Notes under the pieces: model-generated
Told to the model about the DNA's origin: nothing
Seen by the model: the letters and a program-made list of their open reading frames with translations, nothing else
Database searches by the model: none
Translations under genes and position numbers: made by a program
Assembly (NCBI GenBank): GCA_050011565.1
Contig: JBEKIW010000003.1
Coordinates: forward strand, 128,001-192,000
DNA from: Dehalococcoidia bacterium
GTDB lineage: Bacteria > Chloroflexota > Dehalococcoidia > GIF9 > UBA5629
Direction of reading: 5' to 3'
Length of the DNA stretch: 64,000 nt
Shown here: piece after piece, positions 1 through 64,000 of the stretch
Position numbering within the stretch: position 1 is the stretch's first letter
How the letters are laid out: each line of letters opens with the position of its first letter

Positions 1-1208
1 GTCAGCGGAGTAATTTTGCCGCTAACTATCTGGAGAACTCGATTAAATTTGTCAAGCCTGTTATCACCGGGTGTGTAACTTACAGCACCATGAAGTCCGG
101 CAACATCGTAGTTCTGCAGCTTTTGTATGCCCTGGGTCTCCACGGCCTGCCAGGCTGCGGCATCGCCTTTGGCCAGCGTGTCATAGCCGACGTTCTTCAC
201 CGCCAGCTCCAGAGCCTTGGCCACAATCAGACCCTGTGCCCACGAGACCATATAGTCAGCATTACCTACATTCTCGGGGTGATACTGCTGGCAATATTCC
301 ACCATCTTGGCCATGCCCGGCACATTATCTCCCCACTGCACCGTTGGATATACACCATAAACGCCTTCGACGACATCGGCACCACCCAAATCAATCAGAG
401 CTTTGGTCATGCCAGCATGGCAGCAACCGATGGTTACGCCCGGATACATGCCCAGGTCTCTGGCATTCTTGATAATAACCGCGGTCGGCGCCGGTGTACT
501 GGAAATATACAGTACGTCCGGGGTCAAGCCTTTAACTCGCGTTAGCGTATCCATTTCAGAGGTCGTGGTCGCCGCATGCTCATCCATGGAGACGACCTCA
601 ATGCCCAGTTCGTCAGCCTTGGCCTTGAAGGCATCTCGAGCCCCGTATCCCGTGGGATTGTTAAGCATAAGTAGTGCAAATTTAGGCTTGCCCGTACCCT
701 TCCAGATGTTCTTCATGTAGTAGTTAGCGAAAACTATAGCGTCATCGCCATAGTCAGGTGTTTGGCCGTAGATATGCGCTGGCGGCCGGTACAACGAAGG
801 CGAGCTGAAGCAGGAAATGCCCGGGAATCCCGCCTCGTTGGCAGCCCCCTTAGCGGGTGACATCTCGGCAGAAGCCGCCGTGGTAAATAACAGACAGCCA
901 CTAGACATGAATCCATTAACGATGGTGACCACTTTAGTAGGGTCGTAGTTGCTATCTAGAATTGTAGCCTCAATCGGGTATCCGCCGGCGCCGCCCAGTT
1001 CGGTATTAATGTATTTAATAACGTCGGTGTTACCGTTCATCATGGGAAGCCCCTTCTCAGCGGCTTTACCCGTAGAGGGGTTCATCATACCGATTTTCAA
1101 TACCTGTCCGGGTTGAGCTTTAGGGGCACAAGCACCGGCAAAGGGCATCACCGCTATTACCAGCGCCAAGCATAAAACTCCAATTACCATTAACGATTTT
1201 TTAGTCAA
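1..1208 (-). CDS. ABC transporter substrate-binding lipoprotein, LivK/Peripla_BP_6 family (runs off the window start)
   Basis: Not in the ORF track. Read by hand from TTG at 1208 after AGGAGG: MTKKSLMVIGVLCLALVIAVMPFAGACAPKAQPGQVLKIGMM. Lipobox AGAC; lies downstream of livH/livM-like permeases. Confidence 0.85.
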   Translation of the reverse strand, partial: MTKKSLMVIGVLCLALVIAVMPFAGACAPKAQPGQVLKIGMMNPSTGKAAEKGLPMMNGNTDVIKYINTELGGAGGYPIEATILDSNYDPTKVVTIVNGFMSSGCLLFTTAASAEMSPAKGAANEAGFPGISCFSSPSLYRPPAHIYGQTPDYGDDAIVFANYYMKNIWKGTGKPKFALLMLNNPTGYGARDAFKAKADELGIEVVSMDEHAATTTSEMDTLTRVKGLTPDVLYISSTPAPTAVIIKNARDLGMYPGVTIGCCHAGMTKALIDLGGADVVEGVYGVYPTVQWGDNVPGMAKMVEYCQQYHPENVGNADYMVSWAQGLIVAKALELAVKNVGYDTLAKGDAAAWQAVETQGIQKLQNYDVAGLHGAVSYTPGDNRLDKFNRVLQIVSGKITPL

Positions 1209-1279
1209 AGCATTAACCTCCTAAAAATATTTTACGCCCGGTAACTATTTATAAACATTACATCTTCATGCCTCCTCGT

Positions 1280-2329
1280 TTAATATGAGAACGGCCACAG
1301 ACGGTAAGCGGCCTTGAATAGTGCCCAGCGATGCGCCAGCCCCCGTGGCTCCAGAATTAGAAACAATATGATGGCCAGGCCGAACACCATCGGCCCCAGG
1401 CCGGTAGTAAAGCCGGTCGACAGCGAGGGTATGGCGTTTTCAATGAATGGAGATATATAAATAACCACCTGCTGCAGAAGTCGTATAACCACCACACCCA
1501 GAATAGGACCGATGGTCGTGCCCAGTCCGCCGATAATCACCATACCTATATACAGTATAGAGTCGGTTAGTGTAAAGTTCTCGGCATTCAAAAAGCCGGT
1601 CCAGTGTGCGAGCAGGGCACCGGCAATTCCAGCCAGAAAACAGCCGATGAAGAAAGCCAGAAGCTTGTAGTAAAGCAGATTGATACCCATTACTTCAGCC
1701 GCCAGGTCGTTATCCCTGACGGCAATAAAGGCTCTGCCCACCCTGCCCCTGGCCAGATTTTTAGCCAGAAATATACACAGCGCCACAATGACCATAATCA
1801 GGTAGAACTGGCTGGCTTGACTTCTAAACACGAAACCGAAAATAGAGGCACGGGGAACGTCCATGCCCACAAAGCCGCCGGTTACCGACCAGTGGTTGAT
1901 AATCCAGATGATGATAAATTGAGCGGCAATGGTGGTAATCGCCAGATAAAAACCTTTAACCCGCACCGACGGCAAGCCGAAGATAATACCTATCAGCCCG
2001 GCACTGAAACCGGAACAAATAAGTCCAGCTAAGAATGGAAGGCCAAGCCTGCTGGTCAAAATTGCTGTAGTATAGGCACCTACCGCCATAAAACCGGCAT
2101 GCCCGATGGATAGCTGTCCGCAGTAGCCGATAAGTATATTCAAACCGGTAACAGCGATTATAGTAATCCCTATTAAGTTGAATATGCCCAGCCAGTTATC
2201 ACGTAAATACAACGGCGCGGTAAAAACAAGGATTAAAAATCCGATAAAAAATGCCCAGTGAGTCTTGGTCCGCAGGACGGCCATGTCCCTGGCGTAATCG
2301 TAATTACGCGTACCGCTGGGTAAATCCAT
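1280..2329 (-). CDS. livM: Branched-chain amino acid-type ABC permease (LivM-like)
   Basis: GLNILIGYCGQLSIGHAGF, GFYLAITT, GRAFIAVRDNDLAAEVMGIN motifs. Confidence 0.9.
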   Translation of the reverse strand: MDLPSGTRNYDYARDMAVLRTKTHWAFFIGFLILVFTAPLYLRDNWLGIFNLIGITIIAVTGLNILIGYCGQLSIGHAGFMAVGAYTTAILTSRLGLPFLAGLICSGFSAGLIGIIFGLPSVRVKGFYLAITTIAAQFIIIWIINHWSVTGGFVGMDVPRASIFGFVFRSQASQFYLIMVIVALCIFLAKNLARGRVGRAFIAVRDNDLAAEVMGINLLYYKLLAFFIGCFLAGIAGALLAHWTGFLNAENFTLTDSILYIGMVIIGGLGTTIGPILGVVVIRLLQQVVIYISPFIENAIPSLSTGFTTGLGPMVFGLAIILFLILEPRGLAHRWALFKAAYRLWPFSY

Positions 2330-2332
2330 TAC

Positions 2333-3217
2333 TTATATCCTCTCTATCCGCGTCTCGCCGAAAAGCCCGTAAGGCTTGATAATCATGACGATTATTATAA
2401 TGATGAACGGAATAATATCTTTAATCCCCGGCCCGATCAGCGGCGTGAGATAGCCGCCGCCAAAGTTTTCGCACAACCCTATTATCGGTCCGGCCACCAT
2501 GCAGCCGATAAATGAATCCAGGCCGCCCAGTATCACCACCGAGAACGATTTCAGCCCGGTCTCCACCAGCCCAAAGGTGACGCCACCAATGCTGGAGACG
2601 AGCACACCACCGATAGCTGCCACCACGCAGGCAAAAATCCACGATATTGAAAAAACGCTGGTCACCGGAATAGCGCATGCCTGTACCGCCATCTGGTCGT
2701 CAGCGGTCGCCCTCATGGCTATACCCATCTTGTGGTATTTAAAAAACAAGGATAGAAGGCCAAACAGCGCTAGAGATATGACCGCCGCCCACATATATTC
2801 CTGAGAAACTACTGCCGGACCGATATGAATCGGCTGCTGGGGGAAAAGACGAGGCAAACGAGCGACGCTTACGGGCCAGACAAAAGTAACCAGGCCTTCA
2901 AGAAAATAGGCCACACCCAGCGTTACCGTAATCAACGCCAATATCGGTTGAGCAATCAGCGGACGTAAGGTGAATCGCTCTATAGCCCAGCCCAGGAATA
3001 CGGCAAAGACAATAGTCAGCGGCAGTCCGACCCAGTAGGGAAACTTGGCCTGCACCAGCATACCGTAGGTAAACCATGAGGAAATCAAAACGAGCTGCCC
3101 CAGTGCCAGGTTAGCCACGCTGCTGGACTTCCATATTAAGGCAAAACCCAGGGCGATAAGCGCATAAACCATGCCCACTGCTAAACCCGTAATAGTATAT
3201 TGAAGCAGTTCAGCCAT
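2333..3217 (-). CDS. livH: Branched-chain amino acid-type ABC permease (LivH-like)
   Basis: GMVYALIALGF, GIAMRATADD, VVILGGLDS, KPYGLFG motifs. Confidence 0.9.
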   Translation of the reverse strand: MAELLQYTITGLAVGMVYALIALGFALIWKSSSVANLALGQLVLISSWFTYGMLVQAKFPYWVGLPLTIVFAVFLGWAIERFTLRPLIAQPILALITVTLGVAYFLEGLVTFVWPVSVARLPRLFPQQPIHIGPAVVSQEYMWAAVISLALFGLLSLFFKYHKMGIAMRATADDQMAVQACAIPVTSVFSISWIFACVVAAIGGVLVSSIGGVTFGLVETGLKSFSVVILGGLDSFIGCMVAGPIIGLCENFGGGYLTPLIGPGIKDIIPFIIIIIVMIIKPYGLFGETRIERI

Positions 3218-5434
3218 TTAATTCACCTGCCTGACGTTGATAGCCGTGCTGACCACACCGTGTCTACCGTCTCTGTATGTCACGGGTGCCTCGACAGTCA
3301 CGTTCTTTTTATCTCCGTACATTGCCTCAATCAAGTCCTTATACCGCTGTTCCACAAAGTCCCGGCGCAGTTTTCTGGTCCTGGTAAGCTCGGCTTCATC
3401 GGCGTCGAACTCCTTATGCAGCAGGACGAATTTCCTGACTCTGGAACCCTCCGGCAAATAGCTGTTCACGCGGATTAAGTCCTTCTGTACCAGATCGGCA
3501 ACTTCTTTTTTCTGGGACAGGTCGACGAAAGTGGTATACGGAAGACCGTGACGCTCTGCCCATTTGCCCACCATGGCGAAATCTATATTGACTATGGCGC
3601 CAACGAAGCCTCTCTCCTTGCCACCCACAACCATGGCATCTTTTATGTAGGGACTGAACCTGAGCCTGCCCTCGATATACTGAGGTGCATACTTCGTGCC
3701 GGAAGCCAGCTCACCCATGTGTTCCACGCGGTCCATGAATATCAGGTGTCCCTGGTCATTGATGTTAACCGCGTCGCCTGTCCGGCACCAGCCGTTTACT
3801 ACCACCGCCACCGTCTTCTCCGGGTCCTTAAAGTATTCTTTGAAAAGACATTCACTTCTGACCAGCAGTTCTCCTTCATCGGTCACTCTAACTTCCACGC
3901 CTGATGCCGGCCGGCCCACGCTCTGAAAATCAATCTCCCCTTTGCCGTGAGAGGAGATAAAGCCGGCTTCGGTACTGGCATAGTTCTGTCTCAGTTCAAT
4001 GCCAATGGCATGTATTAAGCGGAAGGTATCCAGGCTGAGCACCGAGCTGCCGGTAACGGCCAGTCTGGCTTTAACCAACCCCAGCCTATCCTTCAGTGGT
4101 CTAAAAAGCAATGCGTACGCTAATCCGTACAGCGTCCGCCAGAACAAGTCCGGTGTCTTGCTTTCGAAGCTCAGGTCGGCCATCTTATAGCCTACCGGCA
4201 TAAACAGGTTATAAAAGAAGCGCTTTATGGGGTTGGCATCGGTTATTTTCACCTGGATTTCGCTGACCAGGCTCTCCCATTGACGAGGCCCGTAGATAAC
4301 AAAGTCGGGGCCGACCTCCCGCGTATCCTCGGCAATTGTCTCCGGCTCCTCGGGAAAGTTAATCCTGGCGCCGGTCAGCAAATGGGGTACGGTAGCAAAA
4401 AAGCTGTCGCCCACCCAGGCCGGCGGGAAGTTAGAGACCAAATCATCGTTGCCCGTAAACGGAAAACGGTCAACAAATCCCCGAGAGGTATTTATCAGCG
4501 CTTTATGGGTAATCACCGCCCCTTTGGGCAAACCGGTAGTACCGGAGGTATAGTAAATAAAGGCGGTGTCACTACCTTTCCCCTTCTTCACATTCTGCTC
4601 GAATAATTTCGGATGCTTTTTTTCGTATTCCTTGCCCTGATCAACAACGTCGACAAAATTCAGTAAGAACGCCGTTGGCCATAATCCCTCTTTTAAAAAG
4701 AGTATCGCATCTTCGATAAGCTTCTCATCGTCAGGCGTAAGAATTATCTTATCAGGATGACCGTCAGGCCTTTTAATGGTGATGTTTTCGCGACTCATTT
4801 TTTCAAATATAGGTATAAACTCATTGAGTTGGCTGCGTATTTTCTCTTTATGGATTTCAACGTTCTTTAGTTCTTTGACTCGGGAAAGCCTTTCGATCTG
4901 TTCGTGGCTAATGGGGAAATTTAAACTATCCTCGCATTTTAGCAATAGATCACACATTTTATTAACAAATTCATTTTTGGCAATTGGCAAAGTCTCTGGA
5001 TAATTTTTCAGCCCCTTCGGGTCCCAGTAAATCACTTTCTTCAGCGAAGGCAGTTCCTCCTTTATCTCAAGGAATTTATCGGTCTGCTCCTGGTCATTGA
5101 CAATGGCGAATTTGGCACCCGCGTGAGCGGCGACGTATTTCACTTCGGAAGGTATGGCGTCGACGAAAATGCCGGTGGCGATACCGCCAGCGGCTTGGGC
5201 TGCAAACTCTCCCCAGAACCATTCCGGCTCATTGTCGCCGATGATGCAGACCACGTCTCCGGGCTTAAAGCCCAGGCTTATCAAGCCCAAAGAGAAGGAT
5301 TTCACATTTTCGTAATATTCTTTCCAGCTATATCGCCGCCAGATGCCGCGGTGCTTCATGGACATGGCAGTCCTCTGACCCCACTTCTCGCAGTTGCTCT
5401 TTATCAGTTGCGGTATCGTCTCGCTATCAGCCAT
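3218..5434 (-). CDS. AMP-forming acyl-CoA ligase (long-chain FACS-like family) with an internal insertion of about 110 aa
   Basis: YTSGTTGLPKG AMP-binding signature, YASTE, GWCRTGD, ELTRTRKLRR. Confidence 0.9.
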   Translation of the reverse strand: MADSETIPQLIKSNCEKWGQRTAMSMKHRGIWRRYSWKEYYENVKSFSLGLISLGFKPGDVVCIIGDNEPEWFWGEFAAQAAGGIATGIFVDAIPSEVKYVAAHAGAKFAIVNDQEQTDKFLEIKEELPSLKKVIYWDPKGLKNYPETLPIAKNEFVNKMCDLLLKCEDSLNFPISHEQIERLSRVKELKNVEIHKEKIRSQLNEFIPIFEKMSRENITIKRPDGHPDKIILTPDDEKLIEDAILFLKEGLWPTAFLLNFVDVVDQGKEYEKKHPKLFEQNVKKGKGSDTAFIYYTSGTTGLPKGAVITHKALINTSRGFVDRFPFTGNDDLVSNFPPAWVGDSFFATVPHLLTGARINFPEEPETIAEDTREVGPDFVIYGPRQWESLVSEIQVKITDANPIKRFFYNLFMPVGYKMADLSFESKTPDLFWRTLYGLAYALLFRPLKDRLGLVKARLAVTGSSVLSLDTFRLIHAIGIELRQNYASTEAGFISSHGKGEIDFQSVGRPASGVEVRVTDEGELLVRSECLFKEYFKDPEKTVAVVVNGWCRTGDAVNINDQGHLIFMDRVEHMGELASGTKYAPQYIEGRLRFSPYIKDAMVVGGKERGFVGAIVNIDFAMVGKWAERHGLPYTTFVDLSQKKEVADLVQKDLIRVNSYLPEGSRVRKFVLLHKEFDADEAELTRTRKLRRDFVEQRYKDLIEAMYGDKKNVTVEAPVTYRDGRHGVVSTAINVRQVN

Positions 5435-5462
5435 AGCCTAATGCCTTAATCTGCCCCTTAAC

Positions 5463-5490
5463 AAAAAAGCCTCCCGCCTGGGAGGCTTTT
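5463..5490 (-). terminator. Attenuator terminator hairpin upstream of the acyl-CoA ligase
   Basis: Minus strand AAAAGCCTCCC-AGGC-GGGAGGCTTTTTTGTT, about 30 nt before the start codon. Confidence 0.9.
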
Positions 5491-5523
5491 ACTTTCTGTT
5501 TTATCTTATTCCTGCTCTATGGT

Positions 5524-5610
5524 TTAGTTCGATGTGCTCCCAGGCGCAACGGCAGGCAGGCTAAAGAAAAAGAAGAAAAATAAATTAAAACTGCGAGCCT
5601 GAGTCTGCAT
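5524..5610 (-). CDS. Phe-rich leader (attenuator) peptide MQTQARSFNLFFFFFFSLPAVAPGSTSN
   Basis: 28 codons with 6 consecutive Phe plus 1 more; sits between a promoter and a terminator; contains a 10-nt antiterminator complement. Confidence 0.85.
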   Translation of the reverse strand: MQTQARSFNLFFFFFFSLPAVAPGSTSN

Positions 5611-5630
5611 TTCGAACTTCACGAAACGAG

Positions 5631-5659
5631 ATAGTATCATAACAGATTCAGCCTGTCAA
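5631..5659 (-). promoter_or_regulatory. Sigma70-type promoter of the Phe leader
   Basis: TTGACA-17 nt-TACTAT with TG extension. Confidence 0.75.
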
Positions 5660-5690
5660 TAGATTGAAAGCTATCGCAATATCTCTCTCT

Positions 5691-5743
5691 TTGATTTTTT
5701 ACTTGTACTTTTGACCTTTGGTTTTTAAATTTTGATTTTCGTT
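5691..5743. repeat. T-rich dispersed repeat built of TTTTGA(C)-like units, copy 1
   Basis: Aligns along its length with 52714-52766. Confidence 0.7.
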
Positions 5744-6651
5744 TACTCTGCCTTCGGTGGTGCCGGGTTTACCAGGCCGGCTGCCAGCGTGCCGGGCATG
5801 AAGTCGAACAGCTCGTCAATCGTCCAGCCACCGATCTTGACCAATGCTTTTTCCTGCACCGGCTCGGAAAATAGAGCCACCGTTCCCGTCTGAACGAAGA
5901 AAGTACGGCCGTTTACATTAGCGGCAGCGTCAGATGCCAGCCAGACGACCAGCGGCGCGATGTCGTTGGGGTCCATCTTCTCCATGGCGGCGATGATAGC
6001 CTCTCTTCCCGCCTTCTTCCAGGCGGCTTTCAGCTCATCGCTCAACGTCATCCTAGTGCCGGCATTGGGCCTGATAGCATTGCAGGTCACGCCATACCTG
6101 CCCATGTCTCTGGATACCTGCCGGGTGAAGCCGACAATGCCTTCCTTGGCAGCGCCGTAATTCGCCTGACCGAAGGTGGCGCCCAGTCCGGCAAGTGATG
6201 ATGTATTTATGATGCGCCCGCTTTTCTGTTCCCTGAAAAGAGCACAGGCGAACTTGGTGGTGAAAAAGTGGCCGTAGAGATGCACTTTCATCACCAGGTC
6301 CCAGTCTTCCTCGGTCATGTTGTATATCATCTTGTCGCGGAGAATTCCGGCGTTGTTGACCAGTATATCCAGCCTGCCGAATTTGTCGACGGCAGTTTTG
6401 ATAATGTTTTCGCCGCCGACCAGCGTGGTCACCGAGTCGTAGTTGGCTACGGCTTCTCCACCCATCTTCTTGATTTCGTCTACTACTTTATCCGCTGCCG
6501 ACGTGGAAGTGCCCGTACCAGCAACGGTGCCGCCGAGGTCATTGACCACCACTTTGGCACCCTCGGATGCCAGCGCCAGAGATTCACCCCGGCCGATGCC
6601 GCCGCCGGCGCCGGTGACCACAGCTACTTTGCCCTTCAGTCTATCGCCCAT
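5743..6651 (-). CDS. SDR family oxidoreductase (3-hydroxyacyl-CoA dehydrogenase/MFE-2-like)
   Basis: TGAGGGIG, VVNDLGG, NNAGILRD, YGAAK. Confidence 0.9.
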   Translation of the reverse strand: MGDRLKGKVAVVTGAGGGIGRGESLALASEGAKVVVNDLGGTVAGTGTSTSAADKVVDEIKKMGGEAVANYDSVTTLVGGENIIKTAVDKFGRLDILVNNAGILRDKMIYNMTEEDWDLVMKVHLYGHFFTTKFACALFREQKSGRIINTSSLAGLGATFGQANYGAAKEGIVGFTRQVSRDMGRYGVTCNAIRPNAGTRMTLSDELKAAWKKAGREAIIAAMEKMDPNDIAPLVVWLASDAAANVNGRTFFVQTGTVALFSEPVQEKALVKIGGWTIDELFDFMPGTLAAGLVNPAPPKAE

Positions 6652-6696
6652 TTTTTAACTCCTTTTCGTTTTTATTTTACGCAAAGATAAACTTGT

Positions 6697-6909
6697 TTAA
6701 GATTTAACAACAAATATCGGGATGAGAATTCCCAGATAAATCAGCACTCCCGCTGCCATCCAGATTATGGCGATAACCTGCATATCTCTCGCTTTTTGTT
6801 TCTTTTCATTTTCAGGTGCTCGAAAATATCTTCCTAAATAAAAAAGGGGCAGTCCGATAGCTATCATGACTACTCCCATTACCCATAAAATCAGTCTGGT
6901 AATATCCAT
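6697..6909 (-). CDS. Small two-TM hypothetical membrane protein
   Basis: 70 aa, two hydrophobic segments, AGGGG SD, co-oriented with neighbours. Confidence 0.6.
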   Translation of the reverse strand: MDITRLILWVMGVVMIAIGLPLFYLGRYFRAPENEKKQKARDMQVIAIIWMAAGVLIYLGILIPIFVVKS

Positions 6910-6958
6910 TACTATACCCCTTTTGGAATATTTTTGAGTTCAAACGATTCGCAAAAAG

Positions 6959-7423
6959 CTAACTCTTGTTCGGCAGTATGACGGTAGCCGTACCGGGAGT
7001 GGTCACCTCGCCCTTGCCGTTCTCAATCCAGATATCGCAGTCCGCGCAGTGCTCACCGCCCTCGGCGTATTTCTTGGTGACCTTACCCTTGCACTGCCAG
7101 GTCTCGCCTTCTTCAGGTGTCATCGGCGTGGCCATCTTCCGCGGCCAGTCCATGGCACGGTAGCTGCAGGCGAATTTCTTCAGCGTACCCTGCTCACCCA
7201 TCCAGTCGGTCATCAATTGGACCAGCCACTGTCGCTTCAAGGCGCCGTGGACAATGGGGCTGCCCACTCCCTGAACAGCAGCAAAGGCGGCGTCATAGTG
7301 AAGCGGATTGAAGTCGCCCGAGGCGCCCGCCCATTTGACCAGCATACGGGTGGTAGCTATTTTTGGTAACGGCGTTACCTCACCGCCTACCTCAACATTT
7401 TCCCAGTAAAGTTGTTTAGCCAT
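6959..7423 (-). CDS. MaoC-like (R)-enoyl-CoA hydratase subunit
   Basis: ASGDFNPLHYD...IVHG hydratase-2 motif. Confidence 0.85.
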   Translation of the reverse strand: MAKQLYWENVEVGGEVTPLPKIATTRMLVKWAGASGDFNPLHYDAAFAAVQGVGSPIVHGALKRQWLVQLMTDWMGEQGTLKKFACSYRAMDWPRKMATPMTPEEGETWQCKGKVTKKYAEGGEHCADCDIWIENGKGEVTTPGTATVILPNKS

Positions 7424-7441
7424 CTTATTCCTCCTCGAATG

Positions 7442-7942
7442 CTAGCGATAAATAGCAGTGGCGCGGGCTATAGCCACCAGCTCATCTTTCTGGTTATGAT
7501 AAGTTGTCTCGATAATTACAAAAGCCATCTTGCCCGTTTTGCCTTCCCGCTCAGTGACGTCTTTAATCATTGATTTGGCTGACAACATATCGCCGGCGCG
7601 GACCGGCAGGAAAAACTCGTACTCTATGCCGCCATCGACAACGCGCCAGTAGCCTCCTTTAGCCAGTGCCGCCCTCATACCCTCGGCAACTTCCGGAGGG
7701 TCGCTGATATCAGTGGGCCGCTGGAAGGTCATGCCTCTGGGCAGATTGACCGGCCAGCCGAAGAAGCCGGGAGGCGCGATAATCGAACCGTATCTCGATT
7801 TCCCGGCATGTTTTTCGTCCCAGTAAAGCGGATTGGTTTCTTCCACGGCATCGGCAAAGCGCTTGATAGACCCCTTCTCCACCTCGCAGGCAACAACACC
7901 GATGCTTTTCCCGATGAATTTGCTTATCTCTTCCGGCAGCAT
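7442..7942 (-). CDS. MaoC N-terminal (FAS1-dehydratase-like) hotdog partner subunit
   Basis: IKRFADAVEETNPLYWD...IIAPP, YEFFLPVRAGD. Confidence 0.85.
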   Translation of the reverse strand: MLPEEISKFIGKSIGVVACEVEKGSIKRFADAVEETNPLYWDEKHAGKSRYGSIIAPPGFFGWPVNLPRGMTFQRPTDISDPPEVAEGMRAALAKGGYWRVVDGGIEYEFFLPVRAGDMLSAKSMIKDVTEREGKTGKMAFVIIETTYHNQKDELVAIARATAIYR

Positions 7943-8074
7943 AATTACACCTCCTGATAGAAACTGGAAGCAAACGCCATTGTATATTTGTGGTTACCTG
8001 TTGTCAAAGGTCTGTTATAAATTTATACGGGCTTATATACTTGGTGCAAGTGCAGACTGTGGTAGAATAGCGGC

Positions 8075-8878
8075 ATGCAAAAAGTCAAATGGCCATCAAC
8101 TATTATCGGTATCGCAATTCTCCTTATCGGGTGGGGGTTGGATATGGCTGGAATAACGAATATGATAGTGGCCATTGTTTTATGGGTTGTTGGTGGCATA
8201 CTTCTTATCATCGGTATTTCTTCATGGATATATTATTTCTGGCCTTGGTTTAAAAAAGTATTCTGGAAAGGGAAAAAGAATACATCTATTACAACGGAAG
8301 ATTATGCCCAAAATAAAGAGGTGGATAAATTAAGACGTATAAAAGCAAATTTAATACATTTTAGAAGAGAACTAAATTGGATTTTGTATCTTTACACACA
8401 CGATTTATTTGGGAATCTTGATAATAAACTTAAAAAACATGAACTTCTAGAAGGGGAAGAATTCAAAGATGACATATCTGTATTTGACGAGATATATGGA
8501 TATTATAACTGGGAATATGGTTATGCTATACGAAAATATGATGCTGCAAAATTAGTCTATCCATTCAATAAGAGACACATTGAGGGTACTTTTGCCAAGG
8601 CATTGGGCGCTTTAAGTAAAATTGAAAAACAAATAAATGGGTTTCCCATGCTTTTGGAATTGAATGATGAGGCATCTCACATAATGGGATTATCATCTGA
8701 AATAGACAAATATAGGTTATTGTTAAACGAGTGGTCAACAAACAAAAATATTGATAAACCCATTATCGATTATTATGGTAATGATTTAGTTACACTGGGC
8801 ACAAAAATCTGGACTATTTTAAAGGCCATTAATAACGAGATAGAAAAGATTCCAAATGAAGTTAAATTAGGGTCGTAA
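8075..8878 (+). CDS. AT-rich hypothetical protein with two N-terminal TM helices
   Basis: 267-aa open frame, visibly lower GC than flanks; no motif recognised. Confidence 0.65.
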   Translation: MQKVKWPSTIIGIAILLIGWGLDMAGITNMIVAIVLWVVGGILLIIGISSWIYYFWPWFKKVFWKGKKNTSITTEDYAQNKEVDKLRRIKANLIHFRRELNWILYLYTHDLFGNLDNKLKKHELLEGEEFKDDISVFDEIYGYYNWEYGYAIRKYDAAKLVYPFNKRHIEGTFAKALGALSKIEKQINGFPMLLELNDEASHIMGLSSEIDKYRLLLNEWSTNKNIDKPIIDYYGNDLVTLGTKIWTILKAINNEIEKIPNEVKLGS

Positions 8879-9007
8879 GTACTTTATATTTTAAATTATC
8901 AGCGCTAATGAATTTCAAAAGTGTATGACTAAACAAATATAGATTCTCACGATTGTTAAATAGCCATTCTAATTCATCGGGATAATTTTTATTATTTTGA
9001 CCTGCCG

Positions 9008-9145
9008 CTACATACACCTCCCCACCGACTCAGCAATAAGCTTAAGCTCAGCCATCACACCGGTTCTTGCCGATTTCGGTCAGTAGCGCGTTGTTCTCCA
9101 TATTCCTGGCTCCGACCTGAAGTATATCGGCGCATTCTGCTACCC
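9008..9145 (-). pseudogene. Internally deleted remnant of a second DAHP synthase gene
   Basis: 9012-9057 matches the aroF 3' end (about 9597-9642); 9058-9140 matches aroF at about 10002-10085. Confidence 0.8.
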
Positions 9146-9244
9146 GGATAAACTCAGCTTAAAGGTACACTTTTGTTCATATTTTATTGAAACCTTGATG
9201 GAGAGTGCTACAATGGATACAGCAATAAAAGCAAGGAGGTTATC

Positions 9245-9466
9245 ATGGAAGAGTCTGTAGGTAAGGTTGTCACGTTAATCGGATCCAGTCGCGAGTCCTT
9301 CGAAAAGGCTATTGCAAATGCTGTAGCGGCGGCAGCGAAGACATTGCATGAGATACACGTTGCCGATGTACGGAAGCTGTATGTGCACGTTGAGAATGGC
9401 AAGATTACCAGCTATCGGGCAAGGGTCAGGGTGGCCTTTCAATACGATCCAAAATATAAGAAGTAG
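9245..9466 (+). CDS. Dodecin family flavin-binding protein
   Basis: KVVTLIGSSRESFEKAIANAVAAAAKTL...VENGKITSYRARVRVAF; AGGAGG SD. Confidence 0.9.
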   Translation: MEESVGKVVTLIGSSRESFEKAIANAVAAAAKTLHEIHVADVRKLYVHVENGKITSYRARVRVAFQYDPKYKK

Positions 9467-9592
9467 TTATAATCCGGTAAGCTGCTAGACCCTCTATACG
9501 ACTAATAGTTTATGATGATTTCAGGTCAGGTGGCCTGCGAAGTAATTGCAGCCTGTTGCTACCTGAGAAGTTCTGTTTTTGTGACCGGCCAG

Positions 9593-10609
9593 CTAAATAT
9601 ACCTCCCCACCGCCTCGGCAATGAGCTTAAGCTCGGTCATCAACCGGGCAAAGTCCGACGGTGTCAGCGATTGGAGGCCATCCACCAGGGCTTCCTTGGG
9701 GTTGGGATGGGCTTCGATGAGGAGACCGTCGGCACCGGCGGCTATAGCCGCTTTAGCCAGCGCGGGCACCAGAGAATAATGTCCGGCGGCGTGGCTGGGG
9801 TCGACAACTAAAGGCAAGTGGCTGGATTTCTTTATCACGGGAATCGAGCCGATATCCAGAGAAAAACGAGTGCTGTCCTCGAAGGTCCTGATGCCCCTCT
9901 CACATAAAATAACCCGGTCATTGCCACCAGCCAATAAATAGTCGGCGGCGGTAAGCCATTCGGTAACCGTAGCCGATAAGCCCCGCTTAAGTAGAACAGG
10001 GCACCGGCTCTTACCGATTTCGGTCAGTAGCGCATAGTTCTGCATATTCCTGGCTCCGACCTGGAGTATGTCAGCATACTGCGATACCCTGTCGACATCA
10101 TGAGGTGCCACCACCTCAGTGATTACAGGCATGCCGAATTGCTGCTTGGTCTGCTGTAACATCTTTAGACCGGCCTCCTCCAGACCTTGAAAGGCAAAAG
10201 GTGAGGTGCGCGGTTTATAGGCGCCGCCTCGTAGAATGCAGGCTCCAGCCTCCTTAACCATCATGGCTGCCGCCATGAGCTGTTTCTCGCCTTCGACGGC
10301 ACAGGGGCCGGCCATGACCACAATGCGCTTGCCGCCGATTTGAACCCCGTTGACGGAAACTACGGTGTTCTCCGGTTTGAACTCGCGGGCACTGAGCTTG
10401 TACGGCTTCATAATCCTGGTCACGCTCTCCACACCGGGGAGAACGGCAAAGATGTCAATAGGCAGCTGGCCGGTATTGGGTCCCAGCAAAGCGACGACCA
10501 CCTTGTTGGTGCCCAGATTCAACTGGACGCCCAGCCCTAGCTCCTTGGCCCGCTGCACGACGTCGTCTACTTCTGCTTGAGGAGCGCCGGTTCTCATTTC
10601 AACTATCAT
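9593..10609 (-). CDS. aroF: DAHP synthase, type I-beta with N-terminal ferredoxin-like regulatory domain
   Basis: AGPCAVE, RGGAYKPRTSP, QVGARNMQN, LCERGIRTF, VDPSHAAG. Confidence 0.95.
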   Translation of the reverse strand: MIVEMRTGAPQAEVDDVVQRAKELGLGVQLNLGTNKVVVALLGPNTGQLPIDIFAVLPGVESVTRIMKPYKLSAREFKPENTVVSVNGVQIGGKRIVVMAGPCAVEGEKQLMAAAMMVKEAGACILRGGAYKPRTSPFAFQGLEEAGLKMLQQTKQQFGMPVITEVVAPHDVDRVSQYADILQVGARNMQNYALLTEIGKSRCPVLLKRGLSATVTEWLTAADYLLAGGNDRVILCERGIRTFEDSTRFSLDIGSIPVIKKSSHLPLVVDPSHAAGHYSLVPALAKAAIAAGADGLLIEAHPNPKEALVDGLQSLTPSDFARLMTELKLIAEAVGRYI

Positions 10610-10634
10610 GATTGTAACTCCTTAATTTTTTTCA

Positions 10635-10670
10635 CCCTCACCCTGACCCTCTCCCCTCAAGGGAGAGGGA
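10635..10670. repeat. REP-like palindrome CCCTCACCCTGACCCTCTCCC-CTCAA-GGGAGAGGG
   Basis: CCCTCTCCC/GGGAGAGGG stem located inside the aroF 5' UTR. Confidence 0.7.
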
Positions 10671-10676
10671 ACATTT

Positions 10677-10709
10677 AAAAACAGAAAGCCTCCCGCGGGG
10701 CGGGAGGCT
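10677..10709 (-). terminator. Attenuator terminator upstream of aroF
   Basis: Minus strand AGCCTCCCGC-CCC-GCGGGAGGCT-TTCTGTTTTT. Confidence 0.85.
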
Positions 10710-10740
10710 CTTTTTGCCTTAGATATTTTGCTGCTGTTTT

Positions 10741-10830
10741 TTAGGTCGATGCCATCCCAGACCCGCGCCGAGGCGTGCTAAACCAAAAGCCAAAGAAAAA
10801 CCAGCTATAGCTGCGAGTCAGGTTATGCAT
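10741..10830 (-). CDS. Aromatic-rich leader peptide MHNLTRSYSWFFFGFWFSTPRRGSGMAST
   Basis: 29 codons; 8 aromatic residues (Y, 2 W, 5 F) in a 10-codon stretch; lies between a promoter and a terminator upstream of aroF. Confidence 0.88.
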   Translation of the reverse strand: MHNLTRSYSWFFFGFWFSTPRRGSGMAST

Positions 10831-10849
10831 TTCGACCATGGTGTTTAGA

Positions 10850-10879
10850 ATGATAGCAATAAATGTTGAACGTTGTCAA
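10850..10879 (-). promoter_or_regulatory. Sigma70-type promoter of the aroF leader
   Basis: TTGACA-18 nt-TATCAT with TG extension. Confidence 0.75.
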
Positions 10880-10928
10880 CCAGATCAGGGTCCGTCTAAT
10901 ATGGATAAAAGTTTAAATCCTAAATTAG

Positions 10929-11088
10929 AAAATCCCTCTCAATCTCCCTTTACGAAAGGGAGAGGTTAGTTGCTAGCTTTGCGAAAGGGAGAAGCTGGTT
11001 TTTGCCCGTTGCTACTCTCCCCCTTAGAAAAAGGGGGATTAAGGGGGATTTAAAATCACTCTCAGTCTCTCCTTACGAAAGGGAGAGG
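10929..11088. repeat. Cluster of REP-like palindromes (AAATCCCTCTCAATCTCCCTTT-acg-AAAGGGAGA family) in both orientations
   Basis: About four related units; same family as 15254-15328. Confidence 0.75.
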
Positions 11089-11119
11089 TCCCATCAATCC
11101 AGGAGGAAAAGGAGCAATA

Positions 11120-11575
11120 CTAGACCAGGGGAATTGTGGTGCCGGTGGCTTTGGCGATGAGCTTGCCGTCCTGGTTGGTCACCATCATCTCGGAGATGCA
11201 GACCCGCCTGCCGGCCCTGACCACACGGCATTCGGCGATAAGCTCGTCTTTCACATCGGCGCTGGCGACAAAATGGATGTTGAACTGCGAGGCTACGTTA
11301 GGAGTGATTACGGAGTTGGTGCCGTAGGCGAAAGCCTGGTCAGCCACAGCCATGATAATGCCGCCGAAGACCAGGTTATTGAAGTTAAGGTATTCGGGCT
11401 TAAGCTTCGCCGATACTCTGGCATAGCCCTCGGATAACTCCAGCAACTTTATGTCTAAAAATTTGGCGATAGGCTCACTACCGGCTTTTGCCTTCAAGGC
11501 TGCTACATTGTCAGAGGCATTGGCGCCCACAGCGGCATTTGCTCCGGGTTTTTGTTTATCAGTTTTCTTATCCAT
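11120..11575 (-). CDS. PaaI family hotdog thioesterase
   Basis: FLDIKLLELSEGYARV...LNFNNLVFGGIIMAVADQAFAY; the usual HGG appears as FGG. Confidence 0.85.
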   Translation of the reverse strand: MDKKTDKQKPGANAAVGANASDNVAALKAKAGSEPIAKFLDIKLLELSEGYARVSAKLKPEYLNFNNLVFGGIIMAVADQAFAYGTNSVITPNVASQFNIHFVASADVKDELIAECRVVRAGRRVCISEMMVTNQDGKLIAKATGTTIPLV

Positions 11576-11581
11576 AATATA

Positions 11582-12769
11582 TTAACGCAAGCCAAATTTT
11601 TTGGCTGCTTTTTTGAAGCCGTCCAGAGAACCTTTTAAGGTCTTGTCATCAACGCAGTACGAAATGCGAAAATAGCCCGGTGTGCCGAAGCCCCGCCCCG
11701 GCACCACCAGCACATTCCACTGCCGCAGCTCGTTGACAAAGGCAACGTCATCCTCTACCGGCGACTTAGGAAACATGTAGAAAGCACCATGCGGCTTTAC
11801 CACCGAGTAGCCCAGGTCAACAAGATTGCCATAAAGAAAATCCCTCTTCTTTTGATAATCGGCTATAGAGACGGTGACATGCTGCAGGTTCTTCACCAGG
11901 TGCTGCATCAACGCCGGTGCATTGACAAATCCCAAAATCCGGGTGCAGAAAATAAAGCCGTTGACCAGCTCATCATGCTGGCTGCAATCCGGATGTATGG
12001 CGATATAACCAATGCGCTCACCAGGTAGCGCCAGGTCTTTGGAATGGGAATGAACAACTATGGTGTGGCGGTGGTGATGGAAAACAGGCGGGTATGGCAA
12101 CCCGTCAAATATGATTTTGCGATATGCCTCGTCGCTTATAAGATAAATCTGCTTGTCGTTTTGAGCCTCTTTTCGACGCAGCAGCTCGCCTAATTGCATC
12201 ACCAGGTCCCGGCTGTAGACCGCGCCGGTCGGGTTATTAGGAGAATTGATAATGACGGCTTTTGTCTTGGTCGAAATGGCGGCTTCAAGGGAATCCAGCT
12301 TCGGCACAAATTGCTCATTCGTGGGCAAGACCTTGATAACTCCACCGTGATTATCTATGTAGTTGCCGAATTCCATGAAGTAAGGAGCGAACACAATCAC
12401 CTCGTCTCCGGGATTCAGTATTGTCTTCAATACCACATTCAAGCCGCCGGCAGCGCCGCAGGTCATGACAATATCGTTGCCGCAGAATTTAATGCCGGTC
12501 TCGTGCGAGAGCTGTACGGCAACGGCGGCTCGTGTGTCTGCATAACCGGCATTCTCCATATATCTGTGCATACCCGGCACAGGTTTTTTCATCAGCTTCT
12601 TCAATTCCTGGTTAAACTCAGGCGGCGGCTCCATGACCGGATTCCCCAGGGACAGGTCGAAAACATCCTTCTCACCGTATCGCTTTTTGAGATTAGCCCC
12701 TTCCTCGAACATCCTCCGTATCCACGACCCCTCCATCATGCGTTTGCTGACATTATCTGACACCGGCAC
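11582..12769 (-). CDS. Class I/II PLP-dependent aminotransferase (aspartate/aromatic type)
   Basis: NSPNNPTG, SDEAY, SHSKDLALPGERIGY. Confidence 0.9.
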   Translation of the reverse strand: MPVSDNVSKRMMEGSWIRRMFEEGANLKKRYGEKDVFDLSLGNPVMEPPPEFNQELKKLMKKPVPGMHRYMENAGYADTRAAVAVQLSHETGIKFCGNDIVMTCGAAGGLNVVLKTILNPGDEVIVFAPYFMEFGNYIDNHGGVIKVLPTNEQFVPKLDSLEAAISTKTKAVIINSPNNPTGAVYSRDLVMQLGELLRRKEAQNDKQIYLISDEAYRKIIFDGLPYPPVFHHHRHTIVVHSHSKDLALPGERIGYIAIHPDCSQHDELVNGFIFCTRILGFVNAPALMQHLVKNLQHVTVSIADYQKKRDFLYGNLVDLGYSVVKPHGAFYMFPKSPVEDDVAFVNELRQWNVLVVPGRGFGTPGYFRISYCVDDKTLKGSLDGFKKAAKKFGLR

Positions 12770-13352
12770 GAGACATCTCCTCCCTGCCTTTATCGAAGGC
12801 GACCATGTTCATTTTTAGAATGTTGGGTGACAGCCGTTGAGAAATGCAGTCTTTCCAAACATCAATGCCAATGGGCAGAAACGAAGATAAACAGCCCAGC
12901 ATAATCATATTCAGCGTCCTGATATCGCCCAGTTCCTTAGCCTGGCGGGTGCCATCAACGAAGTAAAAACGCTCAGCCCACTGCCGCAATATGCCCTCTA
13001 TCTCCTTATCGCCCGGGTACCGCTGGGTCCCTAGGCTCACCGACAATGGCGGCGTCGACTGATTATTGACAATGGAGGCACCGCCCTCGTGTAAATAGTA
13101 GCTCCACCTGGCTGCCTCCAATTTCTCGAAAGCGACCAGTATATCGACCTCGCCTTCTTTGATTAAAGGCGACCACACCTTATCAGATATACGAACATGA
13201 CTGACGACGCTGCCGCCTCGCTGTGCCATACCCAACGTATCCGTTTTCTTGACATCATAACCGGCAGCCAGTGCCACCTCACCCAGTATATCGCTGGCCA
13301 GAACTATACCCTGCCCGCCTACGCCCACCATAAGCAAGTCCTGCTTTTTCAC
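12753..13352 (-). CDS. iorB: Indolepyruvate:ferredoxin oxidoreductase beta subunit
   Basis: VGVGGQG, GMAQRGGSVVSHVR; likely GTG start at 13352 overlapping the iorA stop. Confidence 0.92.
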   Translation of the reverse strand: MKKQDLLMVGVGGQGIVLASDILGEVALAAGYDVKKTDTLGMAQRGGSVVSHVRISDKVWSPLIKEGEVDILVAFEKLEAARWSYYLHEGGASIVNNQSTPPLSVSLGTQRYPGDKEIEGILRQWAERFYFVDGTRQAKELGDIRTLNMIMLGCLSSFLPIGIDVWKDCISQRLSPNILKMNMVAFDKGREEMSRAGVR

Positions 13353-15166
13353 TTCGACTCTCCGACAGCAGTCAATGGGCCTATTGCCTTTTTGGGGCAG
13401 AGCTGCTCGCAGATGGTACAGGCAGCACCAGCACACAGCGCGGCATCGATGTAAATCTGCTCATCCAGATTTTGTATTGCCGGACAGCCGATTCTCAGGC
13501 ACGTCTCGCAGTCGTCGCATTTTTCTATATCAACAGCTCTTTGGCCGGAGCGCTTTCGCAGCCGTACCGAGCAAGCTCCGCGGACTATTATGACAGACAG
13601 CTCAGGGTTATCCAGCGAACTTCTCACCGCCGCTCTAAGAGCTTTCATATCAAAGGCGTCAACTACCTTGACGTCGTTAACTCCGACGCCTTTAACCAGC
13701 CGCTCCAGCTCAACCATCCGGGTCTTTTTGCCCTTGGCTGAAACTCCCGTTCCGGGATGGTCCTGGTGTCCGGTCATAGCCGTAGTGCCGTTATCCAGTA
13801 TGATAATCGTCACTCCCGATTTGTTGTAGACGGCATCGACCACGCCGGTAATACCGGAATGGAGGAACGTGGAGTCGCCGATAACAGCCACCACCTTGCC
13901 CTCAACGCCGGCCTTCTCCATTCCCAGAGCCTGACCGATGCCCGCACCCATACAGGCGGTAGTATCCATAGCGCGCAGCGGCGGATAGGTAGCCAGCGTA
14001 TAGCAGCCGATATCGCCGGTGATAATCAACTTCCCTTGCTCTTCCGACTTGCCTCTGGCATCCAGCAGCTTGGACCTCTGGCCTATGGTGTTAAGCACAA
14101 AGAATATGCCGGCATGCGGACAACCGCCGCACAGGACGGGGGGCCGTCCCGGTAATCCCTGCGGCAGCGGCACCTGCCTGCGTGAAGGCTTGGCTAATAG
14201 TCCAGCACGGTAACCGGCTGCCTCGACAATGCCCGGATTCAACTCACCGATTCTGGGGATGAACTCCTTTCCCGTCACCTTTATACCCATGGCCAGTATA
14301 TTTTCCTCCAGGAATGGGTCGAGCTCTTCAATAACGATTAGCCTGTCCACCTGTGCGGCGAACTCTTGGAGTAACTTCCGCGGCAGCGGATAGGTCATGC
14401 CCAGCTTAAGAAAAGAAGCCCTGGGAAATGCCTCTCTGGCGTACTGGTAGGCAACGCCGCTGCTGACCACACCGAGGTGGCATTCTCCCTTGATTATCTG
14501 GTTGCCGGGAAAGGTATCGGCATAGGCAGTAAGCTTGACCAGGCGCTGCTCGACGACCGGCCTCCGGAGACGGACATGAACTGGCAGCATGACATATTTC
14601 TCTACATCGTGCTTGAAGCTGGCTGGATTTGCCGGCGCCACCCGGCTCCGGTTCGTCTCCACCACGGACTTGGAATGAGAAATGCGGGTGCTGGAGCGCA
14701 CCAGCACCGGCGTATCGAACCGCTCACTGAGTTCAAAGGCAACAGCCATCAATTCATAGGCTTCCTGGCTGTCGCTGGGCTCAAGCATGGGCACCTTAGC
14801 CAGTTTGGCATAGTGGCGCGTGTCCTGCTCGTTCTGGGTGCTGAAGACACCAGGGTCATCGGCTACAATCACCACCAGTCCACCATTAATGCCGGTTATA
14901 GATGCCGCCATAAAAGGATCACTGGCTACATTCAGTCCCACCTGCTTCATGGATACCAGAGCTCGAACTCCAGCATAAGCGGCTCCCATGCCCAGCTCCA
15001 TAGCCACCTTCTCATTCGTCGACCACTCCGCGTAGACATCGTCAAAGCGGGCTATCGATTCAAGTATTTCGGTGCTGGGCGTACCGGGATAGGCTGCTGC
15101 CACCATAACGCCGGCATGATAGGCTCCGAGGGCAAAGGCTTCGTTTCCGGAGAGCAGTTTTTTCAT
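13349..15166 (-). CDS. iorA: Indolepyruvate:ferredoxin oxidoreductase alpha subunit
   Basis: LLSGNEA, YPGTPSTE, GDIGCY, GDSTFLHSG TPP motif, C-terminal 2x[4Fe-4S]. Confidence 0.95.
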   Translation of the reverse strand: MKKLLSGNEAFALGAYHAGVMVAAAYPGTPSTEILESIARFDDVYAEWSTNEKVAMELGMGAAYAGVRALVSMKQVGLNVASDPFMAASITGINGGLVVIVADDPGVFSTQNEQDTRHYAKLAKVPMLEPSDSQEAYELMAVAFELSERFDTPVLVRSSTRISHSKSVVETNRSRVAPANPASFKHDVEKYVMLPVHVRLRRPVVEQRLVKLTAYADTFPGNQIIKGECHLGVVSSGVAYQYAREAFPRASFLKLGMTYPLPRKLLQEFAAQVDRLIVIEELDPFLEENILAMGIKVTGKEFIPRIGELNPGIVEAAGYRAGLLAKPSRRQVPLPQGLPGRPPVLCGGCPHAGIFFVLNTIGQRSKLLDARGKSEEQGKLIITGDIGCYTLATYPPLRAMDTTACMGAGIGQALGMEKAGVEGKVVAVIGDSTFLHSGITGVVDAVYNKSGVTIIILDNGTTAMTGHQDHPGTGVSAKGKKTRMVELERLVKGVGVNDVKVVDAFDMKALRAAVRSSLDNPELSVIIVRGACSVRLRKRSGQRAVDIEKCDDCETCLRIGCPAIQNLDEQIYIDAALCAGAACTICEQLCPKKAIGPLTAVGESK

Positions 15167-15253
15167 CGTTTTACCGGCTCAATGTGGAAAGCAATAAACC
15201 AGGTTAGCATTATGCCACGTGAGGAACCTAAATGGCAACTGGGTGGTAGGAGG

Positions 15254-15328
15254 AAAATCCCCCTTAGTCCCCCTTTTCCAAAGGGGGAGAGTTTCTTCCT
15301 TTCCTAAAGGGAGATTGAGAGGGATTTT
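15254..15328. repeat. Inverted pair of REP-like palindromes
   Basis: AAATCCCCCTTAGTCCCCCTTTTCCAAAGGGGGAGA ... AAAGGGAGATTGAGAGGGATTT. Confidence 0.75.
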
Positions 15329-16415
15329 ATTTGACTAATCCCTTGGCTTTAAGAAGCTCGGCGATGAGTATGGCGCCACCCGCCGCGCCCCGAACCGTAT
15401 TATGGTGCAGACCGATAAAGCGGTAGTCGAAGACATTACATTTTCGCAGTCTGCCCACGGAGACCGTCATGCCTCTGCCGGCATTCCTGTCCTTCTGCGG
15501 CTGCGGCCGGTTGACCTCCGTACGGTATATCATCGGCGGGATAGGCGCCGAGGGCAGTTTCAATTCCTGCGGCAAAGCCGTGAAATTCTGCCAGATACTG
15601 ATAATCTGATCCATCTCCGGTTTTTTGCCGGCAAACTGGAGGCTGACGCAAGCCGTATGTCCATCGGTCACGGCAACCCTGTTGCAGTGCGCTGAAATCT
15701 TGATACTTTCATCGTCGACAAAACTGCCGTTCTTTATCTTGCCGAAAATCTTCTTCGGTTCCACCTCTGATTTCTCTTCCTCACCGGAGATATACGGGAC
15801 GATGTTGTCTACCAGGTCGATAGCAGCCGGCCCGGGATAGCCGGCGCCGGACAGCGCTTGAAGAGTGGTGACAATCATCTTATCTACCGCATAACCGGCT
15901 TTCATCAGCGCGTAGATAGGCAGCATATAGCTCTGAATACTGCAATTAGGTTTGACCACAATGAATCCCTGGCTCCAGCCGTGATTTTTCTGCTGGGCGG
16001 GAATAATATCGAGATGGTCGGCGTTGATTTCCGGTATAAGCACCGGCACGTCTTCCGTATGCCGGTGAGCGGAGTTGTTGGAGACTACGGCGAATCCCTT
16101 GGCGGCGTATTCTGATTCCATGGCGATAATTGCCTGTTTATCCATTTCAACCGCCGAGAAGATGATGCTGCACTTTCCCTTTGCTTTCCCGATATTGCTG
16201 GCATCTTCAACCACTACGTCTCTAACTTCCTCCGGAATGTCCTCCCTCATGTGCCAGCGTCCGGCAACGGCCTCGCTGTATTTCTTGCCGGCCGAATTTG
16301 CCGATGCTGCCAGATGCACCACCTCGAACCAGGGGTGATTGTTCAACAGTCTTATGAAGTTCTGGCCAACCATTCCGGTGGCACCAATGACACCTACCTT
16401 AATCTTTTTTTCCAT
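15327..16415 (-). CDS. asd: Aspartate-semialdehyde dehydrogenase (archaeal/fungal-like subtype)
   Basis: GATGMVGQ, KPNCS, SGAGYPG, HCNRV, HNTVRGAAG. Confidence 0.95.
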   Translation of the reverse strand: MEKKIKVGVIGATGMVGQNFIRLLNNHPWFEVVHLAASANSAGKKYSEAVAGRWHMREDIPEEVRDVVVEDASNIGKAKGKCSIIFSAVEMDKQAIIAMESEYAAKGFAVVSNNSAHRHTEDVPVLIPEINADHLDIIPAQQKNHGWSQGFIVVKPNCSIQSYMLPIYALMKAGYAVDKMIVTTLQALSGAGYPGPAAIDLVDNIVPYISGEEEKSEVEPKKIFGKIKNGSFVDDESIKISAHCNRVAVTDGHTACVSLQFAGKKPEMDQIISIWQNFTALPQELKLPSAPIPPMIYRTEVNRPQPQKDRNAGRGMTVSVGRLRKCNVFDYRFIGLHHNTVRGAAGGAILIAELLKAKGLVK

Positions 16416-16603
16416 GTCTGCTCCTCCGGATACAGTATTTAAGCTCCCGGTGAGAAATTATAGCAGTTTTCGAATGCCCATTGTCCAGTTTGCCTTCAAT
16501 CAGCCGCTCACACTATGATTTATTGTTCCATATCAATTATAGGTGCTACAATTCAACGAATGTCGGTTAATGCACAAGCTTGACGAACAGGAGTCAGTGA
16601 AAA

Positions 16604-17005
16604 ATGAAGACTAAAACAATCCACCAGACAGTGACGTTTAAAGCCACTCCACATGAAGTATACGAGACGCTTATGGACTCGAAAAAACACGCGGAGCTTG
16701 TCGGTGCTGAAGCGAAAATAAGCAAAAAAGTTGGCGCCAAATTCAGTATTTATGAGGGCGAAATCGAAGGTGTAAATCTCGAACTGGTGCCCGACCACAA
16801 GATCGTTCAGTCGTGGCGGTACAACGACTGGCCGGAAGGCCACTACTCAAAGGCTACTTTCTTGCTTGAAGAAAGCAAGGGCACCACGAAACTAACTTTT
16901 ACCCAGACCGAAGTCCCCGAGGAACGTTACGAAGATGTCTCGCAGGGGTGGCATGACTACTACTGGTCACCTATGAAAGAGATGCTGGAGAAACCAAAGA
17001 AATAG
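16604..17005 (+). CDS. SRPBCC/AHSA1-like protein
   Basis: VYETLMD...LELVPDHKIVQSWR...QGWHDYYW. Confidence 0.85.
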   Translation: MKTKTIHQTVTFKATPHEVYETLMDSKKHAELVGAEAKISKKVGAKFSIYEGEIEGVNLELVPDHKIVQSWRYNDWPEGHYSKATFLLEESKGTTKLTFTQTEVPEERYEDVSQGWHDYYWSPMKEMLEKPKK

Positions 17006-17045
17006 TCACTGCTGGCGCCAGCATGGGTCAAACACCCAATGAAGG

Positions 17046-17882
17046 TTAGGCGCCCATGGCAGCAACTACGATGGTACCTGGCCCGCCGTGTACGCCCAAT
17101 CCGGCGCCTATTCTGGTCATTAAAATGTGTTTCTCGTCGATGACAGACCCCAGCATTTTCTTGAGCTTTTCAGCCTCTTCGGGGACCGTGCTCTGGGCTA
17201 TGCCAACCTCCATCAGATTGGGATAATTCTTAACAAACTTGAATACCTGCTCTACACCCTTGGTGTACGAGCGAGCCATACCTGCCTGAATGAGTTCACC
17301 ATCGCGCATTTTAAGTATGGGCTTTACATTCAGCAGTGCGCCTACCAGCGCCCTGGTCCTGGTTATGCGCCCGCCCTTGAGTAGATATTGCAGCGTGTCA
17401 AGCAGTCCCCGGATTTGAGTCTTACCGATAGCTTTCTTCGTCTCCTCCAAAACCTCTGCCAGCTTACCGCCACTGTTAGCTACTCGAGCCGCTGCTAAAA
17501 CTATTAGCCCCAGACCTACTGATACCGACAAACTATCAAATACATGCACTTCGCACTTGGGCTTGGCTATCTCGAGCCCCTGCAGCGCTGCGTTATAGGT
17601 GCCGCTGACTTTAGTCGGTAGATGTATGGAAACAATAGCCTCAGCATCTTTGGCAAGAGCGGTATACGTCTCAGCAAAGTCAGCGGGCATCGGCTGCGTG
17701 GTGGTGGGATAAATCGGGCCTTCCACCAATTTCTTGTACAGCTCATCCGGCCCTATGTCTACTCCGTCTTTGTATGCCTTATCACCGAAATAGATGTACA
17801 CCGGGACAATGGTTATACCCAGTTTCTTAGCCAGCTCGAGCGGTATATCCGAGCCGCTGTCAGTGACAATCTTTACCGTCAA
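17046..17882 (-). CDS. DegV family fatty-acid-binding protein
   Basis: IVTDSGSD, SGTYNAA, YLLKGGRI, GVHGGPG. Confidence 0.92.
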   Translation of the reverse strand: MTVKIVTDSGSDIPLELAKKLGITIVPVYIYFGDKAYKDGVDIGPDELYKKLVEGPIYPTTTQPMPADFAETYTALAKDAEAIVSIHLPTKVSGTYNAALQGLEIAKPKCEVHVFDSLSVSVGLGLIVLAAARVANSGGKLAEVLEETKKAIGKTQIRGLLDTLQYLLKGGRITRTRALVGALLNVKPILKMRDGELIQAGMARSYTKGVEQVFKFVKNYPNLMEVGIAQSTVPEEAEKLKKMLGSVIDEKHILMTRIGAGLGVHGGPGTIVVAAMGA

Positions 17883-17995
17883 AACTCACCTCCGAATACT
17901 TCCGATAGTAAAAGTCACCGAATTCTACCTGCGGTTAAGGGGAAATGCAATACCTTGCTATGCTATGGCACGGTGGATGAATAGATAGAAACGCT

Positions 17996-19201
17996 CTACT
18001 CGTGGCGCAGAGATTCGATGGGGTCGAGCCGGGCGGCTCTAAAAGCCGGATAGGTGCCGGATATGACGCCGATTCCAATGGACACAGCCAGCGCCAGTAT
18101 GACAATGCCCGCTGAAATCTGAGCCCCAACGGTTAACTCTCCAAATGCAACGTTCTTCAGGAACAACGAGAAGAATAACGCCAGGGCTAAGCCAATCAAA
18201 CCGCCGGACAGACTCAGTGCCGCTGCTTCAATTAGAAACTGGATTAAAATATCACGCCTTTTAGCACCGATGGCTTTGCGTATGCCGATTTCTCGTGTGC
18301 GTTCGGACACCGAAACCAGCATTATATTCATAATTCCGATGCCGCCTACAAGAAGCGAGATGGCGCCGACGCTGCTTAAGAAAAAAGAAAAGGCAGCCAG
18401 TTGTGATTGCAATTGATTAAGTACATCGCGCATGTCCCTGATCTGGAAATCATCTGAAGCCCCCGACCCGATAAAATGCCGCGCTCTCATGATGGAGGTT
18501 ATCTCGGCAATAGCCGCATCCACCTGGTCGGGACTGGCCGCCTTTACCGCAATCTGCTGGATATTGTTGCCGCCTGATATTTTGGATTGCATAGTGGTAA
18601 GTGGCATCAGTATAAAGCTGTCTCCAGTGAAACCACCCATTTTCGCTACGGCGCCGACAACCTGGTATCTACCACCGGCGACACGTATGGTCTGGCCCAC
18701 TGCCGTTTGATTCCCGAATAAGTCCTGGGCCGTCTGCCAGCCGAGCACCACCACATTCTGCCTGGCTGCCAGGTCCTGGTCGGTTATGAATCTGCCAGCT
18801 GAAAGATCATATTTTTTTATCTCACCTATTAACGGCGTTATTCCCGTAGCCTGCACATTTACGTTATTATTGCCGTAAGATGCACTGACTCCCTTGCTAA
18901 GGGTAGGCGCAGCTAGGGCTATCGACGGAGCCAGGGATTTATCTGCCAGCGCCTGCGCATCGTCAAAAGTCAACGGACGAATAATAGAAACAGTTTTATC
19001 TGTAGTGCCGGAAACATAAAGAGCGCTGGCTCCCAGATTTTCAAAAGTCTGCTGCATACTTTTCTGGAATCCGTTTCCCAGGGCCACCAGCAGGACCACC
19101 GCGCTAACTCCGATAATAATGCCCAGCATGGTGAGAGACGACCGCAGTTTATTGGCAAATATCGACTGCCAAGCGGTTTTAAGGCTCTCCAGTATATTCA
19201 A
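17996..19201 (-). CDS. MacB/YknZ-like ABC permease
   Basis: RSSLTMLGIIIGV, GGIGIMNIMLVSVSERTREIGIRKAIGA. Confidence 0.92.
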   Translation of the reverse strand: MNILESLKTAWQSIFANKLRSSLTMLGIIIGVSAVVLLVALGNGFQKSMQQTFENLGASALYVSGTTDKTVSIIRPLTFDDAQALADKSLAPSIALAAPTLSKGVSASYGNNNVNVQATGITPLIGEIKKYDLSAGRFITDQDLAARQNVVVLGWQTAQDLFGNQTAVGQTIRVAGGRYQVVGAVAKMGGFTGDSFILMPLTTMQSKISGGNNIQQIAVKAASPDQVDAAIAEITSIMRARHFIGSGASDDFQIRDMRDVLNQLQSQLAAFSFFLSSVGAISLLVGGIGIMNIMLVSVSERTREIGIRKAIGAKRRDILIQFLIEAAALSLSGGLIGLALALFFSLFLKNVAFGELTVGAQISAGIVILALAVSIGIGVISGTYPAFRAARLDPIESLRHE

Positions 19202-19884
19202 CGCTTCTTTTCCTCTACTATTTTTCCATCCCTGATATAGATCGTCCTCTCCGTGTAAGAGGCGATATCTTCTTCGTGGGTAACGATAACGATAGTAATC
19301 CCTTTTTTGCGCTGTTCCAGTAAAACATCCATGATATTGTGGCTGGATTGGGTATCCAGGTTGCCTGTCGGTTCATCGGCAAGTATTATCCGCGGATTAT
19401 TTACCAGGGCGCGGGCGATAGCCACTCTCTGCTGTTCGCCGCCAGACATTTCGGTCGGGTGATGGCGCGCCCTGTTGCCGATGCCTACGGCTTCCAGCGC
19501 CGCCATAGCGCCTTGCCGCCTCTGACGGTGGCCGGCATACATCATCGGCAATTCCACGTTCTCCAGCGCCGTCATTTTAGGCAACAGGTTGTAGGACTGG
19601 AAAACAAAACCCAGTTTTCTATTTCTTATCACCGCCAGCTCATTATCGCTGAGGCTGGAGACATCCTGACTATCCAGACAGTAAATTCCACCAGAAGGGC
19701 GGTCCAGGCAGCCGATTATATTCATAAGCGTAGACTTGCCGGAGCCGGATGGCCCCATGATGGAAACTACTTCACCTTTCTCGCACCGAAAAGAAATACC
19801 GTCCAGGGCATTAACCTTAACCTCTCCAAGGTCATACACCTTGGTCACATCCTTTAATTCAATAATGCCATCTGATTCAGCCAT
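19198..19884 (-). CDS. MacB/LolD-type ABC ATP-binding protein
   Basis: GPSGSGKST, MSGGEQQRV, LADEPTGNLD. Confidence 0.95.
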   Translation of the reverse strand: MAESDGIIELKDVTKVYDLGEVKVNALDGISFRCEKGEVVSIMGPSGSGKSTLMNIIGCLDRPSGGIYCLDSQDVSSLSDNELAVIRNRKLGFVFQSYNLLPKMTALENVELPMMYAGHRQRRQGAMAALEAVGIGNRARHHPTEMSGGEQQRVAIARALVNNPRIILADEPTGNLDTQSSHNIMDVLLEQRKKGITIVIVTHEEDIASYTERTIYIRDGKIVEEKKR

Positions 19885-19932
19885 GTCGTAACACCAAATC
19901 CAAGAAGATTATACAATATAGAAGCCGGTCTA

Positions 19933-21657
19933 TTAACGTATCGGGATACCTGTACCTCGCGTCCCCTGCCGAGAGGCACCGTTACTCGTTGTCGGCGGAG
20001 TTCCCGTTACCGTGACTTTGTCTCCTTCTTTTAATCCCGATAGCACCTCAGCGTACTGAAAGGTTTGCTGGCCCAAAGTAACCGGCCTGTATTCGGGCTG
20101 TCCCGTCGTTGGGTTGATGACCGCCACCACGGGGCCCTCACGCGTCTCTACAATTACCGATACGGGCACCAGCAATGCGCCTTTAGCGCTGTATATGCTG
20201 ATATCGGCAGTGGCGCTTAAGCCACCTCTGAGTTCGACATCAGTCGGGTCCAGCTGAATGGTAATAGCAAATTTAATGACGTTGCCGGAAGCTACGCCAA
20301 AGGGAGAGATAAATTTAACCGTACCGGTAAATACCTTGTTGGGTATGGCATCCACTGTGATATTTACCTTTTGCCCGGGTTGCACTTTCATAATGTCGAT
20401 TTCATCAACCGTTCCTTCGAACCTGATGGAGTTGGTATCAACCAGCGTGATGGCTGTCGTCGACGAATAGTTCTGCGCCGAAAGTACGGAGGATTTCTTG
20501 AGGTTTGCGCTGACCACAGTGCCATCGGCAGGGGCTATGATGGCCGTATTCATGATGGCCTGCTTCGCCTGGAATAGAGATATTTGAGCACTTTGAAGGC
20601 TGAGGTTGTATTGCTGCAATGTTTGCCAGTTGATGTTTTTCCCGACCACAAAGAGTGACGTCTGATTTTCCAGAACGTCCCGGCCGACGAGCAGGTTAAG
20701 CTGGGTAATATACAACTTCTTGGCGGCTTCAATCGGCTCGGCGCCGTCCTGTGCCAGATAGTTCTCCAAATCCTGCAGAGAACGAATAGATGACTGCAGG
20801 AAATCAGCGCTGGTAGCGGTATCCGGATATTCGAACATCTCGCTGCCCTTGAGATATACAGTGCTTTCAGCCAGATTGTAAGCCGTAAACATTTCCTGCT
20901 GGGCAGCAGCTAATTTAGACGCCACTTTATCATATGCTCCGACTTTCATATCACTGCTTATGTCCAAAAGTTTCTGCTGGTACTTCTGCATGTAATCGAC
21001 CACCGCCGCATCAGTGGGAGTCGGAGATTTAAAGCCGCCTTCGTAAAGGTCAGGATAGTAAGTCGAGTTTATCTTGGCTCCGGCCAGTGCGGCGGCATCG
21101 GGCTTGGATGCGATAAGGTCCGCACCCACTTCGACGTCGAAATAGGTCATTATTAAATCACGACCGGCGTCTTTGTAATCCCCCTGCTTGAACTCGTTAA
21201 CCGCCGTATCCAAATCTTTTCGTGCCTGGTCAAATATGCGGGGCACGCTCAAATCAGGATAAGTATAAGGAAGATGGTCGCAGCCCACCGCAGCACTGTC
21301 GGTCTTTGACTGCACCGTTATATTATTTTGCGCCGTCTGTACACTTAGCAAGGCGGTTTTAATGGCATTCCTCTGAGTCGTATCATCGAGCATAGCCAGC
21401 AGTGCACCCTGCTTTACCTTATCACCTTCTTCAACAAATATTTGTTGCACCTGCCCGTTGGTGCCGAAGCGCAGGTCGTACTCATCGGGCATGGTGAGGT
21501 GGCCATCGGATGATACATTGATATTCAGGTCTCCCTTTTTTACTTCGAAAACCTGGCCCGGGGTAGCAGTAGTAGCGGTGCTCTTAGCGCAGGCACCAGC
21601 CACTATCGGGAATACGATAACGGCCAGTATCAGTATGCTTATCAGGATTTTTTTCAT
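19933..21657 (-). CDS. Membrane fusion/periplasmic adaptor lipoprotein with a large central insertion (574 aa)
   Basis: Lipobox AGAC; split lipoyl motifs GQVQQIFVEEGDKVKQG and IIAPADGTVV; VDEIDI...GQKV beta-barrel; C-terminal EVLSGLKEGD. Confidence 0.85.
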   Translation of the reverse strand: MKKILISILILAVIVFPIVAGACAKSTATTATPGQVFEVKKGDLNINVSSDGHLTMPDEYDLRFGTNGQVQQIFVEEGDKVKQGALLAMLDDTTQRNAIKTALLSVQTAQNNITVQSKTDSAAVGCDHLPYTYPDLSVPRIFDQARKDLDTAVNEFKQGDYKDAGRDLIMTYFDVEVGADLIASKPDAAALAGAKINSTYYPDLYEGGFKSPTPTDAAVVDYMQKYQQKLLDISSDMKVGAYDKVASKLAAAQQEMFTAYNLAESTVYLKGSEMFEYPDTATSADFLQSSIRSLQDLENYLAQDGAEPIEAAKKLYITQLNLLVGRDVLENQTSLFVVGKNINWQTLQQYNLSLQSAQISLFQAKQAIMNTAIIAPADGTVVSANLKKSSVLSAQNYSSTTAITLVDTNSIRFEGTVDEIDIMKVQPGQKVNITVDAIPNKVFTGTVKFISPFGVASGNVIKFAITIQLDPTDVELRGGLSATADISIYSAKGALLVPVSVIVETREGPVVAVINPTTGQPEYRPVTLGQQTFQYAEVLSGLKEGDKVTVTGTPPTTSNGASRQGTRGTGIPIR

Positions 21658-21661
21658 CTTA

Positions 21662-23773
21662 TTATCTACCCGACGGCGGCGGTGGCCCTCCGACCCCGCG
21701 AGGGAAGCCGGTTACGACCGGCGCGCCGGTTATCTTCTCTTGACCTATTACTTTATCGCCCTCTTTCAAGCCGGACAATACCTCGGCAAATTGCAGGTTT
21801 TGACTACCGAGTGTGACCTCCCTTTTCTCCTGCTTGCCTGTAGCTTCATCGACTACCGTAACAAAAGACCCGGCAGAAGTGGTGGTAACTGCCGACAAGG
21901 GCACCAGCAGTACATTGGCCGCACCGGATATGGCGATATCAGCCGTGGCCGTAAGGCCGCCCTTGAGCGCCACGTCTGTAGGGTCAAGCTGGATGGTTAC
22001 CGGAAATTTAACGACGTTGCTGGTGTTCGGCGTGCCGAAGGGTGAAATGAATGACACTTTGCCGGTGAACGTTTTATTCGGTACGGCATCCACGGAAATC
22101 GTCGCCTTTTGACCCGTCTTTATTTTCAGAATATCTATCTCGTCGACCTGCCCCTGAAACTTAATCTGGCGGGTATCGACAAGTTGAACCGCAGTCTTGG
22201 AAGCATAGTCGATAGCGGAGAGCACATCATTTTTCTTGACGCCCACACTTACCACCGTGCCGTCGAACGGCGCCAGTATTACCGTCTTGAGGAAATTGTC
22301 CTTCGAGTTGCCCAGGCCAATTAAAGCGTTTGCCAGGTCCACGTGGTACTGCTGCTCATTTTTCAGAGACAGGCCATGCTGCAATACATAACCGTTGCTA
22401 TCCAAAATGCTGTTGCAGATTTGCATGTAATGCAGCGCAATTCGCAGGTTGTCATTTAATTCAGGTGAGGTTAGTCCGCCGGTCTCTATGCCTTTCAGCG
22501 CGGCGTTCAGCTTGTCGGCAGCGGCTCCGTAGAAATACAGGCTTATGTCCTTTCCGTAAACGGTGGAATAGTTGTGCGCTTTTATCACATTTATATTGTT
22601 TCTGACCGCTTTACCTATATCGCCAACCTGCTTCAGCAGTGAGTTGAACATCGGGCTGGCTTGCTCGCCTTTACCTTGAGCTATCAATCCCCGGACGGTC
22701 TCTATATCCGCCTGCCCCTGCTTTATTGTATCCACCACCTGGCGCAGTTGTACGATATAGGAGACGGCGAACGACTGGTCCGTATTTATCTCTAGCAATA
22801 TTATGTCGGTTTCGTTATCGGAGACTAACGGCGCCATGTTGCCCAACCCTGATTTCGGGTTATTTATGGCGTCTTCCAGTATCTGTATGCAGGCATCCAG
22901 GTCGGACAGTGCCACATATAATTCAGATGCCGCCGCGTCATAGCTTTTAATCTGGTACAACATGTTTGCGCGGTTGACCTCATCCTGCGCCCAATTAAAG
23001 GCCGACAGGGCCGTGGCATTCGGATAATAGTATGGAGAACTGGTGCCCAAATTATCACTATTCTGTTTAAGAGTGTATGTATTTTTGGTTATCGATTGAA
23101 TTTGTCTATGTGTAGTCTGAAATTTATCACCTGTGTCAAGATCTGGTACCGCAGCGTCTACTGTAGTATTTGTAATGGTTATTACTTCGGTCACTATCGA
23201 GGTACCCGGTTCACCGCTGTCGCTGGTAGTCGTACTTGTTGATGAACTTGTGGTAGGTCCAGATGCGAGAGGAGGGGTGGCACTTGAATCGTATACTGTC
23301 ACGCTTGTTGTGTCGGGAAATGAACCAGAACTGGTAGATGAAGTTTGAAGATTCTTTTCATATATATAGTTCCGAAACTGGGGCAGCAGCGGCACGTTTT
23401 CATACAGCTTGCTCAATACCGTCTGCACATTATTGTTGGAGGATTCGACGCCCAATTTTTCAGTAGTATTATTCAGCGTCGCCAGCACAGTCCCTTCTTT
23501 AACGAAATCGCCTTCTTCCACGAACACGTCCTGGACATCTCCCGGCGCACCGAAGAGCAAATTGTACGCCTGAGGCATCACCAGGTTGCCATCAACCGAG
23601 GTAGATACCGTCAGATTGCCTGACCGCACGGTAGTCACCTGCGTGGCTGCTGCCGGCGTCGTTGTTTTTGGAGCGCAGCCAATACCGGAAATAAGCAAAG
23701 CAGCTACACAAATAACGGAGGCTAGACTTTTAACTAATTTAGACATGTCTGTATTTTGCTTCGCTGTTTTCAA
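21662..23773 (-). CDS. Membrane fusion/periplasmic adaptor lipoprotein with a large central insertion (about 700 aa)
   Basis: Lipobox GIGC; GDVQDVFVEEGDFVKEG and ILAPFDGTVV; paralogue of the downstream gene; exact start uncertain. Confidence 0.85.
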   Translation of the reverse strand: MKTAKQNTDMSKLVKSLASVICVAALLISGIGCAPKTTTPAAATQVTTVRSGNLTVSTSVDGNLVMPQAYNLLFGAPGDVQDVFVEEGDFVKEGTVLATLNNTTEKLGVESSNNNVQTVLSKLYENVPLLPQFRNYIYEKNLQTSSTSSGSFPDTTSVTVYDSSATPPLASGPTTSSSTSTTTSDSGEPGTSIVTEVITITNTTVDAAVPDLDTGDKFQTTHRQIQSITKNTYTLKQNSDNLGTSSPYYYPNATALSAFNWAQDEVNRANMLYQIKSYDAAASELYVALSDLDACIQILEDAINNPKSGLGNMAPLVSDNETDIILLEINTDQSFAVSYIVQLRQVVDTIKQGQADIETVRGLIAQGKGEQASPMFNSLLKQVGDIGKAVRNNINVIKAHNYSTVYGKDISLYFYGAAADKLNAALKGIETGGLTSPELNDNLRIALHYMQICNSILDSNGYVLQHGLSLKNEQQYHVDLANALIGLGNSKDNFLKTVILAPFDGTVVSVGVKKNDVLSAIDYASKTAVQLVDTRQIKFQGQVDEIDILKIKTGQKATISVDAVPNKTFTGKVSFISPFGTPNTSNVVKFPVTIQLDPTDVALKGGLTATADIAISGAANVLLVPLSAVTTTSAGSFVTVVDEATGKQEKREVTLGSQNLQFAEVLSGLKEGDKVIGQEKITGAPVVTGFPRGVGGPPPPSGR

Positions 23774-23781
23774 TGAAATTT

Positions 23782-23813
23782 ACTCTAACAGGGAAATATT
23801 AAGATATTATTAA
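23782..23813 (-). promoter_or_regulatory. TTAAT-N6-TTAAT direct repeat plus -10 (TAGAGT)
   Basis: 11-bp-phased repeat; the -10 begins 15 nt after the start of the last repeat. Confidence 0.6.
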
Positions 23814-23977
23814 GATAGCAATTTTTAGGCGATAATAAAAGTGAAACGACTTTCTATAACCTATTTTGCGCAAGTTAATATTATACGTCTCCAACCGTTT
23901 ATTTGGCAAACCAATCCCTGCTCGACCCACTGCCTGTATTCGTAACCTCATTAAATCGCTTCATCATTCGATGCCCG

Positions 23978-24012
23978 TAAAAAGAAGAGGGGAAGAATTC
24001 CTCCCCCCTTCT
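23978..24012 (-). terminator. Intrinsic terminator after the repeat protein gene
   Basis: Imperfect AGAAGGGGGAGG/CCCCTCTTCT stem followed by a T run on the minus strand. Confidence 0.65.
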
Positions 24013-24041
24013 ACGACTGACTCCGGCTGCAGATAATGTTT

Positions 24042-24809
24042 CTAATATGTCGTTGGACTGGCACCTGTCTGGGGGTTTTGAGTTCCTTGAAATCTATGCC
24101 ACGGCCCTCCACCCCGTTGCCCAGGTGATTTAGGTTCAGGCAGTGGAACATCGGGTTTTGCCGCCAGCCATGCCTTGAAAGCATCATACTGCGCCTGGGT
24201 TATTTTGCCGTCTTTCAACAGCTGGTCTAAGTTTCCGGGGCGGACTCCTACTCCGGGGACATCCGGCCTGGAGGCAAGCCATGCCTTCAAACTATCGGCC
24301 TGCTCTTGAGTCAATTTGCCATTTTCCACCAGGTTCTGAAGTCCGGCGTCGGGTCTTTGCGCACCCCATCCCGGTCCAGGCTGTCCCAACGGCAACGGAA
24401 CATCCGGTTTCGCATCCATCCACGCTTTGTACGCTTCATACTGCTCTTGAGTTATTTTGCCGTCTTTTAATAGCTGGTCCATGTTTCTGGGATTGACTCC
24501 AGGGAGAACCGGTTTGGAGTCCAGCCAGGCCTTCAATTTATCGGCCTGGTCTTGTGTCAGCTTCCCGCTGGTTACCAGGTTCTGAAGCCCGGTATTCTGC
24601 CTTTCCGTACGCATTTCTGAAACGGCTTGCTTGAACGCATCCGTTAACTTCTGTACGTCGATGTTCAATATCTGGGCAACCCTGGCTAGTAATCCGTTTG
24701 ACTTTCCCTGGGTGTTTTGCCCATCATCGGCAAGTACTACACCTGCAGAACCAGCCATCATCGTAACCGCCAGTATGCTTGATAACAGCAATTTCGTAAT
24801 TTTCCTCAC
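24042..24809 (-). CDS. Exported protein with four GK(L/I)TQxQ(A/Y)xxxKAW repeats
   Basis: Signal peptide ending VVLA; tandem duplication of a two-module unit of about 70 aa. Confidence 0.8.
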   Translation of the reverse strand: MRKITKLLLSSILAVTMMAGSAGVVLADDGQNTQGKSNGLLARVAQILNIDVQKLTDAFKQAVSEMRTERQNTGLQNLVTSGKLTQDQADKLKAWLDSKPVLPGVNPRNMDQLLKDGKITQEQYEAYKAWMDAKPDVPLPLGQPGPGWGAQRPDAGLQNLVENGKLTQEQADSLKAWLASRPDVPGVGVRPGNLDQLLKDGKITQAQYDAFKAWLAAKPDVPLPEPKSPGQRGGGPWHRFQGTQNPQTGASPTTY

Positions 24810-24842
24810 TTTTTTAGCCTCCTTGGTTTTACTTGAACAGTT

Positions 24843-24896
24843 ATTATAACAATAGATTGTTTCCCGAAATTAGTCTTTTTGTAAAATCTATGTAAA
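24843..24896 (-). promoter_or_regulatory. TTTAC-N6-TTTAC-N17-GAAAC phased repeats plus TATAAT
   Basis: Repeats begin at 24896, 24885 and 24863; TG-extended TATAAT begins 15 nt after the last. Confidence 0.55.
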
Positions 24897-24919
24897 ATCC
24901 AGCGGAGCTTAAAAGAATC

Positions 24920-26635
24920 TTATGAAGAACCGGGGCTTGACCCCCAGTCACCTTCTTCGCGATAGACATACTTTCCGCCCCTGAGCCAGGAGGCACCTGC
25001 CGCAATGAGACACATCACTATGGAGAAGATTAAAACTTCGACCAGCCCATGATCGAACGCACCGGATATTAGCTGAGGGAAGAATGTCCTAGAGGTAATG
25101 GTGGCTGCCTGAGCTGGCGGCAAGGCATGAAGCACCTGCGGGGGAATCAGTGTGCCGAGAGGATTGTAGCCCAGGAACGCGGCGAATAAATAGGTTATGG
25201 CCGGCACATCAGCTAGCCGCTGCGCAATCGGCGCCGGCATGCCCTGCTGCGTCAGCCCGCCGTACATAGCGGACGGCACCAAGGCGTTCATACCCAATAT
25301 CATGAAAGAGAAGAAGATGGTTATCGATAAGGGCATTCCGGCATTAATCAGCGTGGCTCGCATGCCGGAACTCACACCACGATGCCGTGCTGGTACGCTG
25401 TTCATAATAGCCGCTGTATTGGGCGCGGTAAACATGCCCATAGCCACACCGTTAAGCAGAATTAATACAGCGAAGGCAGGATAGGAGAAATTTACCGGCA
25501 GGACTATCATCAGCCCGAAGCTGATGGCAGCCAGCAGCATGCCGCCGGTGGCAAAATAGCGCGCACCGTATCTATCGGAAAGGCGACCGAAAAGAGGTCC
25601 GGCTACGAGAAACCCGATGCTCATGGGTACCATGTAAATTCCGGCCCACAGAGGTGTTACCTCGAAGTCGTAGCCGCGCATAGGCAGCCAGATACCCTGC
25701 AGCCAGATTACCAGCATAAACATCAGCCCGCCTCGCGCCACCGAAGCCAGGAACCCGGCGACATTGCCGGCAGCGAAAGCCCGGATGCGGAATAAGTTAA
25801 GCCGGAACATCGGCACCCGCACCCGTCGTTCAATAAAAATAAAAGCAACTAAGAGAACAATTCCTCCTATAAGCATGCCTAAAACAAAGGGTGTGGTCCA
25901 GCTCATCAAAGAAGCACCGCTCGGATTGATACCGTAGGTAATGCCGGTCAATAACATGCTGAGACCGGCGGCAAAGGTGATGTTGCCCAACCAGTCAATC
26001 GGCTCGCGTTTCCTGATACCGATTTCCTTAAGCGACAGGTAAGCCCAAACGGTTCCTATAATACCTATGGGCACATTGAACAGAAAGACCCAACGCCATC
26101 CTATTTCCGCCAGCAATCCACCGACCAGTATGCCCAGTAAACTACCGGCGATGCCGGCCACCTGGTTTAGTCCTAGAGCCATACCGCGCTGCTCCACCGG
26201 AAAAGCGTCGGTGAGTATGGCTGCCGAATTAGCGAACAGGAACGCGCTGCCGATTCCCTGGACCACGCGAAAGATAATCAACTCCACAGCTCCGGCAGGC
26301 CCGGTGCTCCAAGTGACGGCACATAGAAGTGAACCAATAGTGAAGATGGCGAACCCGAGGTTATACATTCGGGTCCGGCCAAAAAGGTCGCCCAGCCGGC
26401 CGAAGGTGACCACGAGAACTGCCAGTACCAGCATATAACCTACTAGCAGCCAGAGCAAGTAGGTGAAGCTGTTAGGGGCCAGTGGGTTAATGCCGATGCC
26501 CCTAAAGATGACCGGAAGCGCCAGGATTAAGCTGGATGAATTGAGGAAAGCCAGCAGTACAGCTAATGTCGTATTCGACAGGGCAATCCACTTATAAGTA
26601 CTGCTAACCGGTGATTGGGTCGAGTCTATTTCCAT
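24920..26635 (-). CDS. MFS transporter, DHA2/EmrB-QacA-like (14 TM)
   Basis: GRLGDLFGRTR, FRVVQGIG, WRWVFLFNVPIG. Confidence 0.9.
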   Translation of the reverse strand: MEIDSTQSPVSSTYKWIALSNTTLAVLLAFLNSSSLILALPVIFRGIGINPLAPNSFTYLLWLLVGYMLVLAVLVVTFGRLGDLFGRTRMYNLGFAIFTIGSLLCAVTWSTGPAGAVELIIFRVVQGIGSAFLFANSAAILTDAFPVEQRGMALGLNQVAGIAGSLLGILVGGLLAEIGWRWVFLFNVPIGIIGTVWAYLSLKEIGIRKREPIDWLGNITFAAGLSMLLTGITYGINPSGASLMSWTTPFVLGMLIGGIVLLVAFIFIERRVRVPMFRLNLFRIRAFAAGNVAGFLASVARGGLMFMLVIWLQGIWLPMRGYDFEVTPLWAGIYMVPMSIGFLVAGPLFGRLSDRYGARYFATGGMLLAAISFGLMIVLPVNFSYPAFAVLILLNGVAMGMFTAPNTAAIMNSVPARHRGVSSGMRATLINAGMPLSITIFFSFMILGMNALVPSAMYGGLTQQGMPAPIAQRLADVPAITYLFAAFLGYNPLGTLIPPQVLHALPPAQAATITSRTFFPQLISGAFDHGLVEVLIFSIVMCLIAAGASWLRGGKYVYREEGDWGSSPGSS

Positions 26636-26830
26636 TTGAAAAGAAGAAACTACTTGCCTTTCTATAGGGTCAAGCCAAACGGAATATTATCATCTATTTC
26701 ACTTGCCCTGTCAACAAACTTTTGTGGGTTGCTCAGTGTAGAAAGAAATGGCTCAGTCTGGGCAGTATTTAGTTGTTGTTATGTTTTTAATGACAACGAG
26801 TTCTCGTTTAGAGAATTATTTACTGGTTAT

Positions 26831-27028
26831 TTAACCAAGCTGGTTTCTGAACCAGGCGGCTATTACCGATAATATAATGCTGAATGAGCCGAAACCAAAA
26901 GCAGCAGTCATCCTGGACCCGCTCGATAACATGGCTAACCCGACGAATCCCATAACCAGTCCCAGGCAGCCCACCACGAAGAGTATCCACACAGATATGG
27001 TCACCAGCGCTAACAACATTTTCGGCAT
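26831..27028 (-). CDS. Small two-TM membrane protein
   Basis: 65 aa, hydrophobic, AGGAGG SD. Confidence 0.65.
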   Translation of the reverse strand: MPKMLLALVTISVWILFVVGCLGLVMGFVGLAMLSSGSRMTAAFGFGSFSIILSVIAAWFRNQLG

Positions 27029-27221
27029 TGATTTTCTACCTCCTTTTTCTAACAGCGAATTAGCTTGGAAAAATTAACCTGACTGAGCTATTTCCACCAA
27101 CGGACAGTGCGTGTATTTACACTATATTACTCTCCATTAGTAACCTTAGCAATATCTCTAGTACACGACTTCTTCACTTCAATGCCGGCATATCAATGAA
27201 TAAAATGGACAAATGTTTCAA

Positions 27222-27680
27222 TTAATATACCTGACAATCTATTTCCTTAAGTGATTGAGGAGGGACCGGTTCATCCTCTCTTGTTGATGGCAAAACAATT
27301 TCCTCCTTTAATTGTTTTCGCAAATTTATTGCTTCGCTCCAATCCAATTTAGCTATTTCACCAATATATTCCTGAATTCGCTGATCACCGGAAAGAGCGT
27401 AGGTGGTAAGGCCATTACTATCGTGCTGGCCTATAAGAATGCCTTTTTCGACCAAGGCTGTCATTGCATCCCTCAAGTTAATCCTTGCAGTATTCAACGC
27501 CCTGGCGACGGTGTAAAGACTCAATTTTGACTTGGGATGTCTTCCCCAGAAGCAGAGTAGCCTGAATTGTATACCACTGCAACCGATGTCTTTGAGAAAT
27601 AATAGTAGATCGTAATTCACTATCCGATTTATTTTGTAGTCAGTTACCATGTCTGTTTTCTCCTTTTTCACAACTTTCAT
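27222..27680 (-). CDS. Hypothetical protein with a probable winged-helix fold
   Basis: LSLYTVARALN...LRDAMTALVEKGIL...TTYAL pattern; start may be the second Met after AGGAG. Confidence 0.6.
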   Translation of the reverse strand: MKVVKKEKTDMVTDYKINRIVNYDLLLFLKDIGCSGIQFRLLCFWGRHPKSKLSLYTVARALNTARINLRDAMTALVEKGILIGQHDSNGLTTYALSGDQRIQEYIGEIAKLDWSEAINLRKQLKEEIVLPSTREDEPVPPQSLKEIDCQVY

Positions 27681-27709
27681 CTATACTTCGTCAACCCACT
27701 GATACGTCA

Positions 27710-27741
27710 ATGGTAACAAGCAAATATTAATTTCTCGTTAA
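27710..27741 (-). promoter_or_regulatory. TTAAC-N6-TTAAT direct repeat plus -10 (TACCAT)
   Basis: Same geometry as the other boxes in 23.8-29.0 kb. Confidence 0.6.
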
Positions 27742-27880
27742 GATTTTAAGCTGGAACTATACACTCTCGCTTACAATCAGCTGCCATATTTATCGCGGCT
27801 GCTAAGTATCAGCGTAAGTCTCATGGTGCGATAGATTACTACTCAGGCAACCTAGTCTTAAGAGACACATCACATAAAAA

Positions 27881-27912
27881 TTAACAGTTTTTTAACATTT
27901 GATGGTTATAAT
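27881..27912 (+). promoter_or_regulatory. TTAAC-N6-TTAAC direct repeat plus TATAAT
   Basis: Repeats at 27881 and 27892; -10 at 27907. Confidence 0.7.
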
Positions 27913-27992
27913 TAAAGCATGATGATTCCACTCTTGACTGTATATCATTTGAACAAAGTTATGAGCGTATCCGTAAAAAGAGGATAACTCTT

Positions 27993-28376
27993 ATGCGGCA
28001 GATATATTTCTGTCCTAATTGTAGGGCACCAATCGGTTACAGTGATAGGTTTTGCGGTAACTGCGGTATTAACTTGAAGTGGGAGATACGACAAGTCTCA
28101 CCTCACTCAATACCTTTATGGTACGATTGTCAGAATCCCGGCCAACAACAAACGTCGAGTAGTCAGCAGCCACAGTGTAATCAGCCACCCTATAATCAGG
28201 CATTGGTATCGGGATATGCGAATCAAAACCAGCAGCAATATGTGCATGGTAATCGTGCCACTACCTCGTCAGGTAAGCGCTCACCGGTTGATGGCACCGC
28301 AAAACCAATAAGTTCTGAGATTTCCAAGCTGCTGGCAGACTTCTTCAACAAGCAGGCTAAATGCAGCTTAAGATAA
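27993..28376 (+). CDS. Zinc-ribbon protein with a Gln-rich linker
   Basis: FCPNCRAPI...RFCGNCG. Confidence 0.7.
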   Translation: MRQIYFCPNCRAPIGYSDRFCGNCGINLKWEIRQVSPHSIPLWYDCQNPGQQQTSSSQQPQCNQPPYNQALVSGYANQNQQQYVHGNRATTSSGKRSPVDGTAKPISSEISKLLADFFNKQAKCSLR

Positions 28377-28396
28377 GTGCCCGATACCAAAAAATC

Positions 28397-28428
28397 TTAA
28401 TCAGATTTTAATATTAGGTTGCTATGCT
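28397..28428 (+). promoter_or_regulatory. TTAAT-N6-TTAAT direct repeat plus -10 (TATGCT)
   Basis: Repeats at 28397 and 28408; -10 at 28423. Confidence 0.65.
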
Positions 28429-28463
28429 TAAATCATCTACATAAGAAAGGAGGTGACACAGAA

Positions 28464-28892
28464 ATGCGGCTGAACAAAAAATTGATTATTATTGCGGTAT
28501 CAGTGGCTGTGCTGCTAATCGGGAGCATCGCCGGGGTTGTACTGGCTGCAGGCAACGACAACAGCAATCAGTCTAATGCTCAAGGCGAGGACCTGTTGGC
28601 AAAGGTCTGCACCATATACCAGCAGAACACGGGCAACGCTATTGATGAAACAGCGCTCAAAAACGCTTTCACTCAGGCTGAAAATGAGGCGCAGTTGGCG
28701 CGGGAGCAAACCCGCCTTAATGACCAGGTAACGCAGGGCAAGATAACCCAGGATCAGGCTGACCAGTATCTAAAGTGGTGGCAGTCGAGGCCCAATTTAC
28801 CGGGTGGATTTGGCTTTGGTGGACCTGGTGGTTTCCCCGGTCGGGGTGCACCGTGCGTCCCACCTGCAACAGCTCCTAGCACGACACAATAG
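28464..28892 (+). CDS. Exported protein with one GKITQDQAD module (paralogue of 24042-24809)
   Basis: AGGAGG SD, signal peptide ending VVLA, GKITQDQADQYLKWWQSRP. Confidence 0.8.
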   Translation: MRLNKKLIIIAVSVAVLLIGSIAGVVLAAGNDNSNQSNAQGEDLLAKVCTIYQQNTGNAIDETALKNAFTQAENEAQLAREQTRLNDQVTQGKITQDQADQYLKWWQSRPNLPGGFGFGGPGGFPGRGAPCVPPATAPSTTQ

Positions 28893-28921
28893 CTGACCAA
28901 ACCTAGGACTTCTGCCTATAT

Positions 28922-28954
28922 TAGAGAGGGAGAGAAATATTCTCTCCCTCTCTA
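28922..28954 (+). terminator. Hairpin, putative terminator
   Basis: TAGAGAGGGGAGAGAA-ATA-TTCTCTCCCTCTCTA. Confidence 0.55.
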
Positions 28955-28983
28955 ATTATTGTATATAGGGCTTAAAAATAAAC

Positions 28984-29015
28984 TTAACAATTTTTTAACA
29001 TTTGTGTTATAACAT
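28984..29015 (+). promoter_or_regulatory. TTAAC-N6-TTAAC autoregulatory box plus -10 (TAACAT)
   Basis: Repeats at 28984 and 28995, directly upstream of the response regulator gene. Confidence 0.7.
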
Positions 29016-29045
29016 TAACAGCGTTGAATAATCAAGAGAGCAAAT

Positions 29046-29741
29046 ATGGCCAGTAAAAGGGTTTTGGTAGTTGATGACGATGTGAAGACAGTAGAACTGG
29101 TCAAACTTTACCTGAGCCGGGATGGCTACAGCGTTATGACTGCCTACGATGGTACTGAGGCTCTGCGCCTGTCTCGTCAAAGTCACCCCGACCTTATCGT
29201 CCTGGACTTAATGCTGCCAGGGACGGATGGCCTTGAGGTCTGCCGTAGTATTAGAAGTGAATCCGATGTACCAATAATTATGCTTACTGCCAGAACTACG
29301 GACGAAGATAAGCTAACCGGTCTGAATTTAGGGGCTGATGATTATGTGTCCAAGCCCTTTAGCCCGAGGGAGCTGGCAGCCAGAGTCCGGACAGTTCTCA
29401 GGCGCTTGCCTGGTGAACGTGGCCCTGCAGAGATTAAGCGGGGCGAACTTGTCCTGAATTTTCTCAAGCAGGAAGTATCTTTTGCTGGCAAGCCTCTAAA
29501 TCTTACGCCGGTTGAATTCAAGTTGCTGGGAGTTCTCGTTAGAGAAGCTGGAAGAGTTTTCAGCCGGGCAGAACTTGTTGAAAAAGCCCTGGGCTACGAC
29601 TACAGGGGCTTTGACCGTACCATTGATGTGCATATTCTGAACCTGCGTCGGAAACTGGAGCCCGACCCCGTACACCCTAAGTACATAAAGACAGCATACG
29701 GCGCTGGTTACAGGTTCTCAGAGGTCCAAGGTGATACATAG
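29046..29741 (+). CDS. OmpR-family response regulator
   Basis: [37 protein letters not shown]. Confidence 0.95.
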
Positions 29742-31113
29742 TTTACGATTTCGCCTCCTGATGGCTTTCGCCCTCGTAATACTGGTCGCAGTCGGAGCCA
29801 TATATTTATTTGTCAGCCATGCCAGCGTGGTTGAAATCGGGCGGTTTGGCGAAAGAAGCGAACAAGCACGCTTTGGAAGATTAGCCTTCGAGCTAAATCG
29901 GTATTACCACGACCATGGGGACTGGGAGGGCATTCAACCCTATGTGGAACAGTGGGGCAGTCTCTACGGACGACGGATTATACTTACGGACTCCAGTGGG
30001 CTAGTAGTAGCAGATTCCCAAAAAGAATTGTTGGGGCAGCAATACTTTCCTGATACACCAGGTATGCGCTTCCCGCCACCGCCAGAAGGAGGTCCCGGTA
30101 CACCAGGCATGAACTCCCCGTCACCGCCGGAAGGAGACAGCGTGGGAACTTTATACATGAGCCCCGAACCATCAGCGGTTTTCCCTTCACCACTGAGTCT
30201 TTCCCAGGCAGTGAGTCATTACCTTCTCTGGGGTGCACTGCTGGCGGCTGCCGTTGCTTTCTTAATAACCTATTTTCTGTCCCGGCGAATTTCAGCACCG
30301 GTCAAGGCTCTTACCGTTGCTGCCAGACAGATGGGCCAGGGAGACCTGTCTCAGAGGGTACTGTCTAAGGACAAAGGTGAGCTAGGCGAGCTGGCTCAAG
30401 CCTTTAACACCATGGCGGAAAATCTGGAGCGAGGTGAGTTCCTTCGCCGCAATATGATAGCTGATATTGCCCACGAGTTGAGAACGCCACTATCCAATCT
30501 CAAAGGTTATCTGGAAGCAATGACCGATGGTGTTATAAAGCCAGGTTCAGGCACAATCCGCTCCCTTGACGAAGAAGCAAACCTCTTATCGCGAATGGTT
30601 GACGACCTGCAAGAGTTGAGCCTGGCTGAAGCCGGCGAGCTCAAGCTGGATTGTCAGATACAAGATATCACCAAGTTATTAAAACAGACGGTAGCTGTGA
30701 GGCAGACTCAGGCGGCGGCAAAAGGAGTATCATTATCCGCTGACCTGCCTAGAAAACTGCCACGGGTGAAAATTGACACCCATCGTATTAACCAGGTCTT
30801 GCTCAATCTTATAGATAACGCCATAACTCACACACCAAAAGGCGGTATCATAACCATAACCGCGAGGAAGCTTGATCAATGGCTGGAGATCAGCGTGGAA
30901 GATACCGGAGAGGGCATTTCTGCTAAGGACTTGCCGAATGTCTTTGAGCGTTTCTACAGGGTGGATAAATCGCGAGCCAGGGCAACCGGAGGTGCGGGCC
31001 TGGGGCTTGCTATTGCCAAAAGCCTGCTAGAGGCACATGGAGGCAAGATTGAAGTACGGAGCGAAGAAGGTAAAGGTAGCCGCTTCTCCTTCACGCTACC
31101 CGTCGCACCGTAG
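29731..31113 (+). CDS. HAMP sensor histidine kinase (BaeS-like)
   Basis: [35 protein letters not shown]. Confidence 0.95.
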
Positions 31114-31302
31114 ACAGCCACTTATATAATTTTTGCTCCTGCCGAATCAACTGGCCTGGGGCATCGCCATCGACATCATACTCGTCACCCATACCCTCTT
31201 CCTGATTTTTAAGACTGGTTTGCACCTAAGCTTGTCCTCCTTCCAGAGGCAAGGAAAAGCTTAAAAAATCATAACATTTGCCAAAATTAAACCAAAAGGG
31301 TA

Positions 31303-31355
31303 TTGACAAGGTCTATTTGGTATGTTATCATATGGTATACGGCAACCGCTTGCCG
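31303..31355 (+). promoter_or_regulatory. Promoter of the GOGAT operon with palindromic operator CGGCAA-N4-TTGCCG
   Basis: TTGACA(31303)-17 nt-TATCAT(31326); perfect inverted repeat at 31340-31355. Confidence 0.75.
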
Positions 31356-31382
31356 CTTACCACATAATTAAAGAAGGAAGAA

Positions 31383-31835
31383 ATGATGAAGAGAGTCTAT
31401 GTGCAAGAGGAAATCTGCATGGGCTGCGGCCTCTGCCGGGTTTACTGCCAGACAGAGCATTCCAGAACTAAAGATATAATCAAAGCCTTTAAGAAAGAGA
31501 GCCCGCGTTCGGTGCCCCGTATTCGCGTAGAAAGAAAAGGTGAAATTTCCTTCTCCCTTCAGTGCCGGCATTGCGACGAGCCGTGGTGCGTTTACTCCTG
31601 TCTAACAGGGGCGATGCAAAAGGACCCGACAACAGGTATAGTTACCGTCGATACCCAAAAGTGTATGGGCTGTTGGACATGTATACTAGCTTGCCCTAGC
31701 GGAGCATTGACCAGAGACAATGGTGAAAAAGTTGTCGCCAAGTGTGACCTGTGCCCCGGACGTGATGTGCCGGCTTGCGTGGCTAACTGCCCGAATGAAG
31801 CACTGGTATTTATAGAAGATGGTGTAGGTAAATAA
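31383..31835 (+). CDS. 4Fe-4S dicluster protein (CooF/HydN-like), GOGAT-associated
   Basis: CMGCGLC, CRHCDEPWC, CMGCWTCILACP, KCDLC...CVANCP. Confidence 0.9.
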   Translation: MMKRVYVQEEICMGCGLCRVYCQTEHSRTKDIIKAFKKESPRSVPRIRVERKGEISFSLQCRHCDEPWCVYSCLTGAMQKDPTTGIVTVDTQKCMGCWTCILACPSGALTRDNGEKVVAKCDLCPGRDVPACVANCPNEALVFIEDGVGK

Positions 31836-31852
31836 CTTGCAGGGATAAAGAG

Positions 31853-32479
31853 TTGAAAAAAAAGATTGCTATAGTTGACTATGGTGCCGGCAACCTGGGC
31901 AGCGTGGCTAATGCCATTGTCAAACTCGGTTATGAGCCAAATGTTACCGGCAAGCCGTCGGAAGTGCTCAGCGCTGCAGCAGTTATACTGCCCGGCGTCG
32001 GCGCGGCAGGTGACGCCATGGAAAATCTAAAGGTAATAGGTATGGCTGATGTGATTCGCCAACTGATTGAAGCCAGACGACCTCTGTTCGCTGTCTGTGT
32101 CGGACTGCAACTCCTCTTTTCCGGCACCGAGGAGGGTGGCTGGCATGAATGTTTAAACGTGATTCCCGGTACCGTAAAGAGATTACCTGCGGGCCTCAAG
32201 GTTCCTCATATGGGTTGGAATCAAGTCAAGCAGATAGTCGGGCATAAGGTCTTCGATGCTATACCGGATGAAGCTAATTTCTATTTCGTTCACAGCTATT
32301 ATGTCGACCCGGAGGATAAGTCGGTTATAGCCGGCACCACAGATTACGGGATATCTCTTAGCAGCGTGATTATCAAAGACAATCTGATAGCGACCCAGTT
32401 TCACCCGGAAAAAAGCGGCAACTGGGGTTTAAAGATGTATTCTAATTTTTTGAAAAAGGCACTGGGCCGGGAAGGATGA
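31853..32479 (+). CDS. hisH: Imidazole glycerol phosphate synthase glutaminase subunit
   Basis: VDYGAGNL, LPGVG, CVGLQ, VPHMGWN, FYFVHSY, QFHPEKS. Confidence 0.95.
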   Translation: MKKKIAIVDYGAGNLGSVANAIVKLGYEPNVTGKPSEVLSAAAVILPGVGAAGDAMENLKVIGMADVIRQLIEARRPLFAVCVGLQLLFSGTEEGGWHECLNVIPGTVKRLPAGLKVPHMGWNQVKQIVGHKVFDAIPDEANFYFVHSYYVDPEDKSVIAGTTDYGISLSSVIIKDNLIATQFHPEKSGNWGLKMYSNFLKKALGREG

Positions 32480-32480
32480 T

Positions 32481-33779
32481 ATGGCAACTAAAAAAGCTCT
32501 CAGAACTGAATATCTAATCATAGGCAACTCAGCCGGCGGCATCGGAGCTGCTGAAGCAATACGTGAGACTGACAAGAAGAATTCCATAACCATAGTCTCC
32601 GATGAACCGTACCCAGCATATTCCCGTCCGCTTATCTCTGAATATCTGGCTTGCGAGCGGACCGTTGAGGAGATGCTTTTCCGTCCTGCTGATTTCTACA
32701 AACAAAATAATATCGACCTTATGCCGGGCAAGAGCGTAAAAAGCCTGGACTTGCCCCGACGGCTTGTGGAACTGAACAGTGGCGAAAAAATCTCATGGCA
32801 CAAGCTATTACTCTCCACCGGCGGCATACCTATCGTCCCGAAGATGAAGGGAATAAATAAAAAAGGCGTATTTAAGTTCCTGACGCTCGACGATGCCAAG
32901 GCAATTGATAAATTCTTGAAGGATTATAGTCGCGCTGTGGTTATAGGCGGTGGTCTTATCGGCGTGAGTGTCAGCGAAGCTCTGACGAAACGCGGTGTGT
33001 CAGTCACCATAATAGAAATGAAAGACAGGGTGTTGAATACCATACTTGATGAACGTGCATCTGCAATAGCCGAAGAAATGCTCACCGAAGCCGGCATCAG
33101 GGTCATTGTCAACAACACGGTTTCGGAAGTTATCGGGGAAAATACTGTCGAGGGCGTCGTCCTGGACAGCGGTGAGACAATACCGTGTGACCTGGTGGTC
33201 ATAGCTATAGGCGTTTTGCCACGGACTGAACTTGTGCAAGGTACTAAAATAAAAGTGAATCGCGGCATTGTAGTTGACCGATACATGGCCACCAGTTTTC
33301 CGGATGTTTACTCCTGCGGAGATGTCGCTGAAGCTTACGATTTCGTTTTGGATACAAACCGGCTGACACCTATCTGGCCAAATGCTTATATCGGCGGCAG
33401 AGTGGCCGGCTGTAACATGACCGGTGTCAAAAAAGAATATCTCGGCGGCACGGCTATGAATTCAATCAACTATTTCGGCCTCGATATAACCACAGCCGGA
33501 ATTGTAAATCCTCCTGACGTCAACAACTACGAGGTCATAACCAGGAACCAGGATGGCGTCTATCAGAAGGTGATGTTAAGCGATGGGCTTATTGTGGGTA
33601 TGGTCTTTGTTAAGGATATTGAGAAGTCGGGTATGATTTTTGGCTTAATGAGAGACAAGGTGAATGTCAGCGACTTTAAGGACGCACTTCTGGCTGACGA
33701 CTTTGGGCTGGCATATCTGCCCCAGGAGCTATTGCGGGAGCGTTTAGGAAATGTGTCTCTGCTGGTGGCTAAACATTAA
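32481..33779 (+). CDS. FAD/NAD(P)-dependent oxidoreductase (NirB/FNOR-like), GOGAT-associated
   Basis: IIGNSAGG, YSRPLI, GGGLIG, YSCGDVAE. Confidence 0.85.
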   Translation: MATKKALRTEYLIIGNSAGGIGAAEAIRETDKKNSITIVSDEPYPAYSRPLISEYLACERTVEEMLFRPADFYKQNNIDLMPGKSVKSLDLPRRLVELNSGEKISWHKLLLSTGGIPIVPKMKGINKKGVFKFLTLDDAKAIDKFLKDYSRAVVIGGGLIGVSVSEALTKRGVSVTIIEMKDRVLNTILDERASAIAEEMLTEAGIRVIVNNTVSEVIGENTVEGVVLDSGETIPCDLVVIAIGVLPRTELVQGTKIKVNRGIVVDRYMATSFPDVYSCGDVAEAYDFVLDTNRLTPIWPNAYIGGRVAGCNMTGVKKEYLGGTAMNSINYFGLDITTAGIVNPPDVNNYEVITRNQDGVYQKVMLSDGLIVGMVFVKDIEKSGMIFGLMRDKVNVSDFKDALLADDFGLAYLPQELLRERLGNVSLLVAKH

Positions 33780-33795
33780 ATCCTGGAGTATTTAG

Positions 33796-34944
33796 ATGAA
33801 AGATATTATGCAAATTAATAATCCCCACCTTGACGACAAAGTAATCGATGCCTGCTCTATCTTTGGAATGATGGACACCACGGGTAAGTGTTTTTCGGGT
33901 AAGGACATAATTAAGGCCATCGCCAATATGCATGTCCGCGGCAACGGACTTGGCGGCGGTTTTGCCGTTTACGGACTGTACCCGGAATATGCTGACCTGT
34001 ACGCTTTCCACATAATGTATTTAAGCCGCGAAGGGAAGACGGAAACAGAGGAGTTTCTGAAGCAGAAGTTTAATATAGTTCGCGACGGCGTAGTGCCAAC
34101 CCGACCGATAGCAGCTATAACGAATCCGCCTTTAGTCTGGCGTTACTTCGTGGAAGTGAATCGTCGTGAATCCAAGGGGCAGTCGGACGATGATTATGTA
34201 GTAGCCAGGGTCATGGACATCAATACCGATATCAAAGACACGTTTGTCTTCTCCAGCGGAAAAAATATGGGTGTATTTAAAGGCGTGGGTTACCCCGAGG
34301 AGATTGGCGAATACTTCTGCCTGGAAAACTACCAAGGTTATTTGTGGACGGCACATGGCAGGTTCCCAACCAATACCCCCGGTTGGTGGGGTGGCGCACA
34401 TCCGTTTAATATCCTGGACTGGACGGTAGTACACAACGGCGAGATATCATCATACGGGATAAACCGTCGATATTTGGAGCAATTCGGCTACCGTTGCACT
34501 CTTCAGACTGATACCGAGGTGGTAGCTTATGCCGTCGACCTGCTGATAAGGAAACACGGCCTTCCTATTGAGGTGGTAGCCAAGATACTGGCGCCTCCTT
34601 TCTGGAATGATATAGAGCGCCGGCCTGCTGAGGAGCAGGAACTTCTCCGAGCCTTGCGTCAAGTATATGGCAGCCTTCTCTTAAATGGGCCGTTCACCAT
34701 AATCATTGCTCATCAGGGTGAAATGATCGGGCTTACCGATAGGATAAGGTTGCGCCCCCTAACCGCTGGAATAAAAGACCAGATACTTTATCTGTCTTCG
34801 GAGGAATCGGCGATCCGCCTGATTTGCCCCGAATTAGATGAAGCCTGGATACCGGTAGGCGGCGAACCGATAGTTGGTAGCCTGGACAAACCACTTCGAC
34901 GACAGAGCATTTCAGTGACAGAAAAGATGGCGGGAGCCAAATAG
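33796..34944 (+). CDS. Glutamate synthase amidotransferase subunit (class II GATase, GltB1-like)
   Basis: [39 protein letters not shown]. Confidence 0.88.
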
Positions 34945-34969
34945 AATTGTTAAAAAGGGGTTTAAGCTG

Positions 34970-35743
34970 ATGTTGACTAAGAGGATTATACCCTGTCTCG
35001 ATGTAACTCAAGGGCGAGTGGTAAAGGGCACGAGCTTTACCGACCTCCGCGATGCCGGTGACCCCGTTGAGCTTGCCGCATTTTATTATCAGGAAGGCGC
35101 CGATGAGCTGGTCTTTTTAGATATCGGCGCTACGCCTGAGGGGCGCGATACCATGGTGGATATAGTTGAACGCGTATCAAAACAGGTCTTTATTCCGCTT
35201 ACCGTCGGTGGCGGGCTGCGAAGCATCGAGGATATTAGACGTATGCTCAAGGCGGGTGCTGACAAAATAAGCATAAACACGGCTGCCGTCCTTAATCCCG
35301 AGCTTATTAAAGAGGGTGCACTTAAGTTTGGCTCTCAATGTATCGTTATCGCTATTGATGCCAAGCGGAACAATGGGAGCGGTGAATTTAAATGGGAGAT
35401 ATGCACTCACGGCGGACAGAGGCCGACGGGCATCGATGCCATTGCCTGGGCGAAGAAAGCCGCTGGACTTGGGGCCGGCGAGGTTCTACTTACCAGTTGG
35501 GATGCCGATGGTCAACGTACAGGTTATGATTTGGAGTTGACTCGTACTATCGGAGATGCAGTGACGATACCGATTATCGCCAGTGGTGGCGCCGGAAATC
35601 TGGAGCATCTGTATGAGGCACTTGTGCTGGGCAAGGCTGATGCTGTTCTTGCCGCCAGCATCTTTCACTACCGGACTTATTCCATACGCCAAGCCAAAGC
35701 TTATCTGGGAGAAAGAGGTATCCCGGTAAGAACTGAACAATAA
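34970..35743 (+). CDS. hisF: Imidazole glycerol phosphate synthase cyclase subunit
   Basis: [48 protein letters not shown]. Confidence 0.95.
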
Positions 35744-35757
35744 CAGGGAGAACATAG

Positions 35758-37263
35758 ATGAAGACTTATTTACCGCCAAAGTTTTTAATAGAAAGGGACC
35801 AGGCACGGTGTATCCAGTGCCAGGTTTGTTGCAATCAATGCAGCTTTGATGTGCACTACTACGATGCCGAGGACGTCGAGGTAAGAAGCCGTGAGGAAAA
35901 CTGCGTTGGCTGCCATCGCTGCACGGTATTTTGCCCGACGAATGCCGTCAATATTCGAAGAAACCCGCTCGAATACAGGGAAAACTATAACTGGCGTCCT
36001 GAGGTAATCGAAGACATTATCAAACAGGCTGAGACCGGCGGCGTGTTACTTACCGGCATGGGCAATGATAAAAGCCAGCGCATTTACTGGGACCATCTGG
36101 TTTTGAACGCCAGCCAGGTGACAAACCCTTCAATTGACCCTCTCCGGGAGCCTATGGAGCTAACCACCTATCTGGGTCGTAAACCGGATATCGTTGAAAT
36201 AGACCTGAGTTCCATGCGCTTGAAGACAAAAATGGCGCCTCAAGTAAGAATCGATATCCCGGTGATGTTCACAGCCATGTCCTATGGTGCGGTAAGCATC
36301 AATGTCCAGGAGTCTTTGGCTCGAGCGGCTACCGAGGCTGGTACTTTGTGGAATACCGGTGAAGGCGGCCTTCATCCCAGGCTATACAAGTACGGTAATA
36401 ACACCATCGTCCAGGTAGCTTCGGGAAGGTTCGGAGTACATCAGGAATATCTGGATGCTGCCAGAGTAATTGAAATCAAGATCGGGCAGGGAGCCAAGCC
36501 CGGCATCGGCGGACATCTCCCCGGAGAAAAAGTCAGCGCCGATGTATCCAAGACCAGAATGATTCCCCAGGGAACGGACGCCCTGTCACCGGCACCGCAG
36601 CATGATATCTACTCCATAGAGGACCTGGCTCAGCTGGTCTATGCTTTGAAGGAAGCTACCAACTATACCAAGCCGGTATCGGTGAAAATAGCTGCCGTCC
36701 ATAATTCGGCAGCTATCGCCAGCGGCATGGTCAGAGCCGGAGCCGACATTATAGTCCTTGATGGGCTGCGAGGTTCTACCGGGGCTGCTCCCAAAATCAT
36801 TCGCGACAATGTTGGTATTCCCATCGAGATGGCACTGGCCTCACTGGATACACGATTGAGGCAAGAAGGCATTCGAAATCAAGCATCAGTGGTCATTGCC
36901 GGCGGCATCAGGAATAGCGGTGACGTGGCTAAAGCCATAGCCCTCGGCGCCGACGCTGTTTATATCGGCACGGCGGCTCTAATGGCTCTCGGTTGTACCT
37001 GTTGCCAGCAGTGCCATACCGGCAAATGTGCCTGGGGAATTTGCACCAGCGACCTGGCGCTAACCAAGAGAATCAATCCGGACATTGGCGCTAGACGTCT
37101 GGCAAACCTTCTCCGCGGCTGGAGCATCGAGCTGAAGGACATACTCGGCGGCATGGGCATTAATGCCATAGAAAGCCTGCGGGGTAACAGGCTGGCATTG
37201 AGAGGTATTGGGCTCAGCGATACCGAGCTGGATATCTTAGGTGTAAGGATGGCAGGAGGCTAA
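35758..37263 (+). CDS. Glutamate synthase FMN-binding subunit with N-terminal ferredoxin (GltB2-like)
   Basis: AMSYGA, NTGEGG, QVASGRFG, KIGQGAKPGIGGHLPG, CQQCHTGKC. Confidence 0.92.
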   Translation: MKTYLPPKFLIERDQARCIQCQVCCNQCSFDVHYYDAEDVEVRSREENCVGCHRCTVFCPTNAVNIRRNPLEYRENYNWRPEVIEDIIKQAETGGVLLTGMGNDKSQRIYWDHLVLNASQVTNPSIDPLREPMELTTYLGRKPDIVEIDLSSMRLKTKMAPQVRIDIPVMFTAMSYGAVSINVQESLARAATEAGTLWNTGEGGLHPRLYKYGNNTIVQVASGRFGVHQEYLDAARVIEIKIGQGAKPGIGGHLPGEKVSADVSKTRMIPQGTDALSPAPQHDIYSIEDLAQLVYALKEATNYTKPVSVKIAAVHNSAAIASGMVRAGADIIVLDGLRGSTGAAPKIIRDNVGIPIEMALASLDTRLRQEGIRNQASVVIAGGIRNSGDVAKAIALGADAVYIGTAALMALGCTCCQQCHTGKCAWGICTSDLALTKRINPDIGARRLANLLRGWSIELKDILGGMGINAIESLRGNRLALRGIGLSDTELDILGVRMAGG

Positions 37264-37264
37264 A

Positions 37265-38038
37265 ATGGTAAAAACCAACGCCAGAAGAAAGAGCAACTCG
37301 GTCGTAGAAATCGACGCCCAGGACCTGCTAACGCGTGAGCTTAACATCCAGCTTAGAGAAGCAGCATCCAACGGAGCTCAGCGAATTGAGCTTCGCAATG
37401 TTTACGGGCAAAGATACATCGGCACCGATTTGAACAAGCCCGTGGAAATCGAGATATTCGGCACTCCGGGCAACGACCTGGGAGCATTTATGGATGGACC
37501 AAAAATTACAGTTCGTGGCAATGCCCAGGATGGCTGCGGAAACACCATGAATAACGGCGAAATAATAGTTCACGGTCACGCCGGCGATATTATTGGCCTA
37601 TCGGCTCGTGGAGGAAAGATATTTGTCAAAGAGGGCGTGGGCTACCGTGCCGGCATACACATGAAGGAATACGGAGACAAAAAGCCCGTCCTGGTTATAG
37701 GTGACACAGCCCAGGACTTCCTGGGCGAATATATGGCAGGGGGAATATTAATATTACTCGGCCTAAATTTGAAGCCGGGGGAGAACCACCGGGCAAATTA
37801 CATTGGGACCGGCATGCATGGCGGCGTTATATATCTCAGTGGAACTGTCAGCGACTTCCAACTGGGCAAGGAAATAGGCGTGTCTGAACTCGATGAGAAG
37901 GATTTTCTAAACTTAGAAAAATATGTGGGTGAGTTCGCCTCTCACTTCGGCTACGACACTCGAGAAATATTAAAACATAAGTTCATGAAGCTATTTCCAC
38001 TTTATCTCAGACCTTATGGCAGGCTCTACGCCTACTAA
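37265..38038 (+). CDS. Glutamate synthase GXGXG subunit (GltB3-like)
   Basis: GTPGNDLGAFMDG, QDFLGEYMAGG, IGTGMHGG. Confidence 0.9.
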   Translation: MVKTNARRKSNSVVEIDAQDLLTRELNIQLREAASNGAQRIELRNVYGQRYIGTDLNKPVEIEIFGTPGNDLGAFMDGPKITVRGNAQDGCGNTMNNGEIIVHGHAGDIIGLSARGGKIFVKEGVGYRAGIHMKEYGDKKPVLVIGDTAQDFLGEYMAGGILILLGLNLKPGENHRANYIGTGMHGGVIYLSGTVSDFQLGKEIGVSELDEKDFLNLEKYVGEFASHFGYDTREILKHKFMKLFPLYLRPYGRLYAY

Positions 38039-38051
38039 GGGAGGCTCGAAG

Positions 38052-39053
38052 ATGATAGGACAAGAAACTCGTGATGTAGAGAGAAAGATAACAGCCATTC
38101 TGAAAGTTCTCAGCGATTCGGCAGACCCGTTGGGCGGCAGGGTTATTTCACGTCGCCTTAAGGAGCAAGGGGTGGACCTCAACGAGAGAACAGTACGCTA
38201 TCATCTCAAAATAATGGATGAGCGAGGTCTAACCCGCTCAATCGGCCAGAGGGACGGCAGGAGAATAACCGAACCGGGACTTGAGGAGTTGAAGAGCGCT
38301 CTGGTCTGTGACAAGGTAGGTTTTGTAACCAGCAGGATTGAGCTGCTGTCTTATCTAACGACATTTGATTTGGAGGAATTTACCGGCGACATTCCAATCG
38401 ACGTATCCTTGTTCCCCAAAGAGCAGTTTGCTCAAGCCTGGGAGATAATGAAAGATGTCTTCGCCTCAGGGTTCTGCACCAGCAATTTAGTTGCCGTCGC
38501 TTCCGATGGCGAAAGGTTGGGAGACACAATTATACCGCAAGGCAAAATAGGTTTGGCTACAGTATGCAGTGCGGCCATCAGCGGTGCCTTGCTCAAAGCC
38601 GGTATCCCCATAGATTCCAGATTTGGCGGCATACTCCAAATACGAAATCACGAGCCGGCTCGCTTTGTCGAACTGATAGAATATAGTGGCTGCACTGTCG
38701 ACCCCTTCCAGATTTTCATTGCCGGCAGAATGACCAATGTTGTTGAAGCGGCCAAAAAAGGCGAGGGGAAGGTGCTTGCCAGCTTCCACGAAGTTCCTAT
38801 GCCTTCAAGGTCAGCGACTGAAGTCGTTCTTAATAAGCTTAAAGTACTCAATCTCTGCCATCTAGTGGTAATGGGCAAGGCCAGCGAGCCAATATGTGAA
38901 GTCCCCACAAGGTTAAACAAGATTGGATTGACGCTTCCCAGCGGGCTTAATGCTGTAGCCGCTGCCGCAGAAAAAGGAATTGACGTGACCTGCAGGGCAA
39001 TGAACGGCCTCATAGATATCGGCAAACTAAGAAGTTTCCGGACCTGTAATTGA
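38052..39053 (+). CDS. nrpR: NrpR-family nitrogen regulator (wHTH plus single NrpR/DUF128 domain), copy 1
   Basis: ERTVRYHLKIMDERGLT, GLATVCS, GIPIDSRFGG, SGLNAVAAAAE. Confidence 0.85.
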   Translation: MIGQETRDVERKITAILKVLSDSADPLGGRVISRRLKEQGVDLNERTVRYHLKIMDERGLTRSIGQRDGRRITEPGLEELKSALVCDKVGFVTSRIELLSYLTTFDLEEFTGDIPIDVSLFPKEQFAQAWEIMKDVFASGFCTSNLVAVASDGERLGDTIIPQGKIGLATVCSAAISGALLKAGIPIDSRFGGILQIRNHEPARFVELIEYSGCTVDPFQIFIAGRMTNVVEAAKKGEGKVLASFHEVPMPSRSATEVVLNKLKVLNLCHLVVMGKASEPICEVPTRLNKIGLTLPSGLNAVAAAAEKGIDVTCRAMNGLIDIGKLRSFRTCN

Positions 39054-39077
39054 CAGTCAAATTGTTAGAGGTCTGTC

Positions 39078-39755
39078 TTGAAGAGAATATTGATAGTCGC
39101 CAGCAATGCTGTGGGAGCCAGGGAGTTGGATTCAGGGCTTACACAGATGGGCTTTGCCTGCCTGACTGTGAACAACGCCGACATAGCAATGGATACGGTC
39201 AGGAAGGAAACCCTTGATATGGTGCTTGTTGACGCTGATGGTTTATCAACCTCGTCCTGGTCCAGCCTAAAAACGAAACAGCTCCCAAAAATCAAATCGG
39301 CCGTTCATCTACCTGTCATTGTTCTTATGCCTACGGGAATTCTCGATGGCGTTGATTCTGACTTCCAGCTAGATGATTTCATCGTTAGGCCATTCAACCT
39401 GTCTGAGTTAGTAGTTCGAATAAGGCGAATCCTCAACCGGACAAACAACGATGGCAATCAAGATTCCGTCAGGGGTGGCGATTTGATGATAGATGTTGCC
39501 AAATGTGAGGTATCGGTTAACGGCAGGCTTGTTGTCTTGACATTCAAGGAATATGAGCTGTTAAAGTTTCTGATGCGCCACAAAGGCAAGGTATTTACTC
39601 GAGAGGCTCTGCTTAATGAGGTCTGGGGCTATGATTACTACGGTGGTGATAGAACTGTTGATGTTCACATAAGAAGGTTGAGAAGCAAGATAGAGGACGC
39701 CAATCATACTTTCATCGATACAGTCAGAAACATAGGCTACAAGTTCAGTGATTAG
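39078..39755 (+). CDS. Orphan atypical OmpR-family regulator resembling actinobacterial GlnR
   Basis: LTFKEYELLKFL...VWGYDYYGGDRTVDVHIRRLR; receiver lacks the acidic pair and has RPF for KPF; no adjacent kinase. Confidence 0.8.
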   Translation: MKRILIVASNAVGARELDSGLTQMGFACLTVNNADIAMDTVRKETLDMVLVDADGLSTSSWSSLKTKQLPKIKSAVHLPVIVLMPTGILDGVDSDFQLDDFIVRPFNLSELVVRIRRILNRTNNDGNQDSVRGGDLMIDVAKCEVSVNGRLVVLTFKEYELLKFLMRHKGKVFTREALLNEVWGYDYYGGDRTVDVHIRRLRSKIEDANHTFIDTVRNIGYKFSD

Positions 39756-39837
39756 GCGGTAAAAACATCACCTCAGCCTACTTCCATTTCGACTAATCCT
39801 TTTCACACATTGCTGAATAGGCAATGTCCATCAATTT

Positions 39838-39891
39838 GTAACACGATTTTAACATCTTTGCAATACCTCCGAAATATTTAGCTGGTACTCT
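39838..39891 (+). promoter_or_regulatory. GlnR-type four-repeat box plus -10 upstream of amtB copy 1
   Basis: GTAAC-N6-TTAAC-N6-GCAAT-N6-GAAAT; TACTCT at 39886. Confidence 0.75.
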
Positions 39892-39940
39892 TATATCCAG
39901 GTTCGGCAACCAGCATATAAAAATTTTTGGAGGTTCTAAA

Positions 39941-41173
39941 ATGTCTATCAATTCCGGCGACACAGCCTGGCTGTTGATATCTACAGCAATGGTTATACTG
40001 ATGACACCCGCCCTGGCTTTTTTCTACGGCGGTATGGTGCGAAGGAAGAACATCCTTTCAACCATAATGATGAGCTTCGCCATCCTTGCCCTGGTTTCCA
40101 TCCTCTGGGTTGTATATGGCTACAGTATAAGCTTTGGCCCAGACAGAGGCGGCATTATCGGAGCACTCGACTGGATTGGACTTACGGGTGTGGGGCAGGC
40201 TCCATCATCAGTATATGCCACCACCGTGCCCCATCTGGCATTTATGATTTTTCAAGCTGCATTCGCCATCATCACCGTAGCTCTCTGGACTGGAGCCGTG
40301 GTTGAGCGCATCAAGTTCAGCACACTTCTGGTTTTTGCTGCCTTATGGCTAACCCTAGTCTATTGTCCGGTGGCTCACTGGGTATGGGGCAGCGGCGGCT
40401 GGCTGGCCAGATTAGGTGCTCTCGATTTTGCCGGCGGTACTGTAGTCCACGTGAATGCCGGAATATCTGCCTTAGCCTTAGCTCTGGTACTCGGCCCACG
40501 CTTGGGATTTAAAGAGAAGGAGACAATGGAGCCAAATAATATACCTTATGTTGTTCTTGGCGCCGCTCTTCTCTGGTTTGGCTGGTTCGGCTTCAATGCT
40601 GGAAGTGCGCTCACTGCGGGTGGGCTAGCATCCAGCGCCTTCGTTTCTACCAATACTGCGGCGGCTTCTGCTGCTTTCACCTGGATGATACTTGGCTGGA
40701 TTAATCGCAGACCATCGGTACTTGGCGCAGCCACAGGCGCCGTGGTTGGTCTGGTAGCAATTACGCCGGCTGCCGGCTTTGTCCAGCCCTGGGCCGGCAT
40801 ACCTATAGGGGCTATAGCTGCAATGCTCTCCTACTATGTCATGATCTGGCGGAATAAGGCAAACAAGATAGACGAATCGCTGGATGTCTTCGCCTGCCAC
40901 GGTGTTGGTGGGGCATGGGGTGCTTTAGCTACCGGCATTTTCGCTACGGCTGCCGTCAATTCGGCAGGTTCCGGCTTAGTAGATGGGAATGGCAAACAAA
41001 TTCTAATTCAGTTAGCTGCTATCGTTACCGTTATGATCTACGCCTTTGGCGTTTCCTGGGTGCTGGCGAAAATTCTGGATGCTACCATGGGGCTTCGTGT
41101 CCAGCAAGAGGAAGAGGTAGTCGGACTCGATATATCCCAGCATGGAGAGCGAGCTTATGGAGGTCTAGCCTGA
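39941..41173 (+). CDS. amtB: Ammonium transporter, copy 1
   Basis: GDTAWLL, DFAGGTVVH, LWFGWFGFNAGS, HGVGG, GLDISQHGE. Confidence 0.97.
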   Translation: MSINSGDTAWLLISTAMVILMTPALAFFYGGMVRRKNILSTIMMSFAILALVSILWVVYGYSISFGPDRGGIIGALDWIGLTGVGQAPSSVYATTVPHLAFMIFQAAFAIITVALWTGAVVERIKFSTLLVFAALWLTLVYCPVAHWVWGSGGWLARLGALDFAGGTVVHVNAGISALALALVLGPRLGFKEKETMEPNNIPYVVLGAALLWFGWFGFNAGSALTAGGLASSAFVSTNTAAASAAFTWMILGWINRRPSVLGAATGAVVGLVAITPAAGFVQPWAGIPIGAIAAMLSYYVMIWRNKANKIDESLDVFACHGVGGAWGALATGIFATAAVNSAGSGLVDGNGKQILIQLAAIVTVMIYAFGVSWVLAKILDATMGLRVQQEEEVVGLDISQHGERAYGGLA

Positions 41174-41240
41174 TTAGAAAAATCCTGGAAGCTTGTTGGA
41201 CCACTAGCCCGGAGCACGAACTTTTATATTGTTGCCATTC

Positions 41241-41294
41241 GTAACATAGATTTAACAAAGTCGTAATATCGTTGAAACATTCGGCTAGTATCAT
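41241..41294 (+). promoter_or_regulatory. GlnR-type four-repeat box plus -10 upstream of amtB copy 2/glnK/glnA
   Basis: GTAAC-N6-TTAAC-N6-GTAAT-N6-GAAAC; TATCAT at 41289. Confidence 0.8.
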
Positions 41295-41523
41295 TGTCTA
41301 CAGAGGTGAGCTAATGTACAGGGACCTGGCTCAAATGTCTAAAGCTAAAGGTATTTATCGAACTCTGGCACTGCTGGCTATTCTCTCGCCGAAACCAATC
41401 AGGCATGAAACCAGTAAGTATTCGCCGAGAAAGGATAGCCATAAGACAGATGAACAGGTCAATATTAGCGATGCTGGTGTGAAAAAAGAATGTACGGTCT
41501 CACCTAGATAGGAGAGGATACAG

Positions 41524-42759
41524 ATGTCGGTTAATTCTGGCGATACTGCCTGGCTGTTGATATCGACCGCGCTAGTTATGCTGATGACACCCGCCCTGGC
41601 TTTTTTCTACGGCGGTATGGTGAGAAGAAAGAATATACTTTCGACCATGATGATGAGCTTCGCCATCCTGGCTCTGGTCTCCGTCCTCTGGATAATTTAT
41701 GGCTACAGCATAAGCTTTGGTCCAGACAGAGGCGGCATTATCGGAGCACTCGACTGGATTGGACTTACGGGTGTCGGTCAAGCTCCTTCATCTGTTTATG
41801 CCACGACCGTTCCCCATCTGGCATTCATGATTTTTCAAGCTGCATTCGCCATCATTACGGTAGCTCTGTGGACCGGCGCCGTAGTCGAACGCATTAAATT
41901 TGGCGCATTGCTGGTTCTCGGTATCTTGTGGCTAACGGTAGTCTACTGCCCGGTTGCTCACTGGGTATGGGGCAGCGGTGGCTGGCTGGCCAGATTGGGA
42001 GCACTGGATTTTGCCGGCGGCGGTGTAGTCCATGTCAATGCTGGAATATCCGCTCTGGCCTTAGCTCTGGTGCTCGGCCCGCGTCTGGGATTTAAAGAGA
42101 AGGAGCCAATGGAGCCAAACAACATACCTTTTGTTGTGCTCGGTGCTGCTCTACTCTGGTTTGGCTGGTTCGGATTCAACGCCGGAAGTGCAGTTACTGC
42201 CGGTGGATTAGCCTCCAGCGCGTTTGTGGTTACCAACACCGCAGGTGCTTCAGCCGCTCTTACCTGGATGACGCTTGGTTGGATTAATCGCCGACCGTCC
42301 GTACTTGGCGCAGCCACTGGTGCTATTGTTGGTTTGGCAGCCATTACACCCGCTGCCGGCTTTGTCCAGCCCTGGGCAGGTATACCCATAGGCGTTATAG
42401 CTGCAGTGCTCTCTTACTATGTCATGCTGTGGCGGAATAAGGCAAATAAGATAGACGAATCGCTTGACGTCTTCGCCTGCCACGGAGTCGGCGGTGCCTG
42501 GGGGCTTTTAGCCACCGGCATTTTCGCCACGGCTGCCGTCAACCACGCTGGTTCCGGTTTAATAGACGGAAATGGCAAACAAGTTCTCATTCAGTTAGTC
42601 GCCATTGCTGCCATTATGGTCTATGCCTTTGCGGTTTCATGGATTCTGGCCACAATTCTAAAGGCCACTATGGGACTTCGCGTGAAGGAAGAGGAGGAGG
42701 TAGTTGGACTTGATATTTCCCAACACGGAGAACGAGCTTACGGAGGTGTATCACAATGA
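41524..42759 (+). CDS. amtB: Ammonium transporter, copy 2
   Basis: Close paralogue of copy 1; DFAGGGVVH. Confidence 0.97.
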   Translation: MSVNSGDTAWLLISTALVMLMTPALAFFYGGMVRRKNILSTMMMSFAILALVSVLWIIYGYSISFGPDRGGIIGALDWIGLTGVGQAPSSVYATTVPHLAFMIFQAAFAIITVALWTGAVVERIKFGALLVLGILWLTVVYCPVAHWVWGSGGWLARLGALDFAGGGVVHVNAGISALALALVLGPRLGFKEKEPMEPNNIPFVVLGAALLWFGWFGFNAGSAVTAGGLASSAFVVTNTAGASAALTWMTLGWINRRPSVLGAATGAIVGLAAITPAAGFVQPWAGIPIGVIAAVLSYYVMLWRNKANKIDESLDVFACHGVGGAWGLLATGIFATAAVNHAGSGLIDGNGKQVLIQLVAIAAIMVYAFAVSWILATILKATMGLRVKEEEEVVGLDISQHGERAYGGVSQ

Positions 42760-43103
42760 AAAAGATAGAGGCGATTATAAGGCCAGAGAAGCTGGAAGAT
42801 GTGAAAACAGCGCTGGAGGCCAGGGGTATCCTGACCATGACTGTTACCCAGGTGAGCGGTAGAGGGCGTCAAAAGGGTATAGCTTTGCAATGGCGTGCCG
42901 GCGAATATCGAGTAGAGTTCCTGCCTAAAATAAAACTGGAGATTGTGTGCAGTGATGATGAATGCAAAACTGCTGTCGATATTATAAGTAAGTCAGCCCG
43001 AACAGGAAAGGTAGGTGATGGCATGATATTTGTCTTGCCCGTGGACAGCGCCGTGCGGGTAAGAACTAGCGATATCAGCGAAACACTCGTCAAAACGAAA
43101 TAA
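42756..43103 (+). CDS. glnK: PII nitrogen regulatory protein
   Basis: MKKIEAIIRPEKL, GRGRQKG, EYRVEFLPK, TGKVGDG; coupled to amtB. Confidence 0.93.
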   Translation: MKKIEAIIRPEKLEDVKTALEARGILTMTVTQVSGRGRQKGIALQWRAGEYRVEFLPKIKLEIVCSDDECKTAVDIISKSARTGKVGDGMIFVLPVDSAVRVRTSDISETLVKTK

Positions 43104-43123
43104 AAAGCATTAAAGGAGGTATT

Positions 43124-44557
43124 ATGAAACCGGAAGACATAGCCAGTTTTATAAAGAAAAATTATATTGAATTCGTAGACCTTAAATTCAACGACCTGCC
43201 CGGATTATGGCAGCACTTCTCCATACCCGTTAGTGAACTTACTGAAATCGATGATCCCACTCGAGGTATTTGGGTCGATGGCATAGGTTTCGATGGCTCA
43301 AGCATTCGCGGATTCCAGGCAATACAGGAAAGCGATATGATACTTCTTCCTGACCCCGACTCGGCTGTTATCGACCCTATATGCGAGGTCCCGACGCTAA
43401 GCATAATCTGTGATATTCATGACCCGCTGACAAAAAAGCCTTATACCCGGGACCCGAGATATATAGCCAAGAAAGCCGAGAAATATCTGAAGTCCACTAG
43501 CATAGCGGATACCAGCTACTGGGGCCCGGAAATGGAATTCTTCATTTTCGACGACATCCGATTTCGTCAAAATCAGCACTGCGGCTTTTACTATATCGAT
43601 TCCGTAGAGGCAGACTGGAATACTGGAAAGGAAGAAAATCCAAACCTGGGATATAAGCCCCGCTACAAAGAAGGCTATTTCCCCGTGCCACCTCACGATT
43701 CGCTGCAGGATTTAAGGTCGAAAATCGTTCAGACCTTAATTAAAACTGGCATTCATATAGAGGTACACCATCATGAGGTGGCTACTGCCGGTCAGTGCGA
43801 AATCGATATGAAGTTTCAGTCTCTTACTCTGATGGGCGACCAGATGATGTGGTATAAGTATATTGTCAAGAATATGTGTAAGAAACATAATAAAGTAGCC
43901 ACATTTATGCCTAAGCCTATCTTCGAGGATAACGGCTCGGGCATGCATGTCCACCAGAGCTTATTTAAAGGAAAAGAAAATGTTTTCTTTGACCCCAAGG
44001 GCTACGCTCTAATTAGCCAGATTGCCAAGTACTATGCCGGAGGGTTGCTCAAGCATGCAGCTTCCCTGTCAGCCATCGTAGCCCCTACCACCAATTCCTA
44101 TAAACGGCTGGTTCCCGGGTTCGAAGCTCCGGTCAATTTGGTGTACTCTGCTCGGAATCGCAGCGCTTGCGTCCGAATTCCGGTTTACACTGACAATCCC
44201 AGAACTAAAAGACTTGAGTACAGACCGCCTGACAATTCCTGCAACGGCTATTTAGCTATGGCGGCAATGCTGATGGCCGGACTTGACGGCATCCAAAATA
44301 AAATAGATCCCGGCGAGCCTATGGATAAAGATTCTTACCATCTGAGTCCAAGAGATGCCGCTAAAATAAAGACAGTGCCGTCATCTCTGGAGGAAGCTCT
44401 TAACGCCCTGGAAAAAGACCACGCATATCTTCTCAAAGGCGATGTCTTTACTCCCGATGTAATTGAAGTTTGGCTTGATTACAAGAGAACCAGGGAGGTT
44501 GATGCTTTAAGGCTCAGGCCTCATCCCTACGAGTTCTACATGTATTTCGACATTTAA
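43124..44557 (+). CDS. glnA: Glutamine synthetase type I (GSI-beta-like)
   Basis: FDGSSIRGF, KEGYFPVPP, HHEVATAGQ, NGSGMH, LVPGFEAP, RNRSA. Confidence 0.96.
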   Translation: MKPEDIASFIKKNYIEFVDLKFNDLPGLWQHFSIPVSELTEIDDPTRGIWVDGIGFDGSSIRGFQAIQESDMILLPDPDSAVIDPICEVPTLSIICDIHDPLTKKPYTRDPRYIAKKAEKYLKSTSIADTSYWGPEMEFFIFDDIRFRQNQHCGFYYIDSVEADWNTGKEENPNLGYKPRYKEGYFPVPPHDSLQDLRSKIVQTLIKTGIHIEVHHHEVATAGQCEIDMKFQSLTLMGDQMMWYKYIVKNMCKKHNKVATFMPKPIFEDNGSGMHVHQSLFKGKENVFFDPKGYALISQIAKYYAGGLLKHAASLSAIVAPTTNSYKRLVPGFEAPVNLVYSARNRSACVRIPVYTDNPRTKRLEYRPPDNSCNGYLAMAAMLMAGLDGIQNKIDPGEPMDKDSYHLSPRDAAKIKTVPSSLEEALNALEKDHAYLLKGDVFTPDVIEVWLDYKRTREVDALRLRPHPYEFYMYFDI

Positions 44558-44590
44558 TATCTGTACCCGGAGGATTCGGGGGTGTGACTT

Positions 44591-45931
44591 GTGGCTGTAA
44601 AGAGTCGAACTGAGGGGCGGGGCTATGTGCTTAAGATAGCCAGGGAGCAAGATGTTAAGTTTATCAGGCTCTGGTTTGCCGATATCTTGGGCTTCCTCAA
44701 AAGCTTCGCTATCACGTTCGAGGAACTGGAGGCTGCCCTGGAGGATGGCGTGGGCTTCGATGGTTCTTCAATCGAGGGATTTGCTCGTATAGATGAGAGC
44801 GATATGCTGGCTCTACCCGACCCGGATACCTTCCAGTTGTTGCCCTGGAGGCCGAAAGAACATGCCGTAGCCAGGATGTTTTGCGACATTGTCAGACCTG
44901 GTGGCGAGCCTTTCGAAGGAGATCCCAGATACGTCCTGAGACAGAACTTGAAGCGGGCAGCAGACATGGGCTACACATTTTATGTTGGGCCAGAGCTCGA
45001 GTATTTCTATTTCCGTGATTCCAATGGTACCAACATCCTAGATAAAGGCGGCTATTTCGACATGACCCCTCTGGATGCCGCCACTGACCTGAGGAGAGAC
45101 ACAGTTTTGACTCTCGAAGAGATGGGCATAGGTGTGGAGTTCTCCCACCATGAGGTTGCGTCCAGCCAGCATGAAATAGATATGCGATATACTGACGCAC
45201 TGACTATGGCTGATAATGTAATGACCTATCGGCTGGTAGTCAAAGAGGTGGCCATCAAGCACGGTGTCTACGCCACTTTTATGCCCAAACCTGTTTTCGG
45301 GATAAATGGCAGCGGTATGCACGTCAATCAGTCTCTGTTTAAGAGCAATAAAAACGCCTTCTTTGATAAGAATGATGAATATCATCTTTCTGATGTAGCC
45401 AGGTGTTATATAGCTGGACTACTAAGACATGCCCCCGAAATCACTGCCATTACCAACCAGTGGGTCAATTCTTATAAACGGCTGGTTCCCGGCTATGAGG
45501 CGCCGGTATACATCTCCTGGGCCCGACGCAATAGAGCTGATTTGATAAGAGTACCCGAATATAGGCCCGGGCGTGAGAACGCGACCAGGATTGAGTTTCG
45601 TTCGCCCGACCCGGCTTGCAACCCTTATCTCGCCTTCAGTGTAATGCTGGCTGCCGGACTCGAGGGTATAGAGAAGGGATATGAACTGCCTGCACCTGTC
45701 CAGGAGAATGTACATGAGATGACTGATGGGGAAAGGAAGAAAAGAGGTATCGGAACTCTGCCTGCCGACCTACTTGAGGCGGTACATTTAACATCAAAGA
45801 GCAAGCTGGTTCGTAAGGCTCTGGGTGAACACACCTATAATGCTTTCATTAAAAATAAACTAATCGAATGGGACCAGTACCGGAGTCAGGTCACTCAATT
45901 TGAACTTGAACGATATTTGCCTGTATTATGA
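44591..45931 (+). CDS. glnA2: Second glutamine synthetase family protein (GSI-alpha/GlnA2-like)
   Basis: FIRLWFADILGFLKS, FDGSSIEGFAR, NGSGMH, LVPGYEAP, IEFRSPDPACNPY. Confidence 0.85.
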   Translation: MAVKSRTEGRGYVLKIAREQDVKFIRLWFADILGFLKSFAITFEELEAALEDGVGFDGSSIEGFARIDESDMLALPDPDTFQLLPWRPKEHAVARMFCDIVRPGGEPFEGDPRYVLRQNLKRAADMGYTFYVGPELEYFYFRDSNGTNILDKGGYFDMTPLDAATDLRRDTVLTLEEMGIGVEFSHHEVASSQHEIDMRYTDALTMADNVMTYRLVVKEVAIKHGVYATFMPKPVFGINGSGMHVNQSLFKSNKNAFFDKNDEYHLSDVARCYIAGLLRHAPEITAITNQWVNSYKRLVPGYEAPVYISWARRNRADLIRVPEYRPGRENATRIEFRSPDPACNPYLAFSVMLAAGLEGIEKGYELPAPVQENVHEMTDGERKKRGIGTLPADLLEAVHLTSKSKLVRKALGEHTYNAFIKNKLIEWDQYRSQVTQFELERYLPVL

Positions 45932-45981
45932 TGATTAAAGATGAGCTAGCAAGCCAGAACAATATATAAAAGGAGGTTGTA

Positions 45982-46350
45982 ATGTCATACAATTGGGGGC
46001 CGCACTACATCGTTCCTACGGATGTTCTGAAAAGCTACTCTGGAACGGTTCTATTGCGCGAGGAGTTCGATGAAGACCTGCTGCACAAGGAGTTGCAGGC
46101 ACTGGGTATCTCCGGTCCTATAGTGACCATCACCAATCCATGGTATTACCGCAAAAAGAAAACAGATACCTGGGTCAAGATTGGAGAATCAAGCAACGAA
46201 CAGCAGAACTTCCCTACCCGATGGGACACAATCGGCCTCGAAAACGGACAGTACGAGGTTATGGGACTGATGCATGTCTTTGCCAAGAAAGGTACTGCAG
46301 AGGTAGCCATCGCCCGGCAGAATGTAGTCGAAATTACTGTTAAGAATTAG
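45982..46350 (+). CDS. Hypothetical protein
   Basis: Strong AGGAGG SD; 122 aa; WDTIGLENGQYEV resembles an Ig-like strand pattern. Confidence 0.7.
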   Translation: MSYNWGPHYIVPTDVLKSYSGTVLLREEFDEDLLHKELQALGISGPIVTITNPWYYRKKKTDTWVKIGESSNEQQNFPTRWDTIGLENGQYEVMGLMHVFAKKGTAEVAIARQNVVEITVKN

Positions 46351-46505
46351 GCTTTAATCAACTGTGTGCCCGCATTTTCATCATCTTCACTCATAATGTT
46401 AATAGAGAGCACCGATAAAGGACTCGGTTGACCGGATGTCAACTTGAGTTATTCTTGTTGGTTCTCTAAAATTACTGTTGGTCTGGTTTTCTAGGAGAAA
46501 CTAAT

Positions 46506-48242
46506 ATGCGCAAGCTGCGTATCGGCATGTCTCAAATCAATACCACCGTAGGCGATTTTGCTGGCAACACGCGAAAGATTCTGGAAGCCATCGCCGCGGC
46601 TCGCCCTTTGGGAGTTGACCTCATCGCTTTTCCTGAGCTGGCTATCTGCGGTTATCCGCCGGAAGACCTTTTGTTCAAGCCGCAGTTTATCGAAGAGAAC
46701 CTGAAATCTCTTGAGAAAGTCATCAAGCAAACATCCGGGCTGGCTGTCATAGTCGGATTCGTCGATGCCAAGAGCGACATCTATAACGCAGCGGCAATTA
46801 TCAACGACGGCAAGCTTGTCAGCATTTATCATAAGATATACCTGCCGAACTACGGCGTCTTCGATGAAAATCGCTATTTTCAAGCCGGCAGGGAATGTCC
46901 GGTGTATACCATACTTGGAGTCGGTATCGGCGTCAATATTTGCGAAGATATCTGGTATGAGGCGGGGCCGGCCACGGCTCAGGCTTATGCGGGGGCGGAG
47001 GTTATAATAAATATAAGCGCCTCTCCCTATCACTTCGGTAAGGAAAACGACAGAGAAAGAATGCTGGCGACTCGTGCCTCGGATAATGTAGCCATTATCG
47101 TCTATGATAACCTGGTAGGCGGCCAGGATGAACTGGTTTTTGATGGCAACAGTATGGTGCTGAATGAGAAGGGACAACTGTTAGCCAGGGGCAAACAGTT
47201 TGAAGAAGACCTGATAGTTGTTGACCTCGATGTGGAAGCCGTTTTCCGGACTCGTTTGCATGACCCCAGGTGGAGGAAGGAGACGCTGCTTCTAGAAGAC
47301 CATCCGGAACATGCGGTCAATGTAGTGGTGTCCGAGCTATCTCCGGCAGCTCCCAAGCCGGCATTGCCGCCTAGGCAGATTAAAGAGCACAGCTTTCCAG
47401 GTGATGTCTATGATGCCTTGGTGCTGGGGACACGCGACTATATAACTAAGAATGGTTTTAAGAAAGTACTGATAGGACTGTCAGGCGGAATCGATTCCAG
47501 CCTGGTAGCAGCCATAGCCGCCGATGCCCTAGGCCGGTCCAATGTTATAGGAGTATTGATGCCCTCCAGGTATTCATCGTCGGGGAGTGTATCTGATTCC
47601 GAACTTCTGGGCCGGAATTTGGGTATTAAATATATTACCATTCCTATCGAGAAAGTATACCAGGGCTACATTGAAACACTGGCAGAACAATTTCGAGATG
47701 CCAAACCGGATTCCACCGAGGAGAATATCCAGGCGCGTATCAGGGGGAACCTGCTTATGGCCTTATCGAACAAGTTTGGCTGGCTGGTTCTGACCACCGG
47801 TAACAAGAGCGAGATTGCCACCGGCTACACCACTTTGTATGGAGACATGGCCGGCGGCTTTGCCGTGATAAAGGATGTGCCTAAGACATTAGTATATGAG
47901 CTGGCTAAATATAGAAATTCGATAGCTAACGATGAGGTCATACCGCCCGGCATCATTTCCAAAGCACCTTCGGCGGAGTTGAGGCCGGAGCAAAAAGACA
48001 CCGACAGCTTGCCACCGTATGAACTGCTCGACCCCGTCCTGACCGCTTACGTTGAAGAAGACAAGAGCGTTGAACAAATTATCGGCTCCGGTTTTGAAGA
48101 AAGTGTGGTGAAACGGGCAGCACGGCTGGTTGACGGCAGTGAATACAAAAGACGCCAGGCACCGCCGGGTATTAAGATAACGCCCAGGGCCTTCGGTCGA
48201 GACAGGAGATTGCCAATTACCAACAGGTTCAAAGGATGTTAG
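46506..48242 (+). CDS. nadE: Glutamine-dependent NAD+ synthetase
   Basis: Nitrilase domain (FPEL, ICEDIW) plus SGGIDS, ENIQARIRG, TGNKSE, PSAELRP. Confidence 0.96.
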   Translation: MRKLRIGMSQINTTVGDFAGNTRKILEAIAAARPLGVDLIAFPELAICGYPPEDLLFKPQFIEENLKSLEKVIKQTSGLAVIVGFVDAKSDIYNAAAIINDGKLVSIYHKIYLPNYGVFDENRYFQAGRECPVYTILGVGIGVNICEDIWYEAGPATAQAYAGAEVIINISASPYHFGKENDRERMLATRASDNVAIIVYDNLVGGQDELVFDGNSMVLNEKGQLLARGKQFEEDLIVVDLDVEAVFRTRLHDPRWRKETLLLEDHPEHAVNVVVSELSPAAPKPALPPRQIKEHSFPGDVYDALVLGTRDYITKNGFKKVLIGLSGGIDSSLVAAIAADALGRSNVIGVLMPSRYSSSGSVSDSELLGRNLGIKYITIPIEKVYQGYIETLAEQFRDAKPDSTEENIQARIRGNLLMALSNKFGWLVLTTGNKSEIATGYTTLYGDMAGGFAVIKDVPKTLVYELAKYRNSIANDEVIPPGIISKAPSAELRPEQKDTDSLPPYELLDPVLTAYVEEDKSVEQIIGSGFEESVVKRAARLVDGSEYKRRQAPPGIKITPRAFGRDRRLPITNRFKGC

Positions 48243-48296
48243 ACTACTGTTAAGAAAGATTCGGCACCAGAGGATAGCAGAGCTTCGAAGGAAATA

Positions 48297-49382
48297 ATGA
48301 GCAAGCGTGCCTTTCTAGTTTTGGAGGATGGCTCCATCTATGAAGGCTATTCCTTTGGAGCTGAAGATACCACCTTTGGCGAAGTTGTCTTCAACACCAG
48401 CATGTCCGGCTACCAGGAGATGCTAACCGACCCTTCTTACGCCGGGCAGATTGTAGTTCCCACATATCCTCTCATCGGCAACTACGGCATCAACCAATTC
48501 GACTTCGAATCCAGGCAGATTCAAGTAAGAGGCTTTGTCGTTAGAGAATATTGCTCCACCCCCAGCCACTGGCAGAGTACCAGCAGCTTACACGAATTTC
48601 TACAAAGCAGCGGCATACCCGGCTTGAGCGGCATAGATACTCGAGCTTTAACCCGCCGCCTCCGCTCAGCCGGGGTTATGATGGGTATACTGTCCTCTGA
48701 GATGACGCCTGAAGAGGCTCTGAGGGAGCTGAAAAACCTGCCCGGTTATGGCTCAATCGATTTCGTCAAAGAAGTCGCTACCGTTAAATCATATCAATGG
48801 GAATTGCCGCCCGATATCACTCAACCTCAGCGCCACATTGTAGTCGTTGACATGGGATTAAAATACAACATCGCCCGCATACTGACTCGACTCGGCTGCT
48901 CGGTGACTGTTGTCCCCTGCACCATGCCTGCGCCGGATATTTTGAAACTAAAACCCGACGGCATTGTTTTATCTCCCGGTCCCGGCGACCCGGCACTTCT
49001 CGACTATCTGATAAAAACGGCCAGAGAGCTTGTCTACCGAAAGCCGGTCATGGGTATCTGTTTGGGACATCAACTGATTGGGCGGGCCTTTGGCGCCGTA
49101 ACATTCAAGCTTAAGTTCGGCCATCGCGGCGGCAACCATCCCGTTTGTGATCTGGCAACGGGCAGAGTCAATATTACAACTCAAAACCACGGCTATGCCG
49201 TGGACGGTGATAGCCTGAAAGGAGGGCTTGAGGTCAGCCAGATAAACTTAAACGACGGTACGGTTGAGGGCTTTCGTCACAAGGAACTTCCTCTCCTATC
49301 CATCCAGTACCACTCCGAAGGCTCCCCCGGCCCTCAGGATAACGTCTACTTGTTCCAACAGTTCCTGGAGATGGTGAGGTAA
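48297..49382 (+). CDS. carA: Carbamoyl-phosphate synthase small subunit
   Basis: [33 protein letters not shown]. Confidence 0.97.
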
Positions 49383-52300
49383 TGGGGAAGTCTAAAATCT
49401 CAAAGGTACTGGTCATCGGGTCGGGGCCGATAATCATCGGGCAGGCGGCCGAGTTCGACTACGCCGGCACTCAGGCCTGTAAATCGCTACGTGAGGAAGG
49501 CGTGACCACAGTGCTGGTGAACTCAAATCCGGCGACTATTATGACCGATGAGGGTATCGCTGACATCGTTTACATCGAGCCATTAACCGTTGAAGTCATA
49601 GCCCGCATAATCGAGCGGGAACGTCCAGACGGGCTGCTGCCGACCCTCGGCGGGCAAACAGGGCTTAACCTGGCCGTAGAGCTTGCCGATGCCGGCGTGC
49701 TTGATAAGTATGGTGTCCGGTTACTGGGAACACCGCTGGAGACAATCAAGAAGGCTGAGGAGAGGTCTCTATTCAAACAACTGATAATTGACATCGGTGA
49801 GCCGGTGCCTGATAGCGCCACGGTGAATTCCGTTGCGCAAGCGAAAGAGCTAGCCAGAACCATCGGTTTACCTCTGATAGTCCGCCCGTCGTATACCCTA
49901 GGCGGAACCGGCGGCGGCATTGTTAATACCATGGAAGAACTGGAGACTATCGCGTCGGGCGGTTTAGCCTCAAGCCTGACCCACGAGGTACTGGTGGAAA
50001 GGTGCCTCCTCGGCTGGAAAGAAATCGAGTATGAGGTAATGCGGGATGCCGCCGATAACTGTATAACTGTGTGCAATATGGAGAACATCGACCCCATGGG
50101 AGTGCACACCGGCGATAGTATCGTGGTTGCTCCAAGCCAGACCCTAACCGACAAAGAATATCAAATGTTAAGGTCGGCCAGCCTGAAAATAATCAGGGCC
50201 CTGGGCATCGAAGGCGGCTGCAACATCCAGTTCGCCTTGACCCCCAGTCCGGTAGTAGCTCAAAAATGGGCGCCGGACCAGTTAAATATAAACAAAAGCC
50301 AGTACTATATTATTGAGGTAAATCCTCGCGTCAGCCGCAGCTCGGCCCTGGCCAGCAAGGCCACCGGCTATCCTATCGCCCGCGTGGCGGCCAAGATAGC
50401 TATGGGCAAGAGACTGGATGAAATTCTCAACCGGGTAACAGGTAAGACAAAAGCAGCCTTCGAGCCAGCCCTGGACTACTGCGTGGTGAAAATCCCACGC
50501 TGGCCGTTCGACAAGTTCGCCCTGGGAGACCGCAGGCTGGGCAGCCAGATGAAAGCTACCGGCGAAGTCATGGCAATCGACCGCTGTTTCGAAGCTGCTC
50601 TCCAGAAAGCAGTTCGCTCCCTTGAATTCGGTAAGAAATCACTTCTCTGGGAAGACAGGAGCTGGGGCAAAGGCACAGACCTCGATTCTTACCCGCTACA
50701 CCCCAACGACCTGCGGCTGTGGGCAATTATGGCAGCGCTGAGACGCGGAGTAGGCTACGAACAGGTAGCGCAACATACCGGCATCGACCCGTGGTTCATC
50801 AGCAAATTGCTCAACATAGTAGACATGGAGAAAAGGCTTCTTGCCGAACCATTGACGCCTGAATTTCTATGGCAGGCAAAACGCCTTGGCTTTTCCGATG
50901 AGCAAATCGGGACTTTAGCCGATAGATTGCCGGAGCGAGTCCGCCAACTGCGGCATAACTGGCAAATATGCCCGGTCTACAAGATGGTAGATACCTGCGC
51001 CGCCGAATTCGATGCGGAAACGCCTTATTTTTACAGCGCCTATGAAAAAGAAAACGAGGCCGAGCCGATACCTGACAAAAAGGCTGTAGTCATCGGCAGC
51101 GGTCCTATTCGCATAGGCCAGGGCATAGAGTTCGACTACTGCTCCGTTCATTCCGCCTGGGCGCTTCAAGAGGCAGGCATCAAGAGCATCATGGTGAATT
51201 CCAACCCTGAAACGGTGTCCACGGACTTCGATACCAGCGACCGTCTTTACTTCGAAGCTTTAGACGAGGAAAGCCTGCGTGACATTCTTGAAAATGAAAG
51301 TGCGGTAGCTAAAAATAACATTATTCCGCCCTCAATTGTTCAATTTGGTGGTCAAACTGCCATCAACCTGACTGAGGCCCTGGCCCGCAGCAATATGCCC
51401 ATAATCGGCTCCACCGCAGAAACCATCGATATAGCTGAAGACCGTCGTCGATTTGAAGATTTCCTCAATCGTTTAGGCATACCTCAGCCGCCGGGAGCCG
51501 GCGTGACTTCTTTAGAAGAAGGTATTAAGACGGCTAAATCCCTCAGTTATCCGGTGCTGGTTCGGCCGAGTTATGTTCTTGGCGGCAGGGCTATGGAAAT
51601 CGTGCACAACGAGGAGGAACTGGTCCGTTACATGTCGCTGGCCCTGGAGATGGACAGTCAACACCCGACGTTGATTGATAAGTATTTCGAAGGCAAAGAG
51701 GTAGAAGTGGACGCCGTCAGCGATGGGAAAGATGTCCTCATCCCGGGAGTAATGGAACATATAGAACGTGCCGGGGTTCATAGCGGCGATTCTATAGCTG
51801 TTTATCCGGCACAGAACCTTACCAAAGACGAGGTAAACACCATCGTTGATTACACAATAAGAATCGGGCAGGCGCTCCAGGTAAAAGGTCTAATGAACAT
51901 ACAGCTCGTCGTTATGCGGGGTGAGCAAAATGGTTCACCCTCAGTATATGTACTGGAAGTAAATCCGCGTGCCAGCCGAACCATACCGTTCATTTCTAAG
52001 GTTACGGGCGTGCCCATGGTCCGAATCGCCACCAAGGTAATGTTAGGCATAGGGTTGAAAAAGCAGGGTTATACGACAGGTTTGTGGAAAAAGCAGAAAC
52101 TTGTAGGCATAAAAGCTCCCGTTTTCTCCATGGCCAAACTGATGGGCGTAGATACCTATCTCGGCCCCGAGATGAAGTCGACCGGCGAGGTTATGGGAAT
52201 TGACTACACCTTTGAAGCGGCTTTGACCAAGGCACTAATCGCCGCCGGCCTTATGCTGGCACCTCAGGGTAATCTATTATTCAGCATCGCCAACCAAAAT

Positions 52301-52672
52301 AAAGCCGAAGCTTTACCCATAATAGAAGGCTTTTATTCTATTGGCTACCATCTTTTCGCCACGGAAGGGACGGCGGCTATGATCAAAAAATCGGGTATGA
52401 AAGTAAAGAAGATCGGCAAGAAGTTAGGCGAAGGCCATCCCAATGTGGTTGATATTATCAATGACGGCTCTGTAACCGGAGTAGTCAATACGGCTACGGG
52501 CGGTCGTGTTCCGCTGCAAGACGGTTTTCATATCCGGCGAGCTGCTACCGAAATGCGTATCCCTTGTTTTACATCGCTCGATACCGCTCGCATAGTTTTA
52601 AAAGCGCTATCCAGCGGTATCCGGAACTTCAACGTGAAACCGTTACAAGAGTATTTGTCAGGACCGAGTTAA
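49382..52672 (+). CDS. carB: Carbamoyl-phosphate synthase large subunit
   Basis: [30 protein letters not shown], second ATP-grasp, MGS domain. Confidence 0.98.
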
Positions 52673-52713
52673 TCACAGTCTTCAGAAGCAGACAGCTTCT
52701 AAATTTCCCATTT

Positions 52714-52766
52714 TTGACTTTTAATTTGTTCTTTTGACTTTTGGTCTTTAACTTTTGACTTTCGTT
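52714..52766. repeat. T-rich dispersed repeat, copy 2
   Basis: Aligns with 5691-5743. Confidence 0.7.
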
Positions 52767-52832
52767 GGGGCATTCTGTTTTTACCGCGGAGATAGTATAA
52801 TACATATAATTTGTATTGAGGATACACAGCAT

Positions 52833-53840
52833 ATGATTTCTGCTGCCGGCGCCGATACCGAAAAAAAGGTCATGATGATTCTCAAGGTCTTGAAAGAATC
52901 TTATGAACCATTGGGGTCAATCGCCATAGCCCGGAAACTTGAAGAACGTGGACTGTCCATGAATGAGCGGACAGTTAGATACCACCTGAAAATCACAGAT
53001 GAGAGGGGCTACACCCAGCCGCTGGGTCGAGACGGCCGAATGATTACTCCGCGTGGACTAGAAGAGCTGCGGGCCGCTCTGGCGCCCGACCAACTCGGCT
53101 TCATCCTGGAAAAACTCGAGCTCTTAGCCTTCAATACTACCTTTGACCCGAAAACACGAACCGGTCTATTTCCCATCAACACCTCTCTCTTTGACAAAAA
53201 GGTTTTCCCCAAGGCCGTCGAAGCTATGAAAGGTGCCTTCAAAACCGGCCTGTGTGTCAGTCAATTAGTTGCCATTGCCACTGAAGGTCAGAAGCTTGGT
53301 GATGTGGTTATCCCGGATGGCAAAGTAGGTCTGGCCACTGTCTGCAGCGTCATCGTAAACGGTGTATTACTGAAACACGGCGTTCCCGTGGATTCCAGAT
53401 TTGGTGGAGTGCTCGAAATCAAAGACTTCAAACCAAAACGCTTTGTGGCTATTATCAACTACGGCGGCACATCGCTGGACCCGTCCGAGCAGTATATTCG
53501 TGCCAAGATGACGAGTGTGAGCGAGGTGGCTAAAACCGGTAACGGCAAGATACTGGCTAATTTCCGCGAGTTGCCGGCACCGGCAAGGCCGATTGTGGAA
53601 CAGGTTATCGCGGAACTGAAGGAAGTCGGTATGAATGGCGTTTATGCTCTAGGCAACACCAGCGAGCCCGTTTGCCAGATTTCAGTCGGCACTAACCGCA
53701 TGGGAATGGCACTATTGGGTGGGCTGAATCCCGTAGCCGCCGCAGTGGAAGCGGGTATCGAAGTTGATAATGTGGCCGAAAGCGGCATGATTGATTATCA
53801 ACAGCTAGTCAGCTTCTTGGAACTACCTCACAAATCTTAA
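52833..53840 (+). CDS. nrpR: NrpR-family nitrogen regulator, copy 2
   Basis: ERTVRYHLKITDERG, GLATVCS, DSRFGG, GGLNPVAAAVE; start at MISAAG after GAGG. Confidence 0.85.
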   Translation: MISAAGADTEKKVMMILKVLKESYEPLGSIAIARKLEERGLSMNERTVRYHLKITDERGYTQPLGRDGRMITPRGLEELRAALAPDQLGFILEKLELLAFNTTFDPKTRTGLFPINTSLFDKKVFPKAVEAMKGAFKTGLCVSQLVAIATEGQKLGDVVIPDGKVGLATVCSVIVNGVLLKHGVPVDSRFGGVLEIKDFKPKRFVAIINYGGTSLDPSEQYIRAKMTSVSEVAKTGNGKILANFRELPAPARPIVEQVIAELKEVGMNGVYALGNTSEPVCQISVGTNRMGMALLGGLNPVAAAVEAGIEVDNVAESGMIDYQQLVSFLELPHKS

Positions 53841-53921
53841 GCCCGATTTTTGCTCAAATAATTATATATCCCTGGCACTTCCGACAATCTCTTTGACTTC
53901 CCGGTAATTGATTGTCTTTGA

Positions 53922-54122
53922 CTAAAGAGTCCCGGTAAATAAGCCAACGACTCCACCGATAGCTGCGGCCAGTCCCAGTACCATCCAGGCTGCGCCGAAC
54001 CACCAGAACTGCCGGGCAAAAGTTTTCTGCCTTTTAGGTTTGAGAGTAATCTGGGCCTGAAAATAAAGTGTCATCCCTATGCCAAAAATGGCCACCCCAA
54101 AGGCAATGATTGCATAAGCCAT
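53922..54122 (-). CDS. Small two-TM membrane protein
   Basis: AGGAGG SD before MAYAII; two hydrophobic segments. Confidence 0.65.
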   Translation of the reverse strand: MAYAIIAFGVAIFGIGMTLYFQAQITLKPKRQKTFARQFWWFGAAWMVLGLAAAIGGVVGLFTGTL

Positions 54123-54254
54123 GTTCACCTCCTGCAGCTCAAGTACGCCGCAGACCTTCCCCGTCAACATCAATCACAGCCAGTTGATGAAAACCTGGCT
54201 ATTAAAGGAGCTTATTAAATGCAATCACCCTGTTACTAATAACGGCAGCCCAGG

Positions 54255-54710
54255 CTAAAACCAACCGAAATAGTGGCCGATAGCGATAACCCCCTGGATA
54301 ATGAAGGCGATAGCTATCACTATGTTAATTATGGCCGGGAAAATAAATATGATGATGCCCAGGACCACGAGGATAATACCGGTGATAAGCCCTGCTGTTA
54401 CTACGGCGAAACCGGCCGAGAAGATAGTTATCAGGCCGATTATGATCAGGTAAGCGGCCACAAGGTAGTTGAGAATCCTGGGGAAAATCATTACCACGAT
54501 GCCGAAGAGAAGAGACAGGATGCCAATCAAAAGGCTACCACCCAAAATGCTGAATATTCCGAATAGGATGAGGGCGATGCCCACCAGATAGTTGAGAATG
54601 CGGGGGAAAATCAAAATGAGGATACCAAACAGGATTGCTATAATCCCCCCAATTAGGCCAACAATTGGGAATCCCAGGTTGAAGCTGAACGGTAGACTGA
54701 TTGCGAACAT
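54255..54710 (-). CDS. Membrane protein with three DUF3096-like repeats
   Basis: GILILIFPRILNYLVG / GIVVMIFPRILNYLVA / GIIIFIFPAIINIVIA. Confidence 0.8.
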   Translation of the reverse strand: MFAISLPFSFNLGFPIVGLIGGIIAILFGILILIFPRILNYLVGIALILFGIFSILGGSLLIGILSLLFGIVVMIFPRILNYLVAAYLIIIGLITIFSAGFAVVTAGLITGIILVVLGIIIFIFPAIINIVIAIAFIIQGVIAIGHYFGWF

Positions 54711-55013
54711 GTGATTACACCTCCTTTATTTTTTATGCCAAATGTTCACCAATGAGCCAAAAATAATCATAGACCTAACAATATCAAAAACTCATAAAAT
54801 TGTAAACCGAAAGAATTAAATAGTCGTAGCATTTAAAAATTAGAGCCCCATATTATATTAAAGGACGGCGCTCGGTCTTACGAGTGGAGTTCAACACCGA
54901 TATACCACTAAATACAATTACCGTTACGCCCCCACCCAACAATTATAACATGCAATTATGCTTTGGGGAATAGGATTGGTGAATAAATTTTAGAAGCTAC
55001 TGAAGCAAATGGC

Positions 55014-55088
55014 TGGAGCCAGCGGTCAGAGTCGAACTGACGACCGGCGGTTTACGAAACCGCTGCTCTACCACTGAGCTACGCTGGC
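55014..55088 (-). tRNA. tRNA-Thr(CGT)
   Basis: GCCAGCG-TAGCTCAGTGGTAGAGC-AGCGGTTT-CGT-AAACCGC...GTTCGACTC...CGCTGGC-TCCA; CCA encoded. Confidence 0.97.
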
Positions 55089-55134
55089 CCGCAAAGCTAA
55101 CTTTCAAAAAGTTGGTGTTAAATTGACGTTATTT

Positions 55135-55281
55135 TTAAGACACCCCCGGTGGTAACAGTTCGTCCAGTAACGCCATAGCATCGCTCTGCATTCCCTCAAT
55201 TATATGGAAGTAAGTGTCCATTGTAAACGCCATGATGGAGTGTCCTGGAGCCTCACTGATAATTTTTGGCTTTGCTCCTCC
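55135..55281 (-). pseudogene. C-terminal remnant of a tyrosine recombinase/integrase
   Basis: Reads GAKPKIISEAPGHSIMAFTMDTYFHIIEGMQSDAMALLDELLPPGVS*, matching box II (LGH...T..Y.H). Confidence 0.8.
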
Positions 55282-55383
55282 ATAAATGTCATAACTATGT
55301 AACAAATGCACGCCAAATTATACTACTATTCCATTCTGAGCTTGCTATTATTACTTATATAACAAGCGAAGGAGGTAAATGTC

Positions 55384-55569
55384 ATGTCAGCAAAATTTGA
55401 GGTGTATAAGGATAAAAAGGGCGAATTCCGCTGGAAGCTCCGTGCTGCGAACGGGCAAGAATTCGCTTGCTCGGGTGAGGGTTATACGTCCAAAGAGAAC
55501 GCGAAAGCTGGAATCGAGGCTGTTAAGAAGAATGCTCCGACAGCCATAATTGAAGACCGGACCGTCTAA
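55384..55569 (+). CDS. YegP/DUF1508 family protein
   Basis: KFEVYKDKKGEFRWKLRAANG...GEGYTSK..AKAGIEAVKKNA. Confidence 0.9.
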   Translation: MSAKFEVYKDKKGEFRWKLRAANGQEFACSGEGYTSKENAKAGIEAVKKNAPTAIIEDRTV

Positions 55570-55720
55570 TAAGAGTTTCAACTTAAACCATTCTTTATAT
55601 ACATATTTTAATTAGAGTAGGAGAAATAGATGATACATGTATTGCTTTAAATGCCGCAGCTTCCTACCACTGTTAAAATAGCCGTGATTTAAAACGTAAT
55701 TGATAAAAAAGGAGGTAGTT

Positions 55721-55870
55721 ATGAATATCTTATTAATCATTGGTATTATTCTCTTAGTTTTGTGGTTGCTAGGTTTATTTGCTCTCCCCTCTTTGGGCGG
55801 ACTGGTCTATATCGCACTTGTTATTGGGATTATTCTAATAATTATCTGGCTGGTACGAAGAGTAAGATAG
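55721..55870 (+). CDS. lmo0937/DUF5670-like small membrane protein (49 aa)
   Basis: Below the ORF-track cutoff; AGGAGG SD; MNILLIIGIILLVLWLLGLF...GGLVYIALVIGIILIIIWLVRRVR. Confidence 0.8.
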   Translation: MNILLIIGIILLVLWLLGLFALPSLGGLVYIALVIGIILIIIWLVRRVR

Positions 55871-56176
55871 GCCACACTGGTGGCAGCGGTAGCGGGCGCC
55901 ACGCTGGACGGCAGGGCGTTGGCATGTATTGCCGCGGTTACCTTAGACTCCAATGCCGTTACCAAGCCTGCCCCGTAAGGTAAAAGGTATTCGGTGTGAA
56001 AGCAGGACAAGTTAGAAATATGAGAAGCTCTTCATTATCTGGCTGGTGCAGCGAGTGAGAATTAGAAAGTAAAAGCGTTTGAGCACCGTCGATTCTTAAT
56101 TTGGCTTAGCGATTTACTTAACTTTACTCCTTTGATTCTCTTTGGTTTTGAGGTAGGCCTGTCTACTGATTAGCCT

Positions 56177-56698
56177 CTATTTTGTTTTATCCTTTTCTAA
56201 ATGAGCCAATATTTTTAAGATGAGTTTATTTTGGTTTTCTAGATGCATAAGAATAGCTTCAACTTCCCTCTCTGCCTTGGTGTTTACATCGAAGTCAGCT
56301 TCGGCTCTTTTTTCAGCATGGCGGCCCTGAAGATTTTGTCCCACCATGATTAAAGGCATCAAAAAGATCTGAATCATGTTTGAAATAAAGAGCCAGAGGG
56401 CAAAAGCTGGAAGTGGGTCGAATCTTAAGCTATGTGGCGCGATAAGATTCCAACTCAGCCAGAACACCGTCCAGAAAAAAATAATAAGAAAGAATCCCAT
56501 CGTCCCAACGCGGTCGGTAATCCAAATAGCGAGTCTATCAAGAGTTGTTAAACTTCTCTTATGCTCGATATTAATATTTCGTAGCGGCTTCCTTAACTTT
56601 TTCAACTCTTGCACAGTTAATAAATGCGATTTATGAGATACCTTTGGATCGCTGGATGCCAAATCAGAATTTTCGATTTTTTTATTTCTGTTCACCAT
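56177..56698 (-). CDS. DUF1003 family membrane protein
   Basis: DRLAIWITDRVGT, FDPLP, PLIMVGQN, AEADFDVNTKAERE. Confidence 0.85.
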   Translation of the reverse strand: MVNRNKKIENSDLASSDPKVSHKSHLLTVQELKKLRKPLRNINIEHKRSLTTLDRLAIWITDRVGTMGFFLIIFFWTVFWLSWNLIAPHSLRFDPLPAFALWLFISNMIQIFLMPLIMVGQNLQGRHAEKRAEADFDVNTKAEREVEAILMHLENQNKLILKILAHLEKDKTK

Positions 56699-56804
56699 TC
56701 TTAAATCCCCCTTCTGTATTTTCCTTTTGTAGTTTAAATTCAGAACTACCTTCTTGCCTCTTCTAGCCCTGCTCTGCTAATCTGCGACAATGGCTGTCTT
56801 CATC

Positions 56805-57554
56805 TTAACCTGTAGATTTGGGTGGCCTGGCAGCCAAGAGCGTGCGGACTTCTTCAGGGGTTAGCTCACGCGCGGCGCTTTCCTTGAGGTTTCCCAGATT
56901 CAGGTTTCCCATCCTTATGCGCTTGATGGCCAGGACCTGATAACCGAGATTTGCCAGCATGCGGCGCACCTGCCGCTTCCTGCCCTCGTGCGTGATTATG
57001 CTGTAATTAAACGGCGGCGGCGATTTTATCTCTTTGAGAACGACGGGATAGGTCATGCCATCCTCGAGCTCAAAACCCTTTTCCAGCTTTCTTTTCTCGT
57101 CGTGCTTGAGCACGCCGCCAATATGAATCAGGTACTCTTTCTCATGCTCGAACCTGGGGTGCGTAAGACGGTAGGTAAGCTCGCCGTCGTTACTCAACAG
57201 CAAAAGCCCGGTGCTGTCTTTATCCAGTCGCCCCACGGGATATAACCTCAGGTGTCGATATTTTCCAGGCAGGATATCCAGCACCGTCCTGCGACCTCTC
57301 TCATCGCTGGTGGTAGTTATAATGCCCGCCGGCTTGTTGACCATAAGATAAACTGTACGCCTGGGCTTGAGATCAACCGGTTTGCCATTTATCGAGACGC
57401 GGTCGGTCTCCAGATTCACCGGATGACGGAAGTTCTCAACCGGCTCGCCGTTCACTTGTACCCGGCCATTTTTTATGGCATCGGCTATCCGCCTCCTGGA
57501 GCCAACCCCAGCCTCAGTCAGAGCTTTCAACAGCGGGATTGATGGTGCATTCAT
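56805..57554 (-). CDS. rRNA pseudouridine synthase, RsuA/RluB family
   Basis: S4 domain, NKPAG, PVGRLDKDSTGLLLL, EGRKRQVRRM. Confidence 0.93.
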   Translation of the reverse strand: MNAPSIPLLKALTEAGVGSRRRIADAIKNGRVQVNGEPVENFRHPVNLETDRVSINGKPVDLKPRRTVYLMVNKPAGIITTTSDERGRRTVLDILPGKYRHLRLYPVGRLDKDSTGLLLLSNDGELTYRLTHPRFEHEKEYLIHIGGVLKHDEKRKLEKGFELEDGMTYPVVLKEIKSPPPFNYSIITHEGRKRQVRRMLANLGYQVLAIKRIRMGNLNLGNLKESAARELTPEEVRTLLAARPPKSTG

Positions 57555-57613
57555 TACTTACACGGCTAGGTTAACCCAATAAACTGATATACGTCAACTT
57601 GGATATTTTAGAT

Positions 57614-57641
57614 GAGATTCTTCACTGCGCTCAGAATGACA
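57614..57641. repeat. GAGATTCTTCACTGCGCTCAGAATGACA palindromic repeat, copy 1
   Basis: Near-identical copy at 60531-60557. Confidence 0.75.
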
Positions 57642-57738
57642 TAAATGAAATACTGGACATTCTCAGGCTCTTGTGGTAAATAGTATTAGGAACTGGGACA
57701 ACAACCACATCCGAAATAATTGAACAAGGAGGTAACAA

Positions 57739-58068
57739 ATGCAAAAAACATGGATGCCAATGGTGGCCGGAATACTGGACATAGTCGCTGGCAGCTTGGG
57801 CATAATACTGGCTATTGCACTTATTTTTGTGGGTGTCCTCATGCGATTTGTACCGGACGTCCCCCCATATTTATTTCCGATTTTCACCGCGCTGTCTTTA
57901 CCATTTGCTATTGTCGGGATACTGGCTATTGTAGGCGGCATCTACGCTCTAAGAAAGAAAATATGGGGATTGGCACTGGCCGGCTCCATCGCTGCCTTCT
58001 TTCCTTGCTGGATTCTGGGGCTAACAGCTATCGTATTAACAGTACTATCGAAGAAAGAGTTCGACTAG
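57739..58068 (+). CDS. Small multi-TM membrane protein
   Basis: AGGAGG SD; hydrophobic; GGIYALRKKIWGLALAGSI. Confidence 0.75.
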   Translation: MQKTWMPMVAGILDIVAGSLGIILAIALIFVGVLMRFVPDVPPYLFPIFTALSLPFAIVGILAIVGGIYALRKKIWGLALAGSIAAFFPCWILGLTAIVLTVLSKKEFD

Positions 58069-58084
58069 CTGTTTAGGCAACTGA

Positions 58085-59347
58085 CTATTTATGCCAGAGC
58101 TGCATGTGCTGTCTCTGCGCTTTGGTCACTATTCCTTTAGAAAAGTTTTTATCGTAGAAATCCAGGTCTAAATGATGGACCTGCAGCCAGACCGGCAGCG
58201 ACTTGGTATCGGTGGTGGCTGGAAATCTGCCGTAGGTCTCATAGACATAAGTGCAGATTGCCTTGACTTGGTCTATAGACGTCTTTGATGGAATATTGAA
58301 GTCCGACTGAATCGCCTTCCAGTCTTTGAATGAGGTGGTTCCTTTATATTCAGCAGTATGCGTACCACCGCCGCCGAACTTCTTCTCGACGAAGGCGTCC
58401 ACAGCCTCATTCATATCTTTGTAATAAGGCGGGCAGTAGGCTTCGAAAATTTTATCAAGACCGACTGGATTAGGCCTTCCATCTTTCCCTATCTGGGCTT
58501 GGAAACCGAGCCCTTTGCTCATCGGCGTGATGCCCAGCATTATCTGTCCGGTGTAGCCACCGAACATCACCGAGCCCAGCCCCATGGCTTCGGCAACAAG
58601 ATGTATATTCTCCAGTATAAGATACGCCGGAGCCAGGTCGCTCAGCATCAGGCTATTTTCAAATGACGCCAGAGGAACCTGCGGACCCTTCAACTTACCG
58701 GCATCAATCCACTCCTGCAGCCCCGCTGACTGCCCTTTCATATCATCGAAGACTTTGTATCCATAGCCTTCGACTTCGAAGATAGCCAGTAAAAAGTTAA
58801 TATACTCTTCCGACTGGTCGATAATGGGGATGAAAACGGTGGTACCCGGCTGGTTAGTATTCCAGTGCATTACGCCTAACAGGGCTCTGGGCACAAACTC
58901 CACCCTTTCATCCAGAACCTTAGTGCAATCCTCTTTATAGTAGGTCATTATCCTTTCGCGGTCGGCTTCGGTGTCTATTTCCACAGGCTTAGTCGCCTTT
59001 TTCGGGTCATAGACAAAGGTGCCGTTGTCGTTGGTAAAGAACAGCTTAGTATTATGGACATTACTGGGATAAGGAGTAGCTCTGCCTACCCAGGTGCCGA
59101 AGGCGCTGCCGCCGATTTTCGTGGAAAGGTCGCCGGTGATGCTGCCCGTTATGCCGGCTCCCGACCAGCAAAGTATGGCTGTTTCGATGTCATTCAGCGG
59201 TACAGGTGGTTTCTTGGAGGCGTACTGCATGGCGCCCTCGGGCAAGGTGCAACCCAGTGGAAATCTTCGTGACCTCCGGCGGGCTATGGCTTCCAGAATA
59301 GGGTATTTAAAAACCTGCTTTACTTCGTTTCTGTCAGCTAACCCCAT
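58085..59347 (-). CDS. Conserved hypothetical protein, probable nitroreductase-like fold
   Basis: RRRSRRF near the N-terminus; ENIHLVAEAMGLGS near the C-terminal third. Confidence 0.65.
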   Translation of the reverse strand: MGLADRNEVKQVFKYPILEAIARRRSRRFPLGCTLPEGAMQYASKKPPVPLNDIETAILCWSGAGITGSITGDLSTKIGGSAFGTWVGRATPYPSNVHNTKLFFTNDNGTFVYDPKKATKPVEIDTEADRERIMTYYKEDCTKVLDERVEFVPRALLGVMHWNTNQPGTTVFIPIIDQSEEYINFLLAIFEVEGYGYKVFDDMKGQSAGLQEWIDAGKLKGPQVPLASFENSLMLSDLAPAYLILENIHLVAEAMGLGSVMFGGYTGQIMLGITPMSKGLGFQAQIGKDGRPNPVGLDKIFEAYCPPYYKDMNEAVDAFVEKKFGGGGTHTAEYKGTTSFKDWKAIQSDFNIPSKTSIDQVKAICTYVYETYGRFPATTDTKSLPVWLQVHHLDLDFYDKNFSKGIVTKAQRQHMQLWHK

Positions 59348-59515
59348 GTTTAATTTTCTCCTTTCAAATGTACTTTTCCAGGTTAAATTACATTAAATCG
59401 GTTTCTGCGTCAAGAAGACTAAAATTTAGTTTGTCTAAAAGCAGAGTGCCCTGTATAATACCTCGCATCGGATTATATAACCATAACACGACACAGGAAA
59501 CAACGAGGAGAAGAC

Positions 59516-60448
59516 ATGTGGATTAAAGAGCCGGGCAAAATCAGCGACAGGTTAGATTTTTTAGGCGCCAGGGAAAATTGCCTGTATTTGCTCAGAGGCA
59601 ATGACATGATGATTATCGGCGGTGGAATGAGCTGGATAGCGCCATCGCTGGAAGTCCAATTCTCAACAGTGGATTTCGAGCCCAAAAAGCTTAAGTACCT
59701 GGTGGTTTCCCACTCCCACTTCGACCACTGCGGGGCTGTGCCTTATTTGAAAAAGAAATTCCCGCATATCCAGATACTTGCCTCGGCGTACGCTGAAAAG
59801 ATTTTTGCCAAGGAGAAAACGGTGAATTTCATCGCTGTTACCAATAAGTACGCGATTGACAGGCTGGGACTCCAAAGTGAATATGAGAAGTTGGATTTGA
59901 AATTCGACGGAATCCATGTTGACCGCATTATCACTGAAAAAGATATTGTTGACCTTGGCGACGGCATAGAAGTGCACTTCCTGGAAGTGCCAGGGCACAC
60001 CCAGTGTTCCATTGCCGCTTATGTCCCAAAGTTGAAAGCTCTGTTTCCAGCGGATGCGGCACCGCCACCAACGGACGATAGAGACACAATATTCTTCCCC
60101 GGACCGCAGTATAACTTTGGCATGTATAAACAATCAATGGAAAGACTGGCCAGCCTCGAAGTCGAAATATTTGCCTCCGAGCATTATGGCGTTGTCACCG
60201 GCGCCCAGGCAAGGCAATTATTACAGGAAGGGCTTAGACAAACGGAAAGGTTCAAGAACCGCATCGTCGAGATGTACCGACAGACAGGAGACTTTGACGA
60301 GACAGTTCAAAAAGCTGCTGCCGAAATCCTGCCGAGGAACGAATTCGACTTTATGGGTATGGGCAGGGAAATGCAACTAATGGTTTTAAACACGGCAACA
60401 CGCAGGATACTGGAATACGCCGGACTCATCGACAAGCCGGCGACGTAA
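59516..60448 (+). CDS. MBL-fold metallo-hydrolase
   Basis: SHSHFDHCG, PGHT, ADA, SEH. Confidence 0.9.
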   Translation: MWIKEPGKISDRLDFLGARENCLYLLRGNDMMIIGGGMSWIAPSLEVQFSTVDFEPKKLKYLVVSHSHFDHCGAVPYLKKKFPHIQILASAYAEKIFAKEKTVNFIAVTNKYAIDRLGLQSEYEKLDLKFDGIHVDRIITEKDIVDLGDGIEVHFLEVPGHTQCSIAAYVPKLKALFPADAAPPPTDDRDTIFFPGPQYNFGMYKQSMERLASLEVEIFASEHYGVVTGAQARQLLQEGLRQTERFKNRIVEMYRQTGDFDETVQKAAAEILPRNEFDFMGMGREMQLMVLNTATRRILEYAGLIDKPAT

Positions 60449-60467
60449 TCAGCTTTCTGGCATTTAT

Positions 60468-60557
60468 GAGATTCTTCGGTCGCAGTCCAAACGGACGGAC
60501 CTGAACGTCCGCCCCTACAACAACTAGTGTAGATTCTTCACTTCGCTCAGAATGACA
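60468..60557. repeat. Composite repeat: partial GAGATTCTTC unit, GTAG-type REP (60493-60518, minus strand), full AGATTCTTC...CAGAATGACA unit
   Basis: Minus strand GTAG-GGGCGGAC-GTTCAG-GTCCGTCC. Confidence 0.7.
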
Positions 60558-60578
60558 CTTAAGGCTGCGGTTTTCGGT

Positions 60579-61367
60579 CTACGATTTGGATTTTTCCAGG
60601 AGAGAAGCGGCACCCTGTTGTATATTCTGGCGGGTGCTAACTGCGGTGATTGTCTCATAACTTAAGCCCACATCCAGAGGATGAGACACTGCCATATTGA
60701 TAGCTCGCTTGGCGCCCTGAATTAACGGTGGAGCAATGGCAGCTATTTCCTGGGCCAGCTTACCGGCCTCCTCCATGAGCTTATCCAATGGGTAAACATG
60801 CTCGACCAGTCCTATCCTTAGAGCCTCGGCAGCATCTATTCGCCGGCCGGTAAATATCAGCTCCTTGGCTTTGCCGGAGCCGACAAGTTTAGTCAGGCGC
60901 TGCGTGCCGCCGAAGTCGGGAATGGTACCCAACTGGACTTCAGGTATGCTGAAAATAGCGGTCTCGGAGGCAAGCCGTATATCGCATACCAGCGCCAGCT
61001 CAAAGCCGATGCCCAAGCAGTAGCCGTTGATGGCTGCTATTACCGGGACCGGTAACGTCTCCAGCGCCATATAAATCTGTCCGCCCGCTTGAAGCGTCTC
61101 GAACTCTGAGCGGGCCGCACGCGTCAGCACGAGGCCCTCACCTGCTGTGGTTGCCGCCTTGAGGTCCAGGCCGGCACTGAAAGCACGGTCTCCGGCACCG
61201 GTAACTATGACGGCACGTATTTCAGTCTGAAAAAGAATACTCTGTGTAGCCGCTGCCAGCCCCTCAAGTACCTCCCCGTTAACCGCATTCCGGACTTCGG
61301 GTCGGTTAATGGTAACCATCGCTACTTTATCCCGTACTTCAAATAACACCACATTGCTCTTAGCCAT
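60579..61367 (-). CDS. Enoyl-CoA hydratase/isomerase family protein
   Basis: [40 protein letters not shown]. Confidence 0.92.
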
Positions 61368-61475
61368 ATCGATGTCTCCTTTCAATATATTCGCCACAAA
61401 AATCAAATTCGAAAAAATACCCCGATAGAGCGTAACCGGACGACGAAAACCTGGATGGATGCAACCACTAAAATG

Positions 61476-61778
61476 TTATAACGGCTCTCGCTTATTTTTC
61501 AGAGTGGAGATTAAATTTTCCAGAGGTATGGCGGTCAAAGTCAGTGTCTGCAGGCCGCCTCTGGCGCTCAGATGTATCGCCACTTTAGCCGCAATCTCGT
61601 CGCTGGGAGCCTCGACTATGTTGACGAAATCGTACTGCCCCAGAAGCCCATACTGAGCCAGTATTTTAACCCCCATATACTCCACCTCTTTGTTAAGCTC
61701 TTTAAGCAATTCGGGATACTCTTCCATCCTTTTTCGGCCCTCGCCGGTGAGAGTCGTCAGCATAAGATAAAAGGCCAT
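61476..61778 (-). CDS. GYD domain protein
   Basis: QYGLLGQYDFVNIVEAP. Confidence 0.85.
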   Translation of the reverse strand: MAFYLMLTTLTGEGRKRMEEYPELLKELNKEVEYMGVKILAQYGLLGQYDFVNIVEAPSDEIAAKVAIHLSARGGLQTLTLTAIPLENLISTLKNKREPL

Positions 61779-61951
61779 GGCTACCTCCTCCTGGTGGAAT
61801 TATTTTGTGCACTCATTATATTCTCAGTCATCATGAAATACTAGCCCAACCGCCGCCTTGACACTGCGAAGGAGAAAGTTTACAATTTGACTTTGCCGAT
61901 TACCTGTTTTCAGGCAGGTATTCAATTAGTCATAGGAAGGAGTGATGCCAT

Positions 61952-62137
61952 GTGTCCGAAGTAAGACTTTCACAAGGAGAAAGCTTTGAGAGTCTGCTAC
62001 GACGGTTCACCAAGAAGGTACAGCAACAGGGGATAATTAGCGAAACCCGCCGTCGTGGATTTTACGAGAAGCCCAGTATAAAACGTAAACGGAAGGAAGC
62101 GGCAAAAAGGAGAAAAAGCTCCAGGAGCAGCAGCTAG
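61952..62137 (+). CDS. rpsU: 30S ribosomal protein bS21
   Basis: ESFESLLRRFTKKV...FYEKPSIKRKRK. Confidence 0.93.
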   Translation: MSEVRLSQGESFESLLRRFTKKVQQQGIISETRRRGFYEKPSIKRKRKEAAKRRKSSRSSS

Positions 62138-62140
62138 AAG

Positions 62141-62590
62141 ATGTCTCTGGCTCAAAAAATTAGAACCGACCTCGAGCAATCGTTAAGGAAAAGCGATAAA
62201 TTACGGTGTTCAGTGTTGCGTCTGGCTCTATCCAGTATAAGAAATGCCGAAATCGCTCAACAAAAAACATTAGACGACGACGGTATTTTAATTGTCATAG
62301 ACAAAGAAGCCAAGATGCGACGTGAGAGCATTGAGGCTTTCGAGAAGGGCAACCGGCCGGACCTAGTGGCTAAAGAGACGGCAGAGCTGGCAATTCTTCT
62401 GGAGTATCTACCCGAGCAACTGACCCGGGAAGAGATTGTAGCTGCAGCACGCAAGGTAATCAGCGAATTGGGGGCAGCAAGCCCGAAGGACAAGGGTAAG
62501 GTTATGTCCCAGCTTATGCCCCAGCTCAGGGGGAAAGCTCAAGGGCAAGAAGTAAGCGAAGTTGTCACGGAACTCTTAAGCAGCACGTAG
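62141..62590 (+). CDS. yqeY: GatB/YqeY domain protein
   Basis: KEAKMRRESIEAFEKGNRPDL..KE..E...YLPEQL; follows rpsU. Confidence 0.92.
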   Translation: MSLAQKIRTDLEQSLRKSDKLRCSVLRLALSSIRNAEIAQQKTLDDDGILIVIDKEAKMRRESIEAFEKGNRPDLVAKETAELAILLEYLPEQLTREEIVAAARKVISELGAASPKDKGKVMSQLMPQLRGKAQGQEVSEVVTELLSST

Positions 62591-62672
62591 ATATCACATC
62601 TTGCCCTCTTTTTTAACAGGATAATACTCGGCGGCAGAGAATGCCGCCATCTTTGTTATTATGAGTAGCAGT

Positions 62673-63359
62673 ATGAAATTCGGCATAATCATTTTTCCCG
62701 GCACCTGGAGCGATAGAGACTGTTATTACTCCCTGAAGGATATACTGAAACAGAAAGTCGACTATATCTGGCACAAGGAGACGGACCTTTCCGGATATGA
62801 CTGTGTCATTCTGCCCGGCGGTTTTTCCTACGGAGATTACCTGCGGCCGGGAGCTATAGCCAGGTTTTCGCCGGTGATGGCATCGCTGGAACGCTTCGCT
62901 TCTCAGGGCAAGCTGGTCACCGGCATCTGCAACGGATTTCAGATTTTGTGCGAATCCGGCCTCCTGCCGGGGGTATTGCTGCGCAATATCCACCTGGAAT
63001 ATCGCTGCCAGTGGACGCATCTTAAAGTAGAAAATACATCGACCGCTTTCACCTCACAGTGTCAAAACGGGCAGGCCTTGAAAATACCTATATCTCATTA
63101 CGAGGGTAGATATTATGCCGACGATACCACACTGGCTGAACTGGAGGCTGATAAACGCGTCGTCTTCCGCTACTCGACTCCAACGGGTCAGGTAACTGAA
63201 TCAGCAAACCCTAACGGCTCGTTGCGTAATATCGCCGGTATTATCAACAAGAGGGGCAATGTATTAGGCATGATGCCGCATCCCGAACGCGCCTGTGAGC
63301 CGCTATTGGGCAGCATTGATGGCAACATAATCTGGGAGTCAATAATTGCCGGTATCTAA
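62673..63359 (+). CDS. purQ: FGAM synthase glutaminase subunit
   Basis: [36 protein letters not shown]. Confidence 0.96.
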
Positions 63360-64000
63360 AGAAACACTAGATGAAATCGCTCTGAGCCAGAAAGAATATC
63401 AGCTCATAGTGGAACGGCTGGGCAGGGAGCCGACCGAGGTCGAGCTGGGAATGTTCGGTGCGCTGTGGAGCGAGCATTGCGGCTACAAACATTCCAAAGC
63501 TCTGCTCAAACAATTTCCCTCCAAAAGCAAACGGGTACTGGTTAAACCGGGAGAGGAAAATGCCGGAGTCATCGACATCGGCGACGGGCTGGTAATAGTA
63601 ATGAAGATAGAGTCTCACAACCATCCCTCGGCAATCGAACCATATCAGGGAGCGGCCACCGGCGTGGGCGGCATCGTTCGTGATATTTTTACCATGGGAG
63701 CACGGCCGATTGCCCTTATGAATTCGCTGCGGTTCGGTCCCCTGACCGATTCTCATAACAGATACCTTTTTGGTGGTGTTGTCGGCGGCATTGCCGGTTA
63801 CGGCAACTGTCTGGGTATTCCGGATATCGGCGGCGAGATTTACTTCGCCGGCTGCTATTCGGCTAACCCGCTGGTCAACGCCCTGTGCCTGGGCATTGCC
63901 GAAGCTAAACACCTGGTCATGGCCAGGGCGTACGGAGAAGGTAATTTGTTAATGCTGGTTGGTGCCGATACCGGACGTGACGGACTTCACGGGGCCTCTG
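63346..64000 (+). CDS. purL: FGAM synthase subunit PurL (runs off the window end)
   Basis: Read by hand from TTG at 63346: [51 protein letters not shown]. Confidence 0.95.

What the first reader, a model, noticed from the sequence alone, without database searches (positions are those of the whole stretch)
1..15166. Candidate aryl-acid salvage route to aromatic amino acids
Seen within 15 kb: the Phe-attenuated acyl-CoA ligase and ABC importer, an iorA-iorB-aminotransferase-PaaI operon with overlapping or adjacent stops and starts, and attenuated aroF. Established: in Methanococcus maripaludis and rumen anaerobes, aryl acids such as phenylacetate are CoA-activated, reductively carboxylated by indolepyruvate:ferredoxin oxidoreductase and transaminated to aromatic amino acids. 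Inference: here the ligase and transporter import and activate phenylacetate-like acids on Phe demand, IorAB runs anabolically (fixing CO2), and PaaI prevents CoA trapping. The ligase belongs to the long-chain FACS-like clade rather than PaaK, which would be a new specificity for the common liv-plus-ligase operons.
Basis: inference. Interest (0 to 1): 0.78.

Follow-up and report, generated by a model that had tools for sequence, protein, structure and literature searches.

The report
Phenylalanine-controlled aryl-acid salvage gene module
An uncultured Dehalococcoidia bacterium switches on an acid importer and a CoA ligase only when phenylalanine runs short, and these genes travel with the enzyme that can turn phenylacetate back into phenylalanine, so this is probably the uptake and activation half of an old, genetically undefined salvage pathway.

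Summary
The window (Dehalococcoidales, Chloroflexota) holds iorA-iorB-aminotransferase-PaaI, a leader-attenuated DAHP synthase, and a leader-attenuated operon: FACS-like ligase, LivH, LivM, binding protein, LivF.

The ligase leader encodes FFFFFF and the aroF leader SYSWFFFGFWF. The two leaders are paralogues and the only two of this kind in the genome. Terminator and antiterminator pairings hold in 20 aligned leaders, with two compensatory pairs.

- PaaI sits directly upstream of the ligase in 50 of 66 relatives, and IorAB in 27 of 50.
- In three same-class genomes IorAB is divergent from the ligase operon.
- Of 34 Dehalococcoidia genomes, 15 of 15 with the ligase have IorA, against 3 of 19 without it.
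- Two of those three carry a Liv-type ABC importer, IorAB and a PaaK-type ligase instead, one also with an aminotransferase, a DAHP synthase and PaaI.
- In 15 other Chloroflexota the liv-plus-ligase operon has no IOR, PaaI or such attenuator nearby, and its binding protein is only 23-26% identical.

Substrate, direction of IOR and the role of PaaI remain untested. The genome also has pheA, chorismate synthase, two more DAHP synthases, three PaaK-like ligases and a second IorAB-like pair. An earlier scan note on the aroF leader agrees.

The parts
13349..15166 (-). iorA, indolepyruvate/arylpyruvate:ferredoxin oxidoreductase alpha subunit
   Evidence: TIGR03336 690.2 bits, cut-off 650.9. Pfam POR_N + TPP_enzyme_C. 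Promoter-like site at 15238-15209; no leader upstream.
12753..13352 (-). iorB, beta subunit. The likely GTG start at 13352 overlaps the iorA stop (GTGA).
   Evidence: NF005322 237.8 bits, cut-off 237. The family match begins at residue 29 of the longest ORF. Sequence read.
11582..12769 (-). Class-I PLP aminotransferase; overlaps iorB by 17 nt
   Evidence: NF005305 556 bits, cut-off 376. PDB relatives include aspartate and aromatic aminotransferases.
11120..11575 (-). PaaI-like hot-dog thioesterase
   Evidence: TIGR02286 80 bits (below cut-off 118.9); TIGR00369 68.3 bits (above 36.6). Best solved relatives are PaaI of E. coli and Thermus. Directly upstream of the ligase leader in 50 of 66 relatives.
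10850..10879 (-). Promoter-like site of the aroF leader
   Evidence: TTGACA-18-TATCAT, 11 of 12 matches, TG extension.
10741..10830 (-). aroF leader ORF, MHNLTRSYSWFFFGFWFSTPRRGSGMAST (mixed Phe/Trp/Tyr)
   Evidence: Aromatic-rich aroF leaders also in L017, L021 and L025; Phe only in L024.
10685..10711 (-). aroF attenuator terminator
   Evidence: 12-pair stem with T run. Fold z -3.35. 2:3 against 3:4 logic.
9593..10609 (-). DAHP synthase (type I-beta with ferredoxin-like N-domain), one of three paralogues in the genome
   Evidence: NF006421 467 bits, cut-off 335; PF18152. Paralogues listed.
5743..7942 (-). Hot-dog (FAS1_DH/HadA-like) 7442-7942, MaoC/HadB-like 6959-7423 and SDR 5743-6651. They have their own promoter-like site at 8007-7979. 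Their role in the module is unknown.
   Evidence: Present between aroF and the ligase only in the closest relatives (L017-L022).
5631..5659 (-). Promoter-like site of the ligase leader
   Evidence: TTGACA-17-TACTAT with TG.
5524..5610 (-). Ligase leader ORF, MQTQARSFNLFFFFFFSLPAVAPGSTSN. Region 1 is about 5597-5603; region 2 (antiterminator 5' arm) is about 5537-5545.
   Evidence: Conserved in relatives. Pair counts.
5465..5490 (-). Ligase attenuator terminator (regions 3 and 4), followed by a T run
   Evidence: 94-95% of cells paired in 20 leaders.
3218..5434 (-). FACS-like AMP-forming acyl-CoA ligase, 738 aa; candidate arylacetate-CoA ligase. It carries a unique in-frame insertion at 4678-4999.
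   Evidence: PF00501 + PF23562. Best NCBIfam is FadD11, 224 bits, far below cut-off 950. Not among the TIGR02155 matches of the genome. 71-93% identical in 80 relatives. Insertion shown.
2333..3217 (-). LivH-like permease
   Evidence: PF02653.
1280..2329 (-). LivM-like permease
   Evidence: PF02653.
1..1208 (-). Substrate-binding lipoprotein (421 aa; the last 19 codons lie beyond the window start). A LivF-like ATPase follows it outside the window.
   Evidence: PF13458. Full length in L001. AF2 pLDDT 91. Fold neighbours bind valine, aromatic acids, 3-phenylpyruvate or fatty acids.

Best explanation
This is an aromatic-amino-acid supply module of Dehalococcoidia.

A classical leader-peptide transcription attenuator reads the charging of tRNA-Phe.
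- With Phe plentiful, the ribosome runs to the leader stop codon and covers region 2. The terminator forms and the ligase-ABC operon stays off.
- With Phe scarce, ribosomes stall on the FFFFFF run. Region 2 pairs with the terminator's 5' arm and transcription reads through.

Readthrough makes a Liv-type ABC importer, with a lipoprotein binding protein, and a FACS-like AMP-forming CoA ligase. The proposed pathway then runs as follows.
1. The importer takes up phenylacetate (in some relatives also 4-hydroxyphenylacetate).
2. The ligase makes phenylacetyl-CoA.
3. The neighbouring IorAB reductively carboxylates it with reduced ferredoxin to phenylpyruvate.
4. The co-encoded aminotransferase makes Phe.

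A paralogous leader with Phe, Trp and Tyr codons controls an extra DAHP synthase, so de novo synthesis and salvage are raised together. The PaaI-like thioesterase most likely hydrolyses wrong or excess aryl-CoA.

Shown here: the genes, the attenuator anatomy and its conservation, the gene linkage and the co-occurrence. Inferred: substrate identity, direction of IOR and the role of PaaI.
For: Attenuator
- Promoter, leader ORF and terminator are present for both leaders.
- The two leaders are 74% identical (mean column identity over a 289-column alignment). They are the only two copies in the genome, and the only 2 of 16 CCYCC..GGRGG-T hairpins with an aromatic leader.
- In 20 aligned leaders the antiterminator is paired in 90.5% of cells, against 30-61% when slid. 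Two pairs change on both sides, in 4 sequences each. The terminator is 94-95% paired.
- Folding of truncated transcripts gives 1:2 without a ribosome, 2:3 with ribosomes on the AUG-to-stall stretch, and a free region 3 with the ribosome at the stop.

Conservation of the leader
- Upstream of the ligase, 20 of 79 relatives have an F-run leader and 54 of 79 have the F-x-F-T core. That core lies in an ATG-started frame in 52 of 54, against 8 and 2 in the other two frames.
- Complete same-class genomes have a Tyr+Phe-rich leader and two binding proteins.

Linkage to IOR
- PaaI is directly upstream in 50 of 66 loci. IorA+IorB are upstream in 27 of 50, and the aminotransferase in 21 of 50.
- IorAB is divergent from the ligase in L099-L101.
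- 15 of 15 ligase-positive Dehalococcoidia genomes have IorA, against 3 of 19 ligase-negative ones. Both genes are missing together within two genera (G123, G204).

Ligase swap
- In G236 and G276 (IorA present, no FACS-like ligase), IorAB sits between another Liv-type ABC system and a ligase whose best family is PaaK (589 and 571 bits, cut-off 646). G236 also has an aminotransferase, a DAHP synthase and PaaI there; G276 has PaaI.

Outside the class
- 15 of 15 liv-plus-ligase operons have no IOR, PaaI or aminotransferase within about 9 kb and no such terminator. Their binding proteins are 23-26% identical where detected.

Background
- Phe from phenylacetate in rumen organisms, and aryl acids via IOR in M. 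maripaludis (passages read in PMC6827263, PMC7356843, PMC4162585).
- An AMP-forming ligase works only towards the CoA ester. Paired with IOR it therefore makes sense only in the reductive direction (established enzymology, plus inference).
Against: - No ligand, enzyme or labelling data exist.
- The binding protein is only 16-20% identical to any solved relative. Its fold neighbours bind valine, aromatic acids, 3-phenylpyruvate, 2-oxoacids and fatty acids about equally well, so the substrate is not resolved.
- The ligase has no close characterised relative (best PDB E 1.7e-19). In this genome it carries a unique 107-aa insertion of unknown effect.
- The genome has three PaaK-like ligases elsewhere that could activate phenylacetate. 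It also has a full de novo route, so the salvage route is not required.
- A thioesterase beside a ligase looks like a futile cycle.
- An ADP-forming acyl-CoA synthetase is present, so IorAB could also serve fermentation of aromatic amino acids.
- IorAB is not adjacent in about half of the loci with enough upstream sequence (23 of 50).
- Most relatives have only two Phe codons in the leader, and these are invariant at the nucleotide level (TTC and TTT in 54 of 54). That could reflect an RNA constraint or a nascent-peptide constraint and not amino-acid sensing.
- Full-length transcripts always fold into the terminator at equilibrium, so the switch must be kinetic. That was not tested.
- Related genomes are not independent samples.
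Confidence: 0.62

Rival explanations
1. The ABC system imports phenylalanine (or aromatic amino acids) itself. The Phe attenuator simply raises Phe uptake, and the ligase is a carry-over from the ancestral liv-plus-ligase operon with an unrelated role.
For: The Liv-type family includes Leu/Ile/Val binders, and the top fold match is a valine-bound protein. Attenuation by the amino acid that is transported would be logical.
Against: The ligase is the first gene of the operon in all 80 relatives. It is more conserved (71-93%) than the binding protein (54-86% in the 31 aligned relatives), so it is under selection within this operon. A plain Phe importer does not explain the linkage and co-occurrence with IorAB and PaaI, or the PaaK-for-FACS swap.
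Confidence: 0.1
2. The imported acid is another Phe precursor, not phenylacetate. Candidates are 3-phenylpyruvate, phenyllactate, or omega-phenylalkanoates that the ligase plus the neighbouring hot-dog hydratase pair and SDR shorten to phenylacetyl-CoA.
For: A solved family member binds 3-phenylpyruvic acid (4dqd). In the window and its closest relatives, an (R)-hydratase-like pair and an SDR lie between aroF and the ligase. The ligase is of the long-chain type.
Against: Phenylpyruvate needs neither a ligase nor IOR. The hydratase and SDR genes are absent from most relatives and have their own promoter. No acyl-CoA dehydrogenase or thiolase was seen in the cluster.
Confidence: 0.15
3. IorAB, the aminotransferase and PaaI are catabolic (fermentation of aromatic amino acids to aryl acids). 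The ligase-ABC operon takes up unrelated fatty or organic acids, and the adjacency and the Phe codons have no metabolic meaning.
For: IOR is best known as a catabolic enzyme (passage in PMC5817080). A thioesterase and an ADP-forming acyl-CoA synthetase are present. Generic liv-plus-ligase operons exist without IOR. In R. palustris, binding proteins of this family bind fatty and dicarboxylic acids (PMC3223731).
Against: An operon for an unrelated acid would not be expected to be induced by Phe starvation. The same leader type controls a DAHP synthase. Co-occurrence is 15/15 against 3/19. The alternative module pairs IorAB with a PaaK-type ligase, an ABC importer and a DAHP synthase.
Confidence: 0.08

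Closest known systems
Aryl-acid route to aromatic amino acids via indolepyruvate oxidoreductase (Methanococcus maripaludis; rumen anaerobes)
   Same: IorAB plus an aminotransferase could convert aryl-acetyl-CoA to aromatic amino acids, and the route coexists with a de novo pathway. Basis: passages in PMC4162585 (cites Porat et al.), PMC6827263 and PMC7356843.
   Different: Here the host is a bacterium of Chloroflexota. A dedicated ABC importer and a FACS-like ligase are genetically tied to IOR, and the uptake and activation genes are under a Phe-sensing attenuator. I found no paper that names the uptake or activation genes of this route. The original papers were not read.
Phe leader-peptide attenuators of Proteobacteria (pheA, pheST; Rfam RF01859)
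   Same: A short ORF with a run of Phe codons, an intrinsic terminator, and mutually exclusive 1:2, 2:3 and 3:4 pairings.
   Different: Not a member of RF01859: there is no hit in the window at gathering threshold. In 8 relatives' loci scanned whole, 2 gave hits of 28.7 and 28.5 bits against a threshold of 55, E 0.7-0.8. It controls a salvage operon and a DAHP synthase paralogue, not pheA. It lies in Chloroflexota, for which my search found no paper on leader-peptide attenuation.
Aromatic-acid ABC uptake with an adjacent CoA ligase in Rhodopseudomonas palustris (CouP and others; COG0683 binding proteins)
   Same: A LivK-like binding protein for an aromatic acid lies next to the CoA ligase that activates it (PMC3223731 passages). 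These proteins are among the closest folds.
   Different: Those systems are catabolic, and p-coumarate growth raises their protein levels (PMC3223731 passage). Their ligases belong to other AMP-binding subfamilies (recalled, not checked here). Sequence identity to the binding protein here is only 16-20%.
PaaK-IorAB-ABC modules in the same class (handles G236, G276)
   Same: A Liv-type ABC importer, IorAB and an aryl-acid CoA ligase occur in one cluster in both genomes, with PaaI nearby. G236 also has an aminotransferase and a DAHP synthase.
   Different: The ligase there is PaaK-type (589 and 571 bits to TIGR02155), not FACS-like. The ABC components are only 24-43% identical. No leader was seen upstream on reading the sequence.
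Generic LivG-FACS ligase-LivH-LivM-binding protein-LivF operons of other Chloroflexota
   Same: The same ligase family (40-51% identical) and the same transporter family and order.
   Different: None of the 15 has IOR, PaaI or an aminotransferase within about 9 kb, or the CCYCC..GGRGG terminator. LivG is the first gene. The binding protein is 23-26% identical, or not detected in 4 of 15.

Membership tests
Leader-peptide transcription attenuator (classical type) | Short translated ORF with a run of codons for the sensed amino acid | tested here: met
   FFFFFF in the ligase leader and SYSWFFFGFWF in the aroF leader. 20 of 79 relatives have 5 or more Phe in 9 residues.
Leader-peptide transcription attenuator (classical type) | Intrinsic terminator between the leader and the first structural gene | tested here: met
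   94-95% of cells paired across 20 leaders.
Leader-peptide transcription attenuator (classical type) | Antiterminator that shares the terminator's 5' arm, supported by covariation | tested here: met
   90.5% of cells paired against 30-61% when slid. Two pairs with changes on both sides, most likely from one lineage.
Leader-peptide transcription attenuator (classical type) | Readthrough rises when the cognate tRNA is uncharged | not testable with these tools
   No RNA run was listed.
Rfam RF01859 Phe_leader | Score at or above the family's gathering threshold (55 bits) | tested here: not met
   No hit in the window. 28.7 and 28.5 bits in 2 of 8 relatives' loci scanned.
Indolepyruvate:ferredoxin oxidoreductase IorAB | Alpha and beta subunits above the curated cut-offs, encoded side by side | tested here: met
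   TIGR03336 690 bits against 650.9. NF005322 237.8 bits against 237, which is marginal. GTGA overlap between the two genes.
Indolepyruvate:ferredoxin oxidoreductase IorAB | Activity on arylpyruvates, and its direction in vivo | not testable with these tools
   Inference only.
PaaI (hydroxy)phenylacetyl-CoA thioesterase | Equivalog score for TIGR02286 | tested here: not met
   80 bits against a cut-off of 118.9. The hot-dog domain TIGR00369 is met. The closest solved proteins are PaaI. It is filed as PaaI-like.
PaaK phenylacetate-CoA ligase | Match to TIGR02155 and the AMP-binding_C_2 domain | tested here: not met
   The window ligase is not among the genome's TIGR02155 matches. It has PF23562, not PF14535.
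Long-chain FACS-like ligases (FadD11-like) | Curated family score | tested here: not met
   Best match is NF038343, 224.5 bits against a cut-off of 950. It belongs to the AMP-binding superfamily only.
Liv-type (HAAT) ABC importer | Two BPD_transp_2 permeases, a Peripla_BP_6 binding protein and two ATPases, one with BCA_ABC_TP_C | tested here: met
Aryl-acid salvage pathway to aromatic amino acids | Carbon of the aryl acid is incorporated into the amino acid | not testable with these tools
   Needs isotope labelling.
DAHP synthase type I-beta | DAHP_synth_1 catalytic domain plus a ferredoxin-like N-domain | tested here: met
   NF006421 467 bits against 335; PF18152.

The most novel reading that the evidence does not exclude
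Across the class Dehalococcoidia, a leader-peptide attenuator that senses tRNA-Phe (tRNA-Phe and tRNA-Tyr in some genera) gates an arylacetate scavenging module. The module is an ABC importer plus a FACS-like arylacetate-CoA ligase, feeding IorAB run in reverse. This would be the first genetic identification of the uptake and activation steps of the long-known phenylacetate-to-phenylalanine pathway. It would also be a new substrate class for the widespread liv-plus-FACS operons, and the first leader-peptide attenuators described in Chloroflexota. Complete single-contig genomes of the same class carry the module, so it could be tested directly if any of them is in culture.
Probability: 0.5. Interest if true: 0.75.

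Novelty: new variant of a known kind. Interest (0 to 1): 0.66.

Why it matters
Reductive carboxylation of phenylacetate to phenylalanine has been known from rumen and other anaerobes for decades. In the papers I could search, however, the genes for uptake and activation and their regulation are not defined.

If this module does that job, three things follow.
- It explains how small-genome, cross-feeding Dehalococcoidia save the cost of the shikimate pathway by scavenging a common fermentation end product.
- It shows a regulatory element being duplicated and retuned: Phe only for salvage, Phe/Trp/Tyr for DAHP synthase.

Tried and rejected
- RNA evidence: no RNA holder was listed for window 3200-11200.
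- Rfam: at gathering threshold only a tRNA was found in the window. A permissive scan of 8 relatives' loci gave only two chance-level Phe_leader hits.
- Genome-wide scan for short ORFs with amino-acid runs: too noisy to use (464 hits). It was replaced by nhmmer and a terminator-motif scan.
- Equilibrium folding of the full leaders with a masked ribosome footprint: always kept the terminator. Only truncated transcripts showed the switch.
- Binding-protein specificity: sequence search and fold search against solved structures could not tell amino-acid binders from aromatic-acid or fatty-acid binders.
- Ligase specificity: no close solved relative.
- The insertion in the ligase: no repeat in the genome and no relative among the 80 loci. 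The Atlas returned nothing.
- Other leaders: none was seen upstream of LivG, of the PaaK-like genes or of iorA.
- Literature searches that found nothing relevant. Supplementary files were not consulted.
- A T-box or riboswitch was considered and dropped. There is no Rfam match, and the ORF frame is conserved (52 of 54 against 8 and 2 in the other frames).

Full report
**What is there.** The window is G000:C3:128001-192000 of a 2.0-Mb genome that is 99.2% complete. Titles of 80 related loci place it among uncultured Dehalococcoidales or Dehalococcoidia, phylum Chloroflexota.

All genes of the finding lie on the minus strand. In order of transcription they are:
- iorA, 13349-15166: TIGR03336 690 bits, cut-off 650.9.
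- iorB: NF005322 237.8 bits, cut-off 237.
- A class-I aminotransferase, 11582-12769: NF005305 556 bits.
- A PaaI-like hot-dog protein, 11120-11575: TIGR02286 80 bits, below the cut-off of 118.9. The closest solved proteins are PaaI of E. coli and Thermus.
- A DAHP synthase with a ferredoxin-like N-domain, 9593-10609.
- Two hot-dog genes and an SDR, 5743-7942.
- A 738-aa AMP-binding ligase, 3218-5434.
- Two Liv-type permeases and a Peripla_BP_6 binding protein that runs off the window start.

The iorB start is most likely the GTG at 13352, which overlaps the iorA stop as GTGA. Beyond the window the binding protein (421 aa) is followed by a LivF-like ATPase. A LivG-like ATPase lies convergent on the other strand.

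**The attenuators.** Each leader region has a strong promoter-like site: TTGACA-17-TACTAT at 5659-5631, and TTGACA-18-TATCAT at 10879-10850. Each also has a short ORF and a G+C-rich hairpin with a T run, at 5490-5465 and 10711-10685.
- The ligase leader encodes MQTQARSFNLFFFFFFSLPAVAPGSTSN.
- The aroF leader encodes MHNLTRSYSWFFFGFWFSTPRRGSGMAST.

The two regions have 74% mean column identity over a 289-column alignment. They are the only two copies in the genome by nhmmer. Of 16 CCYCC..GGRGG-T hairpins in the genome, only these two follow an aromatic-rich ORF. No leader precedes iorA, LivG or the PaaK-like genes.

I aligned the two window leaders with 18 of the 20 F-run leaders found in relatives. 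L022 and L044 were left out (L044's leader peptide is the same as L043's), giving alignment A2. On it:
- The off state is paired in 80% of cells, and the terminator helices in 94-95%.
- The antiterminator (region 2 with the terminator's 5' arm) is paired in 90.5% of cells, against 30-61% when slid. Two pairs change on both sides: GC to UA and UA to CG, in 4 sequences each, most likely one lineage.

Full transcripts always fold into the terminator at equilibrium. Transcripts cut before region 4 behave differently:
- With no ribosome they fold 1:2.
- With ribosomes on the AUG-to-stall stretch they fold 2:3.
- With the ribosome at the stop codon region 3 is left free.

That is the classical kinetic scheme, but it is a model and not a measurement. 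Rfam does not recognise these leaders. In relatives only two chance-level Phe_leader hits appeared.

**Conservation of the leader.** Of 79 relatives whose locus holds the ligase N-terminus:
- 20 have a leader with at least 5 Phe in 9 residues.
- 54 have a shorter common core, TTC-NNN-TTT-ACC, followed by a small GCGCAC hairpin and the same kind of terminator.
- 5 are unresolved. Three have LivG directly upstream, one has too little sequence, and in one the leader seems to lie further upstream.

In the 54, the core lies in an ATG-started open frame in 52, against 8 and 2 for the other two frames, so it is translated. The two Phe codons never change synonymously (54 of 54). I cannot explain that.

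In complete same-class genomes the leader reads MRYTGYAYFYFMFTGRT..., with Tyr as well as Phe codons, and the operon has two binding proteins. Another genus has MFQGRFGYTFSFTQRT....

The aroF leaders of L017, L021 and L025 are also rich in several aromatic residues. In L024 the aroF leader holds Phe only, and its peptide matches that locus's ligase leader at 25 of 29 residues. This points to duplication of the leader followed by retuning.

**Linkage to IOR.** In relatives the usual order is IorA-IorB-(aminotransferase)-PaaI-leader-ligase-LivH-LivM-binding protein-LivF, with LivG convergent. The counts used tblastn at E 1e-20 or better, at least 50% coverage and at least 45% identity.
- PaaI is the gene directly upstream in 50 of 66 loci with at least 1200 nt upstream.
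- Of the other 16, eight are the window's subclade, where aroF and the hot-dog/SDR genes are inserted. Three have LivG upstream, and five showed none of my markers.
- IorA+IorB are upstream in 27 of 50 loci with at least 4500 nt, and the aminotransferase in 21 of 50.
- Where IorAB is missing upstream, PaaI stands alone before the leader (three loci inspected: L038, L079, L042).

In three complete same-class genomes IorAB is transcribed divergently from the ligase operon.

The phyletic profile covers 34 Dehalococcoidia genomes, all at least 95% complete.
- 15 have the ligase at E 1e-40 or better, and all 15 have an IorA at E 1e-100 or better.
- 19 lack the ligase, and only 3 of them have such an IorA. 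One of those three is the paralogue type, below the cut-off.
- Both genes are absent together within two genera (G123, G204).

Related genomes are not independent samples, so I give no p-value. The wider tally (91 of 301 genomes) includes two genomes flagged unpublished (G173, G272).

**Ligase swap.** G236 and G276 have a cut-off-passing IorA but no FACS-like ligase. Their loci read as follows.
- G236: binding protein-LivH-LivM-LivG-LivF-IorA-IorB-ligase-small ORF-aminotransferase-DAHP synthase-PaaI.
- G276: binding protein-LivH-LivM-LivG-LivF-IorA-IorB-ligase, with PaaI nearby.

In both, the best family for the ligase is phenylacetate-CoA ligase PaaK (588.8 and 571.2 bits, cut-off 646.3). So the same module has been built twice in this class with two unrelated ligase families. 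This is the strongest argument that the FACS-like ligase does the job of an arylacetate-CoA ligase.

The recurrence of a DAHP synthase inside the module points to biosynthesis. So does the pairing of an AMP-forming ligase, which works only towards the thioester, with IOR.

**Outside the class.** Fifteen liv-plus-ligase operons from other Chloroflexota (ligase 40-51% identical) have the order LivG-ligase-LivH-LivM-binding protein-LivF.
- None has an IOR, PaaI or aminotransferase match in the roughly 9 kb fetched on each side.
- None has the CCYCC..GGRGG terminator.
- The binding protein is 23-26% identical in 11 of the 15 and undetected in 4, while LivF stays 57-68% identical.

One locus (L109) has a small F/P-rich ORF before LivG with no obvious terminator.

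**What remains open.**
- The binding protein model is confident (pLDDT 91). Its fold neighbours at 16-20% identity bind valine, caffeate, p-coumarate, 3-phenylpyruvate, 2-oxoacids and fatty acids alike, so the ligand is not resolved.
- The ligase has no close characterised relative.
- In this genome alone the ligase carries an in-frame insertion of about 107 aa (window 4678-4999, 37% G+C against 52%). It is absent from all 80 relatives.
- The genome has a prephenate dehydratase with an ACT domain, a chorismate synthase and two further DAHP synthases, so salvage is an addition and not a necessity.
- It also has three tandem PaaK-like ligases, a second IorAB-like pair next to an FrhB-like gene, and an ADP-forming acyl-CoA synthetase.
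- The thioesterase beside the ligase is unexplained. CoA release or proofreading is an analogy to E. coli PaaI recalled from memory, not tested here.

**Literature.**
- Phe synthesis from phenylacetate in rumen organisms: seen in passages of PMC6827263 and PMC7356843.
- The aryl-acid route through IOR in M. maripaludis: seen in a passage of PMC4162585 that cites Porat et al..
- IOR in fermentation: seen in PMC5817080.
- R. palustris COG0683 binding proteins that bind aromatic, fatty and dicarboxylic acids and sit beside CoA ligases: seen in PMC3223731.

I read passages only, and no supplements. Searches joining Dehalococcoidia or Dehalococcoides with phenylacetate, phenylalanine or indolepyruvate, and leader peptide with Chloroflexi, found no paper describing this module. 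The library does not hold most subscription journals.

**Verdict.** I put 0.62 on arylacetate salvage gated by a Phe attenuator. It is a new variant of known kinds: IOR-based aryl-acid salvage, and leader-peptide attenuation. One earlier scan note (e1-3768184) had already flagged the aroF leader on this same DNA, and my analysis agrees with it.

Noticed in passing
window 4678-4999 (-): The ligase carries a unique in-frame insertion of about 107 aa (37% G+C against 52% for the rest of the gene). It replaces a 4-residue loop and is absent from all 80 relatives. It has no repeat in the genome and no Atlas look-alike.
   Followed up: partly
window 8075-8878 (+) and about 9057-9182 (-): A low-GC (0.32) ORF of 267 aa with no Pfam match. 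Beside it lies a DAHP-synthase fragment with two stops, just downstream of aroF. It looks like a foreign insertion plus a gene remnant.
   Followed up: no
window 5743-7942 (-): A split (R)-hydratase-like hot-dog pair (HadA/HadB-like) and an SDR with their own promoter-like site. They lie between aroF and the ligase only in the closest relatives. Their role is unknown.
   Followed up: partly
window about 5690-5740; L001:14560-14600 and 15030-15080: Similar A-rich stretches lie upstream of the ligase leader promoter and on both sides of a '23S rRNA intervening sequence protein' gene between LivF and LivG.
   Followed up: no
window 10630-10670, 10930-11100, 15260-15330: Short palindromic repeats of the type CTCTCCCTTTCG..GGGAGAG in several intergenic regions.
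   Followed up: no
G000:C1:45952-50038 (L015:7952-12038): Three tandem PaaK-like (COG1541-type) ligases, 133-190 bits to TIGR02155. They are not next to any IOR or leader.
   Followed up: partly
G000:C1:684587-689470 (L008): A second IorAB-like pair (IorA 590 bits, below the cut-off) preceded by an FrhB/FdhB-like gene. The same trio occurs in G087.
   Followed up: partly
L099:9940-10080 (-) and L100, L101: Complete 1.36-1.52 Mb same-class genomes have IorAB divergent from the ligase operon and two tandem binding proteins. In L099 and L100 the leader is rich in Tyr as well as Phe (MRYTGYAYFYFMFTGRT...).
   Followed up: partly
54 relatives' leaders, e.g. L072:9820-9900: In the short leader type the two Phe codons are TTC and TTT in 54 of 54 loci, with no synonymous change, and a GCGCAC..GTGCGC hairpin follows. 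This suggests a constraint beyond coding.
   Followed up: partly
L109:940-1000 (+): In a distant Chloroflexota genome, a small ORF (MADRREFPFFPFPPFSQH) behind a good promoter precedes LivG of the generic liv-plus-ligase operon. No terminator is evident.
   Followed up: no
G000:C3:202384-203118 and C1:415805-416548: Two further DAHP synthase paralogues. Neither lies at a leader copy found by nhmmer or the hairpin-motif scan.
   Followed up: partly

What the first reader, a model, noticed from the sequence alone, without database searches (positions are those of the whole stretch)
10677..10879. Attenuator for DAHP synthase with Tyr, Trp and Phe control codons in one leader
Seen: a promoter, the leader MHNLTRSYSWFFFGFWFSTPRRGSGMAST (10830-10741; Y-S-W-F-F-F-G-F-W-F), a terminator at 10709-10677, and then aroF. 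The leader segment CGCGGG-tct-GGGA can pair with TCCC-gc-CCCGCG of the terminator. DAHP synthase is the first committed shikimate step shared by all three aromatic amino acids, so a leader carrying all three codon types fits the logic. The classical multi-amino-acid attenuators are thr and ilv. I do not know of a characterised Phe/Trp/Tyr leader on a DAHP synthase gene, but cannot search to confirm novelty.
Basis: partly seen in the sequence, partly recalled or inferred. Interest (0 to 1): 0.85.

Follow-up and report, generated by a model that had tools for sequence, protein, structure and literature searches.

The report
Aromatic leader-peptide attenuator before DAHP synthase
A short upstream reading frame packed with Tyr, Trp and Phe codons, followed by a terminator, most likely switches a Dehalococcoidia DAHP synthase gene on when aromatic amino acids run short; the mechanism is a textbook one, found here in a new bacterial group.

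Summary

The element is conserved. A covariance model built from 13 orthologous leaders finds it in 38 of 77 genomes of the family, and also elsewhere in the class.
- Across 35 DAHPS-linked leaders, 34 carry Tyr or Trp besides Phe, and 26 carry all three.
- A sister leader on the same RNA scaffold (one copy at window 5453-5624) precedes an AMP-ligase/Liv-type transporter operon. It carries almost pure Phe runs in 24 of 24 cases.
- C residues in the pyrimidine tract fall at codon position 3 (125, against 7 and 10 at positions 1 and 2).
- ORF lengths differ only by multiples of three.
- The 1:2 helix, a start-codon-sequestering helix and the terminator all covary.
- The antiterminator is complementary and energetically competitive, but shows no covariation.

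Best reading: a classical ribosome-mediated transcription attenuator (confidence 0.85). That all three amino acids are sensed is less sure (about 0.6).

It is not categorically new. Corynebacterium aroR (Phe-Tyr-Phe) and the Acholeplasma uORFC-13-1 motif already precede aroF. This is a new member, in Chloroflexota. There are no expression data.

The parts
10850..10879 (-). Sigma-70-type promoter: TTGACA, 18-nt spacer, TG-extended TATCAT. The inferred transcript start is near 10843.
   Evidence: 11 of 12 matches. TTGACA and a TG-n-TAtcAT-like -10 can be read in the upstream sequences of all 13 leader-bearing orthologous loci (by eye). The start site is an inference.
10741..10830 (-). Leader ORF, 29 codons plus stop: MHNLTRSYSWFFFGFWFSTPRRGSGMAST. 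An alternative in-frame ATG lies at 10839.
   Evidence: The aligned ATG and the aligned stop are kept in frame in 38 of the 53 alignment rows of at least 140 nt that were tested. The 38 ORF lengths run from 72 to 93 nt and all are multiples of 3.
10780..10809 (-). Control codons: Tyr8, Trp10, Phe11-13, Phe15, Trp16 and Phe17.
   Evidence: codon list; top 1 of 14,509 sORFs for aromatic density; composition across 35 DAHPS-linked leaders; third-position periodicity of C.
10827..10837 (-). 5' strand of helix P1. It covers the weak Shine-Dalgarno region and the conserved AUG, and pairs with 10744-10752.
   Evidence: 86.6% of cells paired across 43 sequences, and 5 of 9 pairs show changes on both sides.
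10813..10822 (-). Segment 1 (CC-u-GACUCGC, codons 3-6). It pairs with segment 2 when no ribosome is stalled.
   Evidence: 88.3% of cells paired, and 4 of 9 pairs show changes on both sides.
10751..10767 (-). Segment 2 (CGCGGGUCUGGGAUGGC, inside the ORF). It pairs either with segment 1 or with the terminator's 5' arm and loop, forming the antiterminator.
   Evidence: 13 standard pairs; forms in truncated-transcript folds with the ribosome at codon 10; 90% and 81% paired, no covariation.
10744..10752 (-). 3' strand of helix P1, ending just before the stop codon at 10743-10741.
10674..10711 (-). Intrinsic terminator: segments 3:4, stem 10711-10685, then a U-rich tail.
   Evidence: (93.7% of cells paired; 5 of 12 pairs change on both sides); hairpin about -22 kcal/mol.
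10647..10669 (-). Small G+C-rich hairpin element (CCCTCTCCC-ttga-GGGGAGAGGG), followed by a GGGTGAGGGTG tail. It lies between the terminator and the aroF ribosome-binding site. It probably does not belong to the switch.
   Evidence: Read. Similar copies lie between the terminator and aroF in some relatives and are missing in others. Three copies of the tail motif occur in the genome.
9593..10609 (-). Regulated gene: 338-aa DAHP synthase with an N-terminal ferredoxin-like domain.
5453..5659 (-). Sister attenuator on the same scaffold. Promoter 5659-5631. Leader ORF 5610-5524 (MQTQARSFNLFFFFFFSLPAVAPGSTSN, Phe only). Terminator about 5490-5462. Followed by the AMP-binding gene 5434-3218 and Liv-type permease and binding-protein genes.
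   Evidence: (model R1, 93.5 bits, E = 3e-19). The terminator scan listed this hairpin on the + strand only. Its - strand reading rests on the sequence and on the model match.

Best explanation
This is a classical ribosome-mediated (leader-peptide) transcription attenuator controlling one of three DAHP synthase isozymes of a Dehalococcoidia bacterium.

Proposed mechanism. Transcription starts a few bases after the -10 box, and a ribosome loads on the leader AUG (10830) while the polymerase moves on.
- With charged Tyr-, Trp- and Phe-tRNA in supply, the ribosome runs through the aromatic cluster, over segment 2, to the stop codon at 10743-10741. Segment 2 is then covered, the 3:4 hairpin forms, and transcription ends at the U tract before aroF.
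- If any of these tRNAs is poorly charged, the ribosome stalls between codons 8 and 17. This keeps segment 1 from pairing with segment 2. Segment 2 then pairs with the 5' arm and loop of the terminator as soon as these emerge. The terminator cannot form and aroF is transcribed.
- Without any translation, helices 1:2 and P1 form and termination follows. P1 also buries the leader's own start codon.

Shown by computation: all sequence parts, their conservation, the coding constraint on the sORF, covariation in P1, 1:2 and the terminator, and a competitive antiterminator.
Inferred: translation of the sORF, stalling, the kinetic order of folding, and the response to each single amino acid.
For: Anatomy: promoter, sORF, terminator and gene are in the right order.

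Conservation: model R1 (built from 13 leaders) matches in 38 of 77 genomes of the family, 43 of 151 in a sample of the order and 9 of 151 in a sample of the class. All three counts include the window's own genome, G000.

Gene association: of 51 primary matches, 25 lie before DAHPS genes and 24 before an AMP-binding/Liv-type operon. Ten further DAHPS-linked leaders came from weaker or more distant matches.

Codon logic:
- DAHPS-linked leaders, 35 from 35 genomes: Phe 35, Tyr 30, Trp 30, Tyr or Trp 34, all three 26.
- AMP-ligase-linked leaders, 24 from 22 genomes: Phe 24, Tyr 3, Trp 4, all three 0. Mean Phe count is 7.2 against 3.7.

Coding constraint:
- In the aromatic core of 44 leaders, C falls at codon positions 1/2/3 of pyrimidine-only codons 7/10/125 times. 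Codon counts are TTT 132, TTC 119 and all others 13.
- Lengths from the aligned ATG to the aligned stop are 72-93 nt, all multiples of 3, in the 38 of 53 tested rows that keep the frame.

Structure:
- On an independent MAFFT alignment of 43 leaders, the terminator-form structure is 89.8% paired, against at most 52.9% when partners are slid. Fourteen pairs and 74 cells change on both sides. None of 500 shuffles reaches the covariation score (the 13-sequence set is).
- Truncated-transcript folds switch from 1:2 to 2:3 when a ribosome is placed at codon 10, in most of the 13 leaders.
- The segment 2 x terminator-arm duplex has a median of -21.0 kcal/mol, against -13.2 for shuffled segment 2. It beats the shuffles at p <= 0.05 in 33 of 43. 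The median terminator hairpin is -21.8.

Rarity: the leader ranks first of 14,509 genomic sORFs for aromatic density.
Against: - There are no expression or termination data. No RNA run was listed for this stretch.
- The antiterminator has no covariation support: 0 pairs change on both sides in 13 sequences, and 3 pairs do in 43 sequences, a level reached by 36 of 500 shuffles. It rests on conserved complementarity alone.
- In equilibrium folds of the full leader, the terminator survives wherever the ribosome is placed. The switch therefore works only if folding is kinetic, as in the textbook cases.
- In the folds, a ribosome at codons 13 or 16 still allows 1:2 to form around it in most leaders. 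Only stalls at the early codons (Tyr8, Trp10, Phe11) clearly release segment 2, unless steric exclusion or queued ribosomes help.
- The Shine-Dalgarno match in the window's own copy is weak (ATGGTCGAA, where relatives have GAAGGTCGAA).
- Ten of 25 orthologous DAHPS genes have no such leader.
- Nine of 35 DAHPS-linked leaders lack Tyr or Trp, and one (G022) is Phe-only.
- The genomes are related, so these counts overstate the number of independent events.
Confidence: 0.85

Rival explanations
1. It is a real leader-peptide attenuator, but it senses only Phe in practice (or Phe plus one other). On this view the Tyr and Trp codons are tolerated neighbours and not working sensors.
For: Phe codons dominate the window's leader (5 Phe, 2 Trp, 1 Tyr). 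In C. glutamicum aroR (Phe-Tyr-Phe), Phe limitation raised expression while Tyr availability had no effect, according to the review PMC11802643 (passage read). Nine of 35 DAHPS-linked leaders lack Tyr or Trp.
Against: Tyr or Trp is kept in 34 of 35 DAHPS-linked leaders even though the surrounding peptide sequence diverges strongly. Examples are YSWFFFGFWF, YSYYYFYF, VWFGFWF and YFAYYFWWY. These residues are nearly absent from the Phe runs of the sister leaders on the same scaffold. Some DAHPS-linked leaders have more Tyr than Phe (G016, G035, G095, G025). In the window, Tyr8 and Trp10 sit closest to segment 1, which is where a stall most clearly frees segment 2 in the folds.
Confidence: 0.25
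2. The conserved RNA is a ligand- or protein-binding leader (a riboswitch-like or TRAP-like attenuator). On this view the open frame is incidental.
For: The RNA has conserved helices with covariation and a terminator, as riboswitches do. The same genome uses T-box leaders for other amino-acid genes.
Against: The third-position periodicity of C in the U-rich tract (125 against 7 and 10) and the frame-preserving length changes are signatures of translation, not of an RNA aptamer. The variable part is exactly the codon cluster, and it changes with the downstream gene. No Rfam family reaches its gathering score. The best leader-type match is Phe_leader at 21 bits against a threshold of 55, and there is no T-box match here. 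No TRAP (PF02081) gene was found in the 99.2%-complete genome, while the B. subtilis control was found.
Confidence: 0.04
3. The sORF encodes a small hydrophobic peptide with a function of its own, and the hairpin is an ordinary terminator of that small gene.
For: The peptide is conserved in length and has a conserved C-terminal part (P-x-G-x-G-R-A-L-T-like).
Against: The conserved C-terminal codons coincide with segment 2 and the P1 3' strand, which covary as RNA. The aromatic core varies freely in order and length while keeping only its composition. The element always sits directly upstream, on the same strand, of an amino-acid-related gene. The peptide has no start-proximal signal-like or membrane-spanning stretch of ordinary length (29 aa).
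Confidence: 0.03

Closest known systems
Corynebacterium glutamicum aroR leader upstream of aroF (Mentz et al. 2013, PMC4046766; Neshat et al. 2014, as cited in PMC11802643)
   Same: A short leader peptide with mixed aromatic codons directly upstream of a DAHP synthase gene. It works by ribosome-mediated transcription attenuation and responds to aromatic amino-acid limitation.
   Different: aroR has only Phe-Tyr-Phe and no Trp, and is from Actinobacteria. Tyr was reported to have no effect. The leader here has 8 aromatic codons of three kinds, belongs to a Dehalococcoidia-wide RNA scaffold and adds a start-codon-sequestering helix. Sequence relatedness could not be tested because no aroR sequence was on hand. 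The primary paper (Neshat 2014) was not seen.
uORFC-13-1 motif upstream of aroF in Acholeplasma (Brewer et al. 2021, PMC8632094, section 26 read)
   Same: A predicted uORF with promoter, RBS, Phe codons and an adjacent intrinsic terminator, found only before DAHP synthase genes.
   Different: It is from Mollicutes and has a U run coding for 'at least one' Phe, with no Tyr/Trp logic described. It is a computational prediction only. No match to any such model was found here. Whether that motif is in Rfam 15 is not known to me.
Enterobacterial pheL-pheA / pheST leaders (Rfam RF01859 Phe_leader)
   Same: A run of Phe codons in a short leader ORF, with alternative 1:2, 2:3 and 3:4 hairpins and an intrinsic terminator.
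   Different: The covariance-model score is 21 bits on the correct strand against a gathering score of 55. An equally weak 23.6-bit match on the wrong strand is driven by the terminator. The regulated gene, the phylum and the control codon set (Tyr and Trp added) are all different.
Multivalent attenuators thr (Thr+Ile) and ilvGMEDA (Leu/Val/Ile) of E. coli (recalled textbook knowledge, not checked in a call)
   Same: One leader peptide carries codons for several end products of a shared pathway, so shortage of any one relieves termination.
   Different: Different amino acids and genes, and no sequence relation. In this case the shared step is the first committed step of the shikimate pathway.
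T-box leaders (Rfam RF00230), used in the same genome before the trp operon
   Same: They also sense tRNA charging and decide between a terminator and an antiterminator in a 5' leader.
   Different: T-box RNA binds uncharged tRNA directly and needs no translation. The aroF leader gives no T-box match, whereas loci L038 and L039 of the same genome do (99.7 and 96.6 bits against a threshold of 93).

Membership tests
Ribosome-mediated (leader-peptide) transcription attenuators | A short ORF with its own start and stop inside the 5' leader of a biosynthetic gene | tested here: met
   The frame from the aligned ATG to the aligned stop is kept in 38 of 53 tested alignment rows, with lengths of 72-93 nt that are all multiples of 3.
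Ribosome-mediated (leader-peptide) transcription attenuators | A cluster of codons for the end-product amino acid(s) of the regulated pathway | tested here: met
   Eight of 10 consecutive residues are aromatic, which ranks first of 14,509 sORFs. The composition tracks the downstream gene.
Ribosome-mediated (leader-peptide) transcription attenuators | An intrinsic terminator between the sORF and the structural gene | tested here: met
   (12-bp stem plus T run). The terminator covaries.
Ribosome-mediated (leader-peptide) transcription attenuators | An antiterminator (2:3) that excludes the terminator | tested here: inconclusive
   There are 13 possible pairs in the window. Pairing is 90.2% and 81.1% across relatives. 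The duplex beats shuffles in 33 of 43. It forms in truncated-transcript folds. There is no covariation, and it never wins at equilibrium.
Ribosome-mediated (leader-peptide) transcription attenuators | A 1:2 helix that holds segment 2 unless a ribosome stalls at the control codons | tested here: met
   The helix is present in the MFE fold. It is 88.3% paired with 4 covarying pairs. It is lost with the ribosome at codon 10 but not at codons 13 or 16 in the simple mask model.
Ribosome-mediated (leader-peptide) transcription attenuators | The sORF is translated | not testable with these tools
   Indirect evidence only: third-position periodicity and frame-preserving indels. No RNA or ribosome-profiling data were available.
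Ribosome-mediated (leader-peptide) transcription attenuators | Read-through rises when the cognate amino acid or charged tRNA is limiting | not testable with these tools
   This needs reporter, Term-seq or in vitro coupled assays.
Rfam Phe_leader (RF01859) | Covariance-model score at or above the gathering score (55 bits) | tested here: not met
   21 bits on the - strand and 23.6 bits on the wrong strand. Nothing reaches the gathering threshold.
T-box leader (RF00230) | Covariance-model score at or above the gathering score (93 bits) | tested here: not met
   There is no match in the window. Two loci elsewhere in the same genome do match.
C. glutamicum aroR / Acholeplasma uORFC-13-1 | Sequence or model similarity to those leaders | not tested
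   No sequence or model of either was available from a tool. The comparison is by described features only.
DAHP synthase, class I-beta type (Bacillus/Thermotoga-like; class name recalled) | DAHP_synth_1 catalytic domain with family-level scores above the curated cut-offs | tested here: met
   PF00793 at 254.9 bits (cut-off 25.5) and PF18152 FXD domain at 51.9 bits (cut-off 27). NF006421 at 467 bits (cut-off 335) and TIGR01361 at 383.5 bits (cut-off 267.75).

The most novel reading that the evidence does not exclude
Dehalococcoidia may carry one ancient, modular attenuator chassis: a start-sequestering helix, a 1:2 helix, a GGGAGG-type segment 2 and a CCUCCC/GGGAGG terminator. Only the codon cassette is swapped to re-address it.
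- A Tyr/Trp/Phe cassette precedes DAHP synthases of three different subtypes.
- Pure Phe precedes an acyl-CoA-ligase plus Liv-type ABC transporter operon.
- Tyr-rich cassettes precede a DctP-type binding protein.
- Aromatic cassettes precede a class I/II aminotransferase and a Liv-type binding protein.
- Ile/Leu/Val-rich cassettes precede acetolactate-synthase-like and class IV aminotransferase genes.

If this holds, leader codons could be read as substrate labels for otherwise unannotatable transporters and ligases in uncultured lineages. In this window, the Phe-only leader, together with the neighbouring iorAB, aminotransferase and PaaI-like thioesterase genes, would point to Phe salvage from an aryl acid such as phenylacetate by reductive carboxylation.
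Probability: 0.45. Interest if true: 0.65.

Novelty: new member of a known kind. Interest (0 to 1): 0.48.

Why it matters
Gene regulation in Dehalococcoidia and other uncultured Chloroflexota is almost unknown. This is a clear, testable regulatory element that recurs across the class.

The two sister leaders form a natural codon-swap experiment: the same RNA scaffold carries Tyr/Trp/Phe before DAHP synthase and pure Phe before a ligase/transporter operon. That makes the attenuator reading unusually well supported without any bench work.

It also shows a division of labour among the three DAHP synthase isozymes of this genome:
- one sits behind the tri-aromatic leader;
- one sits inside a T-box-controlled trp operon;
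- one has no visible leader.
This recalls the three differently regulated isozymes of E. coli (recalled knowledge), reached here by RNA-based means.

In practice, leader codon content could help assign substrates to transporters and CoA ligases in metagenome-assembled genomes. The mechanism itself is textbook, so a specialist would be interested but not astonished.

Tried and rejected
- Rfam: the permissive scan of 10300-11300 gave only sub-threshold matches, among them Phe_leader at 21 bits and PyrG_leader at 20.6 bits. The gathering-threshold scan of the whole window found only a tRNA.
- Equilibrium folding of the full leader with a 30-nt ribosome mask at each of the 30 codons: the terminator persisted in every case. 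I therefore turned to truncated-transcript folds.
- Antiterminator covariation was sought twice and not found.
- Expression: no RNA holder was listed for window 9500-11000.
- A generic scan of the genome for other amino-acid-rich sORFs followed by a terminator gave 10 candidates. Only the two aromatic leaders were convincing. A third candidate with a strong hairpin (C2:321425) is the C-terminal membrane anchor of a longer ORF.
- TRAP-type control: no PF02081 gene in the genome.
- Literature: 'leader peptide', 'attenuator', 'Chloroflexi', 'Dehalococcoid' (at least 3 of 4 terms) returned 6 papers. None concerns such leaders, judging by titles and abstracts, plus passages of PMC4833913.
- The search for related loci on named genomes served only for taxonomy. 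Its 80 loci (L091-L170) were not screened for leaders.
- Not examined: the weak class-level matches in G293 and G281 (at most 35 bits), and the family- and order-level matches of at most about 35 bits for which no locus was fetched, such as G077, G013:C8, G054 and G145.
Full report
**What is there**

On the - strand the window reads, in order, as follows.
- A near-consensus promoter: TTGACA, 18 nt, TG-extended TATCAT, at 10879-10850, 11 of 12 matches.
- A short ORF at 10839-10741.
- An A-rich spacer.
- A 12-pair, G+C-rich hairpin at 10711-10685, followed by a T run.
- A small extra hairpin element.
- After an AAGGAG ribosome site, a 338-aa gene at 10609-9593.

That gene is a DAHP synthase with an N-terminal ferredoxin-like domain (Pfam PF00793 and PF18152; NCBIfam NF006421, 467 bits against a cut-off of 335). 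From the conserved ATG the peptide is MHNLTRSYSWFFFGFWFSTPRRGSGMAST. Eight of its ten central residues are aromatic: 1 Tyr, 2 Trp and 5 Phe. Among 14,509 ATG-started sORFs of 15-60 aa in the genome, it is the only one that dense.

**Organism and paralogs**

The nearest named records for the enzyme are Dehalococcoidia and Dehalococcoidales MAGs, at 77% and 75% identity. The genome is 2.0 Mb and 99.2% complete, and it has three DAHP synthase paralogs:
- the window's gene;
- a second copy at 54% identity with no leader;
- a third copy at 49% identity. It lies between trpF-like and trpB-like ORFs, in a trpE-to-trpA gene row that begins with a T-box leader (Rfam RF00230, 99.7 bits). The trp gene names are my reading of ORF order and of the N-terminal sequences.

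**Conservation**

Of 25 orthologous genes (at least 73% identity) in 60 relatives, 13 have the same leader upstream. Two have too little upstream sequence to judge, and 10 have none.

I built a covariance model (R1) from the 13 leaders. All three counts below include G000.
- It matches 38 of 77 genomes of the family (15 of 32 high-quality ones).
- It matches 43 of 151 in a sample of the order (f1 33/72, f2 1/3, f3 0/2, f4 8/72, f5 0/1).
- It matches 9 of 151 in a sample of the class.

Re-scoring 51 fetched loci gave 71 matches. I kept the 51 sense-strand primary matches. I dropped 20 antisense or overlapping matches that cover little more than the palindromic terminator.

Of the 51 kept, 25 lie directly upstream of DAHP synthase genes. 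These are both close orthologues and paralogs only 42-52% identical. Another 24 lie upstream of an AMP-binding gene that heads a Liv-type transporter operon. Two are other cases: one precedes a metallo-beta-lactamase-fold gene and one runs into a contig end.

Ten more DAHPS-linked leaders came from weaker or more distant matches. Five are from the order-level and family-level hits. Five are from other families of the class, where all five matches that I examined precede a DAHP synthase.

**The sister leader and the codon logic**

The model's second-best hit in the window's own genome lies in the window itself, at 5453-5624 on the - strand (93.5 bits, E = 3e-19). It has its own promoter, the leader MQTQARSFNLFFFFFFSLPAVAPGSTSN and a terminator. 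These precede a 738-aa AMP-binding enzyme, two BPD_transp_2 permeases and a Peripla_BP_6 binding protein.

Across all leaders the codon content follows the downstream gene.
- The 35 DAHPS-linked leaders, from 35 genomes, have Phe in 35, Tyr in 30, Trp in 30, Tyr or Trp in 34, and all three in 26.
- The 24 ligase-linked leaders, from 22 genomes, have Phe in 24, Tyr in 3, Trp in 4, and never all three. Their mean Phe count is 7.2 against 3.7.

The one Phe-only DAHPS leader (G022) is almost identical to the ligase leader about 1.8 kb downstream on the same contig. That looks like a recent copy.

The aromatic core is not conserved as a sequence (YSWFFFGFWF, YSYYYFYF, VWFGFWF, YFAYYFWWY and others), only as a composition. 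This is what one expects of control codons. One caveat applies: the genomes are related, and the two leader types may be two old lineages. The counts therefore show long maintenance and not many independent origins.

**Evidence that the frame is read**

Within the aromatic core of 44 distinct leaders, C in pyrimidine-only codons falls at codon positions 1, 2 and 3 in 7, 10 and 125 cases. The codon counts are TTT 132, TTC 119 and all other pyrimidine codons 13. A U-rich RNA tract under no coding constraint would not show that three-base periodicity.

I tested 53 alignment rows of at least 140 nt. In 38 of them the aligned ATG and the aligned stop are in frame with no internal stop. Seven different lengths occur, from 72 to 93 nt, and all are multiples of three. 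The 15 failures are weak or antisense rows, misaligned rows, or leaders whose stop lies a few codons earlier or later.

**RNA structure**

The minimum-energy fold of the leader (-62.1 kcal/mol, z = -3.24) has three helices.
- P1 pairs the start region (10837-10827) with the last codons (10752-10744).
- Helix 1:2 pairs codons 3-6 (10822-10813) with 10766-10757.
- The third helix is the terminator.

On an independent MAFFT alignment of 43 leaders, this structure is 89.8% paired, against at most 52.9% when partners are slid by one to three columns. Fourteen pairs and 74 cells change on both sides, and none of 500 shuffles reaches the covariation score. The 13-sequence set gives 92.4% paired and 7 such pairs.

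It extends to 13 standard pairs between 10767-10751 and 10708-10694. It is 90.2% and 81.1% paired across relatives but shows no significant covariation. Both strands serve two partners and hardly vary.

Its energy is competitive. The best duplex between the ORF's 3' part and the terminator's 5' arm has a median of -21.0 kcal/mol. Shuffled segments give -13.2, and the real duplex is better at p <= 0.05 in 33 of 43. The median terminator hairpin is -21.8.

**How it most likely works**

The layout is that of the trp, phe and his attenuators (recalled textbook model).
- Folding the transcript only up to the terminator loop gives 1:2 plus P1 when no ribosome is present.
- It gives 2:3 when a 30-nt ribosome mask is centred on codon 10. 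This holds in most of the 13 leaders.
- A ribosome that reaches the stop codon at 10743-10741 would cover the 3' half of segment 2, leaving 3:4 free to form. This step is an inference from footprint size.

Two weak points remain. With the full transcript at equilibrium the terminator always wins, so the switch must be kinetic. With the mask at codons 13 or 16, the simple model still lets 1:2 close around the ribosome. Stalls at Tyr8, Trp10 and Phe11 are thus the ones that most clearly release segment 2. Later stalls would need steric exclusion or a queued second ribosome. P1 buries the leader's own start codon once the leader is complete, which would limit later rounds of initiation (inference).

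**Rivals**

- A translation-independent riboswitch or protein-binding leader is unlikely. The coding signatures argue against it, no Rfam family reaches threshold, and the genome has no TRAP gene.
- A free-standing micropeptide is unlikely. The conserved parts of the peptide coincide with covarying RNA helices, and the variable part keeps only its composition.
- The serious rival is a narrower one: the element may sense mainly Phe. In C. glutamicum aroR, Tyr availability reportedly had no effect (PMC11802643, passage read). The strong retention of Tyr and Trp in DAHPS-linked leaders, and only in those, argues for real multi-input sensing. Only experiments can settle it.

**Comparison with what is known**

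Leader peptides before DAHP synthase genes are already in print.
- aroR (Phe-Tyr-Phe) lies before aroF in C. glutamicum. It was predicted in PMC4046766 and described as experimentally supported in the review PMC11802643, which cites Neshat et al. 2014. I read passages of both. I did not see the primary paper.
- The uORFC-13-1 motif lies before aroF in Acholeplasma (PMC8632094, section 26 read in full). That section also notes an old hypothesis of attenuation at E. coli aroF-tyrA.

I found no paper on such leaders in Chloroflexi or Dehalococcoidia in the searched library. The present element is not a member of Rfam Phe_leader (21 bits against 55) and not a T-box.

It is therefore a new family within a known kind. 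It differs in lineage, in carrying three aromatic codon types, in the start-sequestering helix, and in sharing its scaffold with leaders for other genes.

**Wider pattern (tentative)**

Weaker R1 matches in other families show the same design with other cassettes:
- a Tyr-rich leader before a DctP-type binding protein;
- a Tyr/Phe/Trp leader before a Liv-type binding protein;
- an aromatic leader before a class I/II aminotransferase;
- Ile/Leu/Val-rich leaders before an acetolactate-synthase-like gene and a class IV aminotransferase.

These matches score only about 30-39 bits, and much of that comes from the terminator. Homology of the scaffold is therefore plausible but not shown.

**Limits**

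Supplements of papers were not consulted. All mechanism beyond sequence, conservation and computed folds is inference.

Noticed in passing
window 3-5659 (- strand): A second attenuator on the same RNA scaffold, with a Phe-only leader (7 Phe in 28 aa). It heads an operon of a 738-aa AMP-binding (acyl-CoA-ligase-like) enzyme, two Liv-type permeases and a Peripla_BP_6 binding protein. The same arrangement recurs in 24 loci of 22 genomes. The Phe codons suggest that the operon imports or activates Phe or a Phe precursor.
   Followed up: partly
window 11120-15166 (- strand): Directly upstream of the aroF leader lie indolepyruvate ferredoxin oxidoreductase alpha and beta subunits (both above the NCBIfam equivalog cut-offs), a PRK06836-type PLP aminotransferase and a PaaI-like hotdog thioesterase (below its cut-off). 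Together with the Phe-controlled CoA ligase and transporter, this looks like a route that makes aromatic amino acids from aryl acids by reductive carboxylation. That pathway is recalled from work on methanogens and rumen anaerobes and was not checked here.
   Followed up: partly
G000:C1:413694-421407 (outside the window; loci L003, L038): The third DAHP synthase paralog sits inside the trp operon, in the order trpE-G-D-C-F-DAHPS-trpB-A as read from the ORFs, behind a T-box leader (99.7 bits). A second T-box (L039, 96.6 bits) lies about 32 kb away. The specifier codons were not read.
   Followed up: partly
window 9054-9185 (- strand): A 44-residue stretch with 59% identity to residues 161-204 of the DAHP synthase, interrupted by TGA and TAA stops, lies about 400 nt downstream of aroF. 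It looks like a remnant of a second DAHPS copy.
   Followed up: no
window 10647-10669 and about 10930-11110: Several short G+C-rich hairpin repeats of the type CTCTCCC...GGGAGAG fill the intergenic DNA on both sides of the attenuator. One of them carries a GGGTGAGGGTG tail. Similar copies are inserted between the terminator and aroF in some relatives, which explains why that distance varies from about 20 to 195 nt. The weak 'microRNA' Rfam matches in this region are these hairpins.
   Followed up: partly
L172, L173, L171, L178, L182, L176 (genomes G116, G037, G133, G121): Other families of the same order have leaders of like design with other codon cassettes. YYYSYYY precedes a DctP binding protein. 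YYFGFYFW precedes a Liv-type binding protein. YYFF..W precedes a class I/II aminotransferase. Ile/Leu/Val-rich peptides precede an acetolactate-synthase-like gene and a class IV aminotransferase. A leader of unclear specificity precedes another class IV aminotransferase.
   Followed up: partly
L047 (G003) and L028/L049 (G007): In two relatives the leader is intact, but the DAHP synthase behind it looks broken. G003 has a 213-aa open frame matching residues 1-172. G007 has a frame interrupted by a stop after residue 261. These may be assembly errors or decaying genes.
   Followed up: no
L181 (G114:C19): One weak R1 match is only a terminator. By eye it belongs to a T-box-like leader (it has a GGGTGGCACCG motif) before a 454-aa ORF. 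It was not tested against Rfam.
   Followed up: no
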